Part shown: positions 1 through 64,000 of the stretch, in pieces
How positions within the stretch are numbered: the stretch's first letter is position 1
How the letters are laid out: each line of letters begins with the position of its first letter
DNA from: a virus
Lineage: Duplodnaviria; Caudoviricetes
Length of the DNA stretch: 64,000 nucleotides
IMG/VR virus record: IMGVR_UViG_3300024259_001623
Direction: 5' to 3' (one strand)
Position numbers and translations under genes: made by a program
Notes under the pieces: model-generated
Database searches by the model: none
Seen by the model: only the letters and a program-made list of their open reading frames with translations
Told to the model about the DNA's origin: nothing

Positions 1-104
1 TTTTACCCTAAACCCACAAGATTTTAGTTCTTTACGAAAATCTTTAAGTTCCATTGTTAGTCCCCTTCATCTCTAATCGATTTCGTGTATTATCTCAGGG
101 AGAA

Positions 105-335
105 CTACTTACCGCAATTGAAGCAAGCCTCTTGTCCCATTTCTTCGCTGTAGTAGCCTTCCTCTGGCAGCGGCTTAATCCACTCTACCATGCCCATCCT
201 CAGAAACTTAGGGATTTCTTTGGTGATACCATTAGCTGAGTTGGGAGCTTGGATGATAGCTCCGCAAGTCTCGCATTTCGTGGTGTTGAAGAATGCGACC
301 CTCTTGTCGTTGATTCTCTTGAAATACTTATACAT
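105..335 (-). CDS. hypothetical protein with Cys pairs
   Basis: ORF in the dominant orientation; CETC and CFNC motifs. Confidence 0.55.
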   Translation of the reverse strand: MYKYFKRINDKRVAFFNTTKCETCGAIIQAPNSANGITKEIPKFLRMGMVEWIKPLPEEGYYSEEMGQEACFNCGK

Positions 336-392
336 GTTGAGGCTCCTTGGTTAAGTTACCTCTATGGATTTGTTGGTTGTGTTTCAGGGACT

Positions 393-611
393 TTATCTGT
401 TCGCATCCCAGGCAGAATAGAGATGGATAATCCACCCCATTAAAACACACCAAAGAGCTACTGCCACAACAAAATGACAAATCGCTTTAATTGGATGCCC
501 AGCCAATAATTGACCTAAACCAGGGATAATAAATGAAAGAATAGCGGGGAGACACCCCCCATGTTTTTGATCTTTACCCGAATTATTAATATAAATATCG
601 CCCAATTGCAT
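393..611 (-). CDS. small membrane protein (TM2-like)
   Basis: LSFIIPGLGQL motif followed by hydrophobic helices. Confidence 0.6.
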   Translation of the reverse strand: MQLGDIYINNSGKDQKHGGCLPAILSFIIPGLGQLLAGHPIKAICHFVVAVALWCVLMGWIIHLYSAWDANR

Positions 612-683
612 TTCTCCTTAGTTAAGTGATTTTTTAAAATACCTCGTTTCGTTCGTCCCATTGCATACAGAAAATAGTAATTT

Positions 684-890
684 TTAAGCGACTGGTATTC
701 TATATATCCAATCCCCACCAGTCCAAAAGTTCAGAAGCTCAAGAGCATCTGCCCGATTCCTACAATAAACAAAATTCATGCCGCTTTTATCTGTCGGAAT
801 ATATCTCCATTTATAATCGAAACGTATCAGACCTAAGTGTTCTGCGGCGATTCGATTTCTTGTGTAGGATATTTGGTGTTCTGTTAGCAT
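684..890 (-). CDS. hypothetical protein
   Basis: Start moved to ATG at 890 because the longer ORF overlaps tRNA-Leu. Confidence 0.5.
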   Translation of the reverse strand: MLTEHQISYTRNRIAAEHLGLIRFDYKWRYIPTDKSGMNFVYCRNRADALELLNFWTGGDWIYRIPVA

Positions 891-932
891 ACTCTTACCA
901 ATCTTTTCTACATTTTCAGGGGGAAATTTTAA

Positions 933-1018
933 TAGCACTGGTGGGAGTCGAACCCACACGGAGAATAAACTCCACGGATTTTAAATCCGTTGCCTCTTGC
1001 CAGTTGGGCTACAGTGCC
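933..1018 (-). tRNA. tRNA-Leu(UAA)
   Basis: Cloverleaf: acceptor GGCACTG/CAGTGCT, anticodon arm ACGGA-TT TAA AA-TCCGT, long variable arm, GTTCGA T-loop, A73; no CCA. Confidence 0.93.
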
Positions 1019-1060
1019 TTACTTCACAGCGTCTGCCATGCCGCCAAGCCGGCTTGATCG

Positions 1061-1696
1061 TTACAAGTTTACAATATCATCTACCTTTTCAGGGGCTTTG
1101 GTTTTTACAACCGTTCTCGCAGGTGGATTGGTTCTGACAAACCTGTGTGGCTTTGCTAACAAAGCATGAAGCTGCTCTAATGGAGTAGTGGGCTGTTTCT
1201 CAGGGATAGGCATTTGCATTGCTCTGTCAATCTCTCTCTGATTGTTGTTTACCCAAACAATCCGAGTTCCGCAACCACGGTGAACGTGACGATGCATATT
1301 CTGACTACGCCGGTGGCGATGTCCCACAACTTTCTTGCATCGCGGACAAACAGCGGCGATCTTACCTTCTGGCATTTTGGCCTTGAAGTCTAGGCGATGT
1401 GGGGTACATCCAATCTCCATCGCTTTGAGTTTCCAGACTCTATCATGCCCGTGACTATAACCGACCAAAGCATGAGCGATTTCATGCAATATGGTTTCCC
1501 TTACTTCTTCTTCTCCGTTAAGAGAAATCAGATAGCGTGACAGGGAGATATGGCTAACTTCCGGTATGCCACCTTTGCCGTATTTCCAATGGCATGTTCC
1601 TAACGTCTTTTTGCCTCTTGAGATTTTGAGCGGGCAAGTGATACCATGCTTTGCCATCAGTTTTGCCGCAATGATCTGAGCCTTGTAGATTTCCAT
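1061..1696 (-). CDS. SprT-like zinc metalloprotease
   Basis: ETILHEIAHA (HExxH), HxH-D-W motif and C-terminal CPRC..H..C. Confidence 0.85.
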   Translation of the reverse strand: MEIYKAQIIAAKLMAKHGITCPLKISRGKKTLGTCHWKYGKGGIPEVSHISLSRYLISLNGEEEVRETILHEIAHALVGYSHGHDRVWKLKAMEIGCTPHRLDFKAKMPEGKIAAVCPRCKKVVGHRHRRSQNMHRHVHRGCGTRIVWVNNNQREIDRAMQMPIPEKQPTTPLEQLHALLAKPHRFVRTNPPARTVVKTKAPEKVDDIVNL

Positions 1697-1776
1697 TGTT
1701 ATCCCTTTCAGTTAGACATAACAAATAGCAGATAGAAAAACAGGGAGAAGTGAATAACAGACCTTACAAGACTGGC

Positions 1777-1807
1777 GGGGGAAGGGCTTTTCGTACGCCC
1801 TTCCCCC
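1777..1807. terminator. GC-rich hairpin, probable terminator
   Basis: GGGGGAAGGGC / GCCCTTCCCCC 11-bp inverted repeat just downstream of ORF 1830..2168. Confidence 0.55.
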
Positions 1808-1829
1808 TAAACTCTTGCCGTTTGGGACG

Positions 1830-2168
1830 TTACAGCGTAACGCCCAAAGCCTCCTGCTGTTCGGGCGACAGCAACGCCAAGGCATCCTTGCGAGCCTGTT
1901 CCTTGGCAGCGTAAGCCTCGCGGCCGGCCTTGAAGTCCTCGACCGTGACGATAACGACCGCCTGGTTGGCCTTGATGATCGTCTGGACGCCATCCTCGGC
2001 CTCGCCCTCCAGAATGCCCTTAATCGTCTCGGCATCGCCCTTGGTAGCGACCGTGACAACATGCTTGCCAGGCCCCTTCTTGCCGTTACGCTGGCGAACG
2101 TCATAAGAAGCCGCCTCATTCGTCGCCTCAACCGCCTCAACCGCATCCGTCGTGTTCGCATCCGTCAT
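1830..2168 (-). CDS. hypothetical protein (GC-rich, acidic N-terminus)
   Basis: Clean ORF followed by a hairpin; clearly higher GC than the flanking DNA. Confidence 0.7.
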   Translation of the reverse strand: MTDANTTDAVEAVEATNEAASYDVRQRNGKKGPGKHVVTVATKGDAETIKGILEGEAEDGVQTIIKANQAVVIVTVEDFKAGREAYAAKEQARKDALALLSPEQQEALGVTL

Positions 2169-2228
2169 GATTACATCCTTTCAAGTTTGTGGTCGGCCCT
2201 GTTGCCGCCATCATTACCCATTTTTGGG

Positions 2229-2531
2229 TTATTTATCAGGGAAACTATTTCCCATGATCTCATTTGCAAAAAAATCTTTCAAGGCTCTCAGGACTTTCGA
2301 CAGCCGATGCTCTAGTCCGTTCAAGAACAAAACCCATTTGACAGACATAATAAAATCAATCAACTCAACAGGGGTCAGACTCAACAGCCTAGCCTTTACG
2401 TCAACAGCCAAGTCTTGAGAAATCTCGTAATCGCTCGGTATACTGCGATATTTACTAGACTTCGGAGGCTTTGTCTCAAGAGCAAACAAAACTGTTTCAA
2501 CAAACGTCCTCATATCTTTGTTGTCGCTCAT
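2229..2531 (-). CDS. hypothetical protein
   Basis: ORF with AGGA-type RBS upstream. Confidence 0.55.
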   Translation of the reverse strand: MSDNKDMRTFVETVLFALETKPPKSSKYRSIPSDYEISQDLAVDVKARLLSLTPVELIDFIMSVKWVLFLNGLEHRLSKVLRALKDFFANEIMGNSFPDK

Positions 2532-2659
2532 GTTGTTGTCCTTTCCTCGTCTGCCTTACTTAAAAGACAATCGTTTATCAGGGATAACATAGAGTATATT
2601 TTTCTCCCCTGAAGAAACGTAGAAAATGCTTAACAGATTTGTACAAAAAAAGAGACTTT

Positions 2660-3085
2660 TCAGCCTCTCAAATCTTTCCTTAATTCCATAAGAGCTTTAC
2701 CTAGCATGTTTTCGCCTTCGCCAGTAACCAAATCAATACCCCAAAACTTATCGCCCCAAGTATTGCCTTCTTCTAACTCTGCATCGCCAGTAAAAAGTAA
2801 TTGTTGCTTTAGGCTAGGATCAGAGAACTTCATACGTAAAGCTAAACACATTACATCTAGCTTGATGAATTCCCAATCATCTCTCATCTTTATCTGTCTA
2901 CCGATTTTCTTGGCTTTGCCAGGGGTTTCGGCTTCCATGACAGCATCATGGTCTTCTTCATCAGTAGCTTTAACAGCCTGATAGAAATGTTCTACTGACG
3001 GATATTCTTTTCCGCAAAAAGTAATTTTCGACGGAAAGAAATTCGACAAGAAGAATGTTGATTTATTGAATTCTTTAATATCCAT
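2660..3085 (-). CDS. NADAR (YbiA-like) family protein
   Basis: FLSNFF, YPSVEHFYQA, KFS..LKQQLL.TG...L.E and DKFWG motifs are characteristic of NADAR. Confidence 0.92.
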   Translation of the reverse strand: MDIKEFNKSTFFLSNFFPSKITFCGKEYPSVEHFYQAVKATDEEDHDAVMEAETPGKAKKIGRQIKMRDDWEFIKLDVMCLALRMKFSDPSLKQQLLFTGDAELEEGNTWGDKFWGIDLVTGEGENMLGKALMELRKDLRG

Positions 3086-3504
3086 TTTATTTTCCAGGCA
3101 TATGACAAGTTGCTATCATTGCGAAAAGGCCCAACCAAATACCTATTGGACCAGCAAAGTAGATAGCAAGCGGAATAGTAGCCCATATACCACAAATTGC
3201 GATACCTTTTCCAATAGACATTATATCAGCCTTTCTTACCACTCTTTCAAGAACTTCGGTTGTCTGCGTCAGTGCAAACTATAGCAATAGTAGCCACAGC
3301 AGCAGGGACGAAAGCCCAGACTCCAATAGTTCCAGCCATTGAACATATCGTAACAGCAGCAGCCCACATGGAGCCTATCATAATCATACTTCGGAATCTC
3401 ATTGTATCAACCTTTCTACAATAGTGCAAGAGAAAACAGAAATATATACTTAATCATTCTGATTTTGTGTTTCATGTTTTACTTCTTTATTGTTTGCATC
3501 ACCC

Positions 3505-3552
3505 CAAAAGGGTAGTAACATAAGCTGTCTTGCCTATATTACTACCCTTTTG
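3505..3552. repeat. 14-bp inverted repeat (hairpin)
   Basis: CAAAAGGGTAGTAA ... TTACTACCCTTTTG with a 20-nt loop, intergenic. Confidence 0.7.
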
Positions 3553-3569
3553 ATACTGTAGATCAGGGA

Positions 3570-3827
3570 CTACCTTGCGGAGGACGCAGCAGCAATGGCT
3601 CCAGAGATGGCGGCGCCGATCCAAAAGACGACTGCTCCAGCGACGTTAGCGAAAACGATCCTAACGACGCCCCAAGCGACACCCCAAGACTCGACCGGCT
3701 CGCATTTGGCCGCTTCGATGATGCCGACGATACCCAAAACCCAACCTTGGTAGATACAAACATACAGACCGCCGCCAATCGCCGCCAAGAACAACGCGAT
3801 TGCAAACATAATTCCAATGACCTTCAT
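3570..3827 (-). CDS. small membrane protein
   Basis: Multiple hydrophobic segments. Confidence 0.65.
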   Translation of the reverse strand: MKVIGIMFAIALFLAAIGGGLYVCIYQGWVLGIVGIIEAAKCEPVESWGVAWGVVRIVFANVAGAVVFWIGAAISGAIAAASSAR

Positions 3828-3865
3828 CTTCTTACCCTTTCTAATTATGGGGAAAATTCCCCCTG

Positions 3866-4120
3866 TTAAATTTTAACGTGCTTCCATTCTAGCTTAGGTT
3901 CCGTATCCCAAACGACATCATGGTTTTTCGCAACTCCGAGAGCCAAATTGAAAGGCCCGCTGTAGACGAAATTGCCATCGACAGCCAAGTCAAACCTACC
4001 AGATTTCTTGTTCTGGGACAGGGAAGCCTCGACTTGCCCCTTAGACTGGTCAATATGACCCTTGACAGGCTCGCAATGCGAAACCCTCTTGACATTTTTC
4101 AACTTCTGAGAATACGCCAT
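3866..4120 (-). CDS. hypothetical protein
   Basis: ORF with RBS (AAGGAAA). Confidence 0.55.
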   Translation of the reverse strand: MAYSQKLKNVKRVSHCEPVKGHIDQSKGQVEASLSQNKKSGRFDLAVDGNFVYSGPFNLALGVAKNHDVVWDTEPKLEWKHVKI

Positions 4121-4162
4121 TTTGTGTTTCCTTTCTTATGGTTTACTCATTTCCCAAAAAGA

Positions 4163-4543
4163 TTACTTATCTTCAGGGACGCTTTTTTGGTCGGCCTTAT
4201 CTTCTACTTTTTTTTGTTCTTCCGCTCTTGGGAAGGCATAATCAGCAAAAAACAGGAACGTGAATGTCATAACCCACCATTCCCAAGACACAAGCGAAGA
4301 CTGAAGGCCAGTGCAGATCTCCAACACAATAGAAAAAACCCATATACAAACCACTTGTTGGAAAAAATTGCTAGTAAAAACTCTCTTCAAGCCTCTACCG
4401 ACCTTAGCGAAAAACTTCTTAATATAAATCCAACCTGTCCAATCTCTTAATCCAAACTCAGTCCATAATATATATATTCCCACGATTATGATACCGATAA
4501 TAATTCCGTACATTTTGTTATCCTTTCGTGTTGCCTTTAACAA
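4163..4543 (-). CDS. membrane protein
   Basis: Three hydrophobic segments and a charged tail. Confidence 0.6.
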   Translation of the reverse strand: MLKATRKDNKMYGIIIGIIIVGIYILWTEFGLRDWTGWIYIKKFFAKVGRGLKRVFTSNFFQQVVCIWVFSIVLEICTGLQSSLVSWEWWVMTFTFLFFADYAFPRAEEQKKVEDKADQKSVPEDK

Positions 4544-4552
4544 AACTCTATT

Positions 4553-5104
4553 TTAGGACAGGGAGAGAATACGATCTTCCAATTCCTTAATCCTATCTTT
4601 CAGTTTCCTAATGAATAAATGATGAGTAGTATTTGTACATACTGCAAGATTCTCTATTCGATTATCATCTTTGATTCCATTTAGATGATGAATTATTTCG
4701 ATTTTTTTTAGTTTACGGCCTAAATGTTTTTCAATAATCCATCTATGCTGTAAAACAGTTTTTCCTCTTACAGTTGTAGAAAGATATCCTTTTCGATTAT
4801 GTTTCCATTCTCTTTCTTCTAATGGAACAATCTTTTTTTGTTTTCCTCTAGAGTGGTCATAACCGCATTTTTTAGAGCAAAATTTGCATTCACTATTATG
4901 TTTCTTAGCTTTTTCTATCTCAGACGGACTACGATAAAAAGTATTTCCACATTCCTTACATACAAAATTTATACCACTTTTGGGTCTTCCTAAGTCTTTG
5001 ATATACTCAGGGTTACCGTATTTCTTCCATTTTTGATAATGTTTAGTGCAATATCCTTTACAAAAACTTTTCCTATCACACTCTTTAACTTCACATATTT
5101 TCAT
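4553..5104 (-). CDS. HNH homing endonuclease with zinc fingers
   Basis: HRWIIEKHLGR...IHHLNGIKDDNRIENL HNH motif; N-terminal CxxC clusters. Confidence 0.9.
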   Translation of the reverse strand: MKICEVKECDRKSFCKGYCTKHYQKWKKYGNPEYIKDLGRPKSGINFVCKECGNTFYRSPSEIEKAKKHNSECKFCSKKCGYDHSRGKQKKIVPLEEREWKHNRKGYLSTTVRGKTVLQHRWIIEKHLGRKLKKIEIIHHLNGIKDDNRIENLAVCTNTTHHLFIRKLKDRIKELEDRILSLS

Positions 5105-5164
5105 ATTTATCTCCTTTCTAAGAAACTTGTTCCGAGAAAAGAGATAAATATCCTTTAATTATTT

Positions 5165-5833
5165 TTAAGACGATACAGTTTTTTCATGTTCAATCCTAAA
5201 AATTTTGTACCACTTCGTGACATTTCCAATCCAGTTACCATTTAGCCTACGTTCAGCGGCTGATAAATTACCAGTTGTGGGGCAATACCGATTACCTAAG
5301 AAGGTAATGAAATTCAGGCTTTTGTCAGAATTCAACCATCTTTGATAATTCTTGACTACAGTAGCAGCAGCCCAGCCAGCTTGAGTATCCAAATTGGTAT
5401 TGATTGCTCTTGGATGTAAAACTCCGAACTCTAAGCCAGGCCGTCCATTTTCGGCTTTACGAATAGCCAAAAGAATTAAAAACAAATCTCCACCGCATTT
5501 GTTACGATTCGCAGCGACGACAATAGTTTTCAACTCATTTTGACCAAAACGCTTAGGATTGACGTACCTAGGGTAATTGTCAATCTTTGGGTTATTATCT
5601 ATTGGTTGCTGTTTAGATGCATAACGGATAGGAGGCTTAGGCTTAGGAGGATACAAAGCTCCCGTTCCGTATGTATCTTCTACATATTGATTTGCTGAGG
5701 CTTCTTCAGGGGTAATATTTTCTTCTCCATCGCCCAAAGTAGAGATCAACATAAAAACGATAAGAGTTAAAGTCAAGCATACAATAAAGATACCAACGTT
5801 TTTAGCTTCTTCGAGCAAGTGAGCCATTTTCAT
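5165..5833 (-). CDS. membrane-anchored lysozyme-like (glucosaminidase/SLT-like) protein
   Basis: N-terminal TM, Pro-rich linker, LLAIRKAENG (putative catalytic Glu), YCP and NW..NV motifs. Confidence 0.5.
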   Translation of the reverse strand: MKMAHLLEEAKNVGIFIVCLTLTLIVFMLISTLGDGEENITPEEASANQYVEDTYGTGALYPPKPKPPIRYASKQQPIDNNPKIDNYPRYVNPKRFGQNELKTIVVAANRNKCGGDLFLILLAIRKAENGRPGLEFGVLHPRAINTNLDTQAGWAAATVVKNYQRWLNSDKSLNFITFLGNRYCPTTGNLSAAERRLNGNWIGNVTKWYKIFRIEHEKTVSS

Positions 5834-6128
5834 TTCCTTTCAGAGCGTGAGCTAATATGTTAGGATTAGCTAACATATATTTACCGAGCCTACAAGGCGT
5901 TTCGGCAGACTTCTCCATTTGTCCATGCGAAAAACAGGGAGTTTCATCGTACCAATCTTTATCATGGATTGAACAAGAGAATTGATCCCCATCTTTTTGT
6001 AGATGTTTACATGGTTGACCTTGACCATTATGGTGGATAATATTATCTTGTGCTATACCTTTGCTAGGATCATCAACGATCATAACAGACATTCGGTGAC
6101 AACAATATCCACATCGTAAGCAGATCAT
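5802..6128 (-). CDS. YkgJ-like cysteine-cluster protein
   Basis: CLRCGYCC ... CKHL ... CSIH ... PC pattern. Confidence 0.7.
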   Translation of the reverse strand: MICLRCGYCCHRMSVMIVDDPSKGIAQDNIIHHNGQGQPCKHLQKDGDQFSCSIHDKDWYDETPCFSHGQMEKSAETPCRLGKYMLANPNILAHALKGNENGSLARRS

Positions 6129-6276
6129 ATTAGTCTTCTATTGAAACAACAATCGTACCAACGAAAGCAATTGCAAACGCAATCACTCCCATATGGGCAA
6201 GAAAAATGCTACCAACCGCCGCTCCGACCCACATCGAAACAATTGCAATCGCCTTATCTCTGGATTTCATTGTTAT

Positions 6277-6636
6277 TTACCTTTTTGTTGGATTCACCAG
6301 TGCATCCCATTCTTTATCAGTGATATTATCAGGGATAGGACCGCCAGGGACATTGTACCAAGGAACTTCGTCGCTGTTCGTTTCGTCAAACCATTCTGTA
6401 CTGATTCCGAAAGCTACGCTTCCATCAGGGAATTGGACATTAACAAGAGTTTTATCTTCTACAAACCCTTTCCCTGCCTGAAAACGTTCAGGATGGCCGA
6501 TAACATCGAAATCTAGCTTAGAGCCAGCCCGAATTATTTCGGTGGAACCCTCAACATCGTCAAGAGCCTCATCATAGCTACTGATGACTTCAATTTCGCA
6601 GTCTGTGTTGAATTTGACTTTCATGATTTTCTCCAA
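6277..6636 (-). CDS. hypothetical protein
   Basis: ORF with GGAG RBS. Confidence 0.6.
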   Translation of the reverse strand: MEKIMKVKFNTDCEIEVISSYDEALDDVEGSTEIIRAGSKLDFDVIGHPERFQAGKGFVEDKTLVNVQFPDGSVAFGISTEWFDETNSDEVPWYNVPGGPIPDNITDKEWDALVNPTKR

Positions 6637-6643
6637 TTTTTAA

Positions 6644-6892
6644 TGGGCGGGCTGGGAATCGAACCCCGCGACCTTCTTCCGAAAGCATTACGATATTGCC
6701 TTGTCTTACAGGGAATTAAACCCTGGTCTCCTGGCCTAATGCCAGGTATCTTCCATGCAATCTGATACCCTTGGTAAGTCGATCAAACTTTGGTAGAGTA
6801 GTGTTGCACAGTTAGCCACTCATTAGACGATCAGACGCAATAATCTCCTAGGACTACTTTCCGGATGCTGTTATGCCAAATAACTTCCGCCC
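6644..6892 (-). ncRNA. 249-nt tRNA-scaffolded RNA with a nested tRNA-like domain
   Basis: Acceptor GGGCGGA/CCCGCCC, D-like stem GTTAT/ATAAC and GGTTCGATT T-arm enclose a ~180-nt insert that contains a second cloverleaf. Confidence 0.65.
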
Positions 6893-6899
6893 AGAAAAA

Positions 6900-6972
6900 T
6901 ACGCCCACCAGGACTCGAACCTGGAACCGCCACATTAAAAGTGTGATGCTCTGCCAATTGAGCTATAGGCGC
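6900..6972 (-). tRNA. tRNA-Lys(UUU)
   Basis: Canonical cloverleaf; anticodon loop CT TTT AA. Confidence 0.95.
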
Positions 6973-7067
6973 ATAAAGAACAAGAGGGCTTATCTTCCAG
7001 CCAGGATTACAACGTCAGTCAATCTAGCTCTTGTTCTCATTAGGAATTCAACATCAAACTACAGGGA

Positions 7068-7472
7068 TTACCAAGTAGACGGAATAGAGTTGGAAGACGC
7101 ATATGCCTTCTTATACTCAGCCGGCAACTCATCCCAAGGAACGATCTTATGCGTTTGCGTTTGTTCATCGTAATACTTGTACGTCTTTTCAGGGGTCTTT
7201 TTCTCATCTTCATACGAAACGGTGGGTATATTGATAGCTACCATTCCAGCAGGGGCCTCTTGTCCCATCGGACTATTCGGTTCCCTACGAGCAATGATAT
7301 TGGCAGTTTCGCCAAGGCCCATTGAATGAGTCACAGGAGCCTTCATAACCTCTAGGGTTGTAGAAGACGTAAAGGTGAGCCAGGCCCCTTTGCCTGTTTC
7401 AAGATGCGTACCGGCACAACCACCAAGAGCAATAGAGAACAAAACCATAGTGAGCATTGCAGAGCGTTTCAT
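7068..7472 (-). CDS. lipoprotein
   Basis: Signal peptide ending in lipobox LGGC. Confidence 0.75.
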   Translation of the reverse strand: MKRSAMLTMVLFSIALGGCAGTHLETGKGAWLTFTSSTTLEVMKAPVTHSMGLGETANIIARREPNSPMGQEAPAGMVAINIPTVSYEDEKKTPEKTYKYYDEQTQTHKIVPWDELPAEYKKAYASSNSIPSTW

Positions 7473-7535
7473 CGTTTTTCTCCTTCTATGAGCGATTGAC
7501 TCATGAGCATTTTACGAGTTATTGCAGGGATATGA

Positions 7536-7724
7536 TCAGCAGTCGCCTTTGTGTAGGTCCAATTTGGCCTTACGACGTTTTTTTCTGTTGGAAGGCTTTC
7601 CGCCCCAGGAATTGGAACGAAGTCGTCCTGACGCCCTTACAACGTCTAATTCGGCCTCTCTGGCCGCTCGACGCAGGGACTTGACCAATTTCTGCTGTTC
7701 CGTAAGTTTCTTTTTCTTAGCCAT
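7536..7724 (-). CDS. small, highly basic protein
   Basis: Lys/Arg-rich 62-aa ORF with AGGA RBS. Confidence 0.6.
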   Translation of the reverse strand: MAKKKKLTEQQKLVKSLRRAAREAELDVVRASGRLRSNSWGGKPSNRKKRRKAKLDLHKGDC

Positions 7725-7970
7725 AATAATCCTTCTTTCGTTTTACTATGACAATTTCCTTCATTTTATCAGGGAAGATATACCTGATCTGAATAGCACC
7801 AATGCCCATTAGCCAATATAAAAACCACCTTATTGGCCCTAATGTCATCTTCATCTACTTCATCAACATTAGTGCCGCACTTTGTACGAGGATAATCGGT
7901 GATCTGCATTTGTTCTATCTCAGTTCTACCGAAACGAGTATGGATTTCGTCGCCGATTTTAATCATTTTG

Positions 7971-8210
7971 TTATCCCAAGGCTATTTGAGGATCATACCA
8001 ATACGCAGTAAATTCCTTTGCCTTCATGTGTCTGGCCCATAAAGGCTTTTGCCAAACAAACGAAGGTATCCATTCTTCATCTTTTTGACAATAGCTGGCA
8101 GGGACATTCTTGCAATAATGATCCTTATCAATCAAGAAATAACGCCGATCAAGAAGAAAACATCGGCCAGTTTGATTATGTCTAATAACAACATAAACAT
8201 TCGACATCAT
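7971..8210 (-). CDS. hypothetical protein
   Basis: Overlaps the upstream gene by 4 nt (ATGA-type coupling). Confidence 0.55.
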   Translation of the reverse strand: MMSNVYVVIRHNQTGRCFLLDRRYFLIDKDHYCKNVPASYCQKDEEWIPSFVWQKPLWARHMKAKEFTAYWYDPQIALG

Positions 8211-8860
8211 TTTTCTCCTTCGAAGCTTATCTCGCTTAACCGATATCTTAAACCGCCTTCACCATGTATCTCAATAGACTCGTTTTTCTCCAGAACCTTG
8301 ACTGAGGGTATATCGGCCCCGGCCAAAGTAATATGTTCGACTATGAATCTACTCCAACTATTCATAACGATATCTCCCACACGAATTTCTTTTCTTTTTG
8401 CAGGGAGACAGAATTTGACGTAAAGTTCTAAATTGTGATCGTGTCTGAGGACTTCTTTTACTCTTTGTTCTGTTTTTCCCCCAGGAGAATATAAGAAAAC
8501 CCCTACGCAAGAATAATTATAGCCGCCCCCGAATTCTTCATCAATCATATCGATTGTGGCTTTTATAGTAGCCCCAGAACAAACAAAATCATCAATGATG
8601 ATATATTCGCATTGGTCTTTTTCGCAACCTTCTACCATAGAACTACTATGAGAGTTTTCGCAATCTTTTCTCACAAGAATCAAAGGTTTGCCAAGTTTAG
8701 CTGCTACGGCAGGAGCTACTACTGCTCCACTCATTCCCCTAAAGGCGATAGCATCAAACTTTTTTCTTGACTTTTTGATAACTCTGATAACATCATCAAT
8801 AACCGTTGACAAGATCTTACCAGACAGTTGTGCCCCCATATATTCGCTACGAATTGACAT
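8207..8860 (-). CDS. type I phosphoribosyltransferase domain protein
   Basis: FDAIAFRGMSG, LILVRK and the PRPP-binding loop YIIIDDFVCSGATI. Confidence 0.85.
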   Translation of the reverse strand: MSIRSEYMGAQLSGKILSTVIDDVIRVIKKSRKKFDAIAFRGMSGAVVAPAVAAKLGKPLILVRKDCENSHSSSMVEGCEKDQCEYIIIDDFVCSGATIKATIDMIDEEFGGGYNYSCVGVFLYSPGGKTEQRVKEVLRHDHNLELYVKFCLPAKRKEIRVGDIVMNSWSRFIVEHITLAGADIPSVKVLEKNESIEIHGEGGLRYRLSEISFEGEK

Positions 8861-8901
8861 ATTTTCCCTTTCAGTTGCTCTTTTTGATTTTGTGCTTAAT
8901 T

Positions 8902-9552
8902 TCAGGGAATCTTAAAATATGAGTCTGCCAACTCTTCTCTTGCTTTGTCGCAATTGTTATCATGTCTTTGAGAACATTTATCAGCCTCAAAATATTTCCA
9001 AATTACATGGATAGGCTCGAAAACCTTTCTTTCGACTAAACAAGTAGTAGCATAGCGATTATAACTATGATTGACAGTCATGAATTCAATCTTATCAAAG
9101 CCTCTCCAATCGCCAACTCCATTAGCAGTCCAACCAGTTGTAATAACAATTCCCCCATTTCTTACTAATCTAGGAAGAATCTGCTTGCATCTGACTATGG
9201 TATCTTGGAGTCTTGTACCTTTTTCCTTGACTTTATAAGCTTTGGCGTTTTGAGAAGCTGAGAAAGGTGGATCGAATATAACAACATCGGCCCTTACCCC
9301 TTGTTGATACAGAAACTCTAAGAAATCGGCAGCATCCATATGAAAAGCCGCATCTGTATCTCGGCTGATATCATTGGTGAAATTTGCCAATGTAGCATTT
9401 CTTGCGAAAGGATCTACAATAGTGGCATGAGGATTTGCGGAGATAGCTTCTGCGATATACCTACGCAGTAGTTCCCCAATAGGTTTGATCTTATGGACTT
9501 CTTTATTAGCAGGAGCCATATGATAACTTGTTGTAGGTATCTTAATTCGCAT
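8902..9552 (-). CDS. putative adenine-specific DNA methyltransferase
   Basis: IVDPFA motif I-like segment and VIFDPPFS motif IV. Confidence 0.75.
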   Translation of the reverse strand: MRIKIPTTSYHMAPANKEVHKIKPIGELLRRYIAEAISANPHATIVDPFARNATLANFTNDISRDTDAAFHMDAADFLEFLYQQGVRADVVIFDPPFSASQNAKAYKVKEKGTRLQDTIVRCKQILPRLVRNGGIVITTGWTANGVGDWRGFDKIEFMTVNHSYNRYATTCLVERKVFEPIHVIWKYFEADKCSQRHDNNCDKAREELADSYFKIP

Positions 9553-9581
9553 AGATTAGTCCCTTTCTCTACGCTGTATCA

Positions 9582-10037
9582 TTATTCTACTTTTTTACAG
9601 GGAGACTTTTTCTGCATTTTTTTCAGTGCTGCAACTTTTTCTTGTGCATATTTTACTCCGTCTTCAGCATACTCTAATTCTTTATCGAGAATAGCTTTAG
9701 GCAACTTGTAAACCCGTCGCCACACTACTTTTCGCCATTTGTCAGAGAAATTACTTAGTCTGCCAGTGTCATTTAGAAATTCGCCAGCCTCAGTAAATTT
9801 ATAATCTTCAGGGACTTCAATGTATGTCCACCTTTTGTCTACGCTATGCGACCAATGTTGTTTATACTTAATCCATCTCATTTTATTTTCCTTCTGGCAA
9901 AAACATTGCGCCCTACCATGAATATTGCTACAATGTTGGTGGTCCTTAATGCCTGTCATTTTGCTAATGCAATACGGGCATTTAGCATCACATGCAGCAG
10001 AACCAACAACAACGCTCATTGTCCTAATTTCTCTCAT
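9582..10037 (-). CDS. protein with a truncated radical-SAM-like N-terminus
   Basis: GSAACDAKCPYCIS (CxxxCxxC) but too short for a TIM barrel. Confidence 0.45.
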   Translation of the reverse strand: MREIRTMSVVVGSAACDAKCPYCISKMTGIKDHQHCSNIHGRAQCFCQKENKMRWIKYKQHWSHSVDKRWTYIEVPEDYKFTEAGEFLNDTGRLSNFSDKWRKVVWRRVYKLPKAILDKELEYAEDGVKYAQEKVAALKKMQKKSPCKKVE

Positions 10038-10447
10038 ATCTTATCTGCCTTTTCGCAATTACAGATTGTACACATTGTTTGAAAATTTCTCAGGGAGTCT
10101 TTGCCGCCTCTTGATTTAGGAATAATATGATCCTTTGTCATAAGAATCAATTGCTGTTGATCGTCTACCGCATACAGATTGAAATGCGGAATATTTGTAT
10201 TCGGGGGCAATTCCAAAATCATTTTGGTGCCAACAATACCGCATGTAACACAAGCTAAACTCTTTTTGAAACATGAATAGCGGGCTGAAGCCATTTTAAC
10301 TTTGAAAGCTTCCCCTCTTATAACAAATTCTCTAGGAGCAGCACCAGAAGAAGTCAAGGGAAGAACTTCTTCTGGCTTAAAATCAGCTAATCTTTTGTAA
10401 CTTTTTTGGCGACCCTTTTGCCGATTGATATTTTTCTTCTTAGGCAT
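10034..10447 (-). CDS. HNH endonuclease
   Basis: CVTCG ... TKDHIIPKSRGGKDSLRNFQTMCTICN. Confidence 0.9.
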   Translation of the reverse strand: MPKKKNINRQKGRQKSYKRLADFKPEEVLPLTSSGAAPREFVIRGEAFKVKMASARYSCFKKSLACVTCGIVGTKMILELPPNTNIPHFNLYAVDDQQQLILMTKDHIIPKSRGGKDSLRNFQTMCTICNCEKADKI

Positions 10448-10496
10448 ACTATGTCTTTCTTAACTAATGGTGGTTGCAACTATCGGTGCGACGATA

Positions 10497-10862
10497 TTAC
10501 GAATAGTTTACCGCATGTTCGTTAAGATGATCGATGTATGCTTTCGTGGCTCGGACAAAAACGTCCTTCCTCATATCGAAAACATAATGGAACCGAGATT
10601 GATTTTTGCTTTTGTCAATACTTCCGCCCTTCCAAGACATAATGACGGGCTTCATAACGACAAAAGGAAACTGATCGACATTGGCAACTTCCATAACGCT
10701 GCCAGTACGAGAACTATCAACGTCCCTCGTGAGAACAAGGTTCTCACCGACCTTGAAAGTCTTTACCTTACGGTTCGGAACGCGGAGATTCCCCTTACGA
10801 TCCAAATGCGGACGCCTGTGATTAAAAACATGATTCATTTTCTTACCCTTTTTTGGTATCAA
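10497..10862 (-). CDS. hypothetical protein
   Basis: Tiles with neighbouring minus-strand ORFs. Confidence 0.55.
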   Translation of the reverse strand: MIPKKGKKMNHVFNHRRPHLDRKGNLRVPNRKVKTFKVGENLVLTRDVDSSRTGSVMEVANVDQFPFVVMKPVIMSWKGGSIDKSKNQSRFHYVFDMRKDVFVRATKAYIDHLNEHAVNYS

Positions 10863-11136
10863 CAGCGACCCATTCGCCGTTTTCTTGTCTTTCTACCATC
10901 ACGCTTCCATCCTCAACCATAATCAAGGCAGAAGCAATATTACCATGAATAAAATACTCACTCAAGGTGCCTACTGGCCCCTTGCCATTGTAACGCATTT
11001 CGAAGACTTTACCAGCCATCGCTTCAGGGGTGTTACATTTCTGCTGAGGAGCATCTTTCAATGCCTTCGTAATCTTCTCAACCGAATTGTGTTTACTGTA
11101 AGACGTTACGACCAAAGTAGGATATAAATCATTCAT
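10843..11136 (-). CDS. hypothetical protein
   Basis: ORF with RBS. Confidence 0.55.
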   Translation of the reverse strand: MNDLYPTLVVTSYSKHNSVEKITKALKDAPQQKCNTPEAMAGKVFEMRYNGKGPVGTLSEYFIHGNIASALIMVEDGSVMVERQENGEWVAVDTKKG

Positions 11137-11183
11137 GGCAAGTTCCTTTCATCTTCACTCAATTGTTGTAGATTTTACAGGGA

Positions 11184-11645
11184 CTATTCTTGAGTCTCGC
11201 CCTTATCCAAAAACTCTTGCATGATATCGCCGATGGATTCTTCTAGGTCCATTTCCGCTTCTTCTATACCTTGAAGAGTTCCATCCAACATGTTTTCATA
11301 TCTCTTTAGCATAGCCCATCTTACGATATCCATAAGTCTATCGCTGGCATAAACTTCAGCCTCATCAACATCAGGAGGCGTTTCTCTATCACCAGAATAG
11401 TAATGAAATTCCGTTATAACAAAACCATCAATTGTTATGTCACCAGAGAGGGTTCTCTTAGTTACTGCATTTTGAGCATAATAGATACCCAAAAGCCCAT
11501 CAAACATAACAAGAGGATCGGAATTAGGATCGGTTTGTAGCTCGATGGTCGGGGAGTCATGCATCACAAAACTCGCCTTGTCAAGCATTTTTTTGAGTTC
11601 TTTGAGTTTTTCTAGTTGTTCTGTTTCAAACATTTCTATCTCCAT
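11184..11645 (-). CDS. hypothetical acidic protein
   Basis: 153-aa ORF. Confidence 0.65.
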   Translation of the reverse strand: MEIEMFETEQLEKLKELKKMLDKASFVMHDSPTIELQTDPNSDPLVMFDGLLGIYYAQNAVTKRTLSGDITIDGFVITEFHYYSGDRETPPDVDEAEVYASDRLMDIVRWAMLKRYENMLDGTLQGIEEAEMDLEESIGDIMQEFLDKGETQE

Positions 11646-11706
11646 AAAGGATTCTTGCGAGGGTAATATCTACCTCTCGCAAAAAATCCTTTATTTTCAG
11701 GGAGAA

Positions 11707-12039
11707 CTAGATAAACGCAACTGCAAGAGCCATCAGACCGATACCGATAAAACCAATAATCCAACGACCGATAGCAGTTCCCCAAAGATAAGTAGTCACT
11801 TCATCAATTTCCATGCCTTTTGTATCTTGCTTATAAGACTGGGCTTTGAAGATACCCATAAACATAGCAATTGCTGCGCCAACAGCAATCCCCATCTCAG
11901 GGGCTTCTACTCCAAACATGGAACCAACGACAGCAGGGACAACGACGTTCCATGCAATACTAACAATCAGTCCTTGCATGAACAGGTCCAGTGCAATCAA
12001 CACAAACCACGACATCACGAGAATAAAAGAAGCTACCAT
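11707..12039 (-). CDS. membrane protein
   Basis: Three hydrophobic helices. Confidence 0.65.
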   Translation of the reverse strand: MVASFILVMSWFVLIALDLFMQGLIVSIAWNVVVPAVVGSMFGVEAPEMGIAVGAAIAMFMGIFKAQSYKQDTKGMEIDEVTTYLWGTAIGRWIIGFIGIGLMALAVAFI

Positions 12040-12242
12040 TTTGAATTCCTTTCTAGTTAAATTTCTTTGGTAGACTCAGAAAGCCTAAACTGATTAGGCG
12101 ATCTTCTATTTTTGTATAATTAGCATTCGCAAGATCATCAAATGAATATAAACTCTCTCTACTAATAGAGATAAATGTTGAATGAGCTTTGGCAATATGC
12201 CTAATCATTCTATGCATAAAAATGCCTCGGATAGCATTAGCA

Positions 12243-12578
12243 TCATTCATCTCTGATTCTCCTAAACCTTTTTTTCTTTGTCTCAGGCCATCCGACTCTA
12301 TACGCACAAATTTTCCTTACATTTTCAGGGGAAATTTTAACCGACGTTCTTTTTTGCCCGATAAAATTAAAATCGAACAATGGGATATCAGTTACATCTA
12401 CTTCATACATAAAGTATTTCCCTCTAGGAGTATACTGGAAATACTGAGACAATATGTATCTTAAAGTCCCAAGATATATGTAGTCACTTTTAGGATAAAA
12501 AGAATTTAGAGTTTTTTGATTTATTTTTATTCCGTCAATATCTAACTTCGGTGATTTAGAAGCATGATACATTTTCAT
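12243..12578 (-). CDS. small protein, possible ADP-ribosyltransferase-like fold
   Basis: N-terminal MYHAS, YIYLG and YEVDV strands follow the order seen in H-type ARTs; weak evidence. Confidence 0.35.
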   Translation of the reverse strand: MKMYHASKSPKLDIDGIKINQKTLNSFYPKSDYIYLGTLRYILSQYFQYTPRGKYFMYEVDVTDIPLFDFNFIGQKRTSVKISPENVRKICAYRVGWPETKKKRFRRIRDE

Positions 12579-13153
12579 ATTGTTGCCACAGCAGTAGATT
12601 CCATAATAAATTCAACAACTTCTTTTGCCTCTTTCAAATGCATATCAGTCATCATTGCACGTAAAGCCTTTATGCATCGAATCTTATTCGTTCCAGAATT
12701 CAAAGCCACAGCAACCTTGTTATAAGCTTCTCTGGGAATGGGAATTGTTCCACATTCTTTTGTTTTTACATCTATGCTTTCTTCTGTGACAAGGATATTA
12801 GGATATTTCTTATAGACCCTTAATATCAATTCAAAAGCTTTATTTTTATTTTCTAGGCTGGCAGTGTTAGACATCAACACTTCTTTTGCCAAACCGATCA
12901 TTTCCAAATAATCTCTTAATACTTCTGGGTTGACACTGTTGTCCCCCGGCTCATCATCAATCTGAACATCAATAACTTTTATCTTTGCATCTTCCCCAAG
13001 TTCCTCTTGCCATGAAGCAGCATAAGATTCAAATACCTTTTGCAAAGCATCTTCTACTTGAACTTCGCTTGGAAACTTGAGAACAGCTTCAGATACATCC
13101 CTTGACAAAGGCTGAGTCACCTGAACTGTTACTGTATATTCGTCTTTATTCAT
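12575..13153 (-). CDS. protein with a C-terminal ribosomal bL12 (L7/L12) CTD-like domain
   Basis: KIRCIKALRAMMTDMHLKEAKEVVE resembles the bL12 KI.VIK.VR....GLKEAK..VE motif. Confidence 0.7.
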   Translation of the reverse strand: MNKDEYTVTVQVTQPLSRDVSEAVLKFPSEVQVEDALQKVFESYAASWQEELGEDAKIKVIDVQIDDEPGDNSVNPEVLRDYLEMIGLAKEVLMSNTASLENKNKAFELILRVYKKYPNILVTEESIDVKTKECGTIPIPREAYNKVAVALNSGTNKIRCIKALRAMMTDMHLKEAKEVVEFIMESTAVATI

Positions 13154-13157
13154 TTTG

Positions 13158-13373
13158 CTACCAACTGGCTTCTTTGTTGAAAGTCGCTACATAATCAATT
13201 GTATAAATAATTGCAAGTACGAGTAGGTTGATTGGGCCAAATGCTATACACATAGCCAAACATCCAATACGATGCCCTTCTGTCCATTTCAAATCATCCT
13301 TGGTGGCAACGTGTTTGTACAATGGATATGATACTAAAGCACAAATCAACCAGATTATAATAAACCATTTCAT
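13158..13373 (-). CDS. small 2-TM membrane protein (paralog family)
   Basis: IIWLICALVSY...FGP pattern; start moved to 13373 because the longer ORF overlaps tRNA-Pro. Confidence 0.6.
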   Translation of the reverse strand: MKWFIIIWLICALVSYPLYKHVATKDDLKWTEGHRIGCLAMCIAFGPINLLVLAIIYTIDYVATFNKEASW

Positions 13374-13407
13374 TTTATTTCCCTTTCTTTTTATTTCCCT
13401 TTCTAAG

Positions 13408-13481
13408 TCTGGGTGATAGGATTCGAACCTACGACTTTCTGCTCCCAAAGCAGACACGCTACCAAACTGCGCCACACCCAG
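13408..13481 (-). tRNA. tRNA-Pro(UGG)
   Basis: C1-G72 and A73; loop TT TGG GA. Confidence 0.95.
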
Positions 13482-13529
13482 ATACTATTATATATAAAAT
13501 ATTTTCCGCAGTCAGGGACTGTGATAATA

Positions 13530-14342
13530 TTATTTTTTACTAGTTCCAATTGCAGTGACAGGATTCCCAATTGCAGGCTTCCATTCAGAACCATCAGAAA
13601 ACTTAACTTTGTCTAAGGTTATAATGATTTTAGCAGTTGTTTCGTGGCCGTGAAGCGTCCAAGAAGACCGTTCACTTTCTCCAGTTTCAATTGTAGTTTG
13701 AGAAATACCAGAAACAATATTGATCTTTCCAAACATTCCTGTTACAGGTTTCTTAAAACGATCAAAACATGCAATAGATACTTCATAAGCAGCTACAGAC
13801 TTTAATGATACATTCTTCATTATTATATGAGCTTCGGGATTACCTATAACATTAAAAAGAACTCCCGCATGAGTAAAAACTAAAGGAGCGTGTACATCAG
13901 GTGAAAATATAATCAAAACTCGATGCGATTTCCATAAAAATTTATTACCATTTTTATATCTTTGTATGACCTGAAAGCTTTTAGTAGATGTTGTCGTTAA
14001 AAGTTCTTGCAATCTGCCATTCAATAATAATTCTGGGTATTTATTATTGGCTACTGGGCCGATACCCAAAATTTCATCACCTTTGTCTGGGGCGTTTGGT
14101 ATCGAAGAAGCCTTCAATTTGTTTGCTAAAACTGTATCAACAACTAAATACTTAGCTAAATTTTTATCATTTATTTCTTTTTGTAATTTTTCAATTTTGG
14201 CATCACGAGATGCTATAGCAGCCTGAAGCATCTTTATTTCAGCTTTATACTGAGTAATATTAGCATCTTCACCTAAAACAACAGATGAAAAAGAAAAAAC
14301 AATCAATATTGCCATATACAACGAAATTCTTTTTTTATACAT
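13530..14342 (-). CDS. secreted coiled-coil protein
   Basis: Signal peptide from MYKKR followed by a heptad-rich segment. Confidence 0.6.
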   Translation of the reverse strand: MYKKRISLYMAILIVFSFSSVVLGEDANITQYKAEIKMLQAAIASRDAKIEKLQKEINDKNLAKYLVVDTVLANKLKASSIPNAPDKGDEILGIGPVANNKYPELLLNGRLQELLTTTSTKSFQVIQRYKNGNKFLWKSHRVLIIFSPDVHAPLVFTHAGVLFNVIGNPEAHIIMKNVSLKSVAAYEVSIACFDRFKKPVTGMFGKINIVSGISQTTIETGESERSSWTLHGHETTAKIIITLDKVKFSDGSEWKPAIGNPVTAIGTSKK

Positions 14343-14679
14343 TTTCTTTCCTTTTTTTGTTCTGCCAAGCTGAACTACACCCAGAAAAATTGCTCGATCT
14401 CCCCGTCGGCCATACTGTTGCACTGTAACTATGGAGCCACGTTATTGCCAATAACGCTTTCGTATGTTTTTACCCTAGGGTCTGTCCTAGTTAATCGAAC
14501 TCAACTCACACTATACTTTACTATTGAATCAAAGGACACAATTCCTTTGCATCTTCATAACATTTGATCTTGGCTTCTGCCTTGCAACCAACAAGCTTCA
14601 TTGCTCCATCTTCATTGTCTTCGCAAATCTTATTCGTGCATTTCCAACAAATCGGCTCTTTCATGGCAGTTTCCTTTTA

Positions 14680-15342
14680 TTAGCCAACAACTAACGTGTT
14701 ACCATTGACAACGACCAGAACGTTCTGGTGACTCCCAAGATTAACCTTGCGGAGAATCCTATTGGAAATCCGAATAGCGTTGTCCTTATCCACAATATAT
14801 CTCATTGCAACAGGGGTCATTGACGGCGGTGCGGAAACAACCAACTTGCTAGTCCCGACATTGACAAAAGCCGTATCACCAGGCTTCAGTCCCATCGTCT
14901 TAACCAACGCAGACCTAATCAAAAGCCTACCTCGTTGATCTACTTTGCAGCCAGGCCCGCTCATAGGAGCAGCAGGTGCCGGTGCCGGCGTCGGTGCTAT
15001 AGCATTAGTGCTTGCCACAACAGGGGCCGTGGCAGGTGCAGACTGAAGATTATCAGGATCATAATCATTCGGATGCTTACTTTGCGGATAGTAAACATAC
15101 GTATTATAGTTAGCCAAGCAAGACAAAGCCCGACCATAACCATCAAACAGATAATCATCATCGGCGCCAACCGACCAATTATCATACATTCCATGAACAA
15201 CTTTCTTGACTTCGTAATGCTTGACCGTCAACCCATGAGTGTTACGCAGAACGGACGTAACATCAAAAGCCGAGAACATCTCATCAGCCTTGACAAAGCC
15301 CTCAATAACCTCAACAATCTTGTCTCTAGTCGTTTGATCCAT
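14680..15342 (-). CDS. protein with a C-terminal AbrB/SpoVT-like domain
   Basis: KVDQRGRLLIRSALVKTMGLKPGD swapped-hairpin motif after a Pro/Ala linker. Confidence 0.65.
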   Translation of the reverse strand: MDQTTRDKIVEVIEGFVKADEMFSAFDVTSVLRNTHGLTVKHYEVKKVVHGMYDNWSVGADDDYLFDGYGRALSCLANYNTYVYYPQSKHPNDYDPDNLQSAPATAPVVASTNAIAPTPAPAPAAPMSGPGCKVDQRGRLLIRSALVKTMGLKPGDTAFVNVGTSKLVVSAPPSMTPVAMRYIVDKDNAIRISNRILRKVNLGSHQNVLVVVNGNTLVVG

Positions 15343-15592
15343 TTTCCAATTCCTTTCTAATTCTATGAGCTATAGCCCATATGTGATTTTGATTCGGGTC
15401 CATTGCAGCCTTTTCCATCAACTCTTGTATTGCTTCATTGTCAATGGGATTTTTACGACGTTGAAAATAAAGATTCTCTCCATTAGTCAGTGCGTCAGAA
15501 CCATTATCGCAAATCTGTTCCCAAAAGCTTTCCCATTCTCTGTCATCTTGGCAATAATCCAAGAGAGCTTCAATATCTTTTGTCATTTTCAT
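15326..15592 (-). CDS. hypothetical protein
   Basis: Lies between PARP and the AbrB-like gene. Confidence 0.55.
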   Translation of the reverse strand: MKMTKDIEALLDYCQDDREWESFWEQICDNGSDALTNGENLYFQRRKNPIDNEAIQELMEKAAMDPNQNHIWAIAHRIRKELENGSND

Positions 15593-15629
15593 AATACTAC
15601 TCTCAAAAATGGCTCGATTTTCAGGGAGA

Positions 15630-16916
15630 TTACTTTTTGAACTCGATCAAGAAAACCGGATTGACTTGATTAGTCTTATAAACAATCATCTCATTGTTTT
15701 GTACGCCGCTTCTTCCAGCCTTCGCAAAAGTAGAATTGTAACCGCTCTTAGGGAAACTGCGCCCATAAGTAGCTGGGATATATTCTTTACCCATAGCAAC
15801 TTGACATAAGAACATAAAGCAGTTGCTATCTCTTGAGCCGCCCCAATATCCATAAGCATAATTCAAGCTTTTAGTGGATTGGTCAGAAAAATAAACGCCG
15901 TTTCCATACATTCGCCCCGTGCAATGAGAAGCATTAGACGGCGGAATTACAAAACCACCTTTAAGGATAGACAGCAAATTACTAGCCCTAGTTCCATGCC
16001 ATAAATCTCTTACATTGCCAATCTTCTTACCCTTTGCATTGAAGGCATCCAGCATGAAAGCGATTGATACAGAATAGACCCTATGGACCTTCAAAGAATG
16101 ACAAACATGCATTCTATTTCTAGTCTGTCCATACAGTTTCTTGATCCGATCAACAACTTTGCCTTCAGTTACAACATCCATAGCAACATTGAAAAGCTTC
16201 TTTTCGGCGACAACAACCTTCTTGCCTTTGTCATCTTTAGCCCCAGACATTGCAGAAGCATAGGACGATTCAAGACCATCCAAAACATCATTCTGCTTTT
16301 GGACAGCCGCAAGGTCAGGCAAGAACCCCTCAACAGTAAGCTTTCTGCCTACTTCTTGGGGAATAAGCATAAGGTAATCTTCTACATGACGCCTAGTAGA
16401 AGAAAGACCAAACTTTTGCTTTGCTACTGCATCGCCAAGAGAAGCCAAAATCTTTCTGGCTTCATCAATACTGTCTTTGGTAACAATGCCTAACGGTGTC
16501 TTAAAAAGACCGCTATCAACATCAAAAGTAATCTTACCACCAGTTGCATCATAGATATTATGAGCATTTACATCGGTAAGATACTCAATAAGCTTAACAA
16601 CAACTGGATTAGTAGACTGAATCTGTCGCTTGGCAATATCTTTGAGATTGCCTTTAGCAACAACTTTACTAGACGTAGATCCGCCACTATCCAAAGTAGC
16701 TACCGCACGATAGCCTTTATTCTCTTTTTCTCGGGCTTTCTTTTCAGCGTAACGCAGTCCAACACCAGAGAAGGTCTTACTTTGCATACCTTTACCGACT
16801 CTCCCCCATTCGCATAGAACATCGTCATTATCATATAAAGTATATTGCCAAACCTTATTAGAATTCACTTCAATAGAACTCAAAACAAACTTCTTAGTTT
16901 CTACCACGTTGGGCAT
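15630..16916 (-). CDS. WGR-domain poly(ADP-ribose) polymerase (PARP-like)
   Basis: EWGRVG (WGR domain), regulatory helical domain, catalytic HGT / GRMYGNGVYFS / NNEMIVY with an H-Y-E triad. Confidence 0.92.
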   Translation of the reverse strand: MPNVVETKKFVLSSIEVNSNKVWQYTLYDNDDVLCEWGRVGKGMQSKTFSGVGLRYAEKKAREKENKGYRAVATLDSGGSTSSKVVAKGNLKDIAKRQIQSTNPVVVKLIEYLTDVNAHNIYDATGGKITFDVDSGLFKTPLGIVTKDSIDEARKILASLGDAVAKQKFGLSSTRRHVEDYLMLIPQEVGRKLTVEGFLPDLAAVQKQNDVLDGLESSYASAMSGAKDDKGKKVVVAEKKLFNVAMDVVTEGKVVDRIKKLYGQTRNRMHVCHSLKVHRVYSVSIAFMLDAFNAKGKKIGNVRDLWHGTRASNLLSILKGGFVIPPSNASHCTGRMYGNGVYFSDQSTKSLNYAYGYWGGSRDSNCFMFLCQVAMGKEYIPATYGRSFPKSGYNSTFAKAGRSGVQNNEMIVYKTNQVNPVFLIEFKK

Positions 16917-17688
16917 TTGTAATTTCCTCTATAAAACAGAAAGTGTAATTTTTACATTTTCTTTTTCTTCTAATACTATTTGATATTGCTGAAGCAGTTA
17001 CCCCTAATCTCTCAGCCGCCTTGACTATACCATCAAAGACTTCACCAGTCTCTACACAAAATACACTTTTGAGCGACCAGACAGGGACTTTTCCAATTTT
17101 TGCTTGGCTCATTTTTCTTTTGTGTTCTTCTGACCATAATGAGGATGTTTCAGTCTTATCTTTTTTTATAGAAAACCATCGTCTCTTTGCTGCTTTAGAC
17201 AATTTTTGCTTATGTTCTTTTGTGAATTTTTTATTTTTCTTACCTAAAGAAATTTTATTGCGCCATTCTTTACTTCTGTTTTGTTGAGCTTGACGCATTT
17301 TTTCTTTAGTTTCTTCTGTTCTTTTTGTGCCTCTCAAAGATTTTGAAATCTTCTTTTTTGTCTCTTCAGACATATTTTTTCTGTCAGCGTTTAAAGCGTT
17401 AAATCCGAACTCTCTATCTAATGCTTTAAAATATTCTATCCAAAATTCTTCCCTCTTTAGTAAATCACTTTTGTCACATAGTTCTATTATACCAAAAATA
17501 AAACTTTTTTCTCCGTATTTGTTCCAAGAATTTTGTAAGTGCTGACTATGATGCTGATTGTTATTTAATCTGCAACGATGACCAGACCATCGTTTGCTGA
17601 TCCAAACAGCACTCCCGACATACATTTTGCCATTATCTGAACATTTTATCCCGTAAATACCAGTTTCTTTCATAATAAACCTCCACAT
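16894..17688 (-). mobile_element. GIY-YIG homing endonuclease with NUMOD3-type repeats
   Basis: TGIYGIKCSDNGKMYVGS; repeated MSEETKKKIS motifs; C-terminal HTH-like segment. Confidence 0.92.
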
Positions 17689-17707
17689 TTAAATTCGTGA
17701 AAGTTTA

Positions 17708-17788
17708 TCAAAATCCTCTGTTTACTTTATTGTTATTGTTGCCAATATTTGACATGACCCATTTTTTTGTTTCAACTACATTTGGCAT
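17708..17788 (-). pseudogene. truncated original 5' end of the PARP gene
   Basis: Encodes MPNVVETKKWVMSNIGNNNNKV-NRGF*, versus the PARP start MPNVVETKKFVLSSIEVNSNKV; has its own GGAGAG RBS. Confidence 0.85.
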
Positions 17789-18077
17789 TGTTATTCTCTC
17801 CTGCCTCTACCCTTTTCTGCTTTCTTTTTCAGGGGAAATTTCTTCTGCATAAATACCAGACCAATCAATATCTTCGTCAATTCCACTTTTTCTTTGTGAG
17901 ACATCTACGGCTGAACATATACCATATTGATTACTACCATAATCCATATAAGCCATTAACATTTCTACTGCTTGTACAGCACCATTACGAGGCAGGGTAA
18001 AAACCATTTCCGTTGCCTTAAAGGGATATCTAGACACCCTAAAAGGTCGTACTGTAACTCTAGTATACCTTGCCATC

Positions 18078-18554
18078 TTACTTATCCTTTTCATCTTCGA
18101 GGACTTCGATCTTCATAAGTTCCTTGTCGGTGCTGCCAAGCCAAACCGGGCAAACGCCTAACCATTTACGATATGTAATCCGAACCTTCTTACCAGCATA
18201 TCCAAACAATTCTTTGCCCAGATCATGCCGGTGAGTTGTTACTGTAAATTTGCTGTTGTTTTTCACTTCTCCGCAAAAAACATCAGCTTGATAGTCTTTC
18301 CACCAAATTCCCCCATATTCAACGCTTCCGACATAAACATCGGCATGACCTTCTTCGACTGGAATAAATCCAGTCGTAGCAGATAGAGTAATGCCAATCA
18401 AAAAAACAAAAATTGAGTATGTCATAACTACCAGCAACATCCCGCCAATCCATTCTCCAACATAATTAGAATATTTGCATTCCTTACAAAGAATCTTAAT
18501 GGCAATTGCCAAAAACACAACGCTCAACGCACAAAATAAAATAAATCCTAACAT
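18078..18554 (-). CDS. membrane protein
   Basis: Two N-terminal TM helices and a soluble C-terminal domain. Confidence 0.65.
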   Translation of the reverse strand: MLGFILFCALSVVFLAIAIKILCKECKYSNYVGEWIGGMLLVVMTYSIFVFLIGITLSATTGFIPVEEGHADVYVGSVEYGGIWWKDYQADVFCGEVKNNSKFTVTTHRHDLGKELFGYAGKKVRITYRKWLGVCPVWLGSTDKELMKIEVLEDEKDK

Positions 18555-19082
18555 TTTTCTTCTCCTTCTAACTACTCATAAAATTACGTAATTCTGCCGT
18601 AAACTGATTAAAACAATGACTACACAAGTCTTTACAGGTTGCCCCATCATGACCATTGATCTGTATATTATTTTTGTATTGAACTGTTCCAGCACCACGA
18701 TCAGAATTCGCAGTTTACAGAATCCCACATTTATCGCACTTTAATGCAGCAGCCATTTTTTACTCCTTAAATGTAGTTCATCTGCAAAAAGAAAAAGTGA
18801 TGCAGTAATCAGGGAGAAATTTTAGTTATTAATATTTTTCCCAGAACCTTTACATTTTGGACAAATTTCAAAACAATCATTATCAAAACACGTACTTCCA
18901 TACGGCGACCCGATACTTACTTGACAAAAACCTCTACATTCAGTACATGCATCATTAATGATATTTTTTTGCGAAAAAATTTGAACCAAACAGAACAAAA
19001 CCATAGTAATAAAAAACGACAATAAAACAGATACCACACAAATTGCAAGAATTGCTATAAACATAATTACCTCCTTATAAAG

Positions 19083-19109
19083 AAAAAAGCCTTCCCGAAA
19101 GAAGGCTTT
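19083..19109 (-). terminator. intrinsic terminator
   Basis: AAAGCCTTC-TTTCGG-GAAGGCTTT followed by a T-run on the minus strand. Confidence 0.8.
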
Positions 19110-19143
19110 ATCTTATTTTCCACCCAGTGTCTGCTGTTACTAT

Positions 19144-19172
19144 ATTATAGCATCGAAACACCGAAAAATCAA
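19144..19172 (-). promoter_or_regulatory. sigma70-like promoter
   Basis: TTGATT-N17-TATAAT. Confidence 0.6.
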
Positions 19173-19988
19173 TTACCAAATCACTTTCTTTTTGGCAATC
19201 TTCATTTTAATGCTTTTGCGGAACCTTTTTACCTTCCAGTCCAGACCATGAGCAACAATCGCAACGTCTTTGTCAGACGCATTAGAATCGCCGCTACAGA
19301 GTTTACATTTCTCGCAAATCGTCTTCCTGCCGCCCTCTACTGACGCAGGACAAACTATTTCATTCTTTTGTAGTGGATCATCTTTATCCAAACGAATGCG
19401 GAAACAACGCCAACCCCTAGCTTTCGCACGATGATATTCAGCCAAAGTATCAACTGACGCCATACAAAACCGCTTTAAGTCTGCGTCACAAAAGCTCTTT
19501 GCCCAATGATGAGTGTAGCCAGTCCAGCCTGCTGCGTTCCTAGTAATGGCTTCCCATACTTCCATAGGAACTGCGGAAGGATCACCGTAAGAACCCATTC
19601 TGACCACACTTTCATGGAACAGACGGACATTAACAGTGTTAGGAAATTCATACTTGCGATTTTTCCAAGCATTCCAAATATTATTCGGAGCATGGAAAGC
19701 CCTGGTATAACATGTTCCCCAACCGCCATTTGCAACAGAACTATGTTTACAATCGCCACAGACAGAACAGTCCTGACCCTTCATATATGCATCAAGGGGG
19801 CTTTTTCGAGCCGGCAATATCCAAGTCTGAATTTCGTCGCCAGTCTTTTCATTGTCGCTACCATTAAAACCAGTACTAATAACAACAATCTCTTTATTAT
19901 CGATAAGGCTAGGACCCCGATACAAAACAACACCCTGCGTAAGTTTTACTCGCGGATTCGCAATCGAATACATACTAAAGCCTTTCAA
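19173..19988 (-). CDS. conserved phage Cys-rich protein (radical-SAM-like / gp88-like)
   Basis: CSVCGDC, CYT, RMGSYGDP, GYTH and CPAS..C..C.LC motifs. Confidence 0.55.
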   Translation of the reverse strand: MKGFSMYSIANPRVKLTQGVVLYRGPSLIDNKEIVVISTGFNGSDNEKTGDEIQTWILPARKSPLDAYMKGQDCSVCGDCKHSSVANGGWGTCYTRAFHAPNNIWNAWKNRKYEFPNTVNVRLFHESVVRMGSYGDPSAVPMEVWEAITRNAAGWTGYTHHWAKSFCDADLKRFCMASVDTLAEYHRAKARGWRCFRIRLDKDDPLQKNEIVCPASVEGGRKTICEKCKLCSGDSNASDKDVAIVAHGLDWKVKRFRKSIKMKIAKKKVIW

Positions 19989-20356
19989 TAAAAGAGTTTA
20001 CGCCGAAGTTTACTGACGACTCCCCCACACTTTTTCGCTCCCATTTTCAGGGAGAAATTACATTTTGACTAGGGGAAGTTATTAATTGCACTGTACTAGA
20101 TTTAATAAAATTAACTTACTTCTTATTGTCATAACTCTAATTATCTTGTAACTACAGTTATGATAACAAGTTATGAATGCTAAGTCCTAAAGCTGTTTTT
20201 TATGTTAAGACTTAATATATTGATTGTATAACATCTCTTTCGCAAAATTTTATTTACTTAGAATTATAAACCGTTATAGAATAAGTAGTTACAAAATCAT
20301 TTTTGCACTTATTTAACTGCTACTAATCTATAAATTATAACGAAGTTAATATACTT

Positions 20357-21448
20357 TTATATGGTACAGTACAAAACTTCTGCTAACTTCTTAACTACTA
20401 CCGGATAACTGAATCTTTGTTTCACGTAAGTGTATGCAGCATCAGCCTTTACAGTCATCTCTTCTCTATGAGAAAAAGCATATCTCATCCTTTCTCTGAT
20501 TTGAGACACAGAGATATAGGGCCAGAGAGCATTTTTAAATTGGAAGATGTTGTCTAGACATGGTATTTTATTATAGCCTTCAGGGACCAATAATAATGAA
20601 GTATCCGTATTACCATACTCAACACAACCAGAATGATCTGGGACAATCGTAGGGACTTTTAAGGCCATTGCCTGTAATGCAGGTAATCCAAAACCTTCTC
20701 CTAAACTTGCAGAAATATAACAATCAAAAGATTTTATATAACTCGCTACGTCATCATCATTTATAGTCGAAACATCTATAATAATTTCAGGAAATTCTCC
20801 AATCTTTTTTATAGATCTTTTTATTCTTTTTATAGTATTTTCGACTTGTACTCTGGTTGTATTTGTAGTTTTGATAGTGAGAGAAACATCATCTTGTTTT
20901 GAGAATTCTTCTAAGAAAGCTGTTATCAATTTCTCATAATTTTTTCTTTGCTTCCATGTTCCCATGAACAGAAAATTAAAACTAGTTTTATGTACAACTA
21001 ATTTTAAAACTTCAGGTGTAAAAACATTAAAGTTTATACAGTGAGGTATATAAAAAATAGGAGTTGTGAGCTTTAGTTTTTTAAACTCTCTATAATTAAA
21101 CATGCTCGGTGTTATAATAGCATCATTGCGATTTAAGTAAATACTCCAATTATCCGGAGGACTTGTAGTTTCAAAAGTCGCATAACCTATTGTCCTACCT
21201 ACACTTCTAACTCTTCTCTGCATTTGAGGGATACAATGATAAAGAGCAATACTCGGATTTTTTACACTTTTTTTAATTAGTGATTTATAGAAATCATGCA
21301 GGTCACTATTTATTTTTTTATGAGAACCTAAGTCTAACGCAGTTATATTAACATCATAACCAGCTTCATGAAGTGCTTGTATATTATTTTTTGCTGCTGT
21401 AGCAAAGCCTGTAGCAGATAAAAAACATATATAGTTGATAGGGATCAT
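20357..21448 (-). CDS. GT4 family glycosyltransferase
   Basis: RKNYEKLI, SLGEGFGLPALQAMA. Confidence 0.9.
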   Translation of the reverse strand: MIPINYICFLSATGFATAAKNNIQALHEAGYDVNITALDLGSHKKINSDLHDFYKSLIKKSVKNPSIALYHCIPQMQRRVRSVGRTIGYATFETTSPPDNWSIYLNRNDAIITPSMFNYREFKKLKLTTPIFYIPHCINFNVFTPEVLKLVVHKTSFNFLFMGTWKQRKNYEKLITAFLEEFSKQDDVSLTIKTTNTTRVQVENTIKRIKRSIKKIGEFPEIIIDVSTINDDDVASYIKSFDCYISASLGEGFGLPALQAMALKVPTIVPDHSGCVEYGNTDTSLLLVPEGYNKIPCLDNIFQFKNALWPYISVSQIRERMRYAFSHREEMTVKADAAYTYVKQRFSYPVVVKKLAEVLYCTI

Positions 21449-22098
21449 AACACAGTCATTATCGGATTTTTAGTCAACTCATAATTTTCAGATAACACAC
21501 TAGCATTTATAAATTTTATATCGGCAGATTGATAAACACCAGTTCCCCCATGTATATGTCCAAATACATGTAGCTTTGGCTGTATTTCATACATTCTACT
21601 CAAAAGTATAGGACAACCAGCCAACGATCCATCCCAATGTACATAATCTCCATATCCTTTTGGTGGGCCATGAGTAATTACAATATCAGTGTCTAGTGGA
21701 ATAGTTTGATATAAAAGTGCTGCTCTAGTTTTACCAGCATTACCTGTGGGAAAATTAAATGCCCAATTATACCCAAAATGTGGACTCCAGGGACTTCCCC
21801 ATATTTTAATTCCATCAATCTCTACACTATCATTATAAAGATAGTGCCACGAAAGCTCAATAGTCCATTTTTTTGCATACTGGAAAACAAAATCGTGGTT
21901 ACCTGCAATCCCTACTATATTTTTAGCAGGCACAGAAGAAAGCCAACTGGCGAAATGATCTTTCAACCAGTTGGCTTGCCACGCTGCTTCGTGATTCGTA
22001 GTAGGGCAGATATCTCCCGCAATGATTAACAAGTCACATTCAGGGACCTGTACCTCATCCATCTGTCCATGCATATCAGATATACATGCAATTATCAT
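21445..22098 (-). CDS. calcineurin-like metallophosphoesterase
   Basis: SDMH, AGD, GNHD, THGPP and FGHIH motifs. Confidence 0.92.
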   Translation of the reverse strand: MIIACISDMHGQMDEVQVPECDLLIIAGDICPTTNHEAAWQANWLKDHFASWLSSVPAKNIVGIAGNHDFVFQYAKKWTIELSWHYLYNDSVEIDGIKIWGSPWSPHFGYNWAFNFPTGNAGKTRAALLYQTIPLDTDIVITHGPPKGYGDYVHWDGSLAGCPILLSRMYEIQPKLHVFGHIHGGTGVYQSADIKFINASVLSENYELTKNPIMTVL

Positions 22099-22106
22099 AT
22101 ATTTAC

Positions 22107-23234
22107 TTATCTCTCATCAGCAAGGTAGATAGGACTACGCTGCTTGATGATTAAACGACGCCCCTTAATATACTCTTCTTCCAGTGGCTTGATAACAATG
22201 CCTTCTCTGCGAACATCCGGATAAAGCATAGAATACCCATTAGAGGCTTGCTGTATCGTTACACCCTTCGGGAACAGATCAGTCTCGTGAGGATTCTTAG
22301 ACAGCAACCAATCTTCTAATGTTATATTATAGCCAAGAGTAGGAACAAGTATCAATCCTGCCTTCTTGCCAAACACCTTATTAATGTAATCAATAAAGAT
22401 CGGTGTATTAACCCAAAGACCATTGATTTTAAGGTCAAACAGTCTCACCGTATTCTCTGGGAATTTATAGATATTTTTTTGGACTTTCGGACCAAGCATC
22501 TCTCCATAAACAGTAACGCTTTTGCCTGGATGTTCATCGGCAATTGCATTAGCAAAATCCAAAATACCTTCTCTAATAGCTACTTGCCACCAAGGATTAG
22601 TAGACTTATCCTCAGTTTCAATAGTATGTCTACGAGAGTTAACGTACTCAGTTCTATCAACTCCAATAGTGACAGAGAAATTAGACCCTTCTACTTTCTC
22701 AGAAATCCAGCAAGGTCTAGTCATTAGTGCTTCCACTAGATGCTTATACCTTTCTGCACCTTCAATATCATAGATAGTAAGATCTTCAGGTAAAGTAGTA
22801 AGTTTAGTCTGATTCCCCCCCATCATGCTAAACTGAACAGGTGGCTCATATTTCTCTACTCCAAAATACTGAGTTAACTGTTCGGTGGTAAAAGGCTCAT
22901 CAATCTCGGTAGGATCAGGCTTCTCAACATCCTCGCCCAGCATATCCAGCTTACCTACAATGCCTTGACTAATCTCATCCCTTAGACGGACAGTTTTGAC
23001 ACGGTTTTTCTTACTGCCGGATAATTTTCCCAGTAATCCCATCTTCTCAGAAACCCAATCAGGAAGCAGAGAATCGATAGGGAAGTAGATAACCTCTTCA
23101 CCGGAAGTATAAACACCTTTAGGAATAACAAATTGAAATTCCATACCATCCAGTTTAGCCAGTTCAAGTCTATCTGCATTAGGATGCGGATATACTTTCT
23201 CTATAGTCTCAATTGTTACTCCGAAAAATGCCAT
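22107..23234 (-). CDS. RNA ligase, DRB0094/Rnl2-like family
   Basis: N-terminal HPNADRLELA OB-like domain; EKVEG motif I, YGE, FD, REGIVIK and IIK. Confidence 0.9.
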   Translation of the reverse strand: MAFFGVTIETIEKVYPHPNADRLELAKLDGMEFQFVIPKGVYTSGEEVIYFPIDSLLPDWVSEKMGLLGKLSGSKKNRVKTVRLRDEISQGIVGKLDMLGEDVEKPDPTEIDEPFTTEQLTQYFGVEKYEPPVQFSMMGGNQTKLTTLPEDLTIYDIEGAERYKHLVEALMTRPCWISEKVEGSNFSVTIGVDRTEYVNSRRHTIETEDKSTNPWWQVAIREGILDFANAIADEHPGKSVTVYGEMLGPKVQKNIYKFPENTVRLFDLKINGLWVNTPIFIDYINKVFGKKAGLILVPTLGYNITLEDWLLSKNPHETDLFPKGVTIQQASNGYSMLYPDVRREGIVIKPLEEEYIKGRRLIIKQRSPIYLADER

Positions 23235-23245
23235 TTTATTATCCT

Positions 23246-23869
23246 TTACTTAGTTTTAGTTGCAGAAACTACCTTATGACTGTGGAAAGAACGATACACT
23301 CCATCCTTCAAAATGAAGATCTCGTTCGATGCTCGTTTATTTCCCGCATTCCAAGTGATTAACAAGGCTCTATCAAGCTTTACACTAACGCCAGTTCCCT
23401 TATGAATACCGTTCAAAATACTTTTACCATCGGGTTGAATCTCAATTGTTCCATAAGTGAACTTATAAACGCCTTCCCACTTATGAGCTACACTTGTCGG
23501 AGGCAGAACAGGGACCGGCTTAATCTTAGGTGTTGCGGCCGGCGTTGCAGCTTCAATTTCTTTGTTAACCTCGGCCATTCTAAGAACAAGAATCTTAGAC
23601 AACGTTGCATCACCCTTGTCAACAGACTTCTTCAATTCTCCATGAAGTTGTTTAACATAATCCTTCTTAGCCTGCAATACCTTTGCTTGATATTCTTTTT
23701 CGGCCTGCTTCATGGAATTCTTTAGCTGGATATTAGCAAGCATCAAACCAAGATGCTGATAAGTATCCGCAGTAGGAGCCGCAGGTGCAGGCTTTGTTGT
23801 CGGGGTCTCTGCAACAACAGTACTCGTAGTGATAGCAATAAATAAAATCGCTAAAAATAACTTCTTCAT
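23246..23869 (-). CDS. secreted protein
   Basis: Signal peptide MKKLFLAILFIAIT..VVA and Pro/Ala linkers. Confidence 0.7.
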   Translation of the reverse strand: MKKLFLAILFIAITTSTVVAETPTTKPAPAAPTADTYQHLGLMLANIQLKNSMKQAEKEYQAKVLQAKKDYVKQLHGELKKSVDKGDATLSKILVLRMAEVNKEIEAATPAATPKIKPVPVLPPTSVAHKWEGVYKFTYGTIEIQPDGKSILNGIHKGTGVSVKLDRALLITWNAGNKRASNEIFILKDGVYRSFHSHKVVSATKTK

Positions 23870-23956
23870 TTTAAATCTCCTTTTCTTATAAGTACATGAG
23901 AGAACCTGGGATGATCACCCAGGTCAGTCTCATGCTTCAGTAACGATGTTTGTTAC

Positions 23957-24421
23957 TTACACAGTCGCGGCGGGGTCAGTTACAGTATCAGTTTCGGTGA
24001 CTGTTACTGTAACTTCGTTTTCTGGTTCATCACCGGCTTCTGCTTCCGATTCGGCTTCCGAATCTTCGACAACCGTAGCAACTACAGTTTCATCTACAGC
24101 ATTACCATCTGCATCAAAAACCTTAGTCCAATGACCAGCGTATTCGCCTTCAGTCAGCTTGGTAAAACCAGGCTTTGGCCGACCTCGGCCCTTTGCCAAA
24201 CGGGAAACCAAATTCCCATCGGCATCCTTCAACTCGACAGCGATTTCGCCATCAGGCCCAAAGGTAATATACTCAGGGGTAAAGCGAACAGCGTCAGCAA
24301 CGGGGCTAACAATAAAATCGCCATTGTCTTGCTTCACGGCGCCACGCGGGGGACGACCCTTACCCTTGACCTTACGACTCAGTTCGTTTCCTTCTGCATC
24401 AACATAAATCAGTTCAGCCAT
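23957..24421 (-). CDS. AT-hook DNA-binding protein with an acidic tail
   Basis: KGKGRPPRG and KGRGRPKPG in duplicated modules; E/D-rich C-terminus. Confidence 0.65.
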   Translation of the reverse strand: MAELIYVDAEGNELSRKVKGKGRPPRGAVKQDNGDFIVSPVADAVRFTPEYITFGPDGEIAVELKDADGNLVSRLAKGRGRPKPGFTKLTEGEYAGHWTKVFDADGNAVDETVVATVVEDSEAESEAEAGDEPENEVTVTVTETDTVTDPAATV

Positions 24422-24479
24422 TGCTACATCTCCTTAAAAAGTTTAAATTTGCTTTCTACTATATTCTAGCATAAAATCG

Positions 24480-25328
24480 CTAAAATGCAACACAATAATC
24501 TGTTTTTTCGAGGAATTTTTTCAATTTACGTAAACCGTTTTCCTCATGGTGTTTAGCCCACGGCCTGCTTACTCCAAGCTCTTTACCAACATCAGAATAA
24601 GTGGGTTTCTTTCCATCAAAAAAGTATCTCATTTCAACAGCGACTCTTTCTTGGTAAGTTAGTCCAGCAGAATTATCTTTTAATGCTGTTCTAATAACAT
24701 CTATTAACTTACTATAATCGGTGGATAGATCTTCTACATCTTCTCCATCTTCAGTGTCATAAGAGACAGGGAACTTTTCTTCTCTCTCTTGTTTCTTCTT
24801 AATTTCTCCGGCAAAAGTTTTTATAATAGACCAAGTTGCATAAGTCGAAAACTTATTGCCTCTAGAAATATCGAATGTCTTAATAGCTCTCAGTAATGCT
24901 TCATTACCGACAGATACCATATCTTCATAATCTAAACCACTCTTCAAAAATCTCTTTGTTGTATTTATGACTAGTGCTAGATTATATTCTACTAACTTCT
25001 TTTGCATTGCTAATACAACTTTATACCAATGCATTATCTCTTGTTTAGCTGTATCCGTGAGTCCATCAGGATATGACTCTTTTACCTGAGAAATTCTTTT
25101 TCGCGCTAAATTATAACGCAAAAATACATTCCGTTCTTCTTCCCGACTTAATACAACAATATTTTTAGACGTTCTAACAGGAAGATCACAATTGAAAAAC
25201 CAAGATACATCCACATCCTCTGGAAGGTCTTGGTTCTCAATGCGTTCAGAAATTGTAGAATCCTCAAAATCAGGATGGTCTACGTATCTATTCTGTTCTA
25301 AAATATTCTTTAAGTCTTCTAGTTCCAT
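24480..25328 (-). CDS. sigma-70 family RNA polymerase sigma factor
   Basis: Region 2 (LVEYNLALV, EDMVSVGNEALLRAIKTFD..RGNKFSTYATW) and a region 4 HTH. Confidence 0.92.
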   Translation of the reverse strand: MELEDLKNILEQNRYVDHPDFEDSTISERIENQDLPEDVDVSWFFNCDLPVRTSKNIVVLSREEERNVFLRYNLARKRISQVKESYPDGLTDTAKQEIMHWYKVVLAMQKKLVEYNLALVINTTKRFLKSGLDYEDMVSVGNEALLRAIKTFDISRGNKFSTYATWSIIKTFAGEIKKKQEREEKFPVSYDTEDGEDVEDLSTDYSKLIDVIRTALKDNSAGLTYQERVAVEMRYFFDGKKPTYSDVGKELGVSRPWAKHHEENGLRKLKKFLEKTDYCVAF

Positions 25329-26491
25329 TACTTCTCTTCTTCAAAACGATTCATAGCAGTAGAAGGCTCAAAACCTTCCAATACATTGCCAGTAGGTCTA
25401 AACAATTCGAACAAACTATTACGAAGTTTAGACTTAGACCCAGTTCGTATAGTCTCTAAAAAATCTCGTTTTCTACAGGGAAAAACGAATCTTTTAACCC
25501 TTGGGTCGATAGTATTGTTTGGATTCTGCAAATACATTCCTAACTCTTTATCACCCAACTCTTTAGTAGATAGATAAACCTCTTCTACCTCAGTTAAAAG
25601 ATCGTCCAGCTTCCCATTCAGTATAGATTCTATAGCATCAAAATCTTTACGAAATTCCTCTGGCAAATCTTTTTTCGCATTTTCAAGATCATCTAAGTTT
25701 CTCATCATGTCCCAGATAACCAATGGAGTGCAATTAGAAACTAAGCGATGCAACCTGCAATACTCATCACCCTTGATCTTGATACGATAACCATTAGTAA
25801 ACCGTACAACGAAACCCTCTTCATTATACGACAACGTTTTGCAAACTCCCAACATATCATCCAAAGAATCAAAATGAGCAGTTTCAGTCAAACCCATTCC
25901 AGTCTCTCTACTGGTGGCTTCCAATATCTCTCTTTGCAATTCATGACCAGTATCTACAAAGTACCCCCCCAGTAAAACTAATCCCTCAAAATCATAAGTT
26001 ACAACAATGCGATTCTGAGTATAGATTATTTCCACTAAATAAGTAGCATTCTCATGCATATAATCAAGCATGTAGCTCTGTAAATTCTTCTCAGCCCAAA
26101 CAGCTTGATCAGAAGCAAAAGAACCACGAGTAGCTACATTCCATTTTCCATTCCAAAAATAAACGATCCCTAAAGATCCATCCATCTTCAAAGTAGTAGA
26201 AAAACCCAAATCAGGTAGGTCTTCTTCTACCTCTCCATAATTGAAGAACTTGGGAAAAGGAGCAGCGACTACCTTCTTTTGAGAAGGGCAAAGGATTAAA
26301 CCTCTGGCCACAAGAGTAAAAATGTTCCAATGCTTATCATAAGTAGCAGTAGCACTATAATTGAAAAGCTCTAAATCATCTTTAGTTTGAACGTTGATGT
26401 ATCCAGCCTCTACCTCTTCCTGAAGACCTTTATACAAGTCATCGAACGGAAGAGTTAAAGCAGGATGTATGTGATATTCTATTTTTTCCAT
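25328..26491 (-). CDS. T4 Rnl1-like RNA ligase
   Basis: ARGLI, FPKFFN, KMDGS, TRGSF, EII, EGFVV and KIKG..Y. Confidence 0.92.
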   Translation of the reverse strand: MEKIEYHIHPALTLPFDDLYKGLQEEVEAGYINVQTKDDLELFNYSATATYDKHWNIFTLVARGLILCPSQKKVVAAPFPKFFNYGEVEEDLPDLGFSTTLKMDGSLGIVYFWNGKWNVATRGSFASDQAVWAEKNLQSYMLDYMHENATYLVEIIYTQNRIVVTYDFEGLVLLGGYFVDTGHELQREILEATSRETGMGLTETAHFDSLDDMLGVCKTLSYNEEGFVVRFTNGYRIKIKGDEYCRLHRLVSNCTPLVIWDMMRNLDDLENAKKDLPEEFRKDFDAIESILNGKLDDLLTEVEEVYLSTKELGDKELGMYLQNPNNTIDPRVKRFVFPCRKRDFLETIRTGSKSKLRNSLFELFRPTGNVLEGFEPSTAMNRFEEEK

Positions 26492-26535
26492 GAGTTTTTG
26501 CCCTTTCAGACAAGCTCACAATTTTCCAGCTATTT

Positions 26536-27588
26536 TCAGGGAGATTTTCCCATCATTTCTTCTATATAATTATCTTCTTCTAAAGACTCTTTGCGCAAGG
26601 AGTTAATAAATTCCGCGCAGAAAAGATTAAACCCCACTTGTCTTTCATGAAGATCAGGATCAAAGCCCTGTCCTCTAGTCTGTAAAGGCAACCAAGTCTT
26701 CCCAATCACATAAGTCATTGCCATAGAAACAGATGCAAGCTCACATAATGAATCCCTGAATGAAGTCCATCTAATATCATTAGTATCAACGCCATCAGAA
26801 ATGGCTTTATAGATAGGCTCATAGTACAACTTAGACCATAATGTTATATTATACCTTTTATCCTCATTAAAACCTAAAAACCGATTATGTACCTCTTCTG
26901 AGTCACTGGCGGGCGTTAAATCTAATGCTGCATTAATCGCTATAACAGTATGAGAAGCAGGCCAATGAATATCACTCATTGTAAATCTTGCACGTTCATT
27001 ATCCTCAATCGCTGCAAAATTCTTTTTCGCCCAATTATACCAACAATCAGCATGAGATTTAATATTGTCAAAATATGAAATTTCAGAATGCCAATCCAAA
27101 ACCTTCAATGACAATAAACCAATCGCTTTTTGATAAACATCTTCATGTACCAAACAATACATGAGTTGTTGCCAATCCTGCTCGAAATGAGGACTCTTCC
27201 CAAAAACACTTATGTCAATCCGAAAATCCATCTCATACCCAATGATCTTCAACCATCTAAGAAGACCATTACCATACTCTTTGTATCTCCCTTCCGGAAA
27301 ATCCTTACCAAGATCGATTCTTCCCTCTTTCTGAAGTCGCTCAAAAAATGACAACAAATGTGTAGACATCGGATCTTCTTCGTCTACGTCTATGCAACCA
27401 TAATCATCATATTCACCTTTTATTGCAACAGAAAAAGGTTGAAAAAGATCATCTGATTTGATAATACTATCTTGCACAGGATGACCACATCTCCCCTTAA
27501 TGTCTGGAAGCAAAAGAACTAAACGTACCTTGTCTCCACACAGAATAGGTAAATTGGACAAATTGCAACATGCATTATAACATCCCAT
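26536..27588 (-). CDS. hypothetical phage protein
   Basis: Probable start MGCYNACC, coupled (TAATG) to the upstream ORF. Confidence 0.65.
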   Translation of the reverse strand: MGCYNACCNLSNLPILCGDKVRLVLLLPDIKGRCGHPVQDSIIKSDDLFQPFSVAIKGEYDDYGCIDVDEEDPMSTHLLSFFERLQKEGRIDLGKDFPEGRYKEYGNGLLRWLKIIGYEMDFRIDISVFGKSPHFEQDWQQLMYCLVHEDVYQKAIGLLSLKVLDWHSEISYFDNIKSHADCWYNWAKKNFAAIEDNERARFTMSDIHWPASHTVIAINAALDLTPASDSEEVHNRFLGFNEDKRYNITLWSKLYYEPIYKAISDGVDTNDIRWTSFRDSLCELASVSMAMTYVIGKTWLPLQTRGQGFDPDLHERQVGFNLFCAEFINSLRKESLEEDNYIEEMMGKSP

Positions 27589-28181
27589 TATTCCGCTTCT
27601 CCATAAAGGTCTTTGACTAGAGCGATATCTATATCCCAATCGTTTGCTTCGACATTCGAAACCAACCTGTCGAAAAACTTTTTTATCCTTGTCTTGCAAA
27701 AAGGTTCTTTTTCAATTAACAGCCTAAATGCAAGCACAGCAATGTTTTCTATCTCTAAAGCTTTTGCCCAATATTCTGTATATTCATCAAAATCATACCC
27801 AGAAGCAGCAAATGCAATAATTTGAACATATTTATCAACGAAATCACCATTAATAGCTCTTTTGAAGTCACTTACGGCTCTCTGCTGAAAACCAGGATAT
27901 GCTGTCATCTCAACAATATGAAAAAGAAGATGAATAGCAGAATCCACTTTCTCCACAGGCATATTCAAACGCTTATCACCAGATAATGCAGGACCAAGCA
28001 GGGATCGGACAGATCCCCACGCCTGAATGATAATCTTTAACTGCTCATCTGATGTATCTTCATCTTCCAAAAGATTACAAATCTTATCTTCTGGATATTC
28101 ATCAATATGACCACAAGCTAAAGGTTCGGTGCTACAGCCCATTATTCGGTCTACCACCTGCCTGTATGTTATCTCTTCCAT
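27588..28181 (-). CDS. hypothetical protein
   Basis: 197-aa ORF. Confidence 0.65.
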   Translation of the reverse strand: MEEITYRQVVDRIMGCSTEPLACGHIDEYPEDKICNLLEDEDTSDEQLKIIIQAWGSVRSLLGPALSGDKRLNMPVEKVDSAIHLLFHIVEMTAYPGFQQRAVSDFKRAINGDFVDKYVQIIAFAASGYDFDEYTEYWAKALEIENIAVLAFRLLIEKEPFCKTRIKKFFDRLVSNVEANDWDIDIALVKDLYGEAE

Positions 28182-28288
28182 TTTATTATGGCCTCAAATC
28201 CTGAAGTCTACTAATATCTCTTCCTTGAAGCTTTACCTCTCGCGCAAGATTTTGTAATTCTTTAGTCAATGTAAGAACGCATTGGATC

Positions 28289-28372
28289 ATTGTTTTCGGG
28301 CTACCGCCCTACTCTCGGACTTAAACCGACAATCGTATGTCTACGTGCGTCTACCAATTCCGCCACCCGCCT
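28289..28372 (-). ncRNA. tRNA-Leu-like 5' half fused to a non-tRNA multibranch structure
   Basis: AGGCGGG-TG-GCGGAATTGGTAGACGC D-arm with no matching acceptor 3' strand. Confidence 0.45.
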
Positions 28373-28378
28373 ATATAA

Positions 28379-28451
28379 CACGCCTGACAGGATTCGAACC
28401 TGTAACATTCTGCTTAGAAGGCAGATGCTCTATCCATTGAGCTACAGACGC
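28379..28451 (-). tRNA. tRNA-Arg(UCU)
   Basis: Loop CT TCT AA; canonical arms. Confidence 0.95.
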
Positions 28452-28973
28452 AAATGTCTATTGAATATCGCTCGGGAAAAGATAACTAGCGATACCTATA
28501 ACAACAGCAGCTATAAACATCCCAATATCACCAGTTACGAAAAAACATGACAGAAATACTATTGAAGCTATTAAGCAAGGTAATTTTAACATTATTCTAC
28601 CTTCTTCAATAACTTAATAAAGTTTTTGGTGGTAGGGTTCATCCGGGCAGGCTCAATATCAGCCAAGTCAGAAAGAAGTTCCCCAATCTCTACCTTCAAT
28701 AAAACAAGAGGAACACTAGGCAACTCAGGGTTCTCATTAAGCTGCACAAGATCAATCGTAGTTGTTTCGACAGCACCAGTCCCATGAGTCTTCTCAAGAG
28801 TAATCTTCATCTTTTATTCCTTATCTAATTGACGTTCAACTTCAACTATGCGCTCAACCAAAACTTTATTGTCCTGCTCTAATTCTTCGATTGAGTAACT
28901 TTGCATTAGATTTACAACATGAGCGAGTATTAATGCAATACAAATAAGAGTGATAGCTAAATATCTCATCTTT

Positions 28974-29297
28974 TTAATCCTTAAATTGAGGAATGTCCAA
29001 ATACATTCCATCAAGACTCTCTTTTACAACTACAAACAGTGATCGAGTCATATTACTCGCAATAATCGTCTTGCCTTCAGGGACTTCCTGATGATACCAA
29101 TTCACTCGAAATCGACCTAACCATACTCGTTTATCAATCCCATTAGTCTGTAAGTCTTTAACTAAAAAGAAGTTCTCACAATCCTGCTGCTCGTCTGCTG
29201 CCCATTTCTCTACAAATTCTTTCATCAAATCTTTTTTCTGGGCGTCAACAACAACACTAACTTTCGAGTTCTTTTGGCTCGGTTTTATCTGGGGCAT
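28974..29297 (-). CDS. hypothetical protein
   Basis: ORF tiles with its neighbours. Confidence 0.55.
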   Translation of the reverse strand: MPQIKPSQKNSKVSVVVDAQKKDLMKEFVEKWAADEQQDCENFFLVKDLQTNGIDKRVWLGRFRVNWYHQEVPEGKTIIASNMTRSLFVVVKESLDGMYLDIPQFKD

Positions 29298-29618
29298 TAT
29301 CTATTTCCTTATTTTTAATAAATGAGTCTTCATTCATCTTGTTAAACAAACGATTACGTAAATTACGCTCATTAGCCTGCTGCTGTAATCCTGCACACAA
29401 CTCAGTAAACCTCTCGTCAGAAAGTACAACAGCAGAAACCAATAAACTCTCAACTTCATTCTTCAATAACATATTGTCTCCAAAATGAAAACCACTTATC
29501 AGAAAATATAAGATTTACACACTTTATTGCAAAACCGGAAATGAGTTATATAATATATATACTCTGTATATATATTATATAAAAACTCATGTTCCTTCTT
29601 TAAAATTATGTAAAATTA

Positions 29619-30122
29619 TTATTTTAGGTCAAACATGACGCTCTGAGGAACAAAAACCTCATACTTCTTCGTCTCTTTAGCATTGAATGAAACAAGGCAA
29701 ATCCACCAAGGAGTAGGAACGTAACGATGAGTATAAACGACCCGAGGTTTGTCAGATGAAAGATCATCCTTGATAATCTTGCATTCTTTGACGCTGTAAG
29801 GGACTACAATTCTTTTACCGTCTAAGTCATGTAAAATTAAATTAATGCCCTTAGCGTCCGTTTCTGAGCTTACAATGGCATTTTCTGCGTCAGTACCCTC
29901 AAGGACTTCGGTGGTATACGTATTTTGAACAAACTCATCGCTTGTCATGTCTTGACTGGCAGAATGACAGCCAATGGTGATCCCAGTAACAACACAAGTA
30001 AAAAATACCAAAACTACAATAACAGCGATGGTATCTCCAAGATCTTTGTAATGATTATTATCCTTGTAATAAGAAACCAACGGCAGAAAAATCGACAGAC
30101 TCAGTAAAATCCAAAATATCAT
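29619..30122 (-). CDS. 2-TM membrane protein (paralog of 30119..30607)
   Basis: Shares the MIFWIL start and a YV..PWWI motif. Confidence 0.7.
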   Translation of the reverse strand: MIFWILLSLSIFLPLVSYYKDNNHYKDLGDTIAVIVVLVFFTCVVTGITIGCHSASQDMTSDEFVQNTYTTEVLEGTDAENAIVSSETDAKGINLILHDLDGKRIVVPYSVKECKIIKDDLSSDKPRVVYTHRYVPTPWWICLVSFNAKETKKYEVFVPQSVMFDLK

Positions 30123-30607
30123 CGTTTTGTCCTTTCCCTAATTTGGAAAACAGTGTTATGACTTACAACAAGTTGATACTCAACGAGAGTACGAACTCTA
30201 TAACTGTATGGAGATATCCACCAAGGAACATCTACATACGATTTATCAATATTTAATACAGGTTTTGCTTCTTTCACATCTGTATATACAATCTCAAAAT
30301 TATCGTCATTCATTGTAAATTCTTTACCAGAAACGAATAACGATAATTCAGAATCCTCTTTGGTGATTGAAATAACTGGATTTCCAGCATCTCTAACAGG
30401 GATAATTAGTGATTCCCGCTCATGAGTTTCTTGATTTTGATCAGTAACAGCAGCCATATGTAATATAGCAACTATATTAGTTATGCCTACAACTACTAAA
30501 AATAAACTCATCGCTATAGGAATAACTACTGGATGAAAACGACCTTTAGCCATAATACCTATAGTTATTAAAACAGCAGCTATAATCATTAATATCCAAA
30601 ATATCAT
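30119..30607 (-). CDS. 2-TM membrane protein (paralog of 29619..30122)
   Basis: Shares the MIFWIL start and a YV..PWWI motif. Confidence 0.7.
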   Translation of the reverse strand: MIFWILMIIAAVLITIGIMAKGRFHPVVIPIAMSLFLVVVGITNIVAILHMAAVTDQNQETHERESLIIPVRDAGNPVISITKEDSELSLFVSGKEFTMNDDNFEIVYTDVKEAKPVLNIDKSYVDVPWWISPYSYRVRTLVEYQLVVSHNTVFQIRERTKR

Positions 30608-30705
30608 CTTATTGCCCTTCTACAGGGATTGAATCTTTCCCTGTTATTTTTTTCTTCGCAATTAATAATTTTACCCGAAAATTCAGGGAGAAAATCCCCC
30701 CCTGT

Positions 30706-31179
30706 TTATCTCAACGCAGTATGAAAATCTTTTTTATCTAAAAATACTTTCATAGCTTTGTCATGATCCGCTTTCTTCATAAAGACTTTCATAAATACAG
30801 CATCGCCATGAATCCCAGCAGCGATGAAGTCTTTACGATATACTGTCACAGGGATAACAATGTCATTAGAAAACTTGGTTAAATGATGAGCCGCACCTTC
30901 CTCCGTACAATAAACATGAATGCCTTTCTCAATTACATTATAGGTGGAATCGTCCCTCAACGTTCGCTTCTCACCATTAGTCAATGCTTTTTCAATACGA
31001 TCAGATTTGATCCAACCAGGAGTATATTCTTTGCAGCGCCATCTATAAGGAGAACGTAATGATGCGGTTCCCCATCGCTTTTTGATCCATAAAGCCTTAA
31101 ACATAACAAGCTTACCACCATTCTCATCAAATAACTTGTTGATCCTAGCAGTAGCTTTATCATCAATGTATAAACACAT
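30706..31179 (-). CDS. MCL...GIHV paralog family member 1
   Basis: MCLYID, KGIHVY, IPVTVYRKDFIAAG, AVFMKV. Confidence 0.8.
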   Translation of the reverse strand: MCLYIDDKATARINKLFDENGGKLVMFKALWIKKRWGTASLRSPYRWRCKEYTPGWIKSDRIEKALTNGEKRTLRDDSTYNVIEKGIHVYCTEEGAAHHLTKFSNDIVIPVTVYRKDFIAAGIHGDAVFMKVFMKKADHDKAMKVFLDKKDFHTALR

Positions 31180-31250
31180 AGTCTTCTTCCTTAATTTTCA
31201 AATCTATTATTTATTTTTCGCCCACCAATATTATCAATAAGATAATAGAT

Positions 31251-31706
31251 TTATTTTTTATTCCCAAATATTCTACGCCAGAATCGTTTCCGACGTTTAG
31301 CGTTTACTTCAGCACAAAATACCAGGAAAGCTTTCAGGGACTTCTGAGCAGACGGTAATACAGCCAACTTTTGTACAGTTACTACAGGCATATCAATAAC
31401 CCTCACAGTAGCTCTATCCCAAGCAGGAGGATTAGATGGATCATAACTAATAGGAGGAAGCTCTACAGCAGGACGAGGCTGCTGAACACAAGAAAACATT
31501 GACTTATAAGGACCAGACTTATAAGGATCAGACTTGATAGAATTCTCTCTAATATAATCATCCATCTTTGGATCAATATAATTAATTTTATTAATATATT
31601 TTTCATTCATATAACTCTTATTATGAATGATGCTGTAAGTATCATAAATGTCATCCCGACCAGAATCATACCTGCAACATTTACCATAATCATGTTCTTT
31701 AACCAT
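31251..31706 (-). CDS. hypothetical protein
   Basis: 151-aa ORF next to the repeat region. Confidence 0.5.
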   Translation of the reverse strand: MVKEHDYGKCCRYDSGRDDIYDTYSIIHNKSYMNEKYINKINYIDPKMDDYIRENSIKSDPYKSGPYKSMFSCVQQPRPAVELPPISYDPSNPPAWDRATVRVIDMPVVTVQKLAVLPSAQKSLKAFLVFCAEVNAKRRKRFWRRIFGNKK

Positions 31707-31795
31707 TGTATTAGTTCCTTATTTTATTATTAATAACTAAAATGAATTAAATTATTAATTGTTGGGGTAACGCCTCATTAAATAGAGATTAATTA

Positions 31796-32050
31796 ACTCC
31801 AGACATATTTGAAAAGTACTCCAGACATATTTGAAAAGTACTCCAGACATATTTTACTTTTTGTACCAGACATTTTTCAAACGTATTCTCAGCATATTCT
31901 CATAACGTATTCAAGTGTCTTTTTCTATTTTATTTTTACATTTAATTAATAAATATTAAATATATAATTTGGTAGTGTATACTGTATACAAAAGTGTATA
32001 CTGTATACAAAAGTGTATACTGTATACTGTGGGTGCATACTTGTATACAC
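31796..32050. repeat. iteron-like repeats flanking an AT-rich tract (candidate origin)
   Basis: 22-bp ACTCCAGACATATTTGAAAAGT x2 plus partial copies; AT-rich tract; 19-bp AGTGTATACTGTATACAAA x2 plus a partial copy. Confidence 0.75.
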
Positions 32051-32074
32051 ATCTATTTTATTTTACAATTGATT

Positions 32075-32479
32075 TTATTCATCGATTAGTGCTTGTCTTT
32101 GTTTAGGAGTAAGTAGTTTAATAGCTTTTTCGTACATATTGGCTTTAGCTTCTAGTGGGTCCGTTGCATATTCTGTTCTGAAGAATTTATCCATAAGATC
32201 ATTAACATCTAGGGCTTTCATAAGTTCTTCGTTATTTTGAACTAGTGTTAGTTGTTCTGTTTCTAGTGTTCCATTGTTTCCTTTAGTTACTGTGGGTTCT
32301 TCTTTCTTTTGAGGGGTTATTTCTTTACCATCTACAAGGACTTTAGCATTATGTATTTCAGCTAGTGTTATAACTTCTTGTAGGTCATTTTTGTGTACTA
32401 TAGTATTTCCTCTCCATATATGTGTTAGCATATAGAGAGTCATGGAATCGTTATAATCTGCTACGAATCTATTTTCCAT
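32075..32479 (-). CDS. hypothetical protein
   Basis: 134-aa ORF directly upstream of the repeats. Confidence 0.6.
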   Translation of the reverse strand: MENRFVADYNDSMTLYMLTHIWRGNTIVHKNDLQEVITLAEIHNAKVLVDGKEITPQKKEEPTVTKGNNGTLETEQLTLVQNNEELMKALDVNDLMDKFFRTEYATDPLEAKANMYEKAIKLLTPKQRQALIDE

Positions 32480-32748
32480 CTGTTATTAGTTTAATTGTTA
32501 TATTCATAGTTATTACCAGGGCATACCTCTTGGTGGTACTTTAGCTGCTTTTCTTACTCTATTAAGTTCATCATTTGTTATATGCAGTTCATTATTTAGT
32601 CTTTTTATTTCTTTTTGTAGTAGTGTGATTTGTTCTGTGAATTTATCATTTAATTCTTTGAATTTATCATCCATTTCGTCTTTTTCTTGGTTTGTCATTT
32701 TATTATTCTTCTTTTATTGTTGGGTTTTTATTATTATGCGAAAAATAT

Positions 32749-32991
32749 TTAATCTAGTATAATATCGATAACATCTTCATCATCTGTGACTGGTGTGAAG
32801 TTTTCTGTATGCATACCTGTAAAGACTTTATTATCTTTCATTCTAATAACTGTGCAGTGTCCTGGCATTTGTATAATATCTCCGAGATATATAAATACAT
32901 CATCATGTTCTAGTCCTATGTTTCTATATTCGTAGTGATATTTTGTGGGTAACGAGTCCATATCGAATTTTACTAATGTATTATTTTCCAT
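32749..32991 (-). CDS. hypothetical protein
   Basis: TAATG-coupled ORF. Confidence 0.55.
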   Translation of the reverse strand: MENNTLVKFDMDSLPTKYHYEYRNIGLEHDDVFIYLGDIIQMPGHCTVIRMKDNKVFTGMHTENFTPVTDDEDVIDIILD

Positions 32992-33151
32992 TATTCTTCT
33001 TTAATAAAATCTCTTTTTATAATGATATTGAAGTATTCGGGGTGAGTATTGACAAGACTCCCGATAGCTTCCATTGGAGTTTTACCGCATCCCCACATGC
33101 CGTTTTCTGCTTCTGCATGGTAGTCATTTAATCTTTTTGTAACTGTTATAT

Positions 33152-33622
33152 TCATAGTGTGCTTTCTTTTTCTACCCAATCTTTAAGCATATTCTCTTCG
33201 GTTATATCATTTTGTACGACTTTTCCATCTTTTACGAATACTTCTTCTTTTACTACTTTACCGCTTTGGTTTTCTTTTATAATATCTTTTTTAGTATTGT
33301 CATCAGCCATTTGATTGATTTCATCTACAAGGTTATTCATATCTGTTTGTAGTTGTTCTTTTTCTAGTGCATCTACTACGGTTTGTGACATTTCGTTATA
33401 ATCAACTTTTGTGCGATTTTTTTCTTCTGTATAGTGGATTAACCATAGTATTGCTGCAACTGCGAGTGCTGGTGGACCTAGAAGTGCCCAGGGGATAAAG
33501 AAGATTTTACTTGGTATTCTACCTTCTTTTCTTTCTAGTTTAGTAACTGACTTATAGGCAATATATGAGGTTGTTGCCCATATTGATAAGATAAAGATTG
33601 TCCAAAGTATTGTAGTGATCAT
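33152..33622 (-). CDS. 2-TM membrane protein with an acidic tail
   Basis: IW.TTSY...LLGPP pattern shared with 35406-36306. Confidence 0.65.
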   Translation of the reverse strand: MITTILWTIFILSIWATTSYIAYKSVTKLERKEGRIPSKIFFIPWALLGPPALAVAAILWLIHYTEEKNRTKVDYNEMSQTVVDALEKEQLQTDMNNLVDEINQMADDNTKKDIIKENQSGKVVKEEVFVKDGKVVQNDITEENMLKDWVEKESTL

Positions 33623-33666
33623 TGTTATTTCTTCTTTCTTTATTATAGATTTATTGTTATGCGAAA

Positions 33667-34278
33667 TTAATTTCTTGGGTATACATCTTTATAAAAGAGT
33701 GATTTATACCGATCATCTATATATTGTTTTCTTGCATCATGTTGTTGATCATAGAAGTATTGTGTTTTTGTATCGAAGCGCTTATCATCGAAGCGCTTAT
33801 CATAGAATTGTTTCACTACAGGGTAATCATCGTCATTGAAGAATATCTTTGTATGATCTTTGTCAAAGAAATCCCCTCGTGCAGATTTTGCTGCTTGTTT
33901 AGTGTTCATCAGGTCTTTTCGTTTGACATAGACTTTAGTAAAGACAGCATCTTCATTATCCCCTACTGCTACTAATGCATCTCTTGTAACAATAACTGGA
34001 AGAATAACTTGGTAGCTCCAATTATCGCTTGCTATGGCTTTTGCGAGTGAAGTATAGACATGAATGCCTTTATAAATTCGAGGTACTAACTTTTCCTCAA
34101 CGCTCAGGTCTGTCATTAGTCTATCTGACTGGTTACATCCTGGTTTATATGTAAAGTCTTGATATAAAGACCTTACTTCATCTCCAGTTACTCTAACAAC
34201 CTTATACATGGTGAGATCACCACCATCTAGTCGTGTTAGCATTTGTAACGTTTTTGCTACATCCATTCTAAGGCACAT
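33667..34278 (-). CDS. MCL...GIHV paralog family member 2
   Basis: MCLRMD, KGIHVYT, AVFTKV, extended tail. Confidence 0.8.
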   Translation of the reverse strand: MCLRMDVAKTLQMLTRLDGGDLTMYKVVRVTGDEVRSLYQDFTYKPGCNQSDRLMTDLSVEEKLVPRIYKGIHVYTSLAKAIASDNWSYQVILPVIVTRDALVAVGDNEDAVFTKVYVKRKDLMNTKQAAKSARGDFFDKDHTKIFFNDDDYPVVKQFYDKRFDDKRFDTKTQYFYDQQHDARKQYIDDRYKSLFYKDVYPRN

Positions 34279-34369
34279 TTTATTATCCTTTCGATGTTTC
34301 GTCTAGTCATCTGGATTTTGGAGATTTTTTCAGGGGTGCGAAAAAAATTACCAGTTTTGTTTATTTCTA

Positions 34370-34398
34370 TTGACAAAGTATCCTATTGGTACTAGAAT
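34370..34398 (+). promoter_or_regulatory. sigma70-like promoter (antisense to the local genes)
   Basis: TTGACA-N17-TAGAAT. Confidence 0.5.
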
Positions 34399-34430
34399 CC
34401 ACTAGATTAAGGTGTAAATCATTAATTCTA

Positions 34431-34913
34431 TCATTTGGTTCTAGCCCTTGCTTTAAATAACCTTTCCCATCCCATCCATTGAGTTATTGCTTTAAATAAC
34501 CTTTCCCATCCCATCCATTGAGTTATTGCATGTTCAAGGTCTGCTTCGTCTATATCAATTTTCATAAAAACTGCATCTCTTTCCCCTGCTCCAATAAAAT
34601 CTTCTTTTTTTACTATAACGGGAATGATTTTTTCCCATTTTGCTCTACATTCTTGTCCTTGAGAAGCTGCCCATCTTGTTGTAAAGACGTGGATACCTTT
34701 ACGGATTATTTGTCTATTCCTTTCATCTTCTGTCAATGATATTGATTCTCTATCAGAGACATTTACGCCTGGATTATAGACATATTCAGAATAGTATAGA
34801 CCTTTTGGAGTGCCTTTCCTTACATCTACTATCTTATACATAGTCATTTGTCCAAAGTCATCGAACAATTTTGATAGATGTTTGGTATTTAATTCACTTA
34901 TTTCTAAGCACAT
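34431..34913 (-). CDS. MCL...GIHV paralog family member 3
   Basis: MCLEIS, KGIHVFT, IPVIVKKEDFIGAG; 13-aa tandem duplication at the C-terminus. Confidence 0.8.
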   Translation of the reverse strand: MCLEISELNTKHLSKLFDDFGQMTMYKIVDVRKGTPKGLYYSEYVYNPGVNVSDRESISLTEDERNRQIIRKGIHVFTTRWAASQGQECRAKWEKIIPVIVKKEDFIGAGERDAVFMKIDIDEADLEHAITQWMGWERLFKAITQWMGWERLFKARARTK

Positions 34914-34925
34914 TTTATATTCCTA

Positions 34926-35375
34926 TTAAGGTTGACTCGCATTGATATGGGGCAGTCTTCCATTCATAATCTTATCATATATTGATTGTTTAACAAAGAC
35001 TTTCATAAATACGGCTTCATTGTTTTTGCCGCCCATAACGAAGTCTTTTTCTTCGACCATAACAGGGAGAAGAACTTCGCTCATATATGCGGAGAATCTT
35101 TGGGCTTGTGCTAATGTAGTATATACATGAATACCGGCGTTTATGACTCCAGCATGTTTTTCATTATCTGTGAGCCAAATTAGGGGTCTACTTGATTTGT
35201 TCCATCCTGGAATATATTCAAGTTCTCTATGGATAGATATTAGTTGTTTTTTTCTACCTTGAGTAGTTACATTGTCAACCATGTCTACTATTTTGTACAT
35301 AGCTAGTTGACCTTTACTCTTTGCGAACATGGCTTTGATTTTATTTGTTTCTTCTTTGTTGATTATCAGGCACAT
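34926..35375 (-). CDS. MCL...GIHV paralog family member 4
   Basis: MCLIIN, AGIHVYT, AVFMKV. Confidence 0.8.
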   Translation of the reverse strand: MCLIINKEETNKIKAMFAKSKGQLAMYKIVDMVDNVTTQGRKKQLISIHRELEYIPGWNKSSRPLIWLTDNEKHAGVINAGIHVYTTLAQAQRFSAYMSEVLLPVMVEEKDFVMGGKNNEAVFMKVFVKQSIYDKIMNGRLPHINASQP

Positions 35376-35405
35376 TGTATTTCTTCTTTTATTATGCGAA
35401 AAATA

Positions 35406-36306
35406 TTACCATTTTGAGGGTGAATCATTGTTAAACAATTTATCGATTGGCTTCTCGAATATAAACAAGAGCAGCAATAGAAAGCAAGCTATAATACCGA
35501 AAAGCATAGACATGGCAATAGTTTCGTTTCTATATCCTACTGTCCAAGCTAATGTGGGAAATGTCTTACGATGTTCTCTTCTTAATAGTTTGTATGTTAT
35601 AATAGGGCAGACAACAAACCAAAGTACAAGTATAATTATCAATGTAGTCATATTAAGTTCCTTTTACCATTTTGCTGGTTTATCGCCTCTATCAGGGTGA
35701 ACTCCATCGACAACAAACGAAATAACCAAAGCAAGAGGTCCAAGTAAAGACAAAGCAATGACCATTCTTCTATCGTTTGTTGTCCACAAACCAGTTTGAT
35801 AAGTAATTGCCTTTTTTATACGAGGATATGTTAAAACTGAACAAATCAACCAAATGAATATAATCATGAATATAATCAAAAATGTAGTCATCTTATATCT
35901 CCGTTATGATCTCGAAAAAATACTACTTCTAGTATCAAACACCAAGGAGCGAAAAACAAGCAAATCAATGCTGTTTCTATGCTATAAGCCCCAGTCCAAA
36001 CTGGGTATATTTTCATCTCTCTATGCTTGACCATATAATATGATGAAACTGCTAAAATCAGCCATATACAAATAACAATAAACTGTATCATTTTTCTTCC
36101 TTTTGGGTCAATTTATGATAACCAGAGACCAGCACGGTAATGACCAAAAGTGGACCTGCGATCAGGGAAGCATATATCATATCTGATGTATTACCTTTTC
36201 CCCAAGACAGGTTCCTCACTTCTCTTTTAATGAGCAAAAAAGCTATGGTCGAGGATATCAACCAAACCCCTACAATGCTTAATAATATAATATATAAAAT
36301 AGTCAT
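35406..36306 (-). CDS. four tandem small 2-TM proteins (35406..35651, 35664..35891, 35888..36091, 36088..36306)
   Basis: Each has I.W.I.S..(T)Y, a basic loop and a second TM. Confidence 0.65.
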
Positions 36307-36841
36307 ATAACACCTATGGTCCCGAAGGCAATTCCGTCCAAGCCTTTATCTTTTTCGAGGATATTTCTTCTCTTGCCCACGAGTCTTGTCGCATCCATTT
36401 TCCATAGCGATAATAGGCAACAATATAAACGTTTCTTGTAGTAATAACTAGTACATCTCTGGCGTCATCGGGTAATTGCATTTCATTCCAAGACATTCTG
36501 TTGCTCCTTGTTATGCTCTCTCCATAGAGATAGTTTCTACGAATAAATCTCCGACTTGTACTCCATCATAAAAGTCATCATCTTCATTGAAATCATCGAA
36601 CAGTTTTTTAGATTTTGGTATGCACGTTTTTGTTGCATCTTCTATTAGCATAACAACTGTACAGTTCTCAAATGAGCAGGCATATCCACCTTTATCGCAG
36701 AAGCCTGATACTTGCATTGTATTCTTAATTACTGACATTTTATTGATCTATCCCATTTAGAAAATTTTTATAGGTTTTATAGGTTTTTATAAAACTGACT
36801 ATTTATTATAAGAGTTATTCACCTATTTTGTCATAACTTCT

Positions 36842-37300
36842 TTATTCGCAAGCAGTTGTAGAACATTTTTTAGAAAAAAGATGTAATCTGTCGGCGATTG
36901 CTTTGCCATAATCTTCTTTATTTAGAAAAACTTTCATGAAAACTGCCTCATGATTTGTTCCTGCTCTAATAAAATCTTCTTCTAGGACTGTCACAGGAAC
37001 AATAATTTCCTCATCAAATATGAGTCGGGAAAGGGCTTCTGACTTATTTGTATAGACATGGATACCTAAACAGATTTCTTTTGAACGGTGATCCACATAT
37101 TCCGACGTTCTGCTAGATTCATTTTTGCCTGGTAAAAAAATCATTTTTTGAAAAGGAGTTATCAAAGCTAAATCTTGGAAACCATAGGCTCCTTCTACTG
37201 TATCTAGCACTAACATCTTCCACATAATGGTTTTACCGCCATTATCTTTCAATGTTCTTTTGACTCGTTTGGTTCTTTTATCATCAATTTTAAGACACAT
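36842..37300 (-). CDS. MCL...GIHV paralog family member 5
   Basis: MCLKIDDKRTKRV, LGIHVYT, VPVTV..EDFIRAG. Confidence 0.8.
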   Translation of the reverse strand: MCLKIDDKRTKRVKRTLKDNGGKTIMWKMLVLDTVEGAYGFQDLALITPFQKMIFLPGKNESSRTSEYVDHRSKEICLGIHVYTNKSEALSRLIFDEEIIVPVTVLEEDFIRAGTNHEAVFMKVFLNKEDYGKAIADRLHLFSKKCSTTACE

Positions 37301-37733
37301 TATTAGATACCTCAATCTGTTTTATTGCATCAATTGTTTTATTATAAGCCTCTTTGTCAAGATGTACTTTAACAAAAACAGCATCTTCATCATCGCCAGC
37401 AGCAACAAAATCCTTTTCTCTTACTGTTACAGGAACAATAATTTCATCCGGTTTCATATAATGCTTGGCCCGAGCAATACTTGTAAAAACATGAATGCCA
37501 TGTTCTACTTCTCTTCTTGCTTTCTCATCTATAGACAAATCTTTTCCATAATCTCTGTCAGATACATTATCCCCTGGAGAAAAGACTTTCTCTATGAAAG
37601 GACTAACCAATTCATATTGACCATCAGCTTTTTGGCGGTACCTTAACCTTTTGAGCATAACGCCTTTGCCATTATTTTTTCTGAGTTCTTTTAGAATTTC
37701 TTCGGTGTTACGAACATGTATATAAAGACACAT
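37290..37733 (-). CDS. MCL...GIHV paralog family member 6
   Basis: MCLYIH, HGIHVFT, VPVTVREKDFVAAG. Confidence 0.8.
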   Translation of the reverse strand: MCLYIHVRNTEEILKELRKNNGKGVMLKRLRYRQKADGQYELVSPFIEKVFSPGDNVSDRDYGKDLSIDEKARREVEHGIHVFTSIARAKHYMKPDEIIVPVTVREKDFVAAGDDEDAVFVKVHLDKEAYNKTIDAIKQIEVSNNVS

Positions 37734-37736
37734 AGC

Positions 37737-38171
37737 TTACTCCAAATTCCAAGGCAAGGCTTTACTATAATCTTTTTCAGATAAATGAATCCGATTAAAA
37801 ACGGCATCATAATCATTGCCCGCAGCTATAAAGTCTATTTTCCTTACTCTGACAGGGACAACAACGTAGACCTCTTGGTTACAAAGCCACTCTCTTTTCC
37901 ACTTCAATGCCTCTTTATTATTAGTGAAAACATGAATCCCATGATAAATGATTCCAGTTATCATTTCATGATCAGTAAGTTCGGCGGATACTCCTAAATG
38001 TACATGCCTATTAGAATCATTAATCCCTGGAAGATATTTTGTATAATGATAAGGAGCAATCAATTCACCATTCGATCTACGAAGTATCTTCCACATAACA
38101 CATATATCATCATGCTCTTTAAGAGTTCTAAGAACCCTTTTTGTCCGTTTTTTGTTAATAGCTAAACACAT
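37737..38171 (-). CDS. MCL...GIHV paralog family member 7
   Basis: MCLAINKKRTKRV, HGIHVFT. Confidence 0.8.
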   Translation of the reverse strand: MCLAINKKRTKRVLRTLKEHDDICVMWKILRRSNGELIAPYHYTKYLPGINDSNRHVHLGVSAELTDHEMITGIIYHGIHVFTNNKEALKWKREWLCNQEVYVVVPVRVRKIDFIAAGNDYDAVFNRIHLSEKDYSKALPWNLE

Positions 38172-38254
38172 GTTATTTCACCCTTTCAATGTTGTTGTCC
38201 CGCCGCCATGCGATCTTTTTAGTGAACTAGAACAGGGATAACAACTTCACTATT

Positions 38255-38728
38255 TCATTTCTCAAACGATGCAAGATATTTTTTGTAATCTTCTATAGCT
38301 TGATCATAATCTTTTTTGGCAAGAAAAACTTTTGTAAAAGCAGCATCATAATTCTGACCAGCAGCTACAAAATCTTTTAACTGTACTGTAACAGGTACAG
38401 CAACTTCAAAATCATGTTTGAATTCTTTAACTCTTTTGAGATTTGTTAAGACATGAATCCCAAGTTCAATATCCTGAAATGGATTAGAACTATATGGCCT
38501 ATACACCAAAGATTCTTGTTTAGTAAGTTTTGTGCCCTTCCTATTCGATTTATTCCAACCAGGAAAATATCTTGTTTTCATAAATGGAGTCTCAACAATA
38601 TATTTTTTACCTTTATGGTCGGGTATTGGTCTGACTATCAAAACTTTCCACATGGTAGCCTTTCCGCCGCGATCCTTTAAAGTACGCAAAACTCGTTTAG
38701 TTCTTTTGTCATCAGTTTTTAGGCACAT
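38255..38728 (-). CDS. MCL...GIHV paralog family member 8
   Basis: MCLKTDDKRTKRV, LGIHVLT. Confidence 0.8.
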   Translation of the reverse strand: MCLKTDDKRTKRVLRTLKDRGGKATMWKVLIVRPIPDHKGKKYIVETPFMKTRYFPGWNKSNRKGTKLTKQESLVYRPYSSNPFQDIELGIHVLTNLKRVKEFKHDFEVAVPVTVQLKDFVAAGQNYDAAFTKVFLAKKDYDQAIEDYKKYLASFEK

Positions 38729-39174
38729 GTTATTTCTCCTATTGCTTTTTTATATTCTTCTTTTGAAAGATGAACTTTTGTAAATACGGCTTCATAACGA
38801 CATCCGGCAGCAACAAAATCTTTTAATCTTACAGTCACAGGAACCAAAACCTCCCAAAAACTTTTAGCTTCTAAAGCTTTTTGTTTATTGGTATATACAT
38901 GAATTCCTTTATAAACTGCTTCACATTTTTTTTCTATAACCGAGATATCGGTTGACTTCCTATTAGAAACATTATCCCCAGGCGAATATTCATATCCTTC
39001 TACAGGACTGATTAAAATATTTTTTGTTTTGTAATCGAAACCCCTTAGCGGGCTGGTTGAATAGTAACCCAAATTTTTTAGTTTAAGACGTTTCCACATA
39101 ACGGTTTGACCACCATTATCTTTCAAAGTTCTTCTAACTCTTTTGGTTCTTTTTTCATTGATATTGAGACACAT
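38719..39174 (-). CDS. MCL...GIHV paralog family member 9
   Basis: MCLNINEKRTKRV, KGIHVYT. Confidence 0.8.
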   Translation of the reverse strand: MCLNINEKRTKRVRRTLKDNGGQTVMWKRLKLKNLGYYSTSPLRGFDYKTKNILISPVEGYEYSPGDNVSNRKSTDISVIEKKCEAVYKGIHVYTNKQKALEAKSFWEVLVPVTVRLKDFVAAGCRYEAVFTKVHLSKEEYKKAIGEITCA

Positions 39175-39219
39175 GTTATTTCTTCCTTTAATCAATGCTG
39201 CTCTAAAAATTAAGCTTAA

Positions 39220-39292
39220 TAGACCCGAGTGGATTCAAACCACTAACCTCACCCTTATAAGGGGTGCGCTCTGTCAATTGAGCTACGAGTCT
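39220..39292 (-). tRNA. tRNA-Ile(UAU)
   Basis: Stem CACCC/GGGTG, loop CT TAT AA; atypical D-loop (TGAC) and T-loop (TTTGAAT). Confidence 0.85.
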
Positions 39293-39378
39293 TTATTTAC
39301 CATTTACAATAGCTACCAATTATGCTACAATTCCTTTTACCATAACACTTTATAAATTGAGCTACGAGTCCTTTTGCT

Positions 39379-39660
39379 TTATTCGGTGATATCGCTTTTG
39401 AATTCTTCCTTCTTTCTTTTTTCTTTTCTCTCTTTATAATCTTCAAATATTTCTTTATATTCGTTAAAAGTAATTTTGCCATCTTCCAAAGCCTTTTGCG
39501 TTTGGCATTTCACTTCATCGTCAGACGAAGACAATCGAGCTAACACTTCATAAGTCCCTGAATCTACTTCTTTGTGCGCTCTTTGATAACTGGCAAACCC
39601 AAAGGCTAAAGCTATCATAAAAGCAAAAATAATTAAAACTATAATATGTTCTTTTGTCAT
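39379..39660 (-). CDS. TM protein with a DGKI..EY motif (paralog family)
   Basis: LEDGKITFNEYKEI. Confidence 0.7.
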   Translation of the reverse strand: MTKEHIIVLIIFAFMIALAFGFASYQRAHKEVDSGTYEVLARLSSSDDEVKCQTQKALEDGKITFNEYKEIFEDYKERKEKRKKEEFKSDITE

Positions 39661-40020
39661 AATATATCTCCTTACCAGCTTACTGAGATAAGGTAATCTC
39701 CATAAGGCAGAAAACCTTTATTCGCTAAGAAAAGAAGAAATTGTTCTAAACCAAAACAACTAACAGAACGAGTAACTTTGCCTGTTGAGTCTTTAGTTTC
39801 CCAAATCAAATCTTCTTCTTCCGATATTTCACCTTCTTTTATAGTCACACTATAACTGGTATCATTAGGGCTATCATTCAGTTCTAGTCGAGAATCAAAA
39901 CCTAGACATTTAGCAGCATATTCATCTAAGCCTAGTTTGCCTTCTTTTCGTACCCATGCGTAAGTAAACCAATCCAAACAATAAACATGTTTTTCCTCAA
40001 AAGCAATTTCTTCTGGCATC

Positions 40021-40323
40021 TTATCCATTTTTCTTTCCTCTTTTGATTTTTCTTTTTTTCTTAACGTCTTTAAATTCCCAGAGTTGTGACCAACGTGAAC
40101 TATTCCAGCCTGGAGTATCAAATTGTAATCCTACTCCCATCCCGAAATCACACGCAAAGTGTAATCCATACCATTGTTCTTGAAAATATCCAACATAATA
40201 TTTATAACCAAATCTGTCATTTTTACCTATTTTAGCCAAGTACAAATTATCTTTACCCAATTTAATATCAGGATGATTATGTTCCTTGCCCTTAGATAAA
40301 TCTATTTCTGTTAATTTAATCAT
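40021..40323 (-). CDS. hypothetical protein
   Basis: ORF with GAGG RBS. Confidence 0.55.
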   Translation of the reverse strand: MIKLTEIDLSKGKEHNHPDIKLGKDNLYLAKIGKNDRFGYKYYVGYFQEQWYGLHFACDFGMGVGLQFDTPGWNSSRWSQLWEFKDVKKKRKIKRGKKNG

Positions 40324-40958
40324 TTTATTACCTCAAAACGACTTCGTGAGCATCATTACATTCTTCGCAAAAAACATAAACGCTCAATTCGTTTTCCTTA
40401 CCGTTGCCAGCGTCACAATTAGTACAAGGAGAAAAAAACTAAAGTCTATGGAGCTAACTTCATCTTCTACTATCTTGCCGGTTTTCGGACATTTGAATCT
40501 TATGATAGTTTCTTCTAGTTTCGCTTTTTCTGACATTGTTATTCTCTTTTAAAATTTAGTATAATTTTTATGGTAGCCGCATTTAGTACATGTCACTGAA
40601 ACACGGGTTATTTTATTCGAAAATATAGCATCATCAAAACAATTTTTAGTAACTATAGTGCATTCTTTCTCTTCAGTTTTCCAGTCATGCTTACAAAAAC
40701 ATTCTCGTAGATAATTAATAATAAATTTCATTGTTTATCTCCTATTTACTTCTTCGACTTCACAATCAGGCATGAAAGCAGCATTTTGGGTCATATGATC
40801 TCTTTGCATACAATAGAAAACCATAGAACATTCATCATTACCATGTAAAGGAATGAATGCTCCCTTATACCATACCAATCCACGGCCAAGAGTAGGCACA
40901 ATAAAATGCGATCCTTCAGTCAAATCTTTCAATTGTGTCATGTTTGATCTCCTTAAAC

Positions 40959-41032
40959 TGGGCCTACTAGGACTTGAACCTAGAACCTTCGCATTATGAG
41001 TGCGCTGCGCTAACCGATTACGCCATAGGCCC
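40959..41032 (-). tRNA. tRNA-CAU (Ile2 or elongator Met)
   Basis: Loop CT CAT AA; acceptor GGGCCTA with C4:G69 and C5:G68, as in TilS substrates. Confidence 0.9.
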
Positions 41033-41316
41033 GATACATATTTATACAGGTTGATGAGGCAATGATGCCCAATGAGTTACTTTCCCTAATATTAAATAAT
41101 GTCTTCCTGATGAAGCAGTATACCAAGAGTCAACACTTTTGATATATATAGCGATATCAATAGATCCATGAGAAACTAAAACTCTTGTCTCTTGTTCAGG
41201 CATAACATCTTCAACTTTATTCCAAGTGTCATACATTTTTATTCCTTTCCAAGTAATATAAAGGCTCCCGATAACGCCGGTGGTATACCGCTTAATCGTT
41301 AGGGTCGCTCTTATAT

Positions 41317-41742
41317 CTATTCCTTTCCAAGTAACATTCTTAGATCGTATAAAGAATAACTCATATCTAAGTTTTCACTAATAAGTCTCCGCGCTCGTTC
41401 CAATTGCTCAGGGTCTTTTGCATACTTTCTTTTATAAAACTCTATGATTGTCGGGATTTTTACCTCAACAGTTTTGATATTAGTTTCAACAACAACTTCG
41501 ACTACTTCTGTATCATTTGGATCAAAATAATGAGTAGGAGTTTCATAATTGGCGTTGTACCATCTTGTAGAATTATGCCTAACCCATTCTGCATTAATGG
41601 CTTCATCTACCAACCACATTTCATCTTCTGTTCCATCTAATATATGTTGAATATCGCAGGCATCTCCAGAATTGGGATTCCTATAGACTCCAAGAACCTT
41701 ATCAGTTTTTTTATGTCGTAATCCGAATTTTGTTACTTTCAT
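41317..41742 (-). CDS. hypothetical protein
   Basis: 141-aa ORF. Confidence 0.65.
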   Translation of the reverse strand: MKVTKFGLRHKKTDKVLGVYRNPNSGDACDIQHILDGTEDEMWLVDEAINAEWVRHNSTRWYNANYETPTHYFDPNDTEVVEVVVETNIKTVEVKIPTIIEFYKRKYAKDPEQLERARRLISENLDMSYSLYDLRMLLGKE

Positions 41743-41746
41743 TTTA

Positions 41747-42217
41747 TTATTCCCGCAAAAAATCTAAAGCCTTTTTGTATTTCTTTCTTAATCTATCTTG
41801 CGTCTTTTGATCTAACTTCGACAATCTTTCTTCGCTTGTGTTGTGTGCGATATCGGCGAATTTAACATCTAAAGCGATAGGATTCGCTTTAACTCTGGCA
41901 AGGTAATCCATATAACTCTCGCCTTTTCTATGAGTTATAGCGTCTACCGCACCAGCAATATCTTTTCCAAAGTAATGCTGTATGACTGCCAAATCCATAT
42001 CAGTATCTTCTACGGTATCATGCAGCAACGCAACAGTCGATCTTTTAGAACCAATCTCAAAGCTTTGCGAGACAGCAATGGGATGGAAAATATAAGGTAC
42101 TCCAGATTTATCTATCTGGCCTTCATGGGCCAACTCTGCACTTTGCAAGGAATAGATATATAATTGTATCTTTTTATGTCCTGCAATAACTAATTGTCGT
42201 TTTTCTTCTTTATCCAT
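41747..42217 (-). CDS. HD-domain hydrolase, RelA/SpoT-hydrolase (small alarmone hydrolase)-like
   Basis: AHEGQ.DKSG.PYI.HP, ALLHDTVEDT, VKFADI.HN. Confidence 0.85.
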   Translation of the reverse strand: MDKEEKRQLVIAGHKKIQLYIYSLQSAELAHEGQIDKSGVPYIFHPIAVSQSFEIGSKRSTVALLHDTVEDTDMDLAVIQHYFGKDIAGAVDAITHRKGESYMDYLARVKANPIALDVKFADIAHNTSEERLSKLDQKTQDRLRKKYKKALDFLRE

Positions 42218-42221
42218 AATA

Positions 42222-42482
42222 TCACTTTTTCAAACTCTTTACACTCTTTTCTATTTCTATATCTTTGTATAGACGAACAATCGAATCATATTCCGAACAT
42301 GTAACTTTATCATCTTCTAAAGCTTTTTGTATTTTATTATCTAATTTTATATCGTATTTCTTTAAAGACGCTAGACTATCGTATTGTTCAGGACTGGCTT
42401 CTTTTAGAACAGTAGCATAAGTTCCAAAAACAATAAGACCAAAAATAACAATTGGAATACTAATCCAGCCTACCCTGCAAAC
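42222..42482 (-). CDS. TM protein with a DDKV..EY motif (paralog lacking a standard start codon)
   Basis: Open frame SVCRVGWISIPIVIFGLIVFG...ALEDDKVTCSEY; no in-frame ATG/GTG/TTG at the 5' end. Confidence 0.45.
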   Translation of the reverse strand, partial: VCRVGWISIPIVIFGLIVFGTYATVLKEASPEQYDSLASLKKYDIKLDNKIQKALEDDKVTCSEYDSIVRLYKDIEIEKSVKSLKK

Positions 42483-43358
42483 GCTTTATACTCTTTTCTG
42501 ACATTATCTCGGTGTGTAAGTCGTGAATGTCACGACATTCCGACCATGGTACTTTGCCATCATCCAATGCTTCCTGAATCGCTGTATCTAGTCTTTTATC
42601 CTGCGTTTTCAGGGACTCCAAGGTGACGTAATGAGCGGGACTTATCTCTCCCCAAATGCAAGTATAACCTACTACCAACCAAATAGGACTAGTCATAGCT
42701 ACAACGGCTATAATGAACACTGTCCAGTAAACAATCATGTTAGTCAAAGAAGTTTGTTTTCTTTTTCTTTTCATTTTGTTTTCTTGCTATTTTCTACTAG
42801 TTTACGTTTTGAACGTGTTTTGTCAAAATTAACGATTTCTCTATATTCTTCTCTGCTTATTTTTCCATCGCTCATACATTCATCTATCTTATTTTTGACT
42901 GCTTCATCATTTTGTGACACTGTATAAAGATGGTCATAAAAATGATTTGGGATTTCTGAAGATTCCATGTGGCAACAAAAGCCAACCACTACCAGTATGA
43001 TTCCCACGGCAACGGCAACAAGTGTAAAGTTATTCTTGTATTTCATCTACTTATCCTTACCAGAAAGTTTTTTCTTTACTCCATCTTTATCGTTTTCGTA
43101 ATCAAAAAGTTTGATTTCACGATACTCTGCAAAAGATATCTTTCCATCGCTCATACATTCGGCAATTTTATCTTTGACTGCTTCATTGTCATCAGCCAGT
43201 GCAGACAATTCATCATAACTGCTCTTGGATATTTCAGATTTTTTCAAGTTGTCAACACATCCATCAATCCCGATTATAAGTAATATAGCCGCAATAATAA
43301 AAACAATTACCAAAAATATATTACCTTTTGTTTCTGATCTCATTTTTATTCGTCCCAT
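42460..43358 (-). CDS. three tandem TM proteins with a DGK(I/V)..E motif (42460..42774, 42771..43046, 43047..43358)
   Basis: LDDGKVPWSEC, MSDGKISREEY, MSDGKISFAEY. Confidence 0.7.
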
Positions 43359-43441
43359 TTCGTTTCCTTTTTAAGCAATAGATTGAATCTACCCAGAGAC
43401 CCGATCATACTCAGGCCCCTGGGATAGACTTAATCTATTAT

Positions 43442-43735
43442 TTACTTGACTGGACATACAGCAAGGTACGCGTCCCAAATGGTCTTGCGAGTATTCTTGC
43501 TCTTGCTCCACTTCTTAGCCGCGCGAGTCAAAGAAACCTTACGCCCCGCCTGCTTATTAAACTGATCCTTGTGATGCTGCATCGCCGTACCTCTGGCAAC
43601 TGGCGTATATCGCTCACTACCGACCTTATTAGGATCGATACGAGAAATCTTACACTCGGTTTCCATCCTACCATTGGCATTCGCAACATACTTAAACCTA
43701 ATGTCATACTCATTACCGCTAACGTTGAACTTCAT
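43442..43735 (-). CDS. hypothetical phage protein
   Basis: D.FNK..GRK.SL.RA motif common in phage ORFans. Confidence 0.6.
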   Translation of the reverse strand: MKFNVSGNEYDIRFKYVANANGRMETECKISRIDPNKVGSERYTPVARGTAMQHHKDQFNKQAGRKVSLTRAAKKWSKSKNTRKTIWDAYLAVCPVK

Positions 43736-43811
43736 CTTACTTCTCCTATAAAAATGTTTTATTGTCTCGTCTTAGTTCCACTCTTTTTTCAGCTTCTTGT
43801 CAGGGATAATT

Positions 43812-44339
43812 TTATTTGAAAACCCCGAATTTCTCTAATGCTGCCAAAGCTAAATCGCATTCTTCTAATAGAGCCAACTTATGTGGAGTATAGCCACTAT
43901 TATCTTTCATCTTAGGATCAGCATTTTCTTTTAACAACTGTAGAATCTTATCTGCATCATCTGATAAGACGGCCAAATGCAATTTCGTTCTACCGTAATC
44001 CCCCTTTTCGTCAATAGACGAAATAGTTTCCATTTCATCATCAGAAAATACTTCTCTACTTTCGTAATATCTTTGCCAACGTAGGATTCTATCTTCCACA
44101 GATTCTTCTGGTGCAATCTTCATCTGATCCATAACCTCAAGGTTCTTATCTCCTTGAGTATCGTGGAACGTATCAAATTCCCATTCATCTTCTTCATGTT
44201 TAAAGAAAGGGTCTAAAAAATGACTCTCACCATACTTCTTCTTTAAAATGTTTAAGATACGATCCCTATGGTAAACAGAATAGTTTCTACGTTTCAGTCC
44301 TCTTGATACGCAGGACAAAAACTTATGAGTTGCGTTCAT
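43812..44339 (-). CDS. ankyrin-repeat protein
   Basis: GRTKLHLAV...LLKENADPKMKDNSGYTPHKLA. Confidence 0.8.
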   Translation of the reverse strand: MNATHKFLSCVSRGLKRRNYSVYHRDRILNILKKKYGESHFLDPFFKHEEDEWEFDTFHDTQGDKNLEVMDQMKIAPEESVEDRILRWQRYYESREVFSDDEMETISSIDEKGDYGRTKLHLAVLSDDADKILQLLKENADPKMKDNSGYTPHKLALLEECDLALAALEKFGVFK

Positions 44340-44360
44340 AATTTCTCCATATAAAAAATC

Positions 44361-44414
44361 TGCCGGAAGAGAATAGAATTATTCCAATTTACTATAATTC
44401 TAACTCTCCCGGCA
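44361..44414. terminator. long hairpin downstream of the Ro60 gene
   Basis: TGCCGG..AGAG..TAGAATTA / TAATTCTA..CTCT..CCGGCA. Confidence 0.5.
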
Positions 44415-44425
44415 GGGGCAACAGG

Positions 44426-46096
44426 CTATATTTTACCGAGAATAAAATCGCTAACCATTTGAGGCGTTGCAGTATCGAAACCTACAACGTTCAACGAGTT
44501 ACGATCTTCGTTGTCAGTGATGCTATAAGGATTAGCTAACATACCACAAGCAATCATCTTAGCATCGTTTCTTCTTTTCTTACTGTCCCGATACAACTTC
44601 AAAGACCGATCTACATGAGTCTCGCCAGCCCAAGTCTCCATATCAGAGAGAATAACAAAAGCATCAACATCTACATTCTTACTCTTTGCCCAATTGGTAG
44701 CGATAGCTGCATCGGTGCCACCAAAGTTGCTCATCTGGGCCTTCTTCATTGCAGTCTGAATCGAATCCTTGGCAGTAATCTTCAAGTCTACCAAATTATG
44801 AGCGAAGCCCATGATATGATAGTTAGGTTCGGTTCTGGCAAAGACCATAGCCATTGCAGCAGCAGCAACGCAAGGACTCATATTACGGATACCAGATACT
44901 TCACCGCCAGCCATAGAACCAGAAACATCAACCGCCAAAAGGATATTCTTACCAGTTGGCTCAACATTCTTGAAGGACAGATAAAAAGCATCGTCCAACG
45001 CATCAAGAATCTGAGGAACTGGCTCATAACCTAACGAAGTAGGATAACCCCAATACGAATGGGTAAACTGATTGCTATAGGCACACATCGCTGCTAATAC
45101 GCTCAAAGGATGAATTCTGGCCTTATGCAACACTTCCTCATTTCTCAAAGTCTCACAAACATACTTTGTAGACGAGGATAGCGGAGTCAAAACGCCTGCC
45201 TTTGTCATATTACGGATATTACGAATCATAGCAGTCATTGGCATACCATCCAGCAATGCCTTCCATACCTTCTTATCATAAAGAGTATTAGGTACGCTCT
45301 CACGAACCAAACCATACTTCTTAATCATAGAAACCATTTCCTTGCTATCATCTACAGTCTTAGCAGTCTCATGTGCCCAGATATATCTAGTGGCATCATT
45401 CTTCTCCAACTTCGCAAACTGGACCTTGGTGAATCCCTTTCTTCCCTTAACGATATACTTCAAAACGGTTTGCATATCCTTACTACCGGGGATCAAGTGG
45501 ATTTTACGCAGCAAATCTCTATGCGACCAAGACGCTTCGCCTTCTACCTTACGCTGAGGATACTTACAAGCCTGGAATGCTACGGAATTAGGAGTCTTAC
45601 TGGTATACCAACTACCAATAGCCTTACGCAAACCTCTACCCCATCCTCTCATTTGGTCTACATAAGTCACGAAACTGAACAAATATGTTCCGATACGACA
45701 GACCTTGTTTAAGTTATCCAAAGCGTACTTACGAATCTCGTCATTATCGCAAGAAGCTGCTAAAGCCATAACAAAGATAGCAGGATCATTCTTGGCTGCA
45801 CGACCTTCATTAGAAACTGCGATAGTTTCGTCAATAGCAGCCATTCCGCCTTCGGTAGTCTTAAACAGCTTAGTTACATTCTTGGCGTTTTCCTTAGCGA
45901 ACTTTTTCTTACCAACATAAAAAGTTCCGCCATCAGAACCAAGAATTAAGAACCTACGAAGATGCTCTAACCGATCAACAGAATAAACATACCCACCGGC
46001 GTTATTCTTGACTTGACGCTTGTTCGCTCTCTGAGTCTGAGGAACGTCTACGTTACGTGAAGCTAAACCACTATCCTTAACAATATTCTTAGCCAT
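44426..46096 (-). CDS. rsr: Ro60/Rsr TROVE-domain RNA-binding protein
   Basis: NNAGGYV, RRFLILGSDGGTFY, MPMTAMIRN, RIHP, vWA MIDAS LAVDVSGSM, GGTD, DAFVILSDMETW, VVGFD. Confidence 0.96.
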   Translation of the reverse strand: MAKNIVKDSGLASRNVDVPQTQRANKRQVKNNAGGYVYSVDRLEHLRRFLILGSDGGTFYVGKKKFAKENAKNVTKLFKTTEGGMAAIDETIAVSNEGRAAKNDPAIFVMALAASCDNDEIRKYALDNLNKVCRIGTYLFSFVTYVDQMRGWGRGLRKAIGSWYTSKTPNSVAFQACKYPQRKVEGEASWSHRDLLRKIHLIPGSKDMQTVLKYIVKGRKGFTKVQFAKLEKNDATRYIWAHETAKTVDDSKEMVSMIKKYGLVRESVPNTLYDKKVWKALLDGMPMTAMIRNIRNMTKAGVLTPLSSSTKYVCETLRNEEVLHKARIHPLSVLAAMCAYSNQFTHSYWGYPTSLGYEPVPQILDALDDAFYLSFKNVEPTGKNILLAVDVSGSMAGGEVSGIRNMSPCVAAAAMAMVFARTEPNYHIMGFAHNLVDLKITAKDSIQTAMKKAQMSNFGGTDAAIATNWAKSKNVDVDAFVILSDMETWAGETHVDRSLKLYRDSKKRRNDAKMIACGMLANPYSITDNEDRNSLNVVGFDTATPQMVSDFILGKI

Positions 46097-46141
46097 TTTT
46101 CATCTCCCTTTTATAGTTATATCCCAAAATTTTTATAAATT

Positions 46142-46270
46142 ACTAGGTAAGTTAGTAGCATGGTTATATGCCCCCGTTCTATCATTAAACTATATCGCCG
46201 CTATTGCGACGACACCAGGAATCAAACCTGATTTTGGGGTTTATGGATAACCCAATGCCTTCGACCCAGT
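46142..46270 (-). ncRNA. yrlA: Y RNA 1 (YrlA-type, permuted tRNA domain)
   Basis: 5' ACTGGGTCGAAGG / 3' CTTACCTAGT Ro stem enclosing a T-arm, a loop-closed acceptor and a D-arm. Confidence 0.85.
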
Positions 46271-46290
46271 TATGTTCTTCTATATAAAAT

Positions 46291-46423
46291 ACTAGGTAAG
46301 TTATTAGTATGGTTGATATTACTGACGCTCTGCCGTTGAGCTATATACCGGCTTTGCCGATATAGCAGGATTCGAACCTACAACCTTCAGTTCCGGTTGA
46401 TAAACCAATACATTCGACCCAGT
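46291..46423 (-). ncRNA. yrlA: Y RNA 2 (YrlA-type)
   Basis: Same termini; GTAGG-TTCGAAT-CCTGC, acceptor closed by GGC-AAA-GCC, TAGCTCAACGGCAGAGC D-arm. Confidence 0.88.
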
Positions 46424-46461
46424 TATTTTCTTCTTTTTTATCCCTTATATTTTTATAAAAT

Positions 46462-46589
46462 ACTAGGTAAGTTGTTGGAATGGTATAATGCTCTGCCAAT
46501 TGAGCTATGTCGCTACATTGTAACGACAATGGGAATCGAACCCATAACCTTCTCATTAAAAGTGATAAACCATATCCATTCGACCCAGT
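46462..46589 (-). ncRNA. yrlA: Y RNA 3 (YrlA-type)
   Basis: Same termini; ATGGG-TTCGATT-CCCAT, TGTCG/CGACA, TAGCTCAATTGGCAGAGC. Confidence 0.88.
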
Positions 46590-46715
46590 TATTTTCTTTT
46601 AAAGCAAAAAATAAGTTGCCTAACAAATTAATATTAAGCAACTTATCCTTTTTTAAGCACCCGACGCCCTCTTACACCAATACATTTCCGAACGAGTCGT
46701 CACAGTTTATAAAAA

Positions 46716-46780
46716 AAGGCAAGTTAGTGTCAATAGCGTAGTGATCATTAAAAGTGATAAGCTATCGAAATTCGGCCCTT
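46716..46780 (-). ncRNA. Y RNA 4 (short)
   Basis: AAGGGCCGAA / ACTTGCCTT stem, TTATC motif, apical ATCA-CTTTTAA-TGAT hairpin. Confidence 0.7.
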
Positions 46781-46799
46781 TATTTTTCTATTTTATATA

Positions 46800-46879
46800 A
46801 AAGGATAAGTTTACGTTAATAGTTTTATTGGTTTTGATCTCTTAAATCATAATTGATAAACTATCAACTTCGACCCTTT
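46800..46879 (-). ncRNA. Y RNA 5 (short)
   Basis: AAAGGGTCGAAG / ACTTATCCTT stem, TTATC motif. Confidence 0.7.
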
Positions 46880-46976
46880 ACTTTCTAAGTTAATACCTAT
46901 TTTTTTATTTATAGGTCTTTTGACGTTAGGTATCAAACGCCCGGTAGCGAACCGGCTGACCTCCATTCTAAAACAA

Positions 46977-47042
46977 AAAGGCAAGTTATTATTAATAGTT
47001 ATTTTTATCCCTTTGATGATAAACTATTAAATTCGGCCCTTT
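46977..47042 (-). ncRNA. Y RNA 6 (short)
   Basis: AAAGGGCCGAA / ACTTGCCTTT stem, TTAATAGTT/AACTATTAA upper stem, TTATC motif. Confidence 0.7.
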
Positions 47043-47110
47043 AAAAAATCTCGGTTCCTACACCGTCATATAGACGGGAGAAGAAAATTCGAGATCATTT
47101 CTTCAAAAGA

Positions 47111-47280
47111 TAATATGAGGCGGCTCTAGGAAAAATTAAAAAACCTGAAACCTATTATCCAAACCTTACATCGGCTCCTGTCAACTGTTCTCTCCTGGTA
47201 AGGAGCCTACGATACAAACCAAACCGACTCAACTTTGCAATAAAACAAACTTTATGAAAAGAAAGAGCCGCCTCATATTA
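47111..47280 (-). ncRNA. 170-nt rod-like structured RNA candidate
   Basis: Perfect 17-bp terminal inverted repeat TAATATGAGGCGGCTCT; inner GGCTCCT/AGGAGCC stem; U-rich bubble. Confidence 0.55.
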
Positions 47281-47282
47281 AA

Positions 47283-47379
47283 CGAAGACCGCTGGATTCG
47301 AACCAACAACCTCAAGGGCTAATCCTTAGTCCCAACAACCTTTTTTGCCCTTGCGCTCTGCCAATTGAGCTACATCTTC
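47283..47379 (-). ncRNA. tRNA-like RNA with an expanded anticodon loop
   Basis: Canonical D- and T-arms; 7-bp CAAGGGC/GCCCTTG stem closing a 27-nt loop. Confidence 0.65.
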
Positions 47380-47385
47380 TTATAA

Positions 47386-47452
47386 ATCGGATTAGGTTTG
47401 TCCGTAGGGGGCTTTCATTCTCTATATGATAACCTACAAACTTCGACCCGAT
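47386..47452 (-). ncRNA. Y RNA 7 (short)
   Basis: ATCGGGTCGAAG / ATCCGAT stem, TTATC motif, 5' end just downstream of the promoter. Confidence 0.65.
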
Positions 47453-47457
47453 GTTAT

Positions 47458-47486
47458 ATTATAGTATCGCGTTATCAGAAACGCAA
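47458..47486 (-). promoter_or_regulatory. sigma70-like promoter for the ncRNA/Ro60 island
   Basis: TTGCGT-N17-TATAAT, 5 nt upstream of Y RNA 7. Confidence 0.7.
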
Positions 47487-47496
47487 CAACTTTTTT

Positions 47497-47907
47497 TCAA
47501 CTTTCTTCGCTTTCGCCTCCATACTCAAAATTGGAAAACTCTTCAGGGAGATTATCGTTAGTCTCAACCACTTCCATGACAAAAACATTAAAAGCGTCAA
47601 GTTCACAAAACGCTTTCATAAAAGCAGTCAAATTATTTCTCATCAGTTGATAAATGCACCCCAGAATAAGATGATTATAATACAGATCATCTCCAAATTT
47701 ATTTTGTATCTTTTGTATATCTCTGGCAACATCTGCCCTGGTAATAGAATTACCAGTAGAAGTCATTTCGTTGCCTCTCACAAAATCATGGTGATAGGTA
47801 AATGGAACCCTACCATATATAATACCAGGAATATCAGACAACTTCAGCCAAGCTACCAATTCTTCTACCAAATGATGTTTTTTAATTTCTTTCATTTTAG
47901 TCTCCAT
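47497..47907 (-). CDS. hypothetical protein
   Basis: Start moved to METKMKE because the longer ORF overlaps tRNA-Leu. Confidence 0.55.
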   Translation of the reverse strand: METKMKEIKKHHLVEELVAWLKLSDIPGIIYGRVPFTYHHDFVRGNEMTSTGNSITRADVARDIQKIQNKFGDDLYYNHLILGCIYQLMRNNLTAFMKAFCELDAFNVFVMEVVETNDNLPEEFSNFEYGGESEES

Positions 47908-47915
47908 ACTGTTAA

Positions 47916-48000
47916 TACTCCCTCCCGGGATCGAACCGGGACACCCGAAGGTACAGGTGCCTAAAACCTGTGCGTCTGCCATTTATTCCGCCAAGGGAGC
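47916..48000 (-). tRNA. tRNA-Leu(UAG)
   Basis: Loop TT TAG GC, long variable arm, A73. Confidence 0.93.
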
Positions 48001-48204
48001 TTATATTACTCCACCAAAAAATAACTGCTGTTTCAGGGAGATCAAGAAGGCAACGCCCAACGCATGAACCTTTTGAACCGACTTTCCTTTTTAGTCATGT
48101 CGAAGTAAATCCTGAAAGGTGCTAGACATTTCTTCTGAGTCACCACTAATCTCAGCGTAAACTCTTTTTTCTACCAATTCAATGAATTTCATCTATATTA
48201 TCCT

Positions 48205-48651
48205 TTATTTAAACTCTTTGGGAATATATTCTAATTTTAGCATTATTGCAACTGTATAACCACCCAAATGTCTCCATACAACATCTAGATAATCTTTAAA
48301 AGTTGGATAAAGATTTTCTTTTGGTGCTATTTTCTTATCTGTGCCTTCATCCGATATCTTCCCCCCGAATTGCAGAGCTACTTCATTAATGATAGAATGA
48401 TCTACCCACCAAATAAAATTCCCGCCGCCACCATGTCTCATTTCAAAATGTTTTTCGCCTTCTAGCCAGCAAATTCTACTCTCATTAATTTGTGGACATT
48501 TAATAGTCCAGACATGATCTGCAAAACCATCTTCTGAGTATTCTACCGTGAGAGTATTTTTAAACTTATCTTTAATAAGCCTATTAATTAGTTCAGTAAT
48601 TTGTTCTGGATCAATTTTCTTACGAGTTTTCACCCAAGCATGATTAGCCAT
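48205..48651 (-). CDS. hypothetical protein
   Basis: Coupled (TAATG) to the ligase C-fragment. Confidence 0.6.
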   Translation of the reverse strand: MANHAWVKTRKKIDPEQITELINRLIKDKFKNTLTVEYSEDGFADHVWTIKCPQINESRICWLEGEKHFEMRHGGGGNFIWWVDHSIINEVALQFGGKISDEGTDKKIAPKENLYPTFKDYLDVVWRHLGGYTVAIMLKLEYIPKEFK

Positions 48652-49262
48652 TATTCTTCTATCCCATTTTTTATAATCTTTTCATATCGCCAATGACAAC
48701 TTGTTTGTACATGATTGGCTCTTACATATTTTGCTAATGATCTCTGGAAGTCTCCATACGAAAAACTATCAACCAGTCTAACAACATATCCTTCACATTC
48801 ATCATTGTTATGTTCTTTTTCAAATAACTCTTTTATCTTGTCAACGTCCCAGATGCCTCTATACAGTTCAGGGACAACTGATACCCCTAAAACATCTGCC
48901 CATTCTACCATATCATCCCAACTCAAACATTCATTCTTATCATTCCATATACTAAACAGATAAAAATACGATTTTAGATTTTTATAGTGAATAGAATGTT
49001 TGGCAAATAGGTTCTCTCCACAGAATCTCCAACCATCTGGAATCTCATAAGATATTTTAGAATGAAGATTCTTTACCCAACCTCTGGATGGATGAGAAGC
49101 TCCGAAAATAGATCGAGCGTGTAAATAGTCTTTATACATAGAACAATTATGTACTAATATTCCATTGGCAAAAAAATTATTATTACCACTGACGGATATA
49201 TCATATAATTTTGATTTATTAGATATTTTCTTTATTTTTTTGATTTTTACTTTTTTCAACAT
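48651..49262 (-). CDS. split-intein C-half (39 aa) plus the C-terminal part of an RNA ligase
   Basis: LYDISVSGNNNFFANGILVHN|C intein block F/G end, then ligase motifs CGEN, FSIW, EGYVVR and KYVR. Confidence 0.92.
   Translation of the reverse strand: MLKKVKIKKIKKISNKSKLYDISVSGNNNFFANGILVHNCSMYKDYLHARSIFGASHPSRGWVKNLHSKISYEIPDGWRFCGENLFAKHSIHYKNLKSYFYLFSIWNDKNECLSWDDMVEWADVLGVSVVPELYRGIWDVDKIKELFEKEHNNDECEGYVVRLVDSFSYGDFQRSLAKYVRANHVQTSCHWRYEKIIKNGIEE
49146..49262 (-). mobile_element. IntC of a naturally split intein
   Basis: Ends in HN with Cys+1; 9 Lys versus 1 Asp. Confidence 0.9.
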
Positions 49263-50271
49263 TTTTTAACCTATCTAATAATAATTCCATTAACTCACAA
49301 TCATCAATGGCTTTCATCTCTTTTTCCCATATATAAATAACAAAATAATTATATTTTTCTGCTATTGCATTTTTTAGAGAATCTTTTTTCCAAACCTCTC
49401 CTGCTTTTATGATACCATTAGGAAACTTTAAAATATCATCTTTTTTATAAATTTCAGGATTAGCGTGCCAATAGTCACCATTAATTTCTAAAATTATTCT
49501 TGTTTTATTTATTTTGAAATCGAAACTTTTTCTATTTATCCAAAATTGTCTAGTAAAACCGATATTAAGTTCTTCTAAAACATTAGAAATTCTTGTTTCA
49601 AGCTTACTAGAGAAATTATGAACAAAGTTTTTACATCTTTTCTGTATTATAATATTCTTTTGCTCATCTGATAAGTTTTTCCAATATTTTTTATATCCAT
49701 CGTGTAACTTATCCATCCTAATCTTTTTATCTTCTGGCGAAATTATTTGCCAGTGATCATTCATTTTTCCATATCTATTAGGAAGCGATTTTTTACCGTA
49801 ATTCTCTAACATATAGTCATGCAACCATGAATAATATTCTTCAGACTTCCATATATTATCTACTCCATAATTTTTCAAAAAAGTTTGTTTCTTTTTATCT
49901 TGTATATCTTTTGATTTAGAAACATTATCAACACCATATTTCTTTTCGCATGTATTCTTATATTTTTGTCTAGTCCTTATCGTAGACGTTGCCTCTCTTT
50001 TGGTCCTTTTATCAATGCCGAAATATTTTAATAAAAATTGACTTTGTACAAAATTAAGTCCATATTCTTGTAAAAAATCTGTTAAACTCCAAAACTCATT
50101 AATGTATTTATTTTTAAAATCTTCTTTATCAAATATATTTTTCTTATCAAAACATATTTGTTTAAATCTTAATTCCTGTTTATCTAAATTGATATTGTTT
50201 TTTTTAGCACAAAAATAAATATGACGAGAATTTCTTTTGTTAATTTGTTCTTTACATATAAAGCATTCCAT
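49219..50271 (-). mobile_element. Vsr/DUF559-like (EDxHD-type) homing endonuclease
   Basis: YGVDN repeats, S.LE, FDF, LEINGDYWH and WE motifs; sits between the intein halves. Confidence 0.85.
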
Positions 50272-50328
50272 AGAGTTATCTCCTTTTTATTACTATTCAA
50301 CAATAAAAATGGAGATTCCTCTATTTTA

Positions 50329-51147
50329 TTAGTCGTTTATAAGAAATTCATCATTTTCTGATAAATCTTTGACGCATCTATAACAATTTAAATTAGGCAA
50401 CCAAACTCTATGTTCTCCCGTTATTTTTATCATTCTGCCATCTTCTAACTCAATTTCATACCATTCTTTTTTACTATTCTCATTGATAGAGAATCCATCA
50501 ATTTTTTTGTATTCAATCTGACCAGTTTCAGCATCCATAGATAAAACTTTACAATCTATTTTTTGCTCACAAACGTCTTGTATGCTCTTTATTCCCAAAT
50601 CCGTATTTAACTCAGTTTCTTGGTCAAGACAGTTCTCACCGTCCATTTTAACGGTCACAACGACCTCTCTACCTTCAAAGTGTTCTGTAGACTTTAATTG
50701 TCGATCATCATTAGTTAATCCAGGACTCCAAGGCAAATGTAAAGTTCTAGGATACTTAATATATTTAGAAAATAAATATAATACTTTCCCTTGCTTTAAA
50801 ATCTTTTGTACTGAATGATCAAAGAATAATTCTCCTTTTAATCTTTCTCCGCTTGGCAACATAATATTTCCCCACTTATCATATTCATATTCGTCATATA
50901 AATGAGAAGGAATAATTACGTTTTCGATGCCAGCAGCCATTCTTAAATCTTCACAAGAAAGATGAGTTTGTTCAGCCGCAATATGATGATATCCGCACAA
51001 AGAGACACCGTTATCTAAATGATAACCGCCATCATCCCATAAACGTCTTTCTATGATATGATGAGCATCTTGCGCATCTTTTCCGCATATAACGCATTTG
51101 TGGTTATCTCTTTCAAAAACAGATTGTCTAAATTCATCTCTAGTCAT
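50329..51147 (-). CDS. HNH domain plus RNA ligase N-part plus split-intein N-half (100 aa)
   Basis: FERDNHKCVICG..DAHHI HNH domain; KYPRTLHLPWS and KMDGEN motif I; then CLDQET...TGEHRVW intein blocks A/B. Confidence 0.92.
   Translation of the reverse strand: MTRDEFRQSVFERDNHKCVICGKDAQDAHHIIERRLWDDGGYHLDNGVSLCGYHHIAAEQTHLSCEDLRMAAGIENVIIPSHLYDEYEYDKWGNIMLPSGERLKGELFFDHSVQKILKQGKVLYLFSKYIKYPRTLHLPWSPGLTNDDRQLKSTEHFEGREVVVTVKMDGENCLDQETELNTDLGIKSIQDVCEQKIDCKVLSMDAETGQIEYKKIDGFSINENSKKEWYEIELEDGRMIKITGEHRVWLPNLNCYRCVKDLSENDEFLIND
50332..50631 (-). mobile_element. IntN of a naturally split intein
   Basis: Begins with Cys1; TxxH block B; 23 acidic versus 12 basic residues. Confidence 0.9.
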
Positions 51148-51152
51148 TTTAA

Positions 51153-51560
51153 TTATGTTTGTAATGCTTCGTTAAAATCTTTCTTTTTAATAAATATTTT
51201 AGTAAATACGGCATCGTAACTTTTGCCTGCTGCTAAAAAGTCTTTTTTGTAAACTACTACAGGGACAACCACTTCCCAGGTATGGGCAAATTTTATAGCA
51301 CTAGGCTTATTAGTAAAGACATGCAGACCATGATGGATTTCGTGACTAGCCTTTTCAAACTTAGTTAATGTTTTACTCTCCCGATCAGAAATATTCCAAC
51401 CAGAATCATAATGTGTCTCCCGCCAAGGAGCTATTAAAACCCATTTGCCATCGATGATTGTTTTCTTATATAGAACTTTCCACATAATACATTTGCCACC
51501 ATGTTCTTTTAAAGTTCTTAAAACTCTTTTGGTTCTTTTATCATAAATTTTGCAACACAT
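51153..51560 (-). CDS. MCL...GIHV paralog family member 10
   Basis: MCCKIYDKRTKRV, HGLHVFT, AVFTKI. Confidence 0.8.
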   Translation of the reverse strand: MCCKIYDKRTKRVLRTLKEHGGKCIMWKVLYKKTIIDGKWVLIAPWRETHYDSGWNISDRESKTLTKFEKASHEIHHGLHVFTNKPSAIKFAHTWEVVVPVVVYKKDFLAAGKSYDAVFTKIFIKKKDFNEALQT

Positions 51561-51571
51561 AATTTATTCCT

Positions 51572-51994
51572 TTATCTCCCTGATCTCATGTTTCTATCAT
51601 CGCTACGAATATCATCTTCGGTTGATGGTTGTCCATCTGCTCCATAAGATATAATCAACGGTGCATTATTCTTGGAATATCTAAAATTATTTCCAAAAGA
51701 ATCTATGAAACGTTCATCTTCTATAGTTCCCTCATTGTCAGCAGTTCCCTGCATTAACGATGCTATTTCAGGAATAGTTAATACATCTTTTAAATATCTA
51801 GGATATTCTTGATGATATCTATGATAGGTTAGAACAGCCTTACTCAAAACTTTCAGTCTAGCACTTGTCTCATCTTCTTGCGCTCTTACTTGAACATAAC
51901 TTCCTACACTTACAATCAAAGAAATCAATATACCCATAATACTAATAACAACCAACATCTCTATAATAGTAAAGCCTTTTCGTTTCTTACTCAT
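51572..51994 (-). CDS. type IV pilin / GspG-like pseudopilin
   Basis: KRKG|FTIIEMLVVISIMGIL class III signal peptide; D.FGN.F.Y and ISYGADG C-terminal motifs. Confidence 0.88.
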   Translation of the reverse strand: MSKKRKGFTIIEMLVVISIMGILISLIVSVGSYVQVRAQEDETSARLKVLSKAVLTYHRYHQEYPRYLKDVLTIPEIASLMQGTADNEGTIEDERFIDSFGNNFRYSKNNAPLIISYGADGQPSTEDDIRSDDRNMRSGR

Positions 51995-52256
51995 TAGAAT
52001 CTCACTCCCTTATCACTTTTGGCGATTACAACGGCTTCCAAGCATTGTCTTTCAGTATCGAACTTATGAGCATCCATTCTGACAGTATGAGAAAAAGCCC
52101 ACGTACCGAATAAACGAACGAGTTCAACTAATGTATTCCAGTTCCAATAAAAAGCATACCAGCGACCATAACAAGTCTGATGTACTTTTACCCCAGCCTC
52201 TTCAGCAAAAGAGCGTAGTTCTTCAATAGTTTTTATATTGTCAACTTCTATGCACA

Positions 52257-52694
52257 TTATAATGTTTCCAATTCTTCGATGGCCTTATAATAATCAGCTT
52301 TTTTAAGAAAAACCTTCATAAACACAGCATCATACCAATCTCCAGCATACATAAAATCTTTTTGATGTACTGTGACAGGGACTACTAAACAATCACCTTC
52401 ATTGTTGAATTCATCCTTCTTAACCCACAATGCTTGTTTTTTATTAGTAAAGACATGAATGCCCTCTTCTACCGTATTACCGTAAAGTTCGTAATCATCT
52501 AATTTTTTGCTGTATCTATTAGACCTAATGCAACCATATTTGTATTCATAGTCCATATATGGAGTGATCAACTTTACACCTTCATATCCATGATCTTCTA
52601 CAAACAAAACTTTCCACATGACGCATTTTCCGCCATTCTTTTTGAAAGTTCTTCTTACCCTTCTGGTTCTTAAATCATCGATTTCTAAACACAC
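52257..52694 (-). CDS. MCL...GIHV paralog family member 11
   Basis: GTG start (M)CLEIDD, EGIHVFT, VPVTVHQKDF. Confidence 0.75.
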   Translation of the reverse strand: MCLEIDDLRTRRVRRTFKKNGGKCVMWKVLFVEDHGYEGVKLITPYMDYEYKYGCIRSNRYSKKLDDYELYGNTVEEGIHVFTNKKQALWVKKDEFNNEGDCLVVPVTVHQKDFMYAGDWYDAVFMKVFLKKADYYKAIEELETL

Positions 52695-52899
52695 TATTTC
52701 TTCTCCATAAATAAATCTTCTAACTCTGCTCCTTCTATCCATCGAGCATATTGATCTTCTGTTATACCTAAAAAATCTATCAGAGAAATATCTTCTTCTG
52801 AATTATGCCATGTTTCAATAAAATCATCTATTTGGTCTGATGTGACTTTACCTTGTCGGAATTGTTCAGCAAATGTTTCTTTATTCATCGTTTTCTTTC

Positions 52900-53106
52900 T
52901 TAAGGAATAAATTTTTTGACTGACCACTGTTTACAATTAGGGCATCTGATTGTGACGCAAATCTTTGTTTTTTCATGGCCCCATTCATCCCCTTCTTCAA
53001 TATAAAAATCATCTTCATCAATTACAACATGAAATTTACGATTACAACAGGGACATTCACCTGTGACTTCAAAATCAAGTTCTGATGTTATTTCTTCGTA
53101 TGACAT
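52900..53106 (-). CDS. small zinc-ribbon protein
   Basis: CPCC ... CPNC. Confidence 0.6.
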   Translation of the reverse strand: MSYEEITSELDFEVTGECPCCNRKFHVVIDEDDFYIEEGDEWGHEKTKICVTIRCPNCKQWSVKKFIP

Positions 53107-53117
53107 ATCATTCCTCT

Positions 53118-53558
53118 TTAAGCTGGCATCGTAGCCGCATAATAATCTTCCTTTTGTAAAAAGACTTTAGTAAAAACAACATCTCCTAAATTACCAGCAG
53201 CAATAAAATCATTTTTACTTACTGTTACTGGTATCACAATAAGACTTACTTCATCATGATTTTCATTATCATAATATTTTTTCCGAAGACGAAGATACCT
53301 TTTTGCTTGTCTCTTACTATAGAAGACATGAATACCATAATTGACTTCTTCCCACCTTATCTCAATATCAGTCAATTTGTTACTTGTTCTATTTGAATAA
53401 ATCCAGCCTGACTTATATCTAAAACCATACGAAGCAAAATACATAGGAAGTAATTGATTATTACGTAGATTAACAACCTTGTACATAACAAGACTGCCCT
53501 TCTTCTCAAGCTTTTTTCTTATCTTTTCAGTTCTTGCGTCATCGATTTCTAAACACAT
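53118..53558 (-). CDS. MCL...GIHV paralog family member 12
   Basis: MCLEIDD, YGIHVF, IPVTVSKNDFIAAG. Confidence 0.8.
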   Translation of the reverse strand: MCLEIDDARTEKIRKKLEKKGSLVMYKVVNLRNNQLLPMYFASYGFRYKSGWIYSNRTSNKLTDIEIRWEEVNYGIHVFYSKRQAKRYLRLRKKYYDNENHDEVSLIVIPVTVSKNDFIAAGNLGDVVFTKVFLQKEDYYAATMPA

Positions 53559-53583
53559 TTTATTTCTTCCTAATGATATGTAA

Positions 53584-53658
53584 TACTCCGGACGGGACTT
53601 GAACCCGCAAACTCCGGGATGAAAACCCAGCGACTTTATCCAATTTGTCTACCAGAGC
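53584..53658 (-). tRNA. tRNA-Glu(UUC)
   Basis: Loop TT TTC AT. Confidence 0.93.
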
Positions 53659-53666
53659 GAATATAA

Positions 53667-53740
53667 TACTCTGAACGGGATTCGAACCCGTGATCTTTAG
53701 ATTGAGAGTCTAACGAATTAAACCGCTATTCTACCAGAGC
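53667..53740 (-). tRNA. tRNA-Glu(CUC)
   Basis: Loop CT CTC AA. Confidence 0.93.
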
Positions 53741-53748
53741 GTATATAA

Positions 53749-53822
53749 AACTCTGGACGGGATTCGAACCCGCGATCTTTAGGATGAAAACCTAACGAAT
53801 TAAACCGCTATTCTACCAGAGC
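53749..53822 (-). tRNA. tRNA-Glu(UUC)
   Basis: Loop TT TTC AT; 5' half identical to the CUC copy. Confidence 0.92.
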
Positions 53823-54173
53823 GTAAGTTTTTATGCAGAAACAAAGCGACACATACCTTGATCAGCAGTATTAATACGCCAATCCATTTCTTCCAATTCT
53901 GACATTTCATCATCAGAAATCAGTTCTGTATCGACCATGACAAAAATTTCATCATGGTCAGCACACATTACATAATCTTCGTCATTATACTTCTCGAAGA
54001 TTTCGAAAGCTCGCTTAAAGCCTGCAAAACTGTTACCATTAATCTTCTTTACTTCATCTGTCATCTTACATTCCTTCAAAAAGTTAGTTCTTCTCTATGC
54101 AACAGCAATTCTGATTCTCCCGTCAGGGAGATATTCTATTATATAACCTCAATTACATAAAAACAAGACAATT

Positions 54174-55514
54174 CTATTCATAATCTTTCAGTTTGAAAGT
54201 TTTGCTTTCTTTTGGAATAAATCTTGTATTTGACCCATAACCCCATCCATCATCTGATAAGAACCAGAACCATCTATCAGAATATGCTGGAGCAACAGGG
54301 TTCCCATAGCCATCCGTAATCACAAAAACAGCATGAGGATACTTGATCTTCTCTATATTCATCACTCTTTGAATATGACTCTCCATTATATCAAATCTAG
54401 TACCACCGCCACCATAAACCTTCCTGCTTTCCAAGGTAGTTTCTTGGACAGAAGTATCAAAGCAAAACAGCCTAACGTTAAAGCGATCTTCTGGTAGCGA
54501 CTCAGCAGCTTTAAAGAACCTATCCTTCAAATTCCAACAAGAACCAGATGTATCCAAGAAGAAATATACATCGATTCTAGTATCATCTTCAAACAAATCT
54601 TCTACATCCATATCCGAAGGAAGATACATATCTCCTTGTCCAGGATAACTATTGAACATCTCTAGCCTTCTAGGAACTCTTGCCCACTGTTCGACTTCTC
54701 TATAATCAGATTTCAAGTAAGGAGAAGCCCAATTTTTTATAACTTCTTCCCATTTCCTTTTCTTTACAACCTTTTTCTCTGGCGAAAGAAAAACCCATCC
54801 TCCCGTACCAGTGGCACTTCTATTCTTTTTGCCCTCTTTATCCTTTTCTTTATCTTCGTCATCCTCTTGATAATGCTTCTCTATAACGTCCTTTAAAATT
54901 TCATCCTTCTCAGAATCATCAAGGAATTCATTCAAATCTTCAATGACTTCTTTCAGTTCTTCTTCACTCCAGAATCCATCATGGTCATCAACCAAACTAG
55001 GCATGTTTTCCATGAACTCATCTGAAAGTTGTTTCAGCTTATTGTAGTAGAATTCAAAAGATTTGTCATCTGGGACTTCTTCATCTTCGAATACAGTATC
55101 TACCCAACAAAATGAATCAGCATTATTCACCTTTTCTCTATTGAAATCGAACTTGTTAACCAAAGTATGATTTACAACAAGGTCCAAAGCAATATTGGTG
55201 ATCTCTTTTGCTTTCTTGAATACATCCTTTGCCCTTGATCCATGATTCAAAATAACATGAAGCATCTCATGGGCAATAAAAAATTCTCTGGAATACTGGT
55301 CGTTATTCTCCCAAAAATCAGGGTTGAAGTAGAAGCCAGTCTGACAACCTTCTTTGTCAAAGGTCACACAGGCCGTTGAGATAGCCTCTGTGAACCTCGG
55401 GGCACCAAGTTCCCAAAACTTGTAGAAGATTGCATGTTTGTTTTGTAAAGACCTACTGATTGCAAAAAACTCATCATCAGTAAGAACCGTTTTCTTTTCT
55501 ACTTTAGTATCCAT
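54174..55514 (-). CDS. metallopeptidase-like (HExxH) plus vWA domain protein (DUF2201-like)
   Basis: AHEMLHV, NIALDLVVN, FLDTSGSC, GGGGT.F and ITDGYG. Confidence 0.85.
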   Translation of the reverse strand: MDTKVEKKTVLTDDEFFAISRSLQNKHAIFYKFWELGAPRFTEAISTACVTFDKEGCQTGFYFNPDFWENNDQYSREFFIAHEMLHVILNHGSRAKDVFKKAKEITNIALDLVVNHTLVNKFDFNREKVNNADSFCWVDTVFEDEEVPDDKSFEFYYNKLKQLSDEFMENMPSLVDDHDGFWSEEELKEVIEDLNEFLDDSEKDEILKDVIEKHYQEDDEDKEKDKEGKKNRSATGTGGWVFLSPEKKVVKKRKWEEVIKNWASPYLKSDYREVEQWARVPRRLEMFNSYPGQGDMYLPSDMDVEDLFEDDTRIDVYFFLDTSGSCWNLKDRFFKAAESLPEDRFNVRLFCFDTSVQETTLESRKVYGGGGTRFDIMESHIQRVMNIEKIKYPHAVFVITDGYGNPVAPAYSDRWFWFLSDDGWGYGSNTRFIPKESKTFKLKDYE

Positions 55515-55547
55515 AACTCAAACTCTTTCTGTTGTGCGGATCAGGGA

Positions 55548-57035
55548 CTACTCAAACAAAAATCGGTCCTTATTTGCGACGATGTATTTGTTAAGATCAG
55601 GATACTTCTGAACAAACTCCAACTTAACCAAAGGCTTTTGCAATTCCTCCATACGAGCAAGACAATGGTTGATCAACCCCATAAAGTTCTTATAGTTATT
55701 ATCGATAGACTTTATGTGACTCTTTCCGGCAATCTTGTCAATAGTCTCAAGAACCTTTATAAGTTCTTGATAAGTCATCAATTGAGCTATATGAGGCAGC
55801 AAAGATGCATAATAACTCTTTCTTGAATGGGTGTCACTTAATCCCATTTCCTGTATCACATTACAATGCGGAATGATTTTATTAGTATTCGTTACCGTAT
55901 AATAATACCGTTTGAAATTCGTTTTCTTCACTCCCTTTGTAATGGCAGAATTAACCCAATTCCTTTCAAATGATCCCTTCGTATGTCTAGTGATCTTAGT
56001 GCATAATTCCTTATTCGCTCCTGCCTTTACGATTTCTTCCAGAACCTCTTTCAGCTTTGGTTCCTTTTCGTAATTCCACAAAGCAGTATTCCTAGCCATA
56101 TCATTCTCAGCGATGAGTTTAGCGATCTTCTCATCTGGCATCAATGGCAAGAAGAATTCGCACAAACCTTTCTTATCTACAATAGCAGCTAACGTCTGAG
56201 AATAGTTATCCTCATCTGCCAAGAAAGCCATGCCTTCTGCTTTATTTTTTGTAGTAAAAATACCTTTTAGTTTATTCACAGCAGGGGTATTCTTCATTTT
56301 ACTTACGAAACTGTTGATATTCGCCCCAGCAGGCAATACATCATTCAAGTCTCCGCTGAGGAAGTAATAATCTAAGGTGTATTCCAAACGTCTAGGAGAA
56401 ACCATATTCTTGACTTCTTCCGTTTGTTCCTTCCACCAAGTAATAGCTTGAGAAGCAACATCATTACCGTACTTCTGAGAGAAGAACTTTCTATTTGGCT
56501 CATAAGGGATTTCTACTTGAATTTGAAATCTATCAACTTGAGCAGGGTCAGCTTTTTCCACATCATAAGTATTTACATCATCTTCATCTGGGTTAATAGC
56601 AACCCAAACGATTTTCAGATTCTTCAAAACCTTACCATTAATGGACTTAAACTGAATCAGTTCCATAACGGCATTACGAATCTTCTTATGAGAACGATTG
56701 TACTCATCAATGAAAATCGCTTCTACTTCGTCTTGAGCAATTGCTTTAGGACGAATGAATTTAATGTATGTTTCTCCGGTGTCAGGATCAGTATGTTTTT
56801 CAGGAATACCAATGAAATCAACCCAAGGGTCTAAAGTAGCTCCACTAAAGTACATATAATTAAGTTTTGCTTTCTTCCAAGCATCCAAAATTATAGACGT
56901 TTTGCCAACTCCATGACGCCCAACGAACATAACATTCAGCCCGCTATCGATCCACAGGCTCATTTTGTGGTCGTTGATGAGATGTTTCCTTCTACGAGGC
57001 ATTTCCGACTCCTTAAAAATATTCTTTTCTCTCAA
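55548..57035 (-). CDS. MoxR/dynein-like AAA+ ATPase
   Basis: GRHGVGKT Walker A, IFIDEYNR Walker B, AINP, DRF and VSPR. Confidence 0.88.
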   Translation of the reverse strand: MREKNIFKESEMPRRRKHLINDHKMSLWIDSGLNVMFVGRHGVGKTSIILDAWKKAKLNYMYFSGATLDPWVDFIGIPEKHTDPDTGETYIKFIRPKAIAQDEVEAIFIDEYNRSHKKIRNAVMELIQFKSINGKVLKNLKIVWVAINPDEDDVNTYDVEKADPAQVDRFQIQVEIPYEPNRKFFSQKYGNDVASQAITWWKEQTEEVKNMVSPRRLEYTLDYYFLSGDLNDVLPAGANINSFVSKMKNTPAVNKLKGIFTTKNKAEGMAFLADEDNYSQTLAAIVDKKGLCEFFLPLMPDEKIAKLIAENDMARNTALWNYEKEPKLKEVLEEIVKAGANKELCTKITRHTKGSFERNWVNSAITKGVKKTNFKRYYYTVTNTNKIIPHCNVIQEMGLSDTHSRKSYYASLLPHIAQLMTYQELIKVLETIDKIAGKSHIKSIDNNYKNFMGLINHCLARMEELQKPLVKLEFVQKYPDLNKYIVANKDRFLFE

Positions 57036-57345
57036 TAGATATAAATAGCACCAGCGCTTTCAGGGATAAAAAAAGAGCCAGCCTTCATAACAAAAGACTG
57101 ACTCTCGTTTATCCATGACAATTTTAAAGAGTTCGCCTTCTCTAGCCTCGTGGGAATGACTCCCACATCAGGACCACCAGGTAGTGTTTAAAGAGGCTAC
57201 CAACTCTTCGATACAACGATCCATACTTATCTTAAAACATACGCAACTAATTATCGTAGAAGGGTCCAGTAATGGTTGACGCCATTACTTTCCCTGTCGT
57301 CAAACAAGCGAGCTATTTGCCCGCCCTTCTCCGAGAATAAGTTCT

Positions 57346-57648
57346 TTATCTTACCATTTTTGCCTTTTTGTAATCCTCTTCGATTAACTCTCTGATGATT
57401 GCATTTGCATCTTTAGACGACATTGGACGCATAGCATTAGTCTTATCATTCATCCAAAAGTTTTCGCTATCCCGATACAGCATACCAGTCTTGCCAGTTC
57501 TCTCTCCGATGATAAAACCTTTCTTAAACCTAACCAAAGAGTATCTTGGCGCCTTCTTTACCGGCTTATTATGAGGATTCTTAACATCATCGTCATCATC
57601 ATAATCATCGTCATAATCTCGGCTTCGTCTGCCTCTGTCCTGTCTCAT
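57346..57648 (-). CDS. hypothetical protein
   Basis: Promoter TTGCAA-N16-TATAAT at 57685-57712 upstream. Confidence 0.6.
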   Translation of the reverse strand: MRQDRGRRSRDYDDDYDDDDDVKNPHNKPVKKAPRYSLVRFKKGFIIGERTGKTGMLYRDSENFWMNDKTNAMRPMSSKDANAIIRELIEEDYKKAKMVR

Positions 57649-57726
57649 TTTTTTTCCTTTACTAAAAAATATTTACGACACTATATTATACTTGGATGTT
57701 ATTATTTTGCAATTAAAATATTTTAA

Positions 57727-57800
57727 TAGCGATGGTGAGGATCGAACTCACAGCCTCTCGCTTATGAAACGAGCGCTCAGACCTATTGAGCTTCACCGCT
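57727..57800 (-). tRNA. tRNA-Met(CAU)
   Basis: Loop TT CAT AA; A at position 8 is atypical. Confidence 0.85.
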
Positions 57801-58058
57801 TTCTATCATATTTATTAGATCGTCACGATCTAATTCGACGGCCAATTCTTTAGTCCCTCTAATCGAGCTAATATTATCAAAACTATCCCCAGGAGGCAGT
57901 AAGAATCTAGTACCTTTATCGGCTCTTATAACGTTTGCTTTGCCAGTTGGGCCATAAATAGTTATGCTATCACGAATAACATAAACCTTTGTGCCTGTTA
58001 TTTTTGTAACCCTTTTGCCTACTGGTATATCTTTAGCTGGCATTATTGCTTTCAACAT
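57783..58058 (-). CDS. hypothetical protein
   Basis: GGAG RBS; its stop codon overlaps the tRNA 5' end. Confidence 0.55.
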   Translation of the reverse strand: MLKAIMPAKDIPVGKRVTKITGTKVYVIRDSITIYGPTGKANVIRADKGTRFLLPPGDSFDNISSIRGTKELAVELDRDDLINMIESGEAQ

Positions 58059-58077
58059 TATACATCTCCTTCTTAAA

Positions 58078-58176
58078 ATCAGCGAAAAGGATTCGAACCA
58101 ATAACTGCCCTCTACCAGTAAGATAGCATGTTGCTTACTAAGCGGGGAGCCATGTTGCCAATTACACCATCGCTGA
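58078..58176 (-). ncRNA. tRNA-like RNA with an inserted hairpin in the anticodon arm
   Basis: Acceptor TCAGCGA/TCGCTGA, D-arm, weak T-stem; AGTAAG/CTTACT insert. Confidence 0.55.
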
Positions 58177-58652
58177 TATATTATCAGACTGGATTTCTAT
58201 ACATAATCATTTGGAATATTTGAATTCAGTATATTTGCTTCTTTTATCTTCGCTTCTCGTATTTTCTCAAGCATTTTTGCTCTAATTAAACGAGAAGAAT
58301 GCATTTTACCACTAAGCATGTTCACTCTGCAACCAGTATCTTCGTGATGAAGGGTTTCCGAAAAACCAGGAATAATTGCTTCAATTAAGTCAGTGTTAAG
58401 TGTGATATATTTTAGCACTACGAAAGCCATTTTATTTATCTCCTAAATGTTTTCTAATCTGGTCAATAGTATCTGTAGCAGATTCACTTTTGCCTTCCAA
58501 AAAAGCAAGTTCCAAATTATCAGAAATCATTCGTTTTGCAGAATAATAATTTGCATCGCCTCTGAATAGTCCCATTGCAGACAAAATTTCAGACGCCTTA
58601 TTATCAAAATATTTTTTGCGTATTGCATCCATTATTTCTTTTCTCCTTCAAA

Positions 58653-58769
58653 TAAATAGGACGGGATTCGAACCCGCAACCTTCTGTTTCAGGTTGGATC
58701 AGCCTGTGAGGAATAGAACCTGCATAGGTCAGCCGTCGCTTGTATTTAACCAGTTAATACTACCTATTC
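58653..58769 (-). ncRNA. 117-nt expanded tRNA-like RNA
   Basis: GAATAGG/CCTATTT acceptor, GTATT/AATAC D-stem, GCGGG-TTCGAAT-CCCGT; ~60-nt insert. Confidence 0.65.
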
Positions 58770-58784
58770 ACCAATCAATCCAAA

Positions 58785-58939
58785 TACCAAGAGCAGGATT
58801 CGAACCTACACGCCTTTAGTTCCTATATACGCCTATGATATATAGCGAACTCTGTAAAATCAAATAGACTTCAAATATTCAACCTTACTTCAGCAACGGG
58901 TATTATCCCGTCGTGTCTAACCATTTCCACCATCTTGGG
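58785..58939 (-). ncRNA. 155-nt Leu-type tRNA-like RNA with a giant variable region
   Basis: GGTGGAAATGGTTAGACAC D-arm, ACGGG/CCCGT with a 6-nt loop, T-arm, A73. Confidence 0.65.
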
Positions 58940-58948
58940 ATATAACAA

Positions 58949-59109
58949 TGCAGAGAGTTGGACTCGAACCAACAAACCTAAGTAGAATAAAATCTAAGTT
59001 CATTCTTAACTTGCATACTAGACATCAATGTCCTTGTCATTGCACCCAGTTATGCTCTAGGTCATAGAACCATAAGCTCTAATTGCGTTACCAATTACGC
59101 TACCTCCGC
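58949..59109 (-). ncRNA. 161-nt expanded tRNA-like RNA
   Basis: GCGGAGG/TCTCTGC acceptor, GCGT/ACGC D-stem, GTTGG-TTCGAGT-CCAAC; multi-hairpin insert; 5' end overlaps the sigma-factor stop codon. Confidence 0.65.
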
Positions 59110-59916
59110 TTTAAATCCTTCCGCATACCTCGCAATATCAGCATTAATTCCACTCCTATCAATACTAAACAATCTATGAACTTCGCGTAAAGCCGCTTTA
59201 TATCTGTAATGCGCTCCACTCTCTGTCAGTCCAAGTTCCTTGGCTATTTGAATTTTTCCCTCTCCAAAAACAGCCGATTTAATAAGAATATCCCTATGTT
59301 CATTACTAAGCTTACTAATCAACGAATATACCAAATCTTTATCTTCAAGAGCCTGATCTGGACTTCTGTGAGGATCAAGTATCGGTGTATCAAAGTCCGG
59401 CGTTATCGTTATAGATTGTTTTGTAAACCATTTAACAGCACTATCTATGCAAGATATATTTTTATCTGACAAATTAGCCTCTTCTTTAATACGTTTTGGA
59501 GACTCATCTTGCTTACCATGCAAGTCAAATTGGGCCTTTCTATATGCAGCCATGTTACGACGAACAGAACGAGGAATACCACTCCATTCAGATTGACAAT
59601 CAACTATCATACCACGAACCCTTCTATACGCATAAAGAACAAAAGAATCAATCCCTTTGTCTTGCTGCTCCGGGTCAAACTTTCGTAACGCTTTCACTAA
59701 ACCTATAGAAGCTTCCGCTATCAAATCATCAAGGTCTACCTGTATATTAAAATACTTTTTAGTAGTAGAAGATAATTTAATAATCCAAGCCCAATAATTT
59801 TTTACCAAAATATTTTCATCATGGCTATTATGATCGGCTTTATATCTCAGCCATACTTTTTCTAACTTATTTTTATCTAAGCTTTTAGCTATGTTTAATC
59901 TTTTTTCTTTCTGCAT
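59095..59916 (-). CDS. sigma-70 family (FliA/sigma28-like) sigma factor
   Basis: DDLIAEASIGLVKALRKFDP, YAYRRVRGMIVD and a region 4 HTH IAKELGLTES. Confidence 0.9.
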   Translation of the reverse strand: MQKEKRLNIAKSLDKNKLEKVWLRYKADHNSHDENILVKNYWAWIIKLSSTTKKYFNIQVDLDDLIAEASIGLVKALRKFDPEQQDKGIDSFVLYAYRRVRGMIVDCQSEWSGIPRSVRRNMAAYRKAQFDLHGKQDESPKRIKEEANLSDKNISCIDSAVKWFTKQSITITPDFDTPILDPHRSPDQALEDKDLVYSLISKLSNEHRDILIKSAVFGEGKIQIAKELGLTESGAHYRYKAALREVHRLFSIDRSGINADIARYAEGFKAEVA

Positions 59917-59946
59917 CGTTTTTCCAATCCATTATATATCCACAAG

Positions 59947-60026
59947 GACCGTTAGTAGGAATTGAACCTACGAATATTCCCAGGCTTAACGCCATAGGAA
60001 TGCGTGTACCTCTCGCCTCAACGATC
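59947..60026 (-). ncRNA. tRNA-like RNA with a lengthened anticodon arm
   Basis: 8-bp acceptor (G-1:C73 style), T-arm GTAGG-TTCAATT-CCTAC, TTCCT/GGGAA plus inner GGC/GCC stem. Confidence 0.55.
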
Positions 60027-60041
60027 ATTTACAACAATAAG

Positions 60042-60203
60042 GGCCAGCGACCGGATTCGAACCGGCAAGCCTAGTATATTTTTCCAAAAACGATTACTTT
60101 TTCGAAGCATCCTTCGCAAATTCTGTATAACTTTTTATACAGTAATAATGCTTTCGGCCACGGGACCGTCTTCCCGCTGCGTTTCCAATGCGCCACACTG
60201 ACC
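60042..60203 (-). ncRNA. 162-nt expanded tRNA-like RNA
   Basis: GGTCAGTG/CGCTGGCC acceptor, GCGGG/CCCGT with an 8-nt loop, ~90-nt variable region with hairpins, T-arm. Confidence 0.65.
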
Positions 60204-60214
60204 ATATTAAACTA

Positions 60215-60487
60215 TTATACATCTCCATTCTTATCAATAGCCTTATCTTCATAAGGAGCAACAATCCTACGAGAGAACTCTGCTTTGCAACAATCAAACG
60301 TTCCTATAATGTCTTGTAACGTATGATATCTTACTCCAAGTCTCTCAGCAAGCTTCTTAGCTAATCTATACATAATATAATTATGATGACCTTTAATCGC
60401 CTCATCGGTTTCACAAGCGAGTATATCTACTAATTCATCTATGTACTCATCGTATTGTTCTCTCAATTCTTTTTTAATGTATGGCAT
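60215..60487 (-). CDS. conserved phage protein (DUF6899-like)
   Basis: MPYIK, G.HNY...L, K.EF.RR.VAPYED..I.KNGDV. Confidence 0.65.
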   Translation of the reverse strand: MPYIKKELREQYDEYIDELVDILACETDEAIKGHHNYIMYRLAKKLAERLGVRYHTLQDIIGTFDCCKAEFSRRIVAPYEDKAIDKNGDV

Positions 60488-60490
60488 ATC

Positions 60491-60796
60491 TTACTCCAAT
60501 GGGAATTCATCTTCCCAGTATTTTCTATCTTCTTTATCCCAAGGGATATGAAACCAACAAATTTCAAAACAATGAGGACAGCGAAACACTCCCGCCAAAT
60601 AAGTTCCTTTAAAAGAACATTTCCAGGGGGCTTCACAAGAACCAACAAAATCTTGTTCTTCTATATCTGAACAAAAATCACAAATATCTTCGTCACAATT
60701 AGGGCAAACTGAACCTTTTTCTACAGAATAATTGTGTTCGCCTAACAACGCTGAATTAACTCTTAAATGAGCATTTTTATACATGTCTGTTGGCAT
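60491..60796 (-). CDS. Cys-rich hypothetical protein
   Basis: CPNC and CPHC motifs. Confidence 0.55.
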   Translation of the reverse strand: MPTDMYKNAHLRVNSALLGEHNYSVEKGSVCPNCDEDICDFCSDIEEQDFVGSCEAPWKCSFKGTYLAGVFRCPHCFEICWFHIPWDKEDRKYWEDEFPLE

Positions 60797-61045
60797 TTTC
60801 TTCTTCTAATTTTACAATTATTCAGTCATACGACAATGCATAACGAAATCACCATCTAACGTCTTTTCTAAATAGCCACCTTCTCGCCTAACATCGGTTA
60901 ATGGGGCAGGTTCTCCATTCCCATTAATTTCAAACCAAAAATCTGCGTCTTGTTCGCCTTGCCCCTCATACCACTCCGCAAAAACTTTTGCTTGATTTTC
61001 GGTAATACCATCAATAATTAGCTTTGCCACTTCATTCTCCTTTAA

Positions 61046-61120
61046 TACGTCATATCAGATTCGAACTGATACCTCAACCTTGGAAGGGTCGTGTGCTAAA
61101 ACCATTAACACCAATGACGC
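61046..61120 (-). tRNA. tRNA-Gly(UCC)
   Basis: Loop CT TCC AA. Confidence 0.92.
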
Positions 61121-61271
61121 TTATGCAAATTATGTTTTTGAACTACCAGTCAGGGACATAATTTATAATCGTATAAAATAAAAATTCCACAATCATATTT
61201 TTTTTTAAAAAAAGGTTTATTTTGTTTTATGTCGAACTATAAATTATACCATAACATAGAGGAATACGGTC

Positions 61272-62039
61272 ATGCGAAAAAGAACTAGTAAAATATGGCA
61301 AATTTCCAAAACTGATCTTCAACTATTAGTTAATAAATCAAACAGTATCGTAGAAATATTAAAAACATTAGGTCTAAAACCTTATAGTGGCAATCATAGA
61401 ACATTACATAAAAGAATTCAAGAAGATAAAATATGTTTAAATCAGCTAGAAACAAATAGACATAATTGGAGAATTCATTTTATGCAATCTATGGGGTCAA
61501 AATACTCCATCAATAACAAAGATATATTTTGTAAAAATAGTAAATATTCTAACAACAGTCAAATAAAGAAAAAAATCATTAATGAATACGGGATTTTAGA
61601 ACAATGTTCTATCTGTCAAACAGGTAATATTTGGAATAATGAACCATTATCTTTACAATTAGATCATATTAATGGCATTAATAATGATCATAGATTGGAA
61701 AATTTAAGATTATTATGCCCTAACTGTCATAGCCAAACTGAAACTTTTTCTGGTAAAAGAAAAAAAACACAACAAAAACAATGTAAAAAATGTTCTCAGC
61801 CGATATCTGATAAAAAATTCGCCAAATTCTGTGAATCTTGCAGAACAAAAGAAAAACAAAAAAATTATATAAAACGATCTAAATTTAATCCTAATAAAGA
61901 AGAACTCACAAATGTACTGAAATCTAATAATTGGAATTACAGTGCTACTGGTAGACATTATAATGTCTCTGATAATTCAATTAGGAAAAAATGTAAAAAA
62001 CTAAACATAACAAAAGAAGGCAGGAACTCTGCCAATTGA
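61272..62039 (+). mobile_element. HNH homing endonuclease (plus strand, against the local gene orientation)
   Basis: CSIC..LQLDHINGINNDHRLENLRLLCPNCHSQT; GAGG RBS. Confidence 0.92.
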
Positions 62040-62050
62040 GTTACACCCGC
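62016..62050 (-). pseudogene. 5' half of a tRNA-Gly broken in the anticodon
   Basis: GCGGGTG TA ACTC AATTGGCA GAGT T CCTGC CT TC, then unrelated sequence. Confidence 0.75.
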
Positions 62051-62057
62051 TTATTAT

Positions 62058-62357
62058 TTAAGTAAAATGACTAAAAGCCCATACTTTTACATCAGCTTCC
62101 TCAATACCAAATTCACTGAAAATTAATGCTTGTAACACAGCAAATTCTTGTTCTGGAACATCAGTACAATTCGTTATTTCCAATCCATATCTGCTTTTGT
62201 CTATAACTTCACCAATGAACATATACTTTCCATTCATGCCATCAGAAATAACTGTCAAACCATTTTTGGATTCAATCGCATCCTTATACGAATTGTCCAG
62301 ATAATCTTCAACATCTTCAAATTCAAACTGGTCAAATGGCAATTTGACAGCCAACAT
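62058..62357 (-). CDS. hypothetical acidic protein
   Basis: 99-aa ORF. Confidence 0.55.
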   Translation of the reverse strand: MLAVKLPFDQFEFEDVEDYLDNSYKDAIESKNGLTVISDGMNGKYMFIGEVIDKSRYGLEITNCTDVPEQEFAVLQALIFSEFGIEEADVKVWAFSHFT

Positions 62358-62763
62358 AATCTATTCTATCAACACCCATGTTCTTTATCCTAATAAATGA
62401 TAAACCGGAAGGATACCAACATTGTCTCCATCCATGTCTACCTTTGTACCTTCTTTATCGTAAATATATTGAGGAATATCATTTATACAATTATAATCCT
62501 CATCTAAAAGAATATCATTATAACGAATACGATAAGTCAATTCAATAACATGCCTTCTTACCAATAAGCCTAAAACCCAAACTAAACGAATAACAGAAAA
62601 TTCTGTCTTTCGGTCAATAACATCAGTAGGGACAATTACTGTTTCATCAGGATAACTATTTCTCCATGACTGAAGAAGCCGCAATTCTTGCTCATATTCT
62701 GGAAAATCATTTTTATATTGTAAGAAGTTCATCTTCATACTTTATACAAAATCACATTCACTC

Positions 62764-63240
62764 TCAGGGACAAAAACTGATATCATTTTCTTTTAAATAC
62801 TTTTTGATATTCTCTATATCGTCGGACTGTTCAGCGAGTTGATGTTTAAACATGGCTAAAAAACATTTAGGCATATTCTCTACAATCTCGCCTTTAATTG
62901 TCATAACCCTTATGAACTCAGTAGGTTCTATTAGCCACATTTCACCAGTTATATCTTGATCATTTACTCCATGAGGCTCTGTTCCAATAACCTTATACTT
63001 TGTTCTATAAACATAAACATTAATGTATTTAGGAGCTTCAGTTATTTTCCAAGAACCAGTTATAGCCCATCTAGGAACTGCTCCAAAACATCCCCAAAGT
63101 TCAGGGGCAACACATATTCTAGGAACATCAGGTTCATCAGCGCTTCTGTTAGAGTCAGAAATCTCGTCTTGACCTTTTGGCGTTAGAAGCTTTTCTTTGC
63201 CCCATCGCTTCTTCGTAATATGATAATAATACTTCTTCAT
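62764..63240 (-). CDS. possible ADP-ribosyltransferase-like protein
   Basis: YYHIT first strand, PRICVA..LWGC, YVY and a distal Glu (TGEMW). Confidence 0.45.
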   Translation of the reverse strand: MKKYYYHITKKRWGKEKLLTPKGQDEISDSNRSADEPDVPRICVAPELWGCFGAVPRWAITGSWKITEAPKYINVYVYRTKYKVIGTEPHGVNDQDITGEMWLIEPTEFIRVMTIKGEIVENMPKCFLAMFKHQLAEQSDDIENIKKYLKENDISFCP

Positions 63241-63262
63241 TGTTTTAATCTTTCATCGTTAA

Positions 63263-63334
63263 TGGAGCTAGAGGGACTCGAACCCTCAAAAACACCGTGC
63301 AAAGGTGCTGGTTTCCCAATTAGCCTATAGCCCC
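63263..63334 (-). tRNA. tRNA-Ala(UGC)
   Basis: G3:U70 and A73; loop TT TGC AC. Confidence 0.95.
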
Positions 63335-63479
63335 GAATTATATTATACTAAGAACAAACGCAATTACTGAAATAAAACAAAACACAATTTGCCATTTTTT
63401 CGATACTTTTGGCATCCACGGCATTTTCTTACGTAACCAATCTTCTGTTTGTTGAGCATAATCTACTTTCGTGTTCATA

Positions 63480-63923
63480 TTATTTATTTTTTAAAGCCTT
63501 ATATATGGATACATTATTGGGATCAGCTTTATCCCAATCAATTTTATCATGATTTAATGCTCTTTTGGTTCCTCTGCATGATGGGCATATTACATACACC
63601 CCTCTGTCATCCCAACCATAATCCTTATTCTTAACTTGTCCGAAACTATCACAACGATTGCATTTTTCAAAAGTTAGAGTTTCGATATATTCGCATTGCT
63701 TACAAAACTTAACCCATGCAGCATCTAATGAAATATCGCTATTGTGAGCTATAATATAAGATAAAACATAAAACGATGTTTGACAAAAATCATCTTCAAC
63801 AATATTCTCTGGTATATTTAACTTATTATCAGATAAAACTTTAATAAACAGACCAGTTAACTCTCTGCCAGAGTAAGTTCTTCTCAACCATACCATATAT
63901 GCATCTAGATTATTAATATCCAT
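63480..63923 (-). CDS. protein with a DnaJ-type zinc finger
   Basis: CNRCDSFG ... CPSCRGT. Confidence 0.55.
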   Translation of the reverse strand: MDINNLDAYMVWLRRTYSGRELTGLFIKVLSDNKLNIPENIVEDDFCQTSFYVLSYIIAHNSDISLDAAWVKFCKQCEYIETLTFEKCNRCDSFGQVKNKDYGWDDRGVYVICPSCRGTKRALNHDKIDWDKADPNNVSIYKALKNK

Positions 63924-64000
63924 TATTATTTATTTCCATTTATGATCATCATCGTAATGCATATTAAATATATTTTCAAAAACATCTTTTTTGAGAGGAT

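Follow-up and report, generated by a model that had tools for sequence, protein, structure and literature searches.

Plant mitochondrial t-elements are non-decoding tRNA-like structures inside mRNA precursors; they carry a GGTTCRANYCC T-arm motif, RNase P and RNase Z cut them, a C or CCA that is not encoded is added, and they set the 5' and 3' ends of mRNAs (Forner et al. 2007, PMC1920247). YrlA-type Y RNAs of bacteria and phages are also non-decoding tRNA mimics, recognised by tRNA enzymes (Chen et al. 2014, PMC4201824; Rfam RF02553). Lak megaphages have "enigmatic" tRNA introns, and tRNAs of this kind may be common among phages with large genomes (Devoto et al. 2019; bioRxiv 10.1101/356790, PMC6784885). 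Finally, the tRNA cluster of phage T4 includes an annotated small stable RNA, species 1 RNA (rnaC, NC_000866 70908-71046).

We find that a marine phage of ~434 kb, of which we analysed a 64,000-nt stretch (the window), has at least eight genes with the shape of the upper half of a tRNA, each with a different folded insert replacing the codon-reading arm (Table 1). These elements (E1-E8) probably act as processed RNA modules rather than decoders. Our explanation, that they are real, non-decoding tRNA derivatives which RNase P and RNase Z would cut out as they do the tRNA neighbours, is offered tentatively, its chance being a little short of even. An earlier note on this DNA had called them a family of eight. 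Judged by sequence, they are a class and not a sequence family, because the scaffolds of the eight differ; eight members are confirmed and more exist, the list being biased towards elements with intact scaffolds. Class membership reaches beyond it to three elements just outside the window, in which the acceptor helix is kept through two-sided changes at several pairs, to a similar element in the related contig L011 (L011:2425-2533, z -3.5), and to the 595-kb phage LR756511.1, which has the same kind of element.

Table 1. Positions, scaffold pairing and main structural traits of the eight elements, with the sigma-70-like gene that lies among them
Feature	Position	Strand	Length (nt)	Acceptor	D stem	T stem	Description
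E1	6644-6892	-	249	6/7	4/4	4/5	GC-rich 6-bp acceptor, short AU-only D arm, T arm with one mismatch
E2	47283-47379	-	97	6/7	4/4	5/5	Anticodon stem extended to 7 bp, closing a 27-nt loop
E3	58078-58176	-	99	7/7	4/4	3/5	Perfect 7-bp acceptor, good D arm, weak T stem; most degenerate of the eight
E4	58653-58769	-	117	7/7	4/4	5/5	Perfect scaffold; 64-nt middle
E5	58785-58939	-	155	6/7	3/3	5/5	Class II-type D arm (3-bp stem, 12-nt loop)
E6	58949-59109	-	161	7/7	4/4	5/5	Perfect scaffold; nearest canonical scaffold is the phage tRNA-Ala
E7	59947-60026	-	80	7/7	3/3	5/5	7- or 8-bp acceptor, 3-bp D stem, perfect T arm; z -3.1
E8	60042-60203	-	162	7/7	3/3	5/5	Perfect acceptor and T arm, 3-bp D stem; cargo z -3.3
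Sigma-70-like gene	59095-59916	-					Between the E8-E7 pair and the E6-E5-E4 trio

Direct reading and constrained folds bear out the earlier placement of all eight elements, each with an acceptor stem, a D arm and a T arm. Pairing holds at 53/56 acceptor, 29/29 D-stem and 37/40 T-stem positions, leaving 6 of 125 scaffold pairs mismatched, and no element shows any change in the D-loop GG, the T-loop UUCRA (UUCGA or UUCAA) or the G53-C61 pair. The cloverleaf scaffold can be imposed on seven elements at a cost of 0-1 kcal/mol, and on E3, the weakest, at 5.4 kcal/mol. The Rfam tRNA model exceeds its gathering score on E2 (43 bits) and E6 (36.2 bits) and gives 19.8 bits on E8, and the tRNA-Sec model gives 18.9 bits on E7; E1, E3, E4 and E5 are not matched by these models, and ARAGORN at default settings calls none of the eight. 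The minus strand has 27 copies of a strict T-arm motif, the plus strand none. Against a null of random 3' strands, the joint probability of a matching 5' strand and D arm for all eight orphan T arms is ~2e-7 (the product of per-element values, among which the three 6/7-acceptor cases are individually uninformative, with null ~0.5-0.6). Chance origin of the scaffolds is excluded.

The scaffolds match the canonical tRNAs in the 74 kb that we examined (of ~434 kb) at 28-35 of 51 positions, the level seen between unrelated tRNAs, and therefore the elements are not fresh copies; no close parent tRNA was found for any of them in those 74 kb. Two parts do resemble particular genes: the E2 D arm is identical to those of tRNA-Lys(UUU) and one YrlA copy, and the T arm of E4 is shared, letter for letter, with two phage tRNA-Glu genes out of three. 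Scaffolds almost undamaged, though far from every canonical tRNA examined, favour selection on tRNA shape. The earlier suggestion of function rather than decay is supported in part, in that the acceptor, D and T arms are kept while the middle diverges, a pattern that looks like constraint.

A possible objection is that the elements are decaying tRNA pseudogenes from a fast birth-and-death array, surviving for a time though functionless, with anticodon arms lost by insertion or illegitimate recombination between tRNA genes and with any RNase P/Z cuts incidental. Relatives give this some weight. In the gene map of the relative with a 56%-identical sigma protein, found with the sigma-70-like gene as query, only 29 nt are left at the E8-E7 site, with both elements lacking, and the E6-E5-E4 site has 134 nt rather than the 463 nt here, with no room for the trio; a contig with a 61%-identical Ro60 has no counterpart of E2. 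The elements are absent from the nearest relatives or not placed alike there, and therefore turn over fast; this lack of conservation counts against our own explanation too. Upstream of its AAA gene, L011 has a syntenic region rich in tRNAs, most of them canonical, whereas the window holds mostly odd ones. Decay would also fit the homing endonuclease genes in the window, a clearly degenerate Leu-like fragment at 28290-28372, and extra T-arm-like pieces in E1 (a hairpin at 6709-6725) and E4 (a second such hairpin, at 58709-58721, in its middle), as tRNA-tRNA recombination would leave. The damaged stems point the same way, and the weak T stem of E3 and the several mismatches of E1 count against our own explanation. 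However, neutral decay should strike scaffold and middle alike, which the low mismatch count and the invariant loop bases contradict; no close parent tRNA turned up in the 74 kb examined, we saw few intermediate wrecks among the T-arm-bearing loci, and neutral DNA in phages is usually deleted, not expanded by 25-175 nt of well-folding sequence. We regard decay as unlikely, but as an objection to be taken seriously.

At the decoding end, the earlier statement that there is no canonical anticodon loop is correct: none of the eight has, in the standard register, a 7-nt U33 loop on a 5-bp stem. The one exception is off-register, in E6, where a 5-bp stem with the 7-nt loop CUUAUGG is possible, but with two bases too many between it and the D stem. 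E1 has ~200 nt of branched cargo between its D and T arms, matching no Rfam family and including, besides the T-arm-like hairpin, a 5-bp stem with a 7-nt loop. The Rfam tRNA match of E2 has a 31-nt insert in the place of the loop. E5 has a 7-bp hairpin with a 6-nt loop at the anticodon position and, in the place of the variable arm, ~80 nt with two 13-bp hairpins (cargo z -3.6); E6 has a small hairpin at the anticodon position, followed by a ~90-nt branched arm; E7 has a ~10-bp hairpin with a 5-nt loop instead of an anticodon arm; and E8 has, at the anticodon position, a 6-bp hairpin with a 6-nt loop, then a ~75-nt branched arm and an unpaired A-rich stretch. The inserts are, as had been claimed, unrelated and rich in hairpins: comparing them with one another, with the remaining window, with the 10 kb beyond it and with L011 gave no significant similarity, and by themselves they fold with a mean z of -2.0, against -0.53 (sd 1.24) in 40 control segments, reaching -3.0 to -3.6 in E5, E7 and E8. 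Signatures of group I introns, tmRNA and Y RNA were found in none of the eight.

The resemblance to Lak megaphages is that very large phage genomes yield tRNA calls which are oversized or labelled pseudo; LR756511.1 provides further examples of such calls. The proposal made for the Lak genes (bioRxiv 10.1101/356790), which the earlier note had raised here as spliced precursors, is that they are interrupted tRNA genes, whose inserts a phage or host endonuclease would remove as non-canonical introns, with a phage RNA ligase joining the exons into decoding tRNAs. Ligase genes are indeed present, although we confirm two in the window rather than the three reported. With 7 nt taken out, E7 would have a perfect canonical arm whose loop is AUGGCGU, and those 7 nt pair with the would-be anticodon; removing 27 nt from E3 gives the loop CUGGUAG on a 4/5 stem; in a tRNA(CAU) of LR756511.1, a hairpin of 21 nt lies immediately 5' of the loop UUCAUAA, which is intact; and Lak tRNAs are known both with and without inserts (bioRxiv 10.1101/356790). 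However, exhaustive single excisions restored the arm in two elements only, E7 by strict and E3 by loose rules, no more than in shuffles (two solutions against about one expected in total), and left six of the eight with no solution, strict or relaxed. ARAGORN makes intron calls only with C33, mismatched stems or odd positions, and Rfam detects no group I intron or other intron family. In E5, E6 and E8 the extra sequence falls after a hairpin whose own loop is non-canonical. Alanine identity is missing in E7, where the 3:70 pair is U-G as against the G-U of tRNA-Ala, and a splicing endonuclease was seen in 0 of 20 proteins scanned. Once the predicted excision is made, the Lak genes have an isotype and an anticodon, and they also occur as insert-free alleles; our elements mostly have no restorable anticodon arm, have much of their extra sequence at the variable-arm position, and have no known insert-free alleles. 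We consider splicing into decoding tRNAs very improbable.

The elements do sit among normal tRNAs, with tRNA-Lys(UUU) 6 nt upstream of E1 and tRNA-Met downstream of E3, and they share the slots of tRNAs, so that processing in the style of RNase P/Z, as the earlier note supposed, is plausible. UU directly follows the discriminator in 6/8 elements and in most of 13 canonical tRNAs, and CCA is encoded in neither the elements nor the canonical tRNAs compared. Tandem elements are 9-15 nt apart, not far from the 8-nt spacing of the tRNA-Glu genes. E1, E3 and E4 end 19, 19 and 20 nt, respectively, before an ATG with a Shine-Dalgarno site (GGAG, AAGGAG and AAGGAG); for canonical tRNA-Met, Gly and Glu the distance is 15-25 nt. 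A scan inside the cluster found no standout promoter, and no terminators except the T arms themselves.

We infer that E1-E8 are transcribed, processed and stable. RNase P and RNase Z recognise a tRNA by its elbow and acceptor/T-arm domain rather than by its anticodon, and their cuts are expected here because both the acceptor/T-arm helix and the elbow of D and T loops are kept in each element. Long minus-strand operons would transcribe the elements from the same intergenic slots as ordinary phage tRNAs; RNase P would cut the 5' end of each, and an RNase Z-type activity would cut 3' of the discriminator, with CCA addition to follow. This processing would free stable tRNA-shaped RNAs, and the same cuts would split the polycistronic transcript so that the next gene keeps a 19-20-nt leader with its ribosome-binding site. 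The anticodon/variable region, freed from decoding constraint, may then have grown into lineage-specific folded arms. The model adopted is that of the t-elements, whose GGTTCRANYCC T-arm motif is the same; these differ in being organellar, about tRNA-sized, with non-canonical cloverleaves and without 25-175 nt of cargo, and their ends were mapped experimentally, whereas those of E1-E8 are predicted. Two arrangements do not suit non-decoding derivatives of this kind: the tandem sets of two and three exceed what punctuation needs, and the first 15 nt of E6 overlap the final four codons and stop codon of the sigma-like gene, so that a cut at its 5' end would take off that stop codon.

Tandem arrays are, on the other hand, what product genes would show, and a further reading is that the elements are tRNA-scaffolded effector RNAs, in which the body would serve processing, CCA addition, stability and perhaps charging, and the insert would do the work, perhaps by acting as a decoy or sponge for host factors in tRNA conflict, as a partner of the Ro60 and RNA-repair proteins of the phage, or as a regulatory RNA. 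Decoys and stable carriers had been among the candidates of the earlier note. The full elbow in 8/8, D arm included, goes beyond minimal RNase P/Z signals, and the inserts are more structured than controls. E6, alone among the eight, has G3-U70 and A73, the alanine identity set, a known anticodon-independent charging signal, although a single G3-U70 among eight is within chance expectation. The window is rich in RNA functions, encoding Ro60, three YrlA-like genes (by reading; partial matches), one with the D-arm sequence of E2, two RNA ligases and a phosphoesterase, and by reading several short Y-like RNAs. E2 itself belongs to the non-coding island of Ro60 and Y RNA, where it follows, at a distance of 4 nt, a weak match to a nematode sRNA family (47384-47455, 24.8 bits) that we read as a short Y RNA. 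Yet the inserts have no common motif and no detectable target (complementarity of >=17 nt in the window, the 10 kb beyond or L011), their G-U excess and sense-over-antisense stability are within what the G>C skew of the strand yields, and no orthologue supports conservation of any insert. The elements resemble YrlA in their T arm, D arm and acceptor stem, but YrlA is circularly permuted, with the T arm before the D arm and the acceptor closed by a loop, and ends in a Ro-binding helix with a GNCGAA motif; the elements have the normal tRNA order and free acceptor ends, a Ro-binding helix in 0/8, and 7/8 lie far from the Ro60 gene. An effector role for the inserts is, on balance, unlikely.

A stable RNA of comparable build, which an effector role could also invoke, is T4 species 1 RNA. 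Like the elements it is in line with phage tRNAs, and it adjoins a homing endonuclease gene; it has a perfect terminal T arm (CCGGG-UUCGAAU-CCCGG), beyond which its 3' strand pairs with the 5' end, and a large, strongly folded interior (z -4.6) without an anticodon arm. No sequence similarity of the elements to rnaC was found, and rnaC has no defined family. By reading, rnaC has two U-U mismatches in its closing helix and no recognisable D arm with GG, whereas in the elements both the D arm and the elbow are complete. Two such RNAs are present in T4, against eight within 64 kb of the phage studied here and others outside that stretch.

Each of the eight tRNA-shaped elements (E1-E8, in coordinate order; see the table below) carries a tRNA scaffold, that is, an acceptor helix, a D arm and a T arm, where the earlier note had placed one. 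On the minus strand the 5′-terminal 7 nt of each element pair with the 7 nt after its 3′ T arm, and a D arm lies at the usual offset in all eight; summed over the set, standard pairs fill 53 of 56 acceptor, 29 of 29 D-stem and 37 of 40 T-stem positions. All eight have GG in the D loop and a T loop of UUCGA or UUCAA inside the G53-C61 closing pair. Relative to the free minimum-energy fold, imposing the scaffold adds no more than 1 kcal/mol in seven of the eight; for E3, with only three T-stem pairs, the cost is 5.4 kcal/mol.

Elements and protein genes of the window
Feature	Position	Strand	Domains, source or context
E1	6644-6892	-	
E2	47283-47379	-	
E3	58078-58176	-	
E4	58653-58769	-	
E5	58785-58939	-	
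E6	58949-59109	-	
E7	59947-60026	-	
E8	60042-60203	-	
Ro60 orthologue	44426-47455 region	-	TROVE and vWA domains
T4 Rnl1-like RNA ligase	within window	-	protein domain scan
Second RNA ligase	within window	-	OB fold (PHA02142 OB domain)
Calcineurin-like phosphoesterase	within window	-	protein domain scan
Sigma-70-like proteins (two)	within window	-	protein domain scan
MoxR-type AAA ATPase and its partner	within window	-	protein domain scan
GIY-YIG and HNH endonucleases	within window	-	protein domain scan
PARP-like protein	15630-17688	-	WGR, regulatory and catalytic domains; adjoins GIY-YIG/NUMOD3 homing endonuclease gene
HNH and intein-like (Hint) protein	50329-51147	-	

Two elements align end to end with the Rfam tRNA model (RF00005) above its gathering threshold of 29 bits, E2 at 43 bits with a 31-nt insertion in the middle and E6 at 36.2 bits with a 92-nt insertion; E8 (19.8 bits, tRNA model) and E7 (18.9 bits, tRNA-Sec model) align weakly, and E1, E3, E4 and E5 gave no match at E values up to 10. 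A strict T-arm pattern has 27 matches on the minus strand and none on the plus strand; by our tally these belong to canonical tRNAs, three YrlA-like RNAs and the E elements, the remainder being one hairpin within E1 and one overlapping false match. The joint chance of a matching 5′ strand and D arm for all eight orphan T arms is ~2e-7, a product over elements that takes random 3′ strands as its null and to which the three cases with 6/7 acceptor pairs add little singly. Chance origin of the elements is ruled out.

What the elements lack is the decoding arm. As had been claimed, none has a canonical one (a 5-bp stem one base past the D stem, a 7-nt loop, U33 and a purine at 37) in the standard register, and ARAGORN at default settings calls none. 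The loops at the anticodon position are of 3-8 nt, or the arm is replaced altogether; E6 has a canonical-like arm only as an off-register alternative. With introns allowed, ARAGORN calls only E2, E3 and E6, each non-canonical. E2 is read as Phe(AAA) and has C33; the Thr(GGU) call for E3 needs a mismatched stem and puts the insert at position 33/34; and in E6, called as a UUA suppressor, the stem is again mismatched and position 37 is a pyrimidine.

Splicing could in principle restore decoding, and the earlier note had proposed precursors spliced by endonucleases and three RNA ligases. Two RNA ligases were confirmed in the window; a second protein of 387 aa (26536-27699) proved on comparison not to be a paralogue of the Rnl1-like ligase. 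We tried every single removal that leaves a middle of class I length between the D and T arms, requiring a 5-bp stem, U33 and a purine at 37. E7 alone succeeded, loss of 7 nt giving the loop AUGGCGU, and E3 also passes if one stem mismatch is tolerated; shuffled middles yield about one solution over eight elements, so the two are unremarkable. No group I intron model matched around any element at E values up to 10, the insert is <115 nt in seven of the eight, and a Pfam scan of 20 window proteins showed no endonuclease of the family that splices intron-bearing pre-tRNAs. We therefore regard spliced pre-tRNAs as very improbable. A tRNA(CAU) of the 595-kb uncultured phage LR756511.1 (220338-220430), with a 21-nt hairpin between position 31 and an otherwise intact UUCAUAA loop, is a cleaner removable-insert candidate than any element of the window.

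The inserts are unrelated and hairpin-rich, in agreement with the earlier description. E5, E6 and E8 have a short hairpin at the anticodon position (loops of 6, 3 and 6 nt, respectively) and, 3′ of it, a branched structure of 75-90 nt at the variable-arm position; E2 and E7 have lengthened arms, and the middles of E1 and E4 are complex and include extra T-arm-like hairpins. Compared with each other, with the rest of the window, with the 10 kb past its end and with the related contig L011, the inserts show no significant similarity, which rules them out as copies of a mobile repeat. Folded alone they have a mean z of -2.0 (E5, E7 and E8 from -3.0 to -3.6) against -0.53 (sd 1.24) for 40 control segments matched in length and strand; the inserts fold better than expected. 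We discarded as support an excess of G-U over A-C pairs (31 versus 3) and the greater stability of the sense strand, since the strand's G>C skew gives nearly the same bias (sense-versus-antisense folding -43.7 kcal/mol, against a skew-control mean of -27.8, sd 13.8).

Known classes did not account for the inserts. An Rfam scan of all of them returned no group I intron, ribozyme, tmRNA or other family. ARAGORN called no tmRNA, neither a tag frame nor a set of pseudoknots was convincing, and the full D arm with its GG, retained throughout, speaks against that class; a 21-codon open frame that we read in E6 is not significant, and E6 was dropped as a tmRNA-like candidate. The Ro-binding helix and permuted order of Y RNA/YrlA (RF02553) are absent from all eight elements, of which only E2 lies near the Ro60 gene. 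A Ro-binding motif, GGCCGAAAG, in E8 was likewise rejected, as by our reading it could pair only with the T stem itself.

That well-folded inserts sit on intact scaffolds would suit a reading in which the inserts themselves act as effectors, although we hold such scaffolded effector RNAs to be unlikely. The tRNA body might then be a natural expression and stability scaffold for changing folded effectors, processed, CCA-tailed and in some cases charged (E6, the only element with the alanine identity pair G3-U70, by AlaRS); this proposal is likewise doubtful. It has its principle in common with engineered tRNA scaffolds, and the putative effectors would take part in the contest between phage and host over tRNAs and RNA quality control, for example as decoys for enzymes that recognize the tRNA body, or as partners of the phage's Ro60 and RNA-repair proteins. 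If the inserts do act, the set would be a natural modular RNA-display system.

The surroundings of the elements are those of ordinary tRNAs, as the earlier note had held. E1 begins 6 nt past tRNA-Lys(UUU); the spacers within the tandem sets E8-E7 and E6-E5-E4 are 9-15 nt, close to the 8 nt of a tRNA-Glu trio; and E1, E3 and E4 end 19-20 nt upstream of an ATG with a Shine-Dalgarno site, a slot that canonical tRNA-Met, Gly and Glu occupy at 15-25 nt. Neither the listed elements nor the listed canonical tRNAs encode CCA, and UU directly follows the discriminator in six of the eight elements and in most of the 13 canonical tRNAs. Within the cluster, promoter-like sites number 20 against 12.5 expected, with no standout, and the minus strand has no terminator-like sites other than the T arms themselves. 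All eight elements, co-oriented with the flanking genes, carry a t-element-type signal (a GGTTCRANYCC-type T arm plus an acceptor-like helix). The t-elements of plant mitochondria are non-decoding and have the same T-arm motif, and RNase P and RNase Z cuts at them form mRNA ends (PMC1920247).

Every element keeps the parts read by processing and charging enzymes and has lost the part read by the ribosome. The reading we favour, at somewhat short of even confidence, is that the elements are non-decoding tRNA derivatives kept for their shape, with predicted excision by RNase P and RNase Z and with inserts free to expand. These enzymes would cut out the elements as they do the neighbouring tRNAs, and excision would punctuate long transcripts. 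One site has a possible cost: the first 15 nt of E6 (59095-59109, minus strand) overlap the last four codons and the stop of the sigma-like gene (59095..59916, minus strand, between the E8-E7 pair and the E6-E5-E4 trio), these final codons and the stop falling within the E6 acceptor strand and D stem. If RNase P processed E6, the sigma mRNA would thus be left without a stop; the overlap could be regulatory, or could be a sign that E6 is poorly processed.

A rival to retention for shape is that the elements would be neutral pseudogenes. Over the window and the next 10 kb (74 of ~434 kb searched for parent tRNAs), the scaffolds match canonical tRNAs at 28-35 of 51 positions, the level of unrelated tRNAs, and so are not recent copies. 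Their stems and invariant loop bases are almost undamaged in a list that is itself biased to intact scaffolds, and in three further members just past the window the acceptor helix survives changes on both sides of several pairs. Scaffolds at once intact and divergent, together with these outside members, point to constraint.

Other observations point to turnover. By its gene map only, the sole diverged relative of the sigma-like gene (56% identical; sample ERZ23498361, where the Ro60 identity is 78%) has a gap of 29 nt at the E8-E7 site and one of 134 nt where E6, E5 and E4 take 463 nt. No relatives of this gene were found in viral contigs or JGI metagenome contigs, and a 22-nt piece of E6 matched nothing in viral contigs. 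One contig encodes a 61%-identical Ro60, together with a YrlA-like element and a short Y RNA motif; it yields no further strict T arm, ARAGORN calls no tRNA in it, and hence E2 has no counterpart there. The syntenic tRNA-rich region upstream of the AAA gene in L011 (49% identity) holds 13 canonical tRNAs and a few odd ones, and the matching region of the window one canonical tRNA and six odd ones. Just past tRNA-Arg(UCU) we noticed the sole clear tRNA wreck, a degenerate tRNA-Leu-like fragment (28290-28372, minus strand) that retains the 5′ strand, D arm and T-arm-like hairpin and has no matching 3′ acceptor strand. These gaps, the tRNA mix of L011 and this fragment would all fit loss and gain. 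In ten contigs that carry the sigma-like gene, this region differs from the window by 0 or 1 mismatch each (99.96-100% identity), so that population variation offers no covariation test. The earlier preference for function over decay thus holds in part: the scaffolds are nearly intact and far from canonical tRNAs, and the elements are absent from, or differently placed in, the nearest relatives. We consider neutral pseudogenes fairly unlikely, on balance.

The minus strand carries every gene and tRNA of the window. Neither the cluster nor the window matched any of 50,697 phage records at the DNA level; an identical sigma-like protein is encoded on 21 metagenome contigs of up to 434,625 bp. The runs containing the window DNA are seawater metagenomes, and no RNA run was found listed among them. 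The protein content fits a very large phage. An RNA-repair-like block (21445-26491, minus strand) comprises the Rnl1-like ligase, a sigma-70-like protein, the RNA ligase with the PHA02142 OB domain and the calcineurin-like phosphoesterase; its gene order is conserved in L011:9265-13602.

Similar elements occur elsewhere. At least four more members lie in the 10 kb past the window end: L013:242-361 (on the DNA just beyond the window) and three whose T-stem region carries a long insert. One element of L011 is closed by an 11-bp helix and includes two T-arm-like hairpins (z -3.5). In LR756511.1 there are 64 tRNA matches, several of 90-127 nt, the one of 127 nt without an anticodon loop; an orthologue search with one of its oversized tRNAs returned that tRNA alone. 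Large phages may commonly have tRNAs with enigmatic introns of the Lak type (bioRxiv 10.1101/356790). T4 species 1 RNA, in the T4 tRNA cluster beside segB, has a perfect T arm and closing helix at its end and a strongly folded interior (z -4.6); unlike the E elements, it has no recognisable D arm.

Phage tRNA genes are usually viewed only as codon supply or anti-defence. The annotation of T4 species 1 RNA still goes no further than a small stable RNA, and "enigmatic" is how the oversized tRNAs of megaphages were described. The set here is dense and varied, eight elements and more nearby, with differing scaffolds and insertion sites, close to Ro60, Y RNAs and RNA ligases. Should the elements be processed, punctuation by tRNA-like structures would be a general transcript-cutting route in very large phages.

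Some further RNAs deserve mention. Two tRNA calls in L011 (L011:345-428 and L011:2779-2867) are Lys (CUU and UUU) of class II with long variable arms. This architecture is unusual in a tRNA-Lys, and the two may be mis-sense or re-assigned. Two more tRNA-like sequences missed by ARAGORN (L011:170-265 and L011:790-880) have normal-looking UGG and UGC anticodon loops and T loops of AGCGUUA and AGCAUUA rather than UUCRANY. In the window, a well-formed class II tRNA-Leu(UAG) at 47916-47999 (minus strand) is missed by default ARAGORN and by Rfam and found by ARAGORN at a 90% threshold.

Upstream of the Ro60 orthologue is a 1.4-kb non-coding island with, by our reading, three tandem YrlA-type Y RNAs at ~46150-46600. 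YrlA RNAs are Ro60-bound tRNA mimics (PMC4201824), with a permuted order (T arm before D arm) and a Ro-binding helix, neither of which E1-E8 have. The three copies have in common a 5′ strand, AUAACUGGGUCGAA, and a 3′ strand, AACUUACCUAGU, which together mimic the Ro-binding helix of vertebrates, bulged C included; only two of the three gave Rfam matches, both partial, at about 29-30 bits. ARAGORN and Rfam (33.7 bits) both call tRNA-Lys(UUU) at 46520-46593 (minus strand), but this stretch is apparently no tRNA and instead forms the 5′ part of a YrlA RNA, its T arm continuing into a loop-closed acceptor and D arm. Four short Y/sbRNA-like genes (~46712-46784, 46797-46882, 46970-47040 and 47384-47455, minus strand) also lie here, three of them with weak matches to a nematode sRNA family. 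Directly past E2, ~170 nt (47105-47275, minus strand) are closed by a perfect 15-bp helix (AUAUGAGGCGGCUCU and its complement) and followed by a terminator-like hairpin with a U run at ~47040-47095; this stretch may be a further non-coding RNA of the island.

Follow-up and report, generated by a model that had tools for sequence, protein, structure and literature searches.

The 1.4-kb island on the minus strand of a giant marine phage is very likely a set of seven Y RNA genes, whose products partner the Ro60 protein of the adjoining downstream gene. Within the window (the whole stretch of 64 kb analyzed here), the island runs from a putative promoter through seven Y-RNA-like genes, E1-E7, to the Ro60 gene (Table 1). 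Encoded on the Ro60 strand at distances of 45-1357 nt upstream of the gene, the elements comprise four short ones (67-80 nt) and three of the YrlA type (128-133 nt), and have folding z-scores of -2.1 to -4.1. The island is an expanded form of a system already known, in which Y RNAs accompany Ro60. The original prediction had described seven elements with shared pairing ends upstream of an intact Ro60, three of them 128-133 nt long and four shorter; exactly seven are found by a covariance model, and the handle boundaries agree with these sizes.

Table 1. Features of the island and the adjoining Ro60 gene (positions in the window; R1, covariance model of the short elements)
Feature	Position	Strand	Handle	Remarks
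Sigma-70-like promoter TTGCGT-N17-TATAAT (putative)	47458..47486	-		4 nt before E1; activity predicted from sequence
E1, short Y RNA	47385..47453	-	47452-47386, 67 nt	R1 51.0 bits; fold z -2.06
tRNA-like RNA, not Y RNA	47283..47379	-		Rfam tRNA 43 bits, 31-nt insertion
Structured spacer, ~160 nt	47117..47278	-		closing stem 11 bp, GC-rich; fold -47 kcal/mol, z -2.64
Nested hairpin, then U run	47044..47100	-		fold z -3.0
E2, short Y RNA	46975..47043	-	47042-46976, 67 nt	R1 74.6 bits; fold z -2.08
E3, short Y RNA	46799..46880	-	46879-46800, 80 nt	R1 67.6 bits; fold z -2.54
E4, short Y RNA	46713..46782	-	46781-46714, 68 nt	R1 63.4 bits; fold z -3.18
20-bp hairpin, terminator-like	46606..46651	-		A run before, U run after; fold of 46591-46712 z -3.97
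E5, YrlA-type	46461..46590	-	46589-46462, 128 nt	R1 33.7 bits; fold z -4.09
E6, YrlA-type	46290..46424	-	46423-46291, 133 nt	R1 35.4 bits; fold z -2.58
E7, YrlA-type	46141..46271	-	46270-46142, 129 nt	R1 29.6 bits; fold z -3.24
AAGGGAG ribosome-binding site of Ro60	46104-46110	-		
Ro60 (TROVE + vWA) gene, 556 aa	44426..46096	-		Pfam and PDB matches, full-length homologs

The phage Ro60 gene is intact, judged from its sequence, with a predicted TROVE HEAT-repeat ring and a vWA domain bearing a MIDAS. The protein matches TROVE (PF05731, 1.4e-34) and vWA_Ro60 (PF25045, 6.4e-47) in Pfam, and its residues 18-554 match both the vertebrate Ro60 structures 1yvp and 9nen (4e-113) and Deinococcus Rsr (2nvo, 1e-103). 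The metal-binding motif of the MIDAS reads DVSGSM, of which D390, S392, and S394 are invariant (alignment A6). The nearest Ro60 protein, P0001, is 78% identical. RNA-related genes in the window are those for an Rnl1-like ligase, an Rnl2-like ligase, and an intein-split RNA ligase, together with 13 tRNA genes.

The two ends of each element form a “handle” that consists of a 7-bp terminal helix, a bulged C, G-U and A-U pairs, extra bases AAC in the 3′-strand, and a second stem. The 5′-motif GGG(U/C)CGAA and the 3′-motif (A)ACUU(A/G)(U)CC are the common pattern, from which the 3′-end of E1 deviates, and the bulged-C motif, GGGUCGAA or GGGCCGAA, is found on the 5′-strand of all seven. With CCUAAUCC as its 3′-handle and with loss of the G-U and A-U pairs that follow the bulge, E1 is the degenerate copy.

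Compensatory pairing in the terminal stems, expected by the original prediction, is indeed found, and in both stems of the handle. The terminal helix folds in 7/7 elements. In a set of 21 short elements drawn from seven phages, the proposed pairs form in 84% of cells; shuffles reach 68.1% (0/500), and slid controls 35-56%. Cells with a double change number 74 versus 30.7, and a covariation score of 0.526 compares with 0.243. Part of this covariation stems from paralogs and phages that are related, so that the significance from shuffles is inflated. In the 21 sequences, pairing of helix 1 amounts to 93.7%, with four of its nine pairs changed on both sides. The pair adjoining the bulge is C-G in 16 short elements, U-A in four, and another in one; behind the bulge, the G-U pair is kept in 19 and the A-U pair in all 21, followed by unpaired AAC on the 3′ side, and the bulged base is sometimes U in relatives. 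GGG, GA, UUAUC, and CUU are invariant across phages in the short elements, while the stems covary. Furthermore, UUAUC atop the second stem is invariant in all 21 short and all three long elements of the window clade, and a scan for the handle only, with no requirement for UUAUC, recovers the motif in all array members but one, a UUAAC variant. The contigs of four seawater DNA runs yielded nothing but identical fragments, with no variants, and therefore offer no covariation at the population level.

A covariance model, R1, was trained with the short elements only, E5-E7 not being included, and finds all seven at 29.6-74.6 bits, the long ones being recovered at full model length. Over the whole window it gives no further match at E<=1 on either strand, and with filters off in the region 45900-48200 it returns exactly E1-E7, the next best score being 10.5 bits. 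For the simple pattern CGAA-N6-12-TTATC, the window has 15 matches where 5.0 +/- 2.3 would be expected; seven of the 15 are in the island on one strand.

The check with Rfam models came out in two ways. The matches are to the right families: in a search of 4227 Rfam families, those below threshold belong to the Y families (YrlA, Y_RNA, sbRNA), except for the tRNA model over the tRNA-like parts. No element, on the other hand, reaches a curated threshold. With the YrlA family (RF02553, gathering threshold 69 bits), E6, E5, and E7 score 29.7, 29.4, and 17.6 bits, respectively, E7 over the full model, and the best score among the phage relatives is 34.1 bits; the Rfam YrlA model appears too narrow for AT-rich phage sequences. 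UUAUC, invariant here, is missing from its consensus. With the sbRNA family (RF01656, threshold 38), E1, E3, and E4 score 24.8, 23.9, and 21.2 bits, and the best scores overall, 31.7 bits for sbRNA and 26.2 bits for Y_RNA, lie below 38. No match was obtained in a DNA similarity search of the window against GenBank phages.

In bacteria and phages, this RNA family is linked to Ro60 genes in strand and distance; handle-type elements were sought only in Ro60-bearing loci or by motif. At 80 bacterial Ro60 loci there are 0-3 R1 matches per locus; all 31 matches are on the Ro60 strand, 30 of them within ~700 nt of the gene and one ~1.1 kb upstream. Conversely, a retrieval of viral contigs with the RNA motif as the sole criterion gave 69, and in 31 of these the short retained stretch includes Ro60, mostly immediately downstream of the RNAs. 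Four phage relatives, picked by the Ro60 protein only (54-61% Ro60 identity), have 6, 6-7, 6, and 6 copies, so seven is not unique to this phage. Since the phage clade has 6-7 RNAs against 0-3 at bacterial loci, the array would seem to be an enlarged repertoire of partner RNAs for a single Ro60. The number had been predicted to exceed the 2-4 of characterized bacteria, and so it does with respect to the 80 bacterial loci, to the two RNAs of the Thermus phage phiLo (PMC12135203), and to a survey that counts 355 YrlAs in 276 genomes (Chen, 2014; PMC4201824), although the nematode Caenorhabditis elegans has 18 sbRNAs (PMC4726728).

The island shares with the bacterial YrlA/YrlB and Rsr/Ro60 systems the GNCGAA near the 5′-end, a Ro-binding stem made of both ends, a short YrlB-like companion type, and a location on the Ro60 strand within 4 kb. 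It differs in that seven RNAs, three YrlA-type and four short, stand in one island and that the genome is of an AT-rich marine jumbo phage. Protein (TROVE + vWA_Ro60) and handle (GGNCGAA ... CUUNCC) alike are canonical for Ro60 and Y RNAs. A close phage parallel is phiLo, reported in 2025, where Ro60 binds the phage RNAs Yrl1 and Yrl2 and host PNPase (PMC12135203). Both phages encode Ro60 with CGAA-bearing Y-like RNAs upstream of the gene, but tRNA-like members are not described in phiLo; there the RNA binding and PNPase assembly are experimental, whereas the present phage is known from sequence alone.

As anticipated, the permuted tRNA is confined to the three long copies, and E1-E4 have no tRNA-like part. 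YrlA is a structural tRNA mimic (bioRxiv 10.1101/312249), and E5-E7 follow the bacterial YrlA order of a T arm, a loop-closed acceptor hairpin of 9-10 bp, and a D arm, with an optional hairpin before the T arm; thus E5 consists of the handle, a variable-arm hairpin, the T arm, the closed acceptor hairpin, and the D arm. The tRNA-like domain shows covariation in the two arms and in the closed hairpin: 13 of 36 pairs covary when the three copies of the window are compared, and 11 of 15 do so in 17 sequences, in which the T and D arms both covary.

The handle, its covariation, the YrlA domain, the linkage in strand and distance, and the position of the promoter all support a Y RNA array that serves the phage Ro60. 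For its transcription, processing, Ro60 binding, partners, and role in infection, we infer the following course. The promoter at the head would transcribe the island, possibly as two blocks split at the hairpin 46606-46651, which sits between the short block (E1-E4) and the YrlA block (E5-E7), and the transcript would be cut into individual RNAs, each of which would load onto Ro60. By homology with the Xenopus Ro-Y complex and with the Y RNAs of Deinococcus, Salmonella, and phiLo, the handle would bind the outer surface of the ring. The variable part, a permuted tRNA look-alike in three copies and short dissimilar loops in four, may then gate the ring or tether it to differing partners, such as tRNA-binding enzymes for the YrlA type and an exoribonuclease such as PNPase for the others. 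The outcome could be RNA surveillance, repair, or turnover in infection, alongside the three RNA ligases and the many tRNAs. The proposal that the RNAs act as interchangeable adaptors or decoys is a reasonable hypothesis.

Taken by itself, the decoy half of that proposal is unlikely. The RNAs would mainly sponge host enzymes, not act as Ro60 adaptors, and Ro60 would merely stabilize them, as it is known to do for Y RNAs (PMC4726728); the targets would be tRNA-targeting defense nucleases or tRNA-modifying enzymes, engaged through the tRNA-like bodies of E5-E7 and the anticodon-like CUUUUAA hairpins of E4 and E5. The 13 tRNAs and three RNA ligases in the window make a heavy investment in countermeasures related to tRNA, and E5 is similar enough to a tRNA that ARAGORN calls it tRNA-Lys(UUU) (46520-46593) and the Rfam tRNA model gives it 33.7 bits. 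However, a tRNA-like part is missing from four of the seven RNAs, and the targeted defense nuclease is only hypothetical. The CUUUUAA apical loops of E4 and E5 and the 7-nt loops of some relatives were considered as anticodon-loop mimics against anticodon nucleases, and this reading was downgraded because the hairpin before the T arm is a long variable arm, not an anticodon arm, in the YrlA crystal-structure paper (10.1101/312249), and because the 16 identical bases common to E4 and E5 make the loop one duplication event rather than two observations.

It is very improbable that the short elements are not separate genes but cis elements of one long transcript, whether leader or operon, where they would be terminators, hairpins for processing or stability, or spacers of a repeat type, and that only the YrlA-type RNAs are Ro60 partners. 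Each element does resemble an intrinsic terminator in that its closed stem is followed by a U-rich run at the end, and one clear promoter is found for the whole island. The predicted TTGCGT-N17-TATAAT is the sole match to TTGCGT-N16-18-TATAAT in the window, against 0.04 expected, and TTGCAA or TTGCAT-N17-TATAAT lies 6-9 nt before the first Y RNA in the phages L002 (799-827), L005 (347-375), and L008 (909-937), so that the position is common to four phages. No convincing -35/-10 pairs were found upstream of E5-E7 as promoters of single elements, and a generic promoter scan gave a site count not above shuffles. Yet the highest handle-model scores belong to the short elements, GGG, GA, UUAUC, and CUU are kept across phages with covarying stems, and the short type stands alone beside Ro60 in bacteria and actinophages. 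In relatives, moreover, most of the array is 2.5-5 kb from Ro60 and does not adjoin it; therefore, co-transcription with Ro60 is not a conserved feature, and the arrays are not a Ro60 leader.

A Ro60-independent function of some of the RNAs, e.g., in phage genome replication like that of nematode sbRNAs, is scarcely credible. In its favor, UUAUC invariably stands where sbRNAs and vertebrate Y RNAs have it, at the 5′-end of the loop (PMC4450293; PMC4726728), and sbRNA family matches exist below threshold. Against it, the RNAs are closely associated with same-strand Ro60 genes in the Ro60-bearing loci and motif-selected contigs that were searched, and GUG-CAC, the upper-stem motif, is present only in some elements, e.g., L005 5598-5671.

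Bacterial Y RNAs are regarded as not homologous to vertebrate ones (PMC4726728), and nematode sbRNAs are reported not to occur in Ro immunoprecipitates and to have a role in DNA replication via the upper stem and UUAUC (PMC4450293; PMC4726728). The phage elements resemble vertebrate Y RNAs (RF00019) and sbRNAs (RF01656) in the 7-bp lower helix, the bulged C, the extra 3′ bases, the 3′-strand sequence AACUUG(A)CC, an upper stem with GGGUUAU(C) at its end and UUAUC at the 5′-end of the loop, and the multi-member organization with variable loops, while they differ in scoring only 21-32 bits against 38, in having no Pol III context, and in not conserving GUG-CAC. Indeed, (G)GGUUAUC caps the upper stem in the Y RNAs of phages, in RNAs linked to Ro60 from many bacterial phyla, and in the consensus of animal Y RNAs and sbRNAs. 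A tentative and rather doubtful extension is that the Ro60/Y pair of this clade is an adaptor kit of 6-7 members, that prokaryotic and animal Y RNAs are homologous, and that UUAUC is a contact for Ro60 or a co-factor; if so, UUAUC would not be a eukaryote-specific signal for DNA replication. Because phages and animals alike conserve UUAUC, the relationship of prokaryotic to animal Y RNAs, which is disputed, becomes directly testable by mutation of the motif and Ro60 binding.

This phage system is suited to two questions: the function of the variable half in Y RNAs, and the reason why organisms keep several such RNAs. One Ro60 with seven RNAs of two architectures makes a compact natural system for assigning a partner to each RNA and for studying Ro60 in infection. 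In addition, R1 is a working model of the short, YrlB-like class, and finds RNAs beside Ro60 in several bacterial phyla, for whose short Y RNAs Rfam has no usable model.

The island also contains structured parts other than Y RNAs. The tRNA-like RNA next to E1 folds into a cloverleaf whose anticodon-type stem is 7 bp and loop 27 nt, and it is not called by ARAGORN. No sequence relatives of the ~160-nt spacer were found in other loci, and the same holds for the other non-Y spacers, except for the nested hairpin before E2: its inner part is kept in the phage L008 (1756-1796) with 85% identity over 41 nt, while the outer stem differs.

The seven elements (E1–E7) are located in a 1.4-kb stretch without a credible ORF upstream of the Ro60 gene, and in this section of the window every gene is on the minus strand. 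The gene encodes an intact Ro60: besides the Pfam matches (TROVE, 1.4e-34; vWA_Ro60, 6.4e-47), near full-length structure matches were obtained with vertebrate Ro60 (1yvp, 9nen; E 4e-113) and Deinococcus Rsr (2nvo; 1e-103), and the DVSGSM metal-binding motif is kept. At the head of this island, TTGCGT-N17-TATAAT is present as first noted and is the sole such site in the window (0.04 expected). All seven elements start with (N)GGG(U/C)CGAA; at the other end, (A)ACUU(A/G)(U)CC runs into U's. These two ends form the handle, the predicted Ro60-binding module of a Y RNA. Measured by the handle boundaries, E1–E4 are 67, 67, 80, and 68 nt and E5–E7 are 128, 133, and 129 nt, the same sizes as first described (65–80 and 128–133 nt). 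RNAfold gives a fold common to all seven, built from a terminal helix of 7 bp, then a bulged C and, behind it, G-U and A-U pairs, where the 3′ strand has an extra AAC, and finally a second stem whose sequence is different in each copy; UUAUC lies directly 3′ of the 5′ strand of this stem in every element. Folding z-scores range from -2.1 to -4.1. The degenerate copy is E1, whose 3′ strand is CCUAAUCC and in which both pairs behind the bulge are missing.

E5–E7 contain the permuted tRNA-type domain that had been proposed for them: a T arm (GGUUCGAUUCC type), a 9–10-bp hairpin closed by a 3–4-nt loop, and a D arm (UAGCUCAAUUGGCAGAGC type), in this order, with compensatory changes in 13 of 36 predicted pairs among the three paralogs. 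This layout matches the published YrlA architecture. A tRNA-Lys(UUU) called by ARAGORN at 46520–46593 (minus strand) and an Rfam tRNA match there (33.7 bits) are false positives, because they join the 5′ handle of E5, its variable-arm hairpin (loop CUUUUAA), and its T arm. A 16-nt stretch of this hairpin, UUAUCACUUUUAAUGA, is also found in E4.

Ro60 relatives were gathered by protein alone and their contigs then fetched, and the same kind of element is present in every one of these contigs. An alignment was made of 21 short elements, the four of the window plus 17 that six other phages contribute; GGG, GA, UUAUC, CU, and a single C do not vary in it. Compensatory pairing in the stems, as implied by the original prediction, is evident: on a hand-drawn structure of 19 pairs, 84.0% of the cells are paired, against 68.1% in shuffled alignments (0 of 500 reach 84.0%) and 35–56% after a 1–3-column shift of the 3′ partners. 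Changes on both sides of a pair (74 cells vs. 30.7) and the covariation score (0.526 vs. 0.243) agree with this, much of the signal coming from paralogs and related phages. The bulge-adjacent pair alternates between C-G (16) and U-A (4). R1, a covariance model made from this alignment, scores the four short window elements at 51–75 bits and E5–E7, which were outside its training set, at 29.6–35.4 bits; the latter matches span the whole model and treat the tRNA-like body as inserted sequence. Since R1 gives no further match at E ≤ 1 across 64 kb on both strands, and the next-best match in the island reaches 10.5 bits with the filters off, exactly seven elements are recovered upstream of the intact TROVE/vWA gene, as first counted.

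In phages whose Ro60 is 54–61% identical, R1 finds 6 (L002), 6–7 (L005), 6 (L008), and 6 (L011) copies, and in more distant phages 3 and 1, all being lower bounds from a single model. The arrays of the four closer relatives are mostly 2.5–5 kb upstream of Ro60, and in the relatives TTGCAA or TTGCAT-N17-TATAAT likewise stands at the array head, a few bases before the first RNA. Directly after Ro60, L002, the closest relative whose DNA was retrievable, carries a class II aminoacyl-tRNA synthetase homolog (6188–7273; tRNA_anti-codon and tRNA-synt_2), while a DUF4379 protein gene follows Ro60 in the other three. When IMG/VR was scanned by the handle-plus-UUAUC pattern alone, 69 loci were obtained, with 84 R1 matches and at most five per locus; in 31 of the 69, the short stretch covered also encodes Ro60, typically on the same strand and directly downstream of the RNAs. 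For bacteria, 80 Ro60 loci spread over many phyla were picked by protein alone; R1 gives 31 matches in 24 of them (at most three per locus). All are on the Ro60 strand, 30 no further than about 700 nt from the gene and one about 1.1 kb upstream. Gordonia phage BearBQ has two elements and mycobacteriophage Alice one, just upstream of annotated Ro-like genes. From this linkage by strand and distance in phages and bacteria, the RNA family is concluded to be a genuine companion of Ro60; that the elements act independently of Ro60 is less probable. The array itself is confirmed, and its interpretation as Y RNAs serving the phage Ro60 is supported. Judged from these counts, arrays of 6–7 members appear to be an expansion particular to this large-phage clade.

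Phage Ro60 with Y RNAs is an established system: YrlA-like RNAs are found in 22 phages (Chen et al., 2014, PMC4201824), Ro60 of phage phiLo has two Yrl RNAs and the host PNPase as binding partners (PMC12135203), and three regions of high expression precede an Rsr-like gene in a Listeria phage (PMC12282133). The window system is of this known kind, in an expanded two-architecture form common to the large-phage clade; a limited literature search found no description of 6–7-member Y RNA arrays. Rfam models of the expected YrlA and Y-type families do match, all below threshold: YrlA (threshold 69) gives 29.7, 29.4, and 17.6 bits for E6, E5, and E7, and the nematode stem-bulge family RF01656 (threshold 38) 21–25 bits for E1, E3, and E4. 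The relatives' matches, also below threshold, reach 34.1 (YrlA), 31.7 (sbRNA), and 26.2 bits (vertebrate Y_RNA). No unrelated Rfam family matches the elements consistently, tRNA-model matches over the tRNA-like parts aside.

Unlike the phage elements, the Rfam YrlA consensus is without UUAUC. This motif is conserved at the 5′ end of the loop in sbRNAs and vertebrate Y RNAs (PMC4450293, PMC4726728); bacterial Y RNAs are regarded as non-homologous to vertebrate ones (PMC4726728). Compared through below-threshold matches and consensus lines, the Y_RNA/sbRNA consensus GGUCCGA-N-...GGGUUAU(C) ... ACUUGAC(C/U) has the same layout as R1, GGgCCGAA...gGuuUAUC...AACUUGcCC. A motif-independent scan found UUAUC in all array members but one (UUAAC), and 23 of the 31 bacterial matches have UUAUC and five UUACC, R1 itself favouring UUAUC. 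Bacterial Ro60-linked RNAs (e.g., L101 1431–1495 and L088 4872–4935) show GGGCCGAAG-N-UGGGUUAUC ... ACUUG(U)CC, near the vertebrate consensus, in Chloroflexota, Planctomycetota, Verrucomicrobiota, Myxococcota, Armatimonadota, and others. Prokaryotic UUAUC conservation was likewise undescribed in the limited literature search, and its conservation outside animals is a side result worth testing.

Features of the window around the array and of its RNA-related genes
Feature	Position	Strand	Remarks
Ro60 gene	44426-46096	-	556 aa; Pfam TROVE and vWA_Ro60
Promoter-type site	47486-47458	-	island head
tRNA-like RNA between E1 and E2	47283-47379	-	Rfam tRNA 43 bits with 31-nt insertion
About 160-nt region	47117-47278	-	11-bp GC-rich closing stem (GAGGCGGCUCU / AGAGCCGCCUC); z -2.64
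Nested hairpin, then U's	47044-47100	-	counterpart L008 1745-1800; z -3.0
20-bp hairpin with U run	46606-46651		z -3.97
Apparent intein-interrupted RNA ligase (PF09414)	48651-51147	-	three ORFs
ORF	50329-51147	-	RNA ligase part, intein N-part at end
ORF	49219-50271	-	DUF7487 (4e-13)
ORF	48651-49262	-	intein C-part at start, then ligase continues
Rnl1-like ligase (T4 Rnl1-like)	25328-26491	-	
Rnl2-like ligase	22107-23234	-	PHA02142 OB fold
PARP-like protein	15630-16916	-	WGR and regulatory domains
Sigma-70-family factor	24480-25328	-	
Sigma-70-family factor	59095-59916	-	

Other structures are interspersed in the island. The tRNA-like RNA, not called by ARAGORN, has good D and T arms and an acceptor stem, but the loop on its 7-bp anticodon-type stem is 27 nt long; the arrays of L005 (1784–1854), L008 (1362–1435, 2099–2231), and L011 (6166–6237) likewise contain tRNA-like elements of low score. 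The nested hairpin may serve as a terminator or represent another small RNA; its inner part (CUUCUCCCGUC ... GACGGUGUAGGAACC) is conserved in L008, and the outer stem is different and paired in both. The 160-nt region has no relative in any of the fetched loci.

Gene order, structure, covariation, and linkage are established by these data, and the array probably works as follows. The head promoter would drive transcription of the island, and the strong 20-bp hairpin may terminate a first block comprising E1–E4 and the other structured RNAs, while E5–E7, lying between this hairpin and Ro60, may be co-transcribed with the gene. Individual RNAs would be freed by processing and dock with the handle on the outside of the Ro60 ring, and their differing bodies would either control entry to the ring or link it to different proteins. 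That the RNAs serve as decoys is less likely than such an adaptor role, and so is the view that the elements act in cis.

The window is derived from a marine phage whose DNA is present in at least 11 seawater metagenome runs. Three RNA ligases and 13 tRNA genes in the window fit the idea that, during infection, the system participates in the repair, surveillance, or turnover of RNA. In the interrupted ligase, the middle ORF is possibly an endonuclease, its DUF559 match being weak (E 0.0067, below threshold). With the PARP-like protein, the Rnl1- and Rnl2-like ligases, and the two sigma-70-family factors, this region has many genes for RNA repair and transcription.

Follow-up and report, generated by a model that had tools for sequence, protein, structure and literature searches.

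The stretch of DNA analysed here (64 kb in length, in the following called the window) comes from a marine phage and carries on its minus strand, between 46140 and 47455, a phage island of seven small-RNA genes that are Y-RNA-like and lie 5' of a Ro60 gene (Table 1). The Ro60 gene follows directly downstream on the same strand, with the RNAs 44 to 1360 nt upstream of it, and its product matches the Ro60 protein from Xenopus (PDB 1YVP, E 4e-113) and Rsr from Deinococcus (PDB 2NVO, E 1e-103); the PDB search also yielded the newer Ro60 entries 9NEN, 9NEP, 9NF8 and 9NFA. An intein-split RNA ligase gene is located upstream of the island. The stretch occurs in DNA sequencing runs of seawater metagenomes; no RNA sequencing runs containing it are listed, and a blastn search with the island against 50,697 phage records gave no match.

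Table 1. Y RNA genes and the Ro60 gene of the phage island, with the position of the UUAUC pentamer in each RNA
Feature	Position	Strand	Pentamer and model matches
Y RNA A, short, sbRNA-like	47384..47455	-	UUAUC 47432..47428; RF01656 24.8 bits, sub-threshold
Y RNA B, short	46975..47046	-	UUAUC 47022..47018; pairs with GAUAA, hairpin loop of 7-8 nt
Y RNA C, short	46797..46882	-	UUAUC 46859..46855; RF01656 23.9 bits
Y RNA D, short	46712..46784	-	UUAUC 46760..46756; RF01656 21.2 bits
Y RNA E, YrlA-like (T arm, closed acceptor-like hairpin, D arm)	46460..46593	-	UUAUC 46568..46564; YrlA 29.4 bits
Y RNA F, YrlA-like	46290..46425	-	UUAUC 46403..46399; YrlA 29.7 bits
Y RNA G, YrlA-like (copy 1 of the original prediction)	46140..46275	-	UUAUC 46250..46246; canonical GGGUUAUC
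Phage Ro60 ortholog, 556 aa, presumed partner of all seven RNAs	44426..46096	-	Pfam TROVE 1.4e-34, vWA_Ro60 6.4e-47; PHROG 850

All seven RNAs share one layout, consisting of a short 5' strand, GGGYCGAA, an upper-stem strand of 9-10 nt and UUAUC, and each of them ends in ...AACUU(A/G)YC, followed by a segment complementary to the 5' strand and by a run of U. The GGGYCGAA element found in every copy is of the same type as the Ro-binding 5'-strand motif (GGUCCGA or GNCGAAN0-1G). According to the MFE folds, the ends of each RNA close into a stem with a CGAA internal loop, and the diverged stems still pair. Copies A-D are stem-loops of 70-86 nt that lack a tRNA-like domain, whereas in copies E, F and G the T arm, closed acceptor-like hairpin, UA and D arm follow one another in the permuted YrlA order, as revealed by cmscan alignment for E and F and by folding for all three. 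Bacterial and phage Y RNAs are expected within 4 kb of a Ro60 gene (Chen et al. 2014, PMC4201824), and the phage RNAs lie within this distance and on the same strand.

At gathering thresholds, Rfam reports only tRNAs and no Y-type family in the window. One of these, a tRNA-Lys call on copy E that ARAGORN makes as well, is false. Copies A, C and D stay below the gathering score of 38 bits of RF01656 (ceN72-3_ceN74-2), the model of nematode stem-bulge RNAs (sbRNAs; Boria 2010; Kowalski 2015, PMC4450293), copies E and F stay below that of the YrlA model RF02553 (69 bits) and align with its positions 23-85 only, and the vertebrate Y RNA model RF00019 has no match at E values up to 10 between 45500 and 48000. 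Given the layout and folds of the RNAs, the sub-threshold Rfam matches and the Ro60 ortholog directly downstream, we regard the seven RNAs as plausible Y RNAs and their assignment to this class as well founded.

The original prediction stated that TTATC follows CGAA after 9-10 nt in all seven copies, although the intervening stems have diverged, and both parts of this statement hold. The pattern CGAA-N(9,10)-TTATC has eight matches in the window compared to 1.33 expected, a number reached in none of 100 shuffles, and seven of the eight matches are the Y-like RNAs on the minus strand. D and E have a spacing of 10 nt and the other five copies one of 9 nt; the copy quoted as the first one corresponds to copy G and has the sequence given for it. 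UUAUC is identical in all seven RNAs, while the mean pairwise identity is 0.46 in the 5' strand of the lower stem, 0.50 in that of the upper stem and 0.34 in the 9 nt after the motif. It could be argued that the pentamer is shared by chance, by recent paralogy within the phage or by independent convergence with the animal RNAs, since the seven copies are paralogous and both TTATC and its surroundings are AT-rich, with the pentamer occurring 189 times on one strand of the window and 104 times on the other. However, the excess over the shuffles and the flanks with only 34-50% pairwise identity speak against this explanation, as does the fact that over 120 further Ro60 loci, which belong to many phyla, and cultured phages contain the same block with equal spacing.

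The generality of the motif was assessed with 168 Ro60 loci, oriented with Ro60 on the plus strand. They comprise 80 bacterial and 80 viral (IMG/VR) loci, collected by alignment-based scans, and eight contigs from close relatives with a Ro60 identity of 53-61% (the nearest Ro60 relative, P0001, with 78% identity, was left out); since these loci were chosen as best matches to the Ro60 clade of the phage, the motif frequencies reported here may not extend to all Ro60 clades. The Ro strands of the 168 loci contain 423 copies of GGTTATC and the opposite strands 55, and almost all of these copies follow a GGG[CT]CG with 8 nt in between. Measured from G[GA]G[CT]CG, the distance to the next TTATC has a sharp peak at an offset of 11, with minor classes at 10 and 12; an offset of 11-12 counted from CG equals the 9-10 nt after CGAA in the window. 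At the offset-11 peak, TTATC was found 210 times in bacterial loci, 103 times in viral loci and 11 times in the close relatives, compared to 3, 3 and 0 times on the opposite strand. In DNA without long ORFs, the surplus of Ro-strand anchors is 193 in bacteria and 153 in viruses, and nearly all of it is explained by the anchors carrying TTATC at +10-12 (179 and 134, respectively).

After subtraction of the strand background the consensus reads gcGGGCCGnngnnnntgGGTTAtC, or in short gcGGGCCGnngnnnntgGGUUAyC. About 85% of the anchors are of the GGGC type. The background-subtracted frequencies within the block (G.86, G.90, U.87, U.93, A.82, U.71 with C.21, C.87) make GGUUAYC second in conservation to GGGCCG alone. 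A motif-blind detector that relied on the anchor and a closure of the lower stem in 7 of 8 positions turned out to be too permissive (920 matches on the Ro strand, 589 on the other strand) and was replaced by the strand-background subtraction, by a detector for tRNA-like modules and by a stricter set of closed hairpins. The second of these detects permuted tRNA-like modules independently of the motif and identified 84 of them on the Ro strand and one on the other strand in the loci and the window. TTATC is present upstream of 64 of the 84 modules, and most of the others possess GGTTACC or GGTTCTC at the equivalent position. The motif is also not bound to this kind of module, with 171 of 417 motif-bearing arms being tRNA-like and 246 being short or of another type.

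Over all loci, UUAUC was counted 356 times, UUACC 90 times and UUCUC 22 times. We considered that the UUACC variant tracks the locus, as would be expected for a co-evolution with the respective Ro60, but rejected this, because the 90 cases are spread over 63 loci compared to 65.7 expected at random. UUACC and UUAUC thus coexist within single loci and there is no sign of a covariation of the motif with the Ro60 protein of its locus. The motif is retained in the closest relatives of the phage, in many cases in the form GUUUAUC seen in window copies B, C, E and F, and in some of them even though the anchor has changed to GGGCUGA. The cultured actinophages Myrna, Sixama and SparkleGoddess carry it as well. 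The lack of conservation in related phages that the original prediction had named as a possible refutation was not observed. Arrays of 5-11 Y RNAs per Ro60 gene are common in the sampled loci, and seven RNAs next to one Ro60 gene are therefore not unusual. Since most of the sampled bacterial and phage Y RNAs carry UUAUC, the pentamer is a family-wide core element of Y RNAs and not peculiar to this phage. The original prediction had itself conceded that the motif would lose its novelty if it were routine in bacterial Y RNAs, and the offset-11 peak across the Ro60 loci demonstrates that it is.

The structural context of the pentamer was examined in an alignment of 29 short Y RNAs that included window copies A-D. 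The lower and upper stems covary, with compensatory changes in 14 of 16 pairs. The RNAalifold consensus fold leaves UUAUC, which directly follows the final G-C pair of the upper stem, unpaired. The nucleotides of the 3' strand opposite to UUAUC pair with it at chance level only (in-register complementarity of 0.39, 0.49, 0.23, 0.49 and 0.18; the identification of the 3'-strand partner is heuristic and wrong for some long copies), so an extension of the upper stem into the motif was rejected. We also rejected an alternative pairing of UUAUC(C), as a mimic of the 3' strand ACUUAUCC, with GGGU-C-GA, since the real 3' strand and the anchor covary (C-G 15, U-A 14) while the motif remains UUAUC even though most anchors are of the GGGC type. 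As UU..C is invariant across the 29 sequences, including those with a different fourth base, and the pairing with the opposite strand is at chance level while the stems covary, the conserved feature is the sequence and not the pairing, and the motif is thus under selection at the level of its sequence.

The suspicion that the pentamer is simply a base-paired stem thus applies to its 3' part, which is often the 5' strand of the next hairpin, but not to UU(A), which is unpaired and finds no partner in the 3' strand. In 197 of the 417 arms, compared to 99 in shuffles, (A)UC including C21 provides the 5' strand of a local hairpin with 4 or more bp, and loops of 7 nt of the CUNNNAA type dominate (76 cases). 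Copies D and E possess such a hairpin opened by (A)UC, in copy D with AUCA/UGAU as stem and CUUUUAA as loop, and copy B as well as its relatives pair the entire pentamer with GAUAA. The 5' part, UU(A), consequently acts as a junction, while the 3' part, (A)UC, is in many cases the start of the following helix. One could go further and regard the pentamer mainly as stem, namely as the 5' strand (tRNA positions ~26-31) of a tRNA-derived anticodon or variable-arm hairpin that is conserved for hairpin formation only. This would fit the excess of hairpins with 7-nt loops and the threading of copy E as tRNA-Lys by ARAGORN and Rfam, in which UAUCA forms the anticodon stem. However, half of the arms lack such a hairpin, UU..C is invariant while the adjoining stems covary freely, and the motif is kept in short Y RNAs without a tRNA-like part and in animal Y RNAs, which makes a pure stem function quite improbable.

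Among the known systems, the bacterial and mycobacteriophage Y RNAs YrlA and YrlB (RF02553; structure of the YrlA tRNA-like domain, PDB 6CU1) resemble the phage RNAs in that they adjoin a Ro60/Rsr gene on the same strand and begin with the 5' motif GNCGAAN0-1G. YrlA shares the permuted tRNA-like domain with copies E, F and G and has a YUAY element after the stem, the UA of which kinks the helix. This element is conserved and covers nucleotides 22-25 in Salmonella (Chen et al. 2014, PMC4201824). In the crystal structure of YrlA from S. Typhimurium, U23-A24 of YUAY bend the helix by ~30 degrees (bioRxiv 10.1101/312249; PMC4201824); the authors noted that the two residues are conserved but of uncertain generality (bioRxiv 10.1101/312249). 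In all seven phage RNAs, UUAU(C) stands right after the Ro-binding stem, as YUAY does in YrlA, and the Rfam consensus of YrlA shows an unpaired CUA(c) at the site equivalent to UUAUC. There are also clear differences. The CUAc of the YrlA consensus follows CG after ~13 nt, while the phage RNAs and most of the sampled loci have GGUUAUC at 11 nt, and the phage copies score about 29 instead of 69 bits with RF02553, with the tRNA-like part alone being aligned and four of the seven copies lacking this domain altogether.

A pseudouridine has been detected at nucleotide 23 of YrlA from Salmonella SL1344, inside YUAY, but not in strain LT2 (PMC4201824). This would be compatible with a motif that serves as a signal for RNA modification or processing, for instance by a pseudouridine synthase or by a nuclease freeing the RNAs from an array precursor, all the more as tandem arrays need processing and YrlA and YrlB of M. 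smegmatis derive from one precursor (PMC4201824). However, the pseudouridine is strain-specific and one would look for a processing signal near the RNA ends rather than 25 nt inside the mature molecule; we therefore consider such a role very unlikely.

A phage precedent is phiLo, a Thermus phage that also encodes a Ro60 protein with upstream CGAA-containing Y-like RNAs (Yrl1 and Yrl2) and for which binding has been shown in vitro (PMC12135203). In phiLo there are two RNAs instead of seven, only the stem-bulge is resolved and the pentamer is not discussed (PMC12135203). The Ro60 protein of phiLo is only ~17% identical to Ro60 from Xenopus and Deinococcus (PMC12135203), while the protein from the window matches both with E values of 1e-103 or better. 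As bacterial Y RNAs routinely carry the motif and a relaxed form of it, YUAY, has already been published, the phage case is not novel in itself. A literature search (the reviews PMC10870794 and PMC6542706 were outside its scope) found no link between the bacterial YUAY and the animal UUAUC, and the part worth following is the identity of the entire 5' signature across domains.

The sbRNAs of nematodes are eukaryotic genes, transcribed by RNA polymerase III. Their Rfam consensus (RF01656) reads UCGGUCCGGaGucgaUGGGUUAUCa ... CCCAucgaCACCAACUUGACCG and places UUAUC 11 nt after CG, in agreement with the original prediction, which had listed these RNAs among the carriers of the pentamer. The resemblance to the bacterial and phage consensus covers both strands and includes UGGG/CCCA, UUAUC and the 11-nt spacing; the phage RNAs, too, have an upper stem of the UGGG/CCCA type with UUAUC opening the loop that follows on the 5' side. 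Two short bacterial Y RNAs even exceed the gathering score of RF01656 (L032:4171-4236 with 42.9 bits and L024:422-490 with 39.3 bits), and their matches span both stem strands beyond the pentamer. The Rfam nematode model hence picks up bacterial Y RNAs, while the Rfam YrlA model misses most of them. The two groups differ in their context, since the sbRNAs act in DNA replication and for the most part do not occur together with the Ro60 of the worm, whereas the phage RNAs sit in an operon with Ro60.

Human Y1 starts with GGCUGGUCCGAAGGUAGUGAGUUAUC and likewise has 11 nt between CG and UUAUC, and a Y4-derived fragment (...GUGGGUUAUC) contains the exact pentamer. Several features of the phage RNAs recur in vertebrate Y RNAs such as hY1 and hY4, namely a bulged C in the lower stem, GA/UU pairs, an internal loop and an upper stem of 9 bp, with UUAUC placed at the 5' margin of the loop. 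The loops and the known partners of the vertebrate RNAs are unlike those of the phage RNAs. The pentamer had initially been ascribed to Y1 and Y3; this is true for Y1 and imprecise for Y3, as human Y3 reads GUGUUUACAAC and thus has UUUAC.

Two origins of this similarity had been envisaged, an ancient conserved element or a convergent one. The finding of the motif in bacteria, phages, the sbRNA consensus and hY1 supports the former, and since the same block with the same spacing occurs in bacterial and phage Ro60 loci, in the nematode sbRNA consensus and in human Y1, convergence is unlikely. Judged from the sequences, homology or a joint transfer of Ro60 and RNA appears far more likely. The explanation by chance, paralogy or convergence is already contradicted by the shuffles, by the survey of the loci, by the consensus and by the RF01656 match, in which the full 5' and 3' stem strands of bacterial RNAs fit the nematode model with up to 42.9 bits against a gathering score of 38; we give it hardly any credence. 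We tentatively propose, while rating the chance of being right at somewhat less than even, that GGNCCGnnGnnnnUGGGUUAYC (~24 nt, comprising the Ro site, a fixed UGGG/CCCA stem and UUAUC) is homologous across the Y RNAs of bacteria, phages, nematodes and vertebrates. A review from 2015 stated that bacterial Y RNAs are not homologous with those of vertebrates and that the tested ones have no similarity in the upper stem (PMC4726728). In contrast, most of the Ro60-adjacent Y RNAs sampled here share the end of the upper stem and UUAUC with the nematode and human RNAs, at equal spacing.

In an A-form helix, 11 nt correspond to approximately one turn. GGGYCG and GGUUAYC would therefore lie on the same face of the helix. 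Ro60 is reported to recognize the docking helix mainly through its 5' strand (PMC4201824; bioRxiv 10.1101/312249). Based on this same-face spacing, on the reading of the 5' strand by Ro60 and on the UA kink in one crystal structure, we favor a model in which UUAUC is the core of a GGUUAYC hinge in the Y RNA scaffold of bacteria, phages and animals, one helical turn away from the Ro60 site and probably in contact with Ro60; whether it is correct appears to us evenly balanced. According to this model, GGUUAYC on the 5' strand, 11 +/- 1 nt past the GGNCG contacted by Ro60 and after the last G-C pair of an upper stem of fixed length, would act in two parts. The unpaired UU(A) would kink the helix, and (A)UC would start the first helix of the effector module that follows, whether tRNA-like domain, anticodon-like hairpin or simple loop. 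In this way the hinge would fix the angle between the module and the Ro60 ring, probably while touching Ro60 directly. The seven phage RNAs would retain the motif because all of them must dock on the single phage Ro60, to which they would present different modules. That the motif is kept whatever module follows, tRNA-like or short, supports the hinge. A single hinge geometry is an idealisation, since the local structure differs between subfamilies, as illustrated by copy B and its relatives with their fully paired pentamer. The known Ro60 complex from Xenopus comprises only a fragment of the Y RNA (PMC12135203). Furthermore, a minimal stem-bulge-stem RNA already binds tightly to the Ro60 of phiLo (~17 nM; PMC12135203), and the motif may thus be dispensable for affinity. 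The coexistence of UUACC with UUAUC within single loci likewise counts against the model.

The original prediction considered UUAUC as a partner-binding site; read in this way, the pentamer would dock a separate protein, other than Ro60, common to bacteria, phages and animals. In favor of this reading, the sequence rather than the pairing is conserved, the pseudouridylation of U23 in the YUAY of one Salmonella strain implies that some enzyme reaches the site (PMC4201824), and the motif of nematode sbRNAs contributes to the Ro60-independent initiation of DNA replication in vitro (PMC4450293, PMC4726728). However, there is no candidate common to phages, bacteria and animals except Ro60 itself, the non-coding motif is nearly confined to the Ro strand in a fixed register to the Ro-binding site, and the known effectors PNPase and ZBP1 bind to the variable loops (bioRxiv 10.1101/312249). 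A separate partner is therefore unlikely in our view, and we retain the hinge with a probable Ro60 contact as the preferred model.

For the phage itself, these results mean that its seven RNAs are ordinary members of the family of Ro60 partners and are not marked out by the pentamer. The consequences are wider if the signature is indeed homologous. [quoted passage not shown] The short Y RNAs of bacteria and phages would in this case be tractable stand-ins for finding the reader of the module, since systems with one Ro60 protein and short RNAs of 65-75 nt would make this reader accessible to binding, footprinting and structural work.

In many Y RNAs, UUAUC is directly followed on its 3' side by a hairpin of 4-5 bp with a 7-nt, anticodon-like loop of the form CUNNNAA. 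This hairpin was found in unrelated bacteria and phages as well as in the Y RNAs D and E of the window, and loops of 7 nt occurred in 76 of the local hairpins after UUAUC in the sample of Ro60 loci, with CUGCUAA, CUGUUAA, CUUGUAA, CUUUUAA and CUCAUAA being the most frequent ones. Among the Y RNAs with this hairpin, the tRNA-like ones continue from it into an AGGUC-type variable loop and then the T arm, and therefore they look like fuller tRNA mimics than YrlA from Salmonella.

In a recurrent subfamily of short Y RNAs, to which Y RNA B of the window belongs, the whole UUAUC is paired with GAUAA over a 7-nt loop, and AAAAU stands between this hairpin and the 3' strand (pattern UUAUC-N7-GAUAAAAAU). 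Y RNAs of close relatives of the window phage possess the Ro-binding anchor GGGCUGA or GAGCUGA and not GGGYCGA, so that the CGAA hallmark is gone from these copies, while GGUUAUC or GUUUAUC is kept at an unchanged distance from the anchor. The UUACC variant is frequent in tRNA-like modules without an exact UUAUC and, within the sample of Ro60 loci, tends to be present in roughly one copy per locus, alongside several UUAUC copies. It may mark one orthologous member per Y RNA array.

Two short Y RNAs adjoining bacterial Ro60 genes, from Chloroflexota and Verrucomicrobia MAGs, exceeded the gathering threshold (38 bits) of the nematode sbRNA model RF01656. The best score of any Y RNA of these loci with the Rfam YrlA model was 47.9 bits, versus a gathering score of 69 bits.

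Features in the window and in collected Ro60 loci (L-numbers; after the colon, position in the locus)
Feature	Location	Strand	Details
CUNNNAA hairpins, examples	L012:1850, L030:4215, L015:1564, L017:1984, L031:1370, L034:1484, and others		
UUAUC/GAUAA subfamily, Y RNA B	46975-47046	-	
UUAUC/GAUAA subfamily, other members	L114:913-983; L138:2325-2394 and 3592-3661; L123:3891-3958; L152:3807-3951		
GGGCUGA/GAGCUGA anchors	L006:20, 433, 593, 3700; L007:1116		
Short Y RNA	L032:4171-4236		RF01656, 42.9 bits
Short Y RNA	L024:422-490		RF01656, 39.3 bits
tRNA-shaped gene	47283-47379	-	Rfam tRNA, 43 bits; 31-nt insertion in anticodon loop
Long hairpin	47111-47280	-	closed by GAGGCGGCUCU.../...AGAGCCGCCUC
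tRNA-Lys(UUU) call	46520-46593	-	ARAGORN; Rfam tRNA, 33.7 bits
GOLLD RNA	L033:306-751		RF02032, 165.7 bits; embedded tRNA

Elsewhere, Ro60 genes and their Y RNAs are often enclosed by dense arrays of 10-25 tRNAs within 6.5 kb, as on bacterial MAG contigs (L017, L025, L056, L059, L086, L012) and in Gordonia phage Sixama (L171). The Y RNAs of Sixama lack annotation and lie downstream of Ro60, with annotated tRNAs on either side. A contig that bears the label uncultured Enterobacteriaceae carries a GOLLD RNA approximately 1.7 kb upstream of a Ro60 gene. In the window, a tRNA-shaped gene and a long hairpin lie between Y RNAs A and B; the Y-stem motif is absent from both.

The tRNA-Lys(UUU) called in the window is a false one: the stretch belongs to Y RNA E, of which it makes up two-thirds, counted from the 5' end. 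In the threading of this call, the 5' strand of the Y stem serves as acceptor and D arm, UAUCA/UGAGA forms the anticodon stem with the loop CUUUUAA, and the genuine T arm follows. This threading hints that the 5' arm of a Y RNA can be superposed on the 5' half of a tRNA.

Follow-up and report, generated by a model that had tools for sequence, protein, structure and literature searches.

The function of the tRNA-like part of bacterial Y RNAs has been a question since 2014; in the published view these RNAs imitate the tRNA elbow and have no anticodon loop. The question takes a concrete form in a stretch of 64,000 nucleotides from a virus of the class Caudoviricetes (IMG/VR record IMGVR_UViG_3300024259_001623; hereafter the window). 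An earlier, sequence-only reading of this stretch noticed a short Y RNA displaying what looked like the anticodon loop of tRNA-Lys(UUU) and proposed that it might be a decoy for anticodon nucleases. Is the likeness a coincidence, a remnant of tRNA ancestry, or a part that some protein reads, and, if the last, would that protein be a nuclease?

A Y RNA island precedes an intact Ro60 gene

The window encodes an intact Ro60 protein of 556 amino acid residues (44426..46096, minus strand), in which Pfam recognizes both the TROVE (PF05731) and the Ro60 vWA (PF25045) domains. A homologue search found thousands of relatives, the nearest of which (P0001) shares 78% identity, and this protein is the presumed partner of the Y RNAs. 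All genes in this region lie on the minus strand, and the Ro60 gene is preceded by a non-coding island of 1.4 kb. Seven elements in the island bear a Y RNA signature, which consists of a 5' strand GGG(U/C)CGAA, a complementary 3' strand CUU(A/G)CC, and the pentamer UUAUC located 9-10 nt after CGAA.

The seven elements, all on the minus strand, come in two sizes. Y RNAs 1-3 are YrlA-like, with a T arm, a loop-closed acceptor stem and a D arm all present, and Y RNAs 4-7 are short. In Y RNA 1 (46142-46271) and Y RNA 2 (46297-46424) UUAUC is present and no anticodon-like hairpin is seen. Three of the short elements, Y RNA 5 (46801-46880), Y RNA 6 (46977-47043) and Y RNA 7 (47384-47453), form an apical hairpin from UUAUC with a loop that differs from any genuine anticodon loop. 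The remaining two, Y RNA 3 (46463..46590) and Y RNA 4 (46716..46782), carry the Lys module described below.

Existing covariance models capture these RNAs poorly. Y RNAs 1-3 scored 17.6-29.7 bits with the Rfam YrlA model (RF02553), below its threshold of 69, and Y RNA 4, which has neither a T arm nor a D arm, did not match this model. With the nematode stem-bulge/Y RNA family (RF01656), Y RNAs 4, 5 and 7 scored 21-25 bits, again below threshold (38). A DNA search of deposited phage genomes with the island gave no match, and a promoter and terminator scan gave a site count not above that of shuffled sequence.

Two further features of the region should be mentioned. An RNA ligase gene, split by an intein, is found just upstream. 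The island also holds a tRNA-like RNA (47283-47379, minus strand) that scores 43 bits with the Rfam tRNA model and has a 31-nt insert at the expected site of the anticodon loop; it contains neither GNCGA nor UUAUC.

Y RNA 4 and Y RNA 3 carry the anticodon loop of the phage tRNA-Lys

Y RNA 4 is 67 nt long and lies 620 nt upstream of the Ro60 start, on the same strand. It consists of a lower bulged helix of the Ro-binding type, an 8-bp upper stem, a 23-nt apical loop and a 3' U-run. In the predicted folds the 5' GGGCCGAA strand of the bulged helix pairs with 3' CUUGCC, and the same helix is found in 33 aligned relatives. The apical region runs from UUAUC into AUCA / CUUUUAA / UGAU. This gives an anticodon-arm-like hairpin of 17 nt (46743..46759, minus strand) equivalent to tRNA positions 27-43, with a 7-nt loop at 46748-46754 and UUAUC (46756-46760) as its 5' strand.

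The loop has U at position 33 and a purine at position 37, and it is identical to that of the phage's own tRNA-Lys(UUU) (6900..6972, minus strand; 67.9 bits with the Rfam tRNA model and also called by ARAGORN). In this tRNA the CUUUUAA loop is closed by CA/UG, and the same 11 nt occur in both Y RNA 3 and Y RNA 4; thus the earlier observation of a shared 7-nt loop holds, and the identity includes two closing pairs. The loop is also the commonest Lys loop among 499 tRNAs found by ARAGORN. Y RNA 3 contains the same 16 nt as Y RNA 4 at 46553-46568 (arm 46551-46567, loop 46556-46562), in agreement with the equivalent module that had been pointed out there. Two details of the sequence-only reading require revision. 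Y RNA 4 had been said to end in the Lys hairpin; the hairpin is present, but its position is apical and not terminal. The loops of Y RNAs 5 and 7 had been offered as support, and they do have U at loop position 2. The triplets that they would display are AAG and AGA, however, and they add nothing to the case because neither loop has a match in the ARAGORN reference set of 499 tRNAs.

In Y RNA 4, the hairpin forms four base pairs in both the minimum-energy and the centroid folds of the whole RNA (z = -1.98 relative to shuffled sequences). The arm comprises four A-U-rich pairs and a U-C mismatch, and the 23-nt tip, taken by itself, remains unfolded in silico. In Y RNA 3, pairing within the module is limited to UCA/UGA, and a competing hairpin wins in the minimum-energy fold. 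Formation of the arm would probably require stacking on the upper stem, a protein, or modification. Y RNA 4 does not form a cloverleaf, and the anticodon-arm-like hairpin is its only tRNA-like element.

One of the 13 tRNA genes that ARAGORN called in the window is in fact Y RNA 3. ARAGORN reports a tRNA-Lys(UUU) at 46520-46593 (minus strand) within this element, and so does the Rfam tRNA model with an above-threshold score of 33.7 bits, because its arm, a 5-nt stretch resembling a variable loop and its T arm stand in tRNA register. We rejected Y RNA 3 as a real tRNA-Lys: the call is an artefact of its permuted tRNA-like body, in which the Ro-binding strand was taken for the acceptor and D arms. 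Nevertheless, the call shows that the hairpin occupies the tRNA register. Other Y RNAs, in L183 and L318, are likewise called as tRNAs, and counts of phage tRNAs are inflated because tRNA finders report some Y RNAs as tRNA-Lys and similar.

A loop of such low complexity, on a short stem in an A+T-rich RNA, and with a likeness spotted after the fact, could equal a Lys anticodon loop by chance. Comparative data, presented in the next two sections, bear directly on this explanation.

The Lys module recurs beside Ro60 in distant lineages

An exact search of IMG/VR with the 16-nt module returned 60 loci, most of them coding or random sequence. Among them, L139/L188, L156, L180 and L183 have the module at the tip of a Y-RNA-type hairpin beside Ro60, on quite different stems. 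Extending the query to an 18-mer (the module and the preceding GG) gave 53 metagenome loci. Y RNAs account for 23 of them, some short and some YrlA-like, and in several of these cases Ro60 is on the same fragment. In GTDB genomes, taken as one per species, the module was found beside Ro60 in an Abditibacteriota chromosome (L351), an Abditibacterium MAG (L370), an Actinomycetota MAG (L333) and one further genome (L442). The neighbours checked in L351, L442 and the metagenome contig L315 are ordinary chromosomal genes coding for SIS-domain proteins, a family 20 glycosidase, a histidine kinase, an AraC regulator and a PhyH dioxygenase. A prophage origin of the bacterial matches was rejected on the basis of these housekeeping-type neighbours, and the module is therefore cellular as well as viral.

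In an alignment of 33 short members the module is invariant and the upper stem covaries. All 16 nucleotides are identical across phyla, and the neighbouring stems have diverged completely. The closest Ro60 relatives that we compared (L002, L005, L008, L527, L528 and L531; 53-61% identity) give a different picture: they have Y RNA arrays that lack the exact Lys module, and the only near-copy among them, in L008, has A at position 32. Its presence is therefore not conserved from one orthologous position to the next. Conservation of the loop among homologues had been named in the sequence-only reading as a check, and its outcome is divided: the loop is exact in many distant Ro60-linked RNAs and not kept in the closest Ro60 relatives. 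Turnover among close relatives together with exact recurrence in distant lineages fits modular exchange or repeated selection and does not fit simple vertical conservation.

Seven contigs (L139, L156, L188, L277, L296, L306 and L323) encode a distant Ro60 with 26-28% identity to that of the window, and several of them are labelled as giant-virus MAGs. In each of them a short Y RNA carries the exact Lys module and has a 5' strand of the GGUCUG type instead of the GNCGA type.

Pattern searches of this kind have their own sources of false matches. Our first scan, anchored on the 5' strand, yielded mostly chance matches among the matches listed. In 37 IMG/VR contigs (L445-L523, most from sample 3300045988), a conserved coding stretch matches the search pattern with the triplet GAG; this stretch is unrelated to Y RNAs.

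Y RNA tips copy the loops of several tRNAs

When the triplet was left free in an IMG/VR scan, Y RNAs beside Ro60 displayed GUU at ten loci and UUU at two, and UAU, UCC, CGA, CCU, CAU, GCU and GCC occurred once each in the same frame. These flavours correspond to Asn, Lys, Ile, Gly, Ser, Arg and Met anticodons. Every triplet in this set occurs as a bacterial anticodon and none starts with A. U is found at position 36 in 14 of 17 of these Y RNAs, with the ten GUU cases possibly being a single lineage; counted in that way, a preference for U at this position is unconvincing.

Several of the above counts rest on pattern searches in which parts of the module were fixed. A further test used a sample that was not selected by loop, which combined 80 IMG/VR loci found via Ro60 with the loci of the closest Ro60 relatives and those matching the 5'-strand pattern. 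It contained 75 hairpins with a 7-nt loop beside UUAUC, and approximately 170,000 hairpins from the same loci served as background. The anticodon-loop frame H-U-NNN-R-N was found in 33 of the 75 (44%), compared to 10.9% of the background (p = 3e-13). Exact genuine anticodon loops, taken from a strict set of 73, were found in ten (13%), compared to 0.54% (p = 1e-11); this is an excess of about 25-fold, although independent events are fewer than loci because some lineages are related. Of the base pairs of the arm, 28-42 was seen in 28 of 35 hairpins (80%) and 27-43 in 46%; the three inner pairs had been required by the selection, so that only pair 28-42 counts as evidence.

The flavours seen in the loop-unselected Y RNAs are Lys-UUU, Lys-CUU, Asn, Thr, Ser-GCU, Ser-UGA, Phe, Leu-UAA and Pro, and the loop of the Pro flavour has G at position 37, as in real tRNA-Pro. 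A loop in L030, absent from the reference set, equals that of E. coli tRNA-Leu(UAG). Different stems can carry one and the same loop: there are four for the Lys loop and five for the Ser-GCU loop. Many other tips of UUAUC-type Y RNAs, including those of Y RNAs 5-7, are not anticodon-like.

A clear case of one scaffold with different anticodon flavours is seen in L254 (4815-4925), where two adjacent short Y RNAs present an Asn-GUU loop and a Pro-UGG loop (with G37) on the same UAUC/GAUA stem.

Both the enrichment and the repeated finding of the exact module in RNAs linked to Ro60 contradict a coincidence, which we consider very improbable. As a structural statement, the tip of Y RNA 4 is very likely a selected copy of a tRNA anticodon arm of the Lys (UUU) flavour. 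More generally, the data support well the existence of a class of Ro60-associated RNAs, widespread in phages and bacteria, in which UUAUC leads into a hairpin of 3-5 bp with a 7-nt loop copied from a specific tRNA.

The hairpin stands where a tRNA has its anticodon arm

In YrlA-like members, 10 nt lie between the loop and the T stem, which correspond to a stem strand of 5 nt followed by a 5-nt variable loop of the NGGUY type. RNAs of 123-145 nt found in L204, L250, L130, L030, L258 and L183 score 43-54 bits with the Rfam tRNA model. These chimeras have their parts in the normal tRNA order: the 7-bp acceptor stem is open, D and T arms are present, and a Ro-binding stem-loop of approximately 50 nt is placed between the D arm and the UUAUC-joined anticodon hairpin. 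Their coordinates are L204:4162-4285, L250:4548-4673, L130:3507-3629, L030:1067-1190 (minus strand), L258:4443-4565 and 4574-4701, and L183:8584-8713, 8952-9096 and 9234-9367 (minus strand). This layout identifies UUAUC and its hairpin as the anticodon arm.

The chimeras amount to a circular permutation of YrlA. Some of them have Ser-GCU, Lys, Thr, Cys or Phe anticodons, without the long variable arm that a real tRNA-Ser needs.

In long members such as Y RNA 3, the hairpin would occupy the very place of the anticodon arm within a tRNA-like body that is complete, and short members such as Y RNA 4 keep the arm alone. The claim that a Ro-tethered RNA displays a tRNA-Lys anticodon stem-loop, which is the structural half of the sequence-only reading, is supported, and it is broadened by the other flavours and by the register.

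The tRNA ancestry that these layouts reveal is also the basis of the main dull alternative, according to which the arm is a leftover with a purely structural role, retained as a stable U-turn cap or as an aid to maturation and stabilizing modification, and no partner reads the triplet. The chimeras in both topologies speak for a tRNA origin, many tips have drifted to loops not seen in tRNAs, and modules differ between close relatives. In addition, YrlA is a known substrate of tRNA modification enzymes (PMC4201824). Against this alternative, every base of the loop is identical across phyla while the stems have diverged, which is hard to obtain without selection on the loop sequence, and short Y RNAs retain the arm after loss of the remaining tRNA body. 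Weakened in particular by the loop identity, this explanation seems to us quite unlikely.

What might read the displayed loop

In the Ro60-Y RNA particles described so far, the lower helix of the Y RNA docks on Ro60 and the remainder recruits or gates a second factor, which in Deinococcus, Salmonella and a Thermus phage is PNPase (PMC4201824, PMC12135203). By analogy, we consider it on balance probable that Y RNA 4 is a true Y RNA of the short type, with its Lys anticodon-arm tip serving as a handle for a second factor. Its lower helix would dock on Ro60, and the tip, if folded in vivo as predicted, would be held by a protein that reads the anticodon loop of tRNA-Lys. Such a reader might be an anticodon nuclease, an enzyme modifying the anticodon loop, or an anticodon-binding domain of the lysyl-tRNA synthetase type, and it would either be tethered to Ro60 or be held off the real tRNA. 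For the class as a whole, the same reasoning predicts partners that read anticodons, namely nucleases, modification enzymes and synthetase-type domains.

One gene next to Ro60 in a close relative is of interest in this respect. Right after Ro60 in L002 (5722-6807; the same in L003), a gene encodes a class II synthetase-like protein of 361 residues with a PF01336 OB-fold anticodon-binding domain and a tRNA-synt_2 domain. L002 is the closest compared relative for which the DNA of the locus is available (Ro60 61% identical), and its synthetase-like protein is a candidate reader of anticodon arms. No counterpart of this gene was seen beside Ro60 in the window. Other relatives have a DUF4379 zinc-ribbon protein just downstream of Ro60 (L005, L008 and L527), an AbiTii-domain protein after Ro60 (L005, where 6983-7657 belongs to the same stretch), or ADP-ribosylglycohydrolase genes just upstream of Ro60 (L527 and L528).

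The original proposal was that the reader is an anticodon nuclease, with the RNA as bait or as a repair guide. Under this proposal, Y RNAs 3 and 4 would be decoys or baits for nucleases that cleave tRNA-Lys, of the PrrC, RloC and PARIS AriB types, and would either sequester the nuclease or, after being cleaved, report the damage to an RNA repair response. Several observations are in line with it. The loop of Y RNA 4 is that of a known nuclease target. The commonest flavours, Lys UUU and Asn GUU, and also Thr UGU, are the three targets of AriB, and the module keeps U36-A-A-U39, a named AriB determinant (bioRxiv 10.1101/2025.02.04.636281). Arrays hold several different flavours, as a set of baits would, and the RNA ligase gene of the phage is 1.2 kb away. 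In Salmonella, a single operon under the control of damaged tRNAs contains Ro60, Y RNAs and the RtcB ligase (PMC7790460).

At the same time, the proposal faces a number of difficulties. The same module is found beside Ro60 in ordinary bacterial chromosomes, and phage counter-defence is therefore not its general role. AriB needs contacts with the D loop, and Y RNA 4 has no D arm. AriB cuts at 40/41 with a preference for C40 and barely cuts a tRNA with G at position 40 (bioRxiv 10.1101/2025.02.04.636281), and it is G, not C, that the module has at this site. A decoy that can be cleaved is a poor inhibitor of a turnover enzyme, the isolated hairpin of Y RNA 4 is unstable, and close relatives of the phage do without the module. 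Taken together, we regard a decoy role of Y RNAs 3 and 4 as unlikely.

A broader version of the proposal applies to whole arrays. Ro60 particles of phages and bacteria might carry interchangeable anticodon-arm displays that act as baits, sensors or decoys against anticodon-directed nucleases, with each Y RNA in an array presenting the loop of one tRNA (Lys, Asn, Ser, Thr, Pro, Leu and others). We put this forward only tentatively and do not expect it to hold. If it did, the tRNA mimicry of bacterial Y RNAs would be tied to tRNA damage and repair, and if the partners were indeed anticodon nucleases, these particles would add a new layer to the tRNA conflicts between phages and hosts and among bacteria. 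The exact tRNA-specific loops provide a concrete grip on the tRNA mimicry of bacterial Y RNAs, since three bases can be swapped.

Comparison with known Ro60 RNAs and phage tRNAs

Full-text literature searches did not turn up any account of Y RNAs whose anticodon loops are those of specific tRNAs. As far as we found, the display of an anticodon arm by Ro60-linked RNAs has thus gone undescribed, within particles of Ro60 and Y RNA that are themselves well known.

Among the closest known systems are YrlA and YrlB with Rsr/Ro60 (PMC4201824; RF02553; 10.1101/312249). There too, the RNAs are encoded beside Ro60, often several per locus, with a GNCGA-type 5' strand in the bulged helix and a tip that is the effector module. 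One class combines T and D arms with an acceptor stem closed by a loop; the second consists of short hairpins. The published YrlA, however, has no anticodon loop (10.1101/312249): its anticodon stem runs on into the Ro-binding helix, whereas here the arm is a separate hairpin with a genuine 7-nt loop, joined by UUAUC, which is absent from the RF02553 consensus.

Phages are known to encode tRNAs that replace host tRNAs cut by nucleases, and these share with the RNAs described here that they are phage-encoded and carry the anticodon loops of Lys (and Asn, Thr), in their case within a conflict over the cleavage of tRNAs. They differ in being complete, in decoding and in escaping cleavage through positions 39 and 41; Y RNA 4 cannot decode.

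To our knowledge, no copy of an anticodon loop has been described for vertebrate Y RNAs or nematode stem-bulge RNAs. These share with the present RNAs a bulged helix of the GGUC(C)GA type and the UUAUC pentamer at the base of the loop; unlike them, they are eukaryotic Pol III transcripts, and the phage elements score below the threshold of RF01656.

A precedent for the arm itself is Yrn1 of Deinococcus radiodurans, for which a "potential anticodon arm" with a 5-bp stem in the anticodon position was noted (PMC4201824). The loop of Yrn1 has 6 nt, and the available part of that report claims no likeness to a tRNA loop, whereas the loops described here have 7 nt and match those of specific tRNAs exactly.
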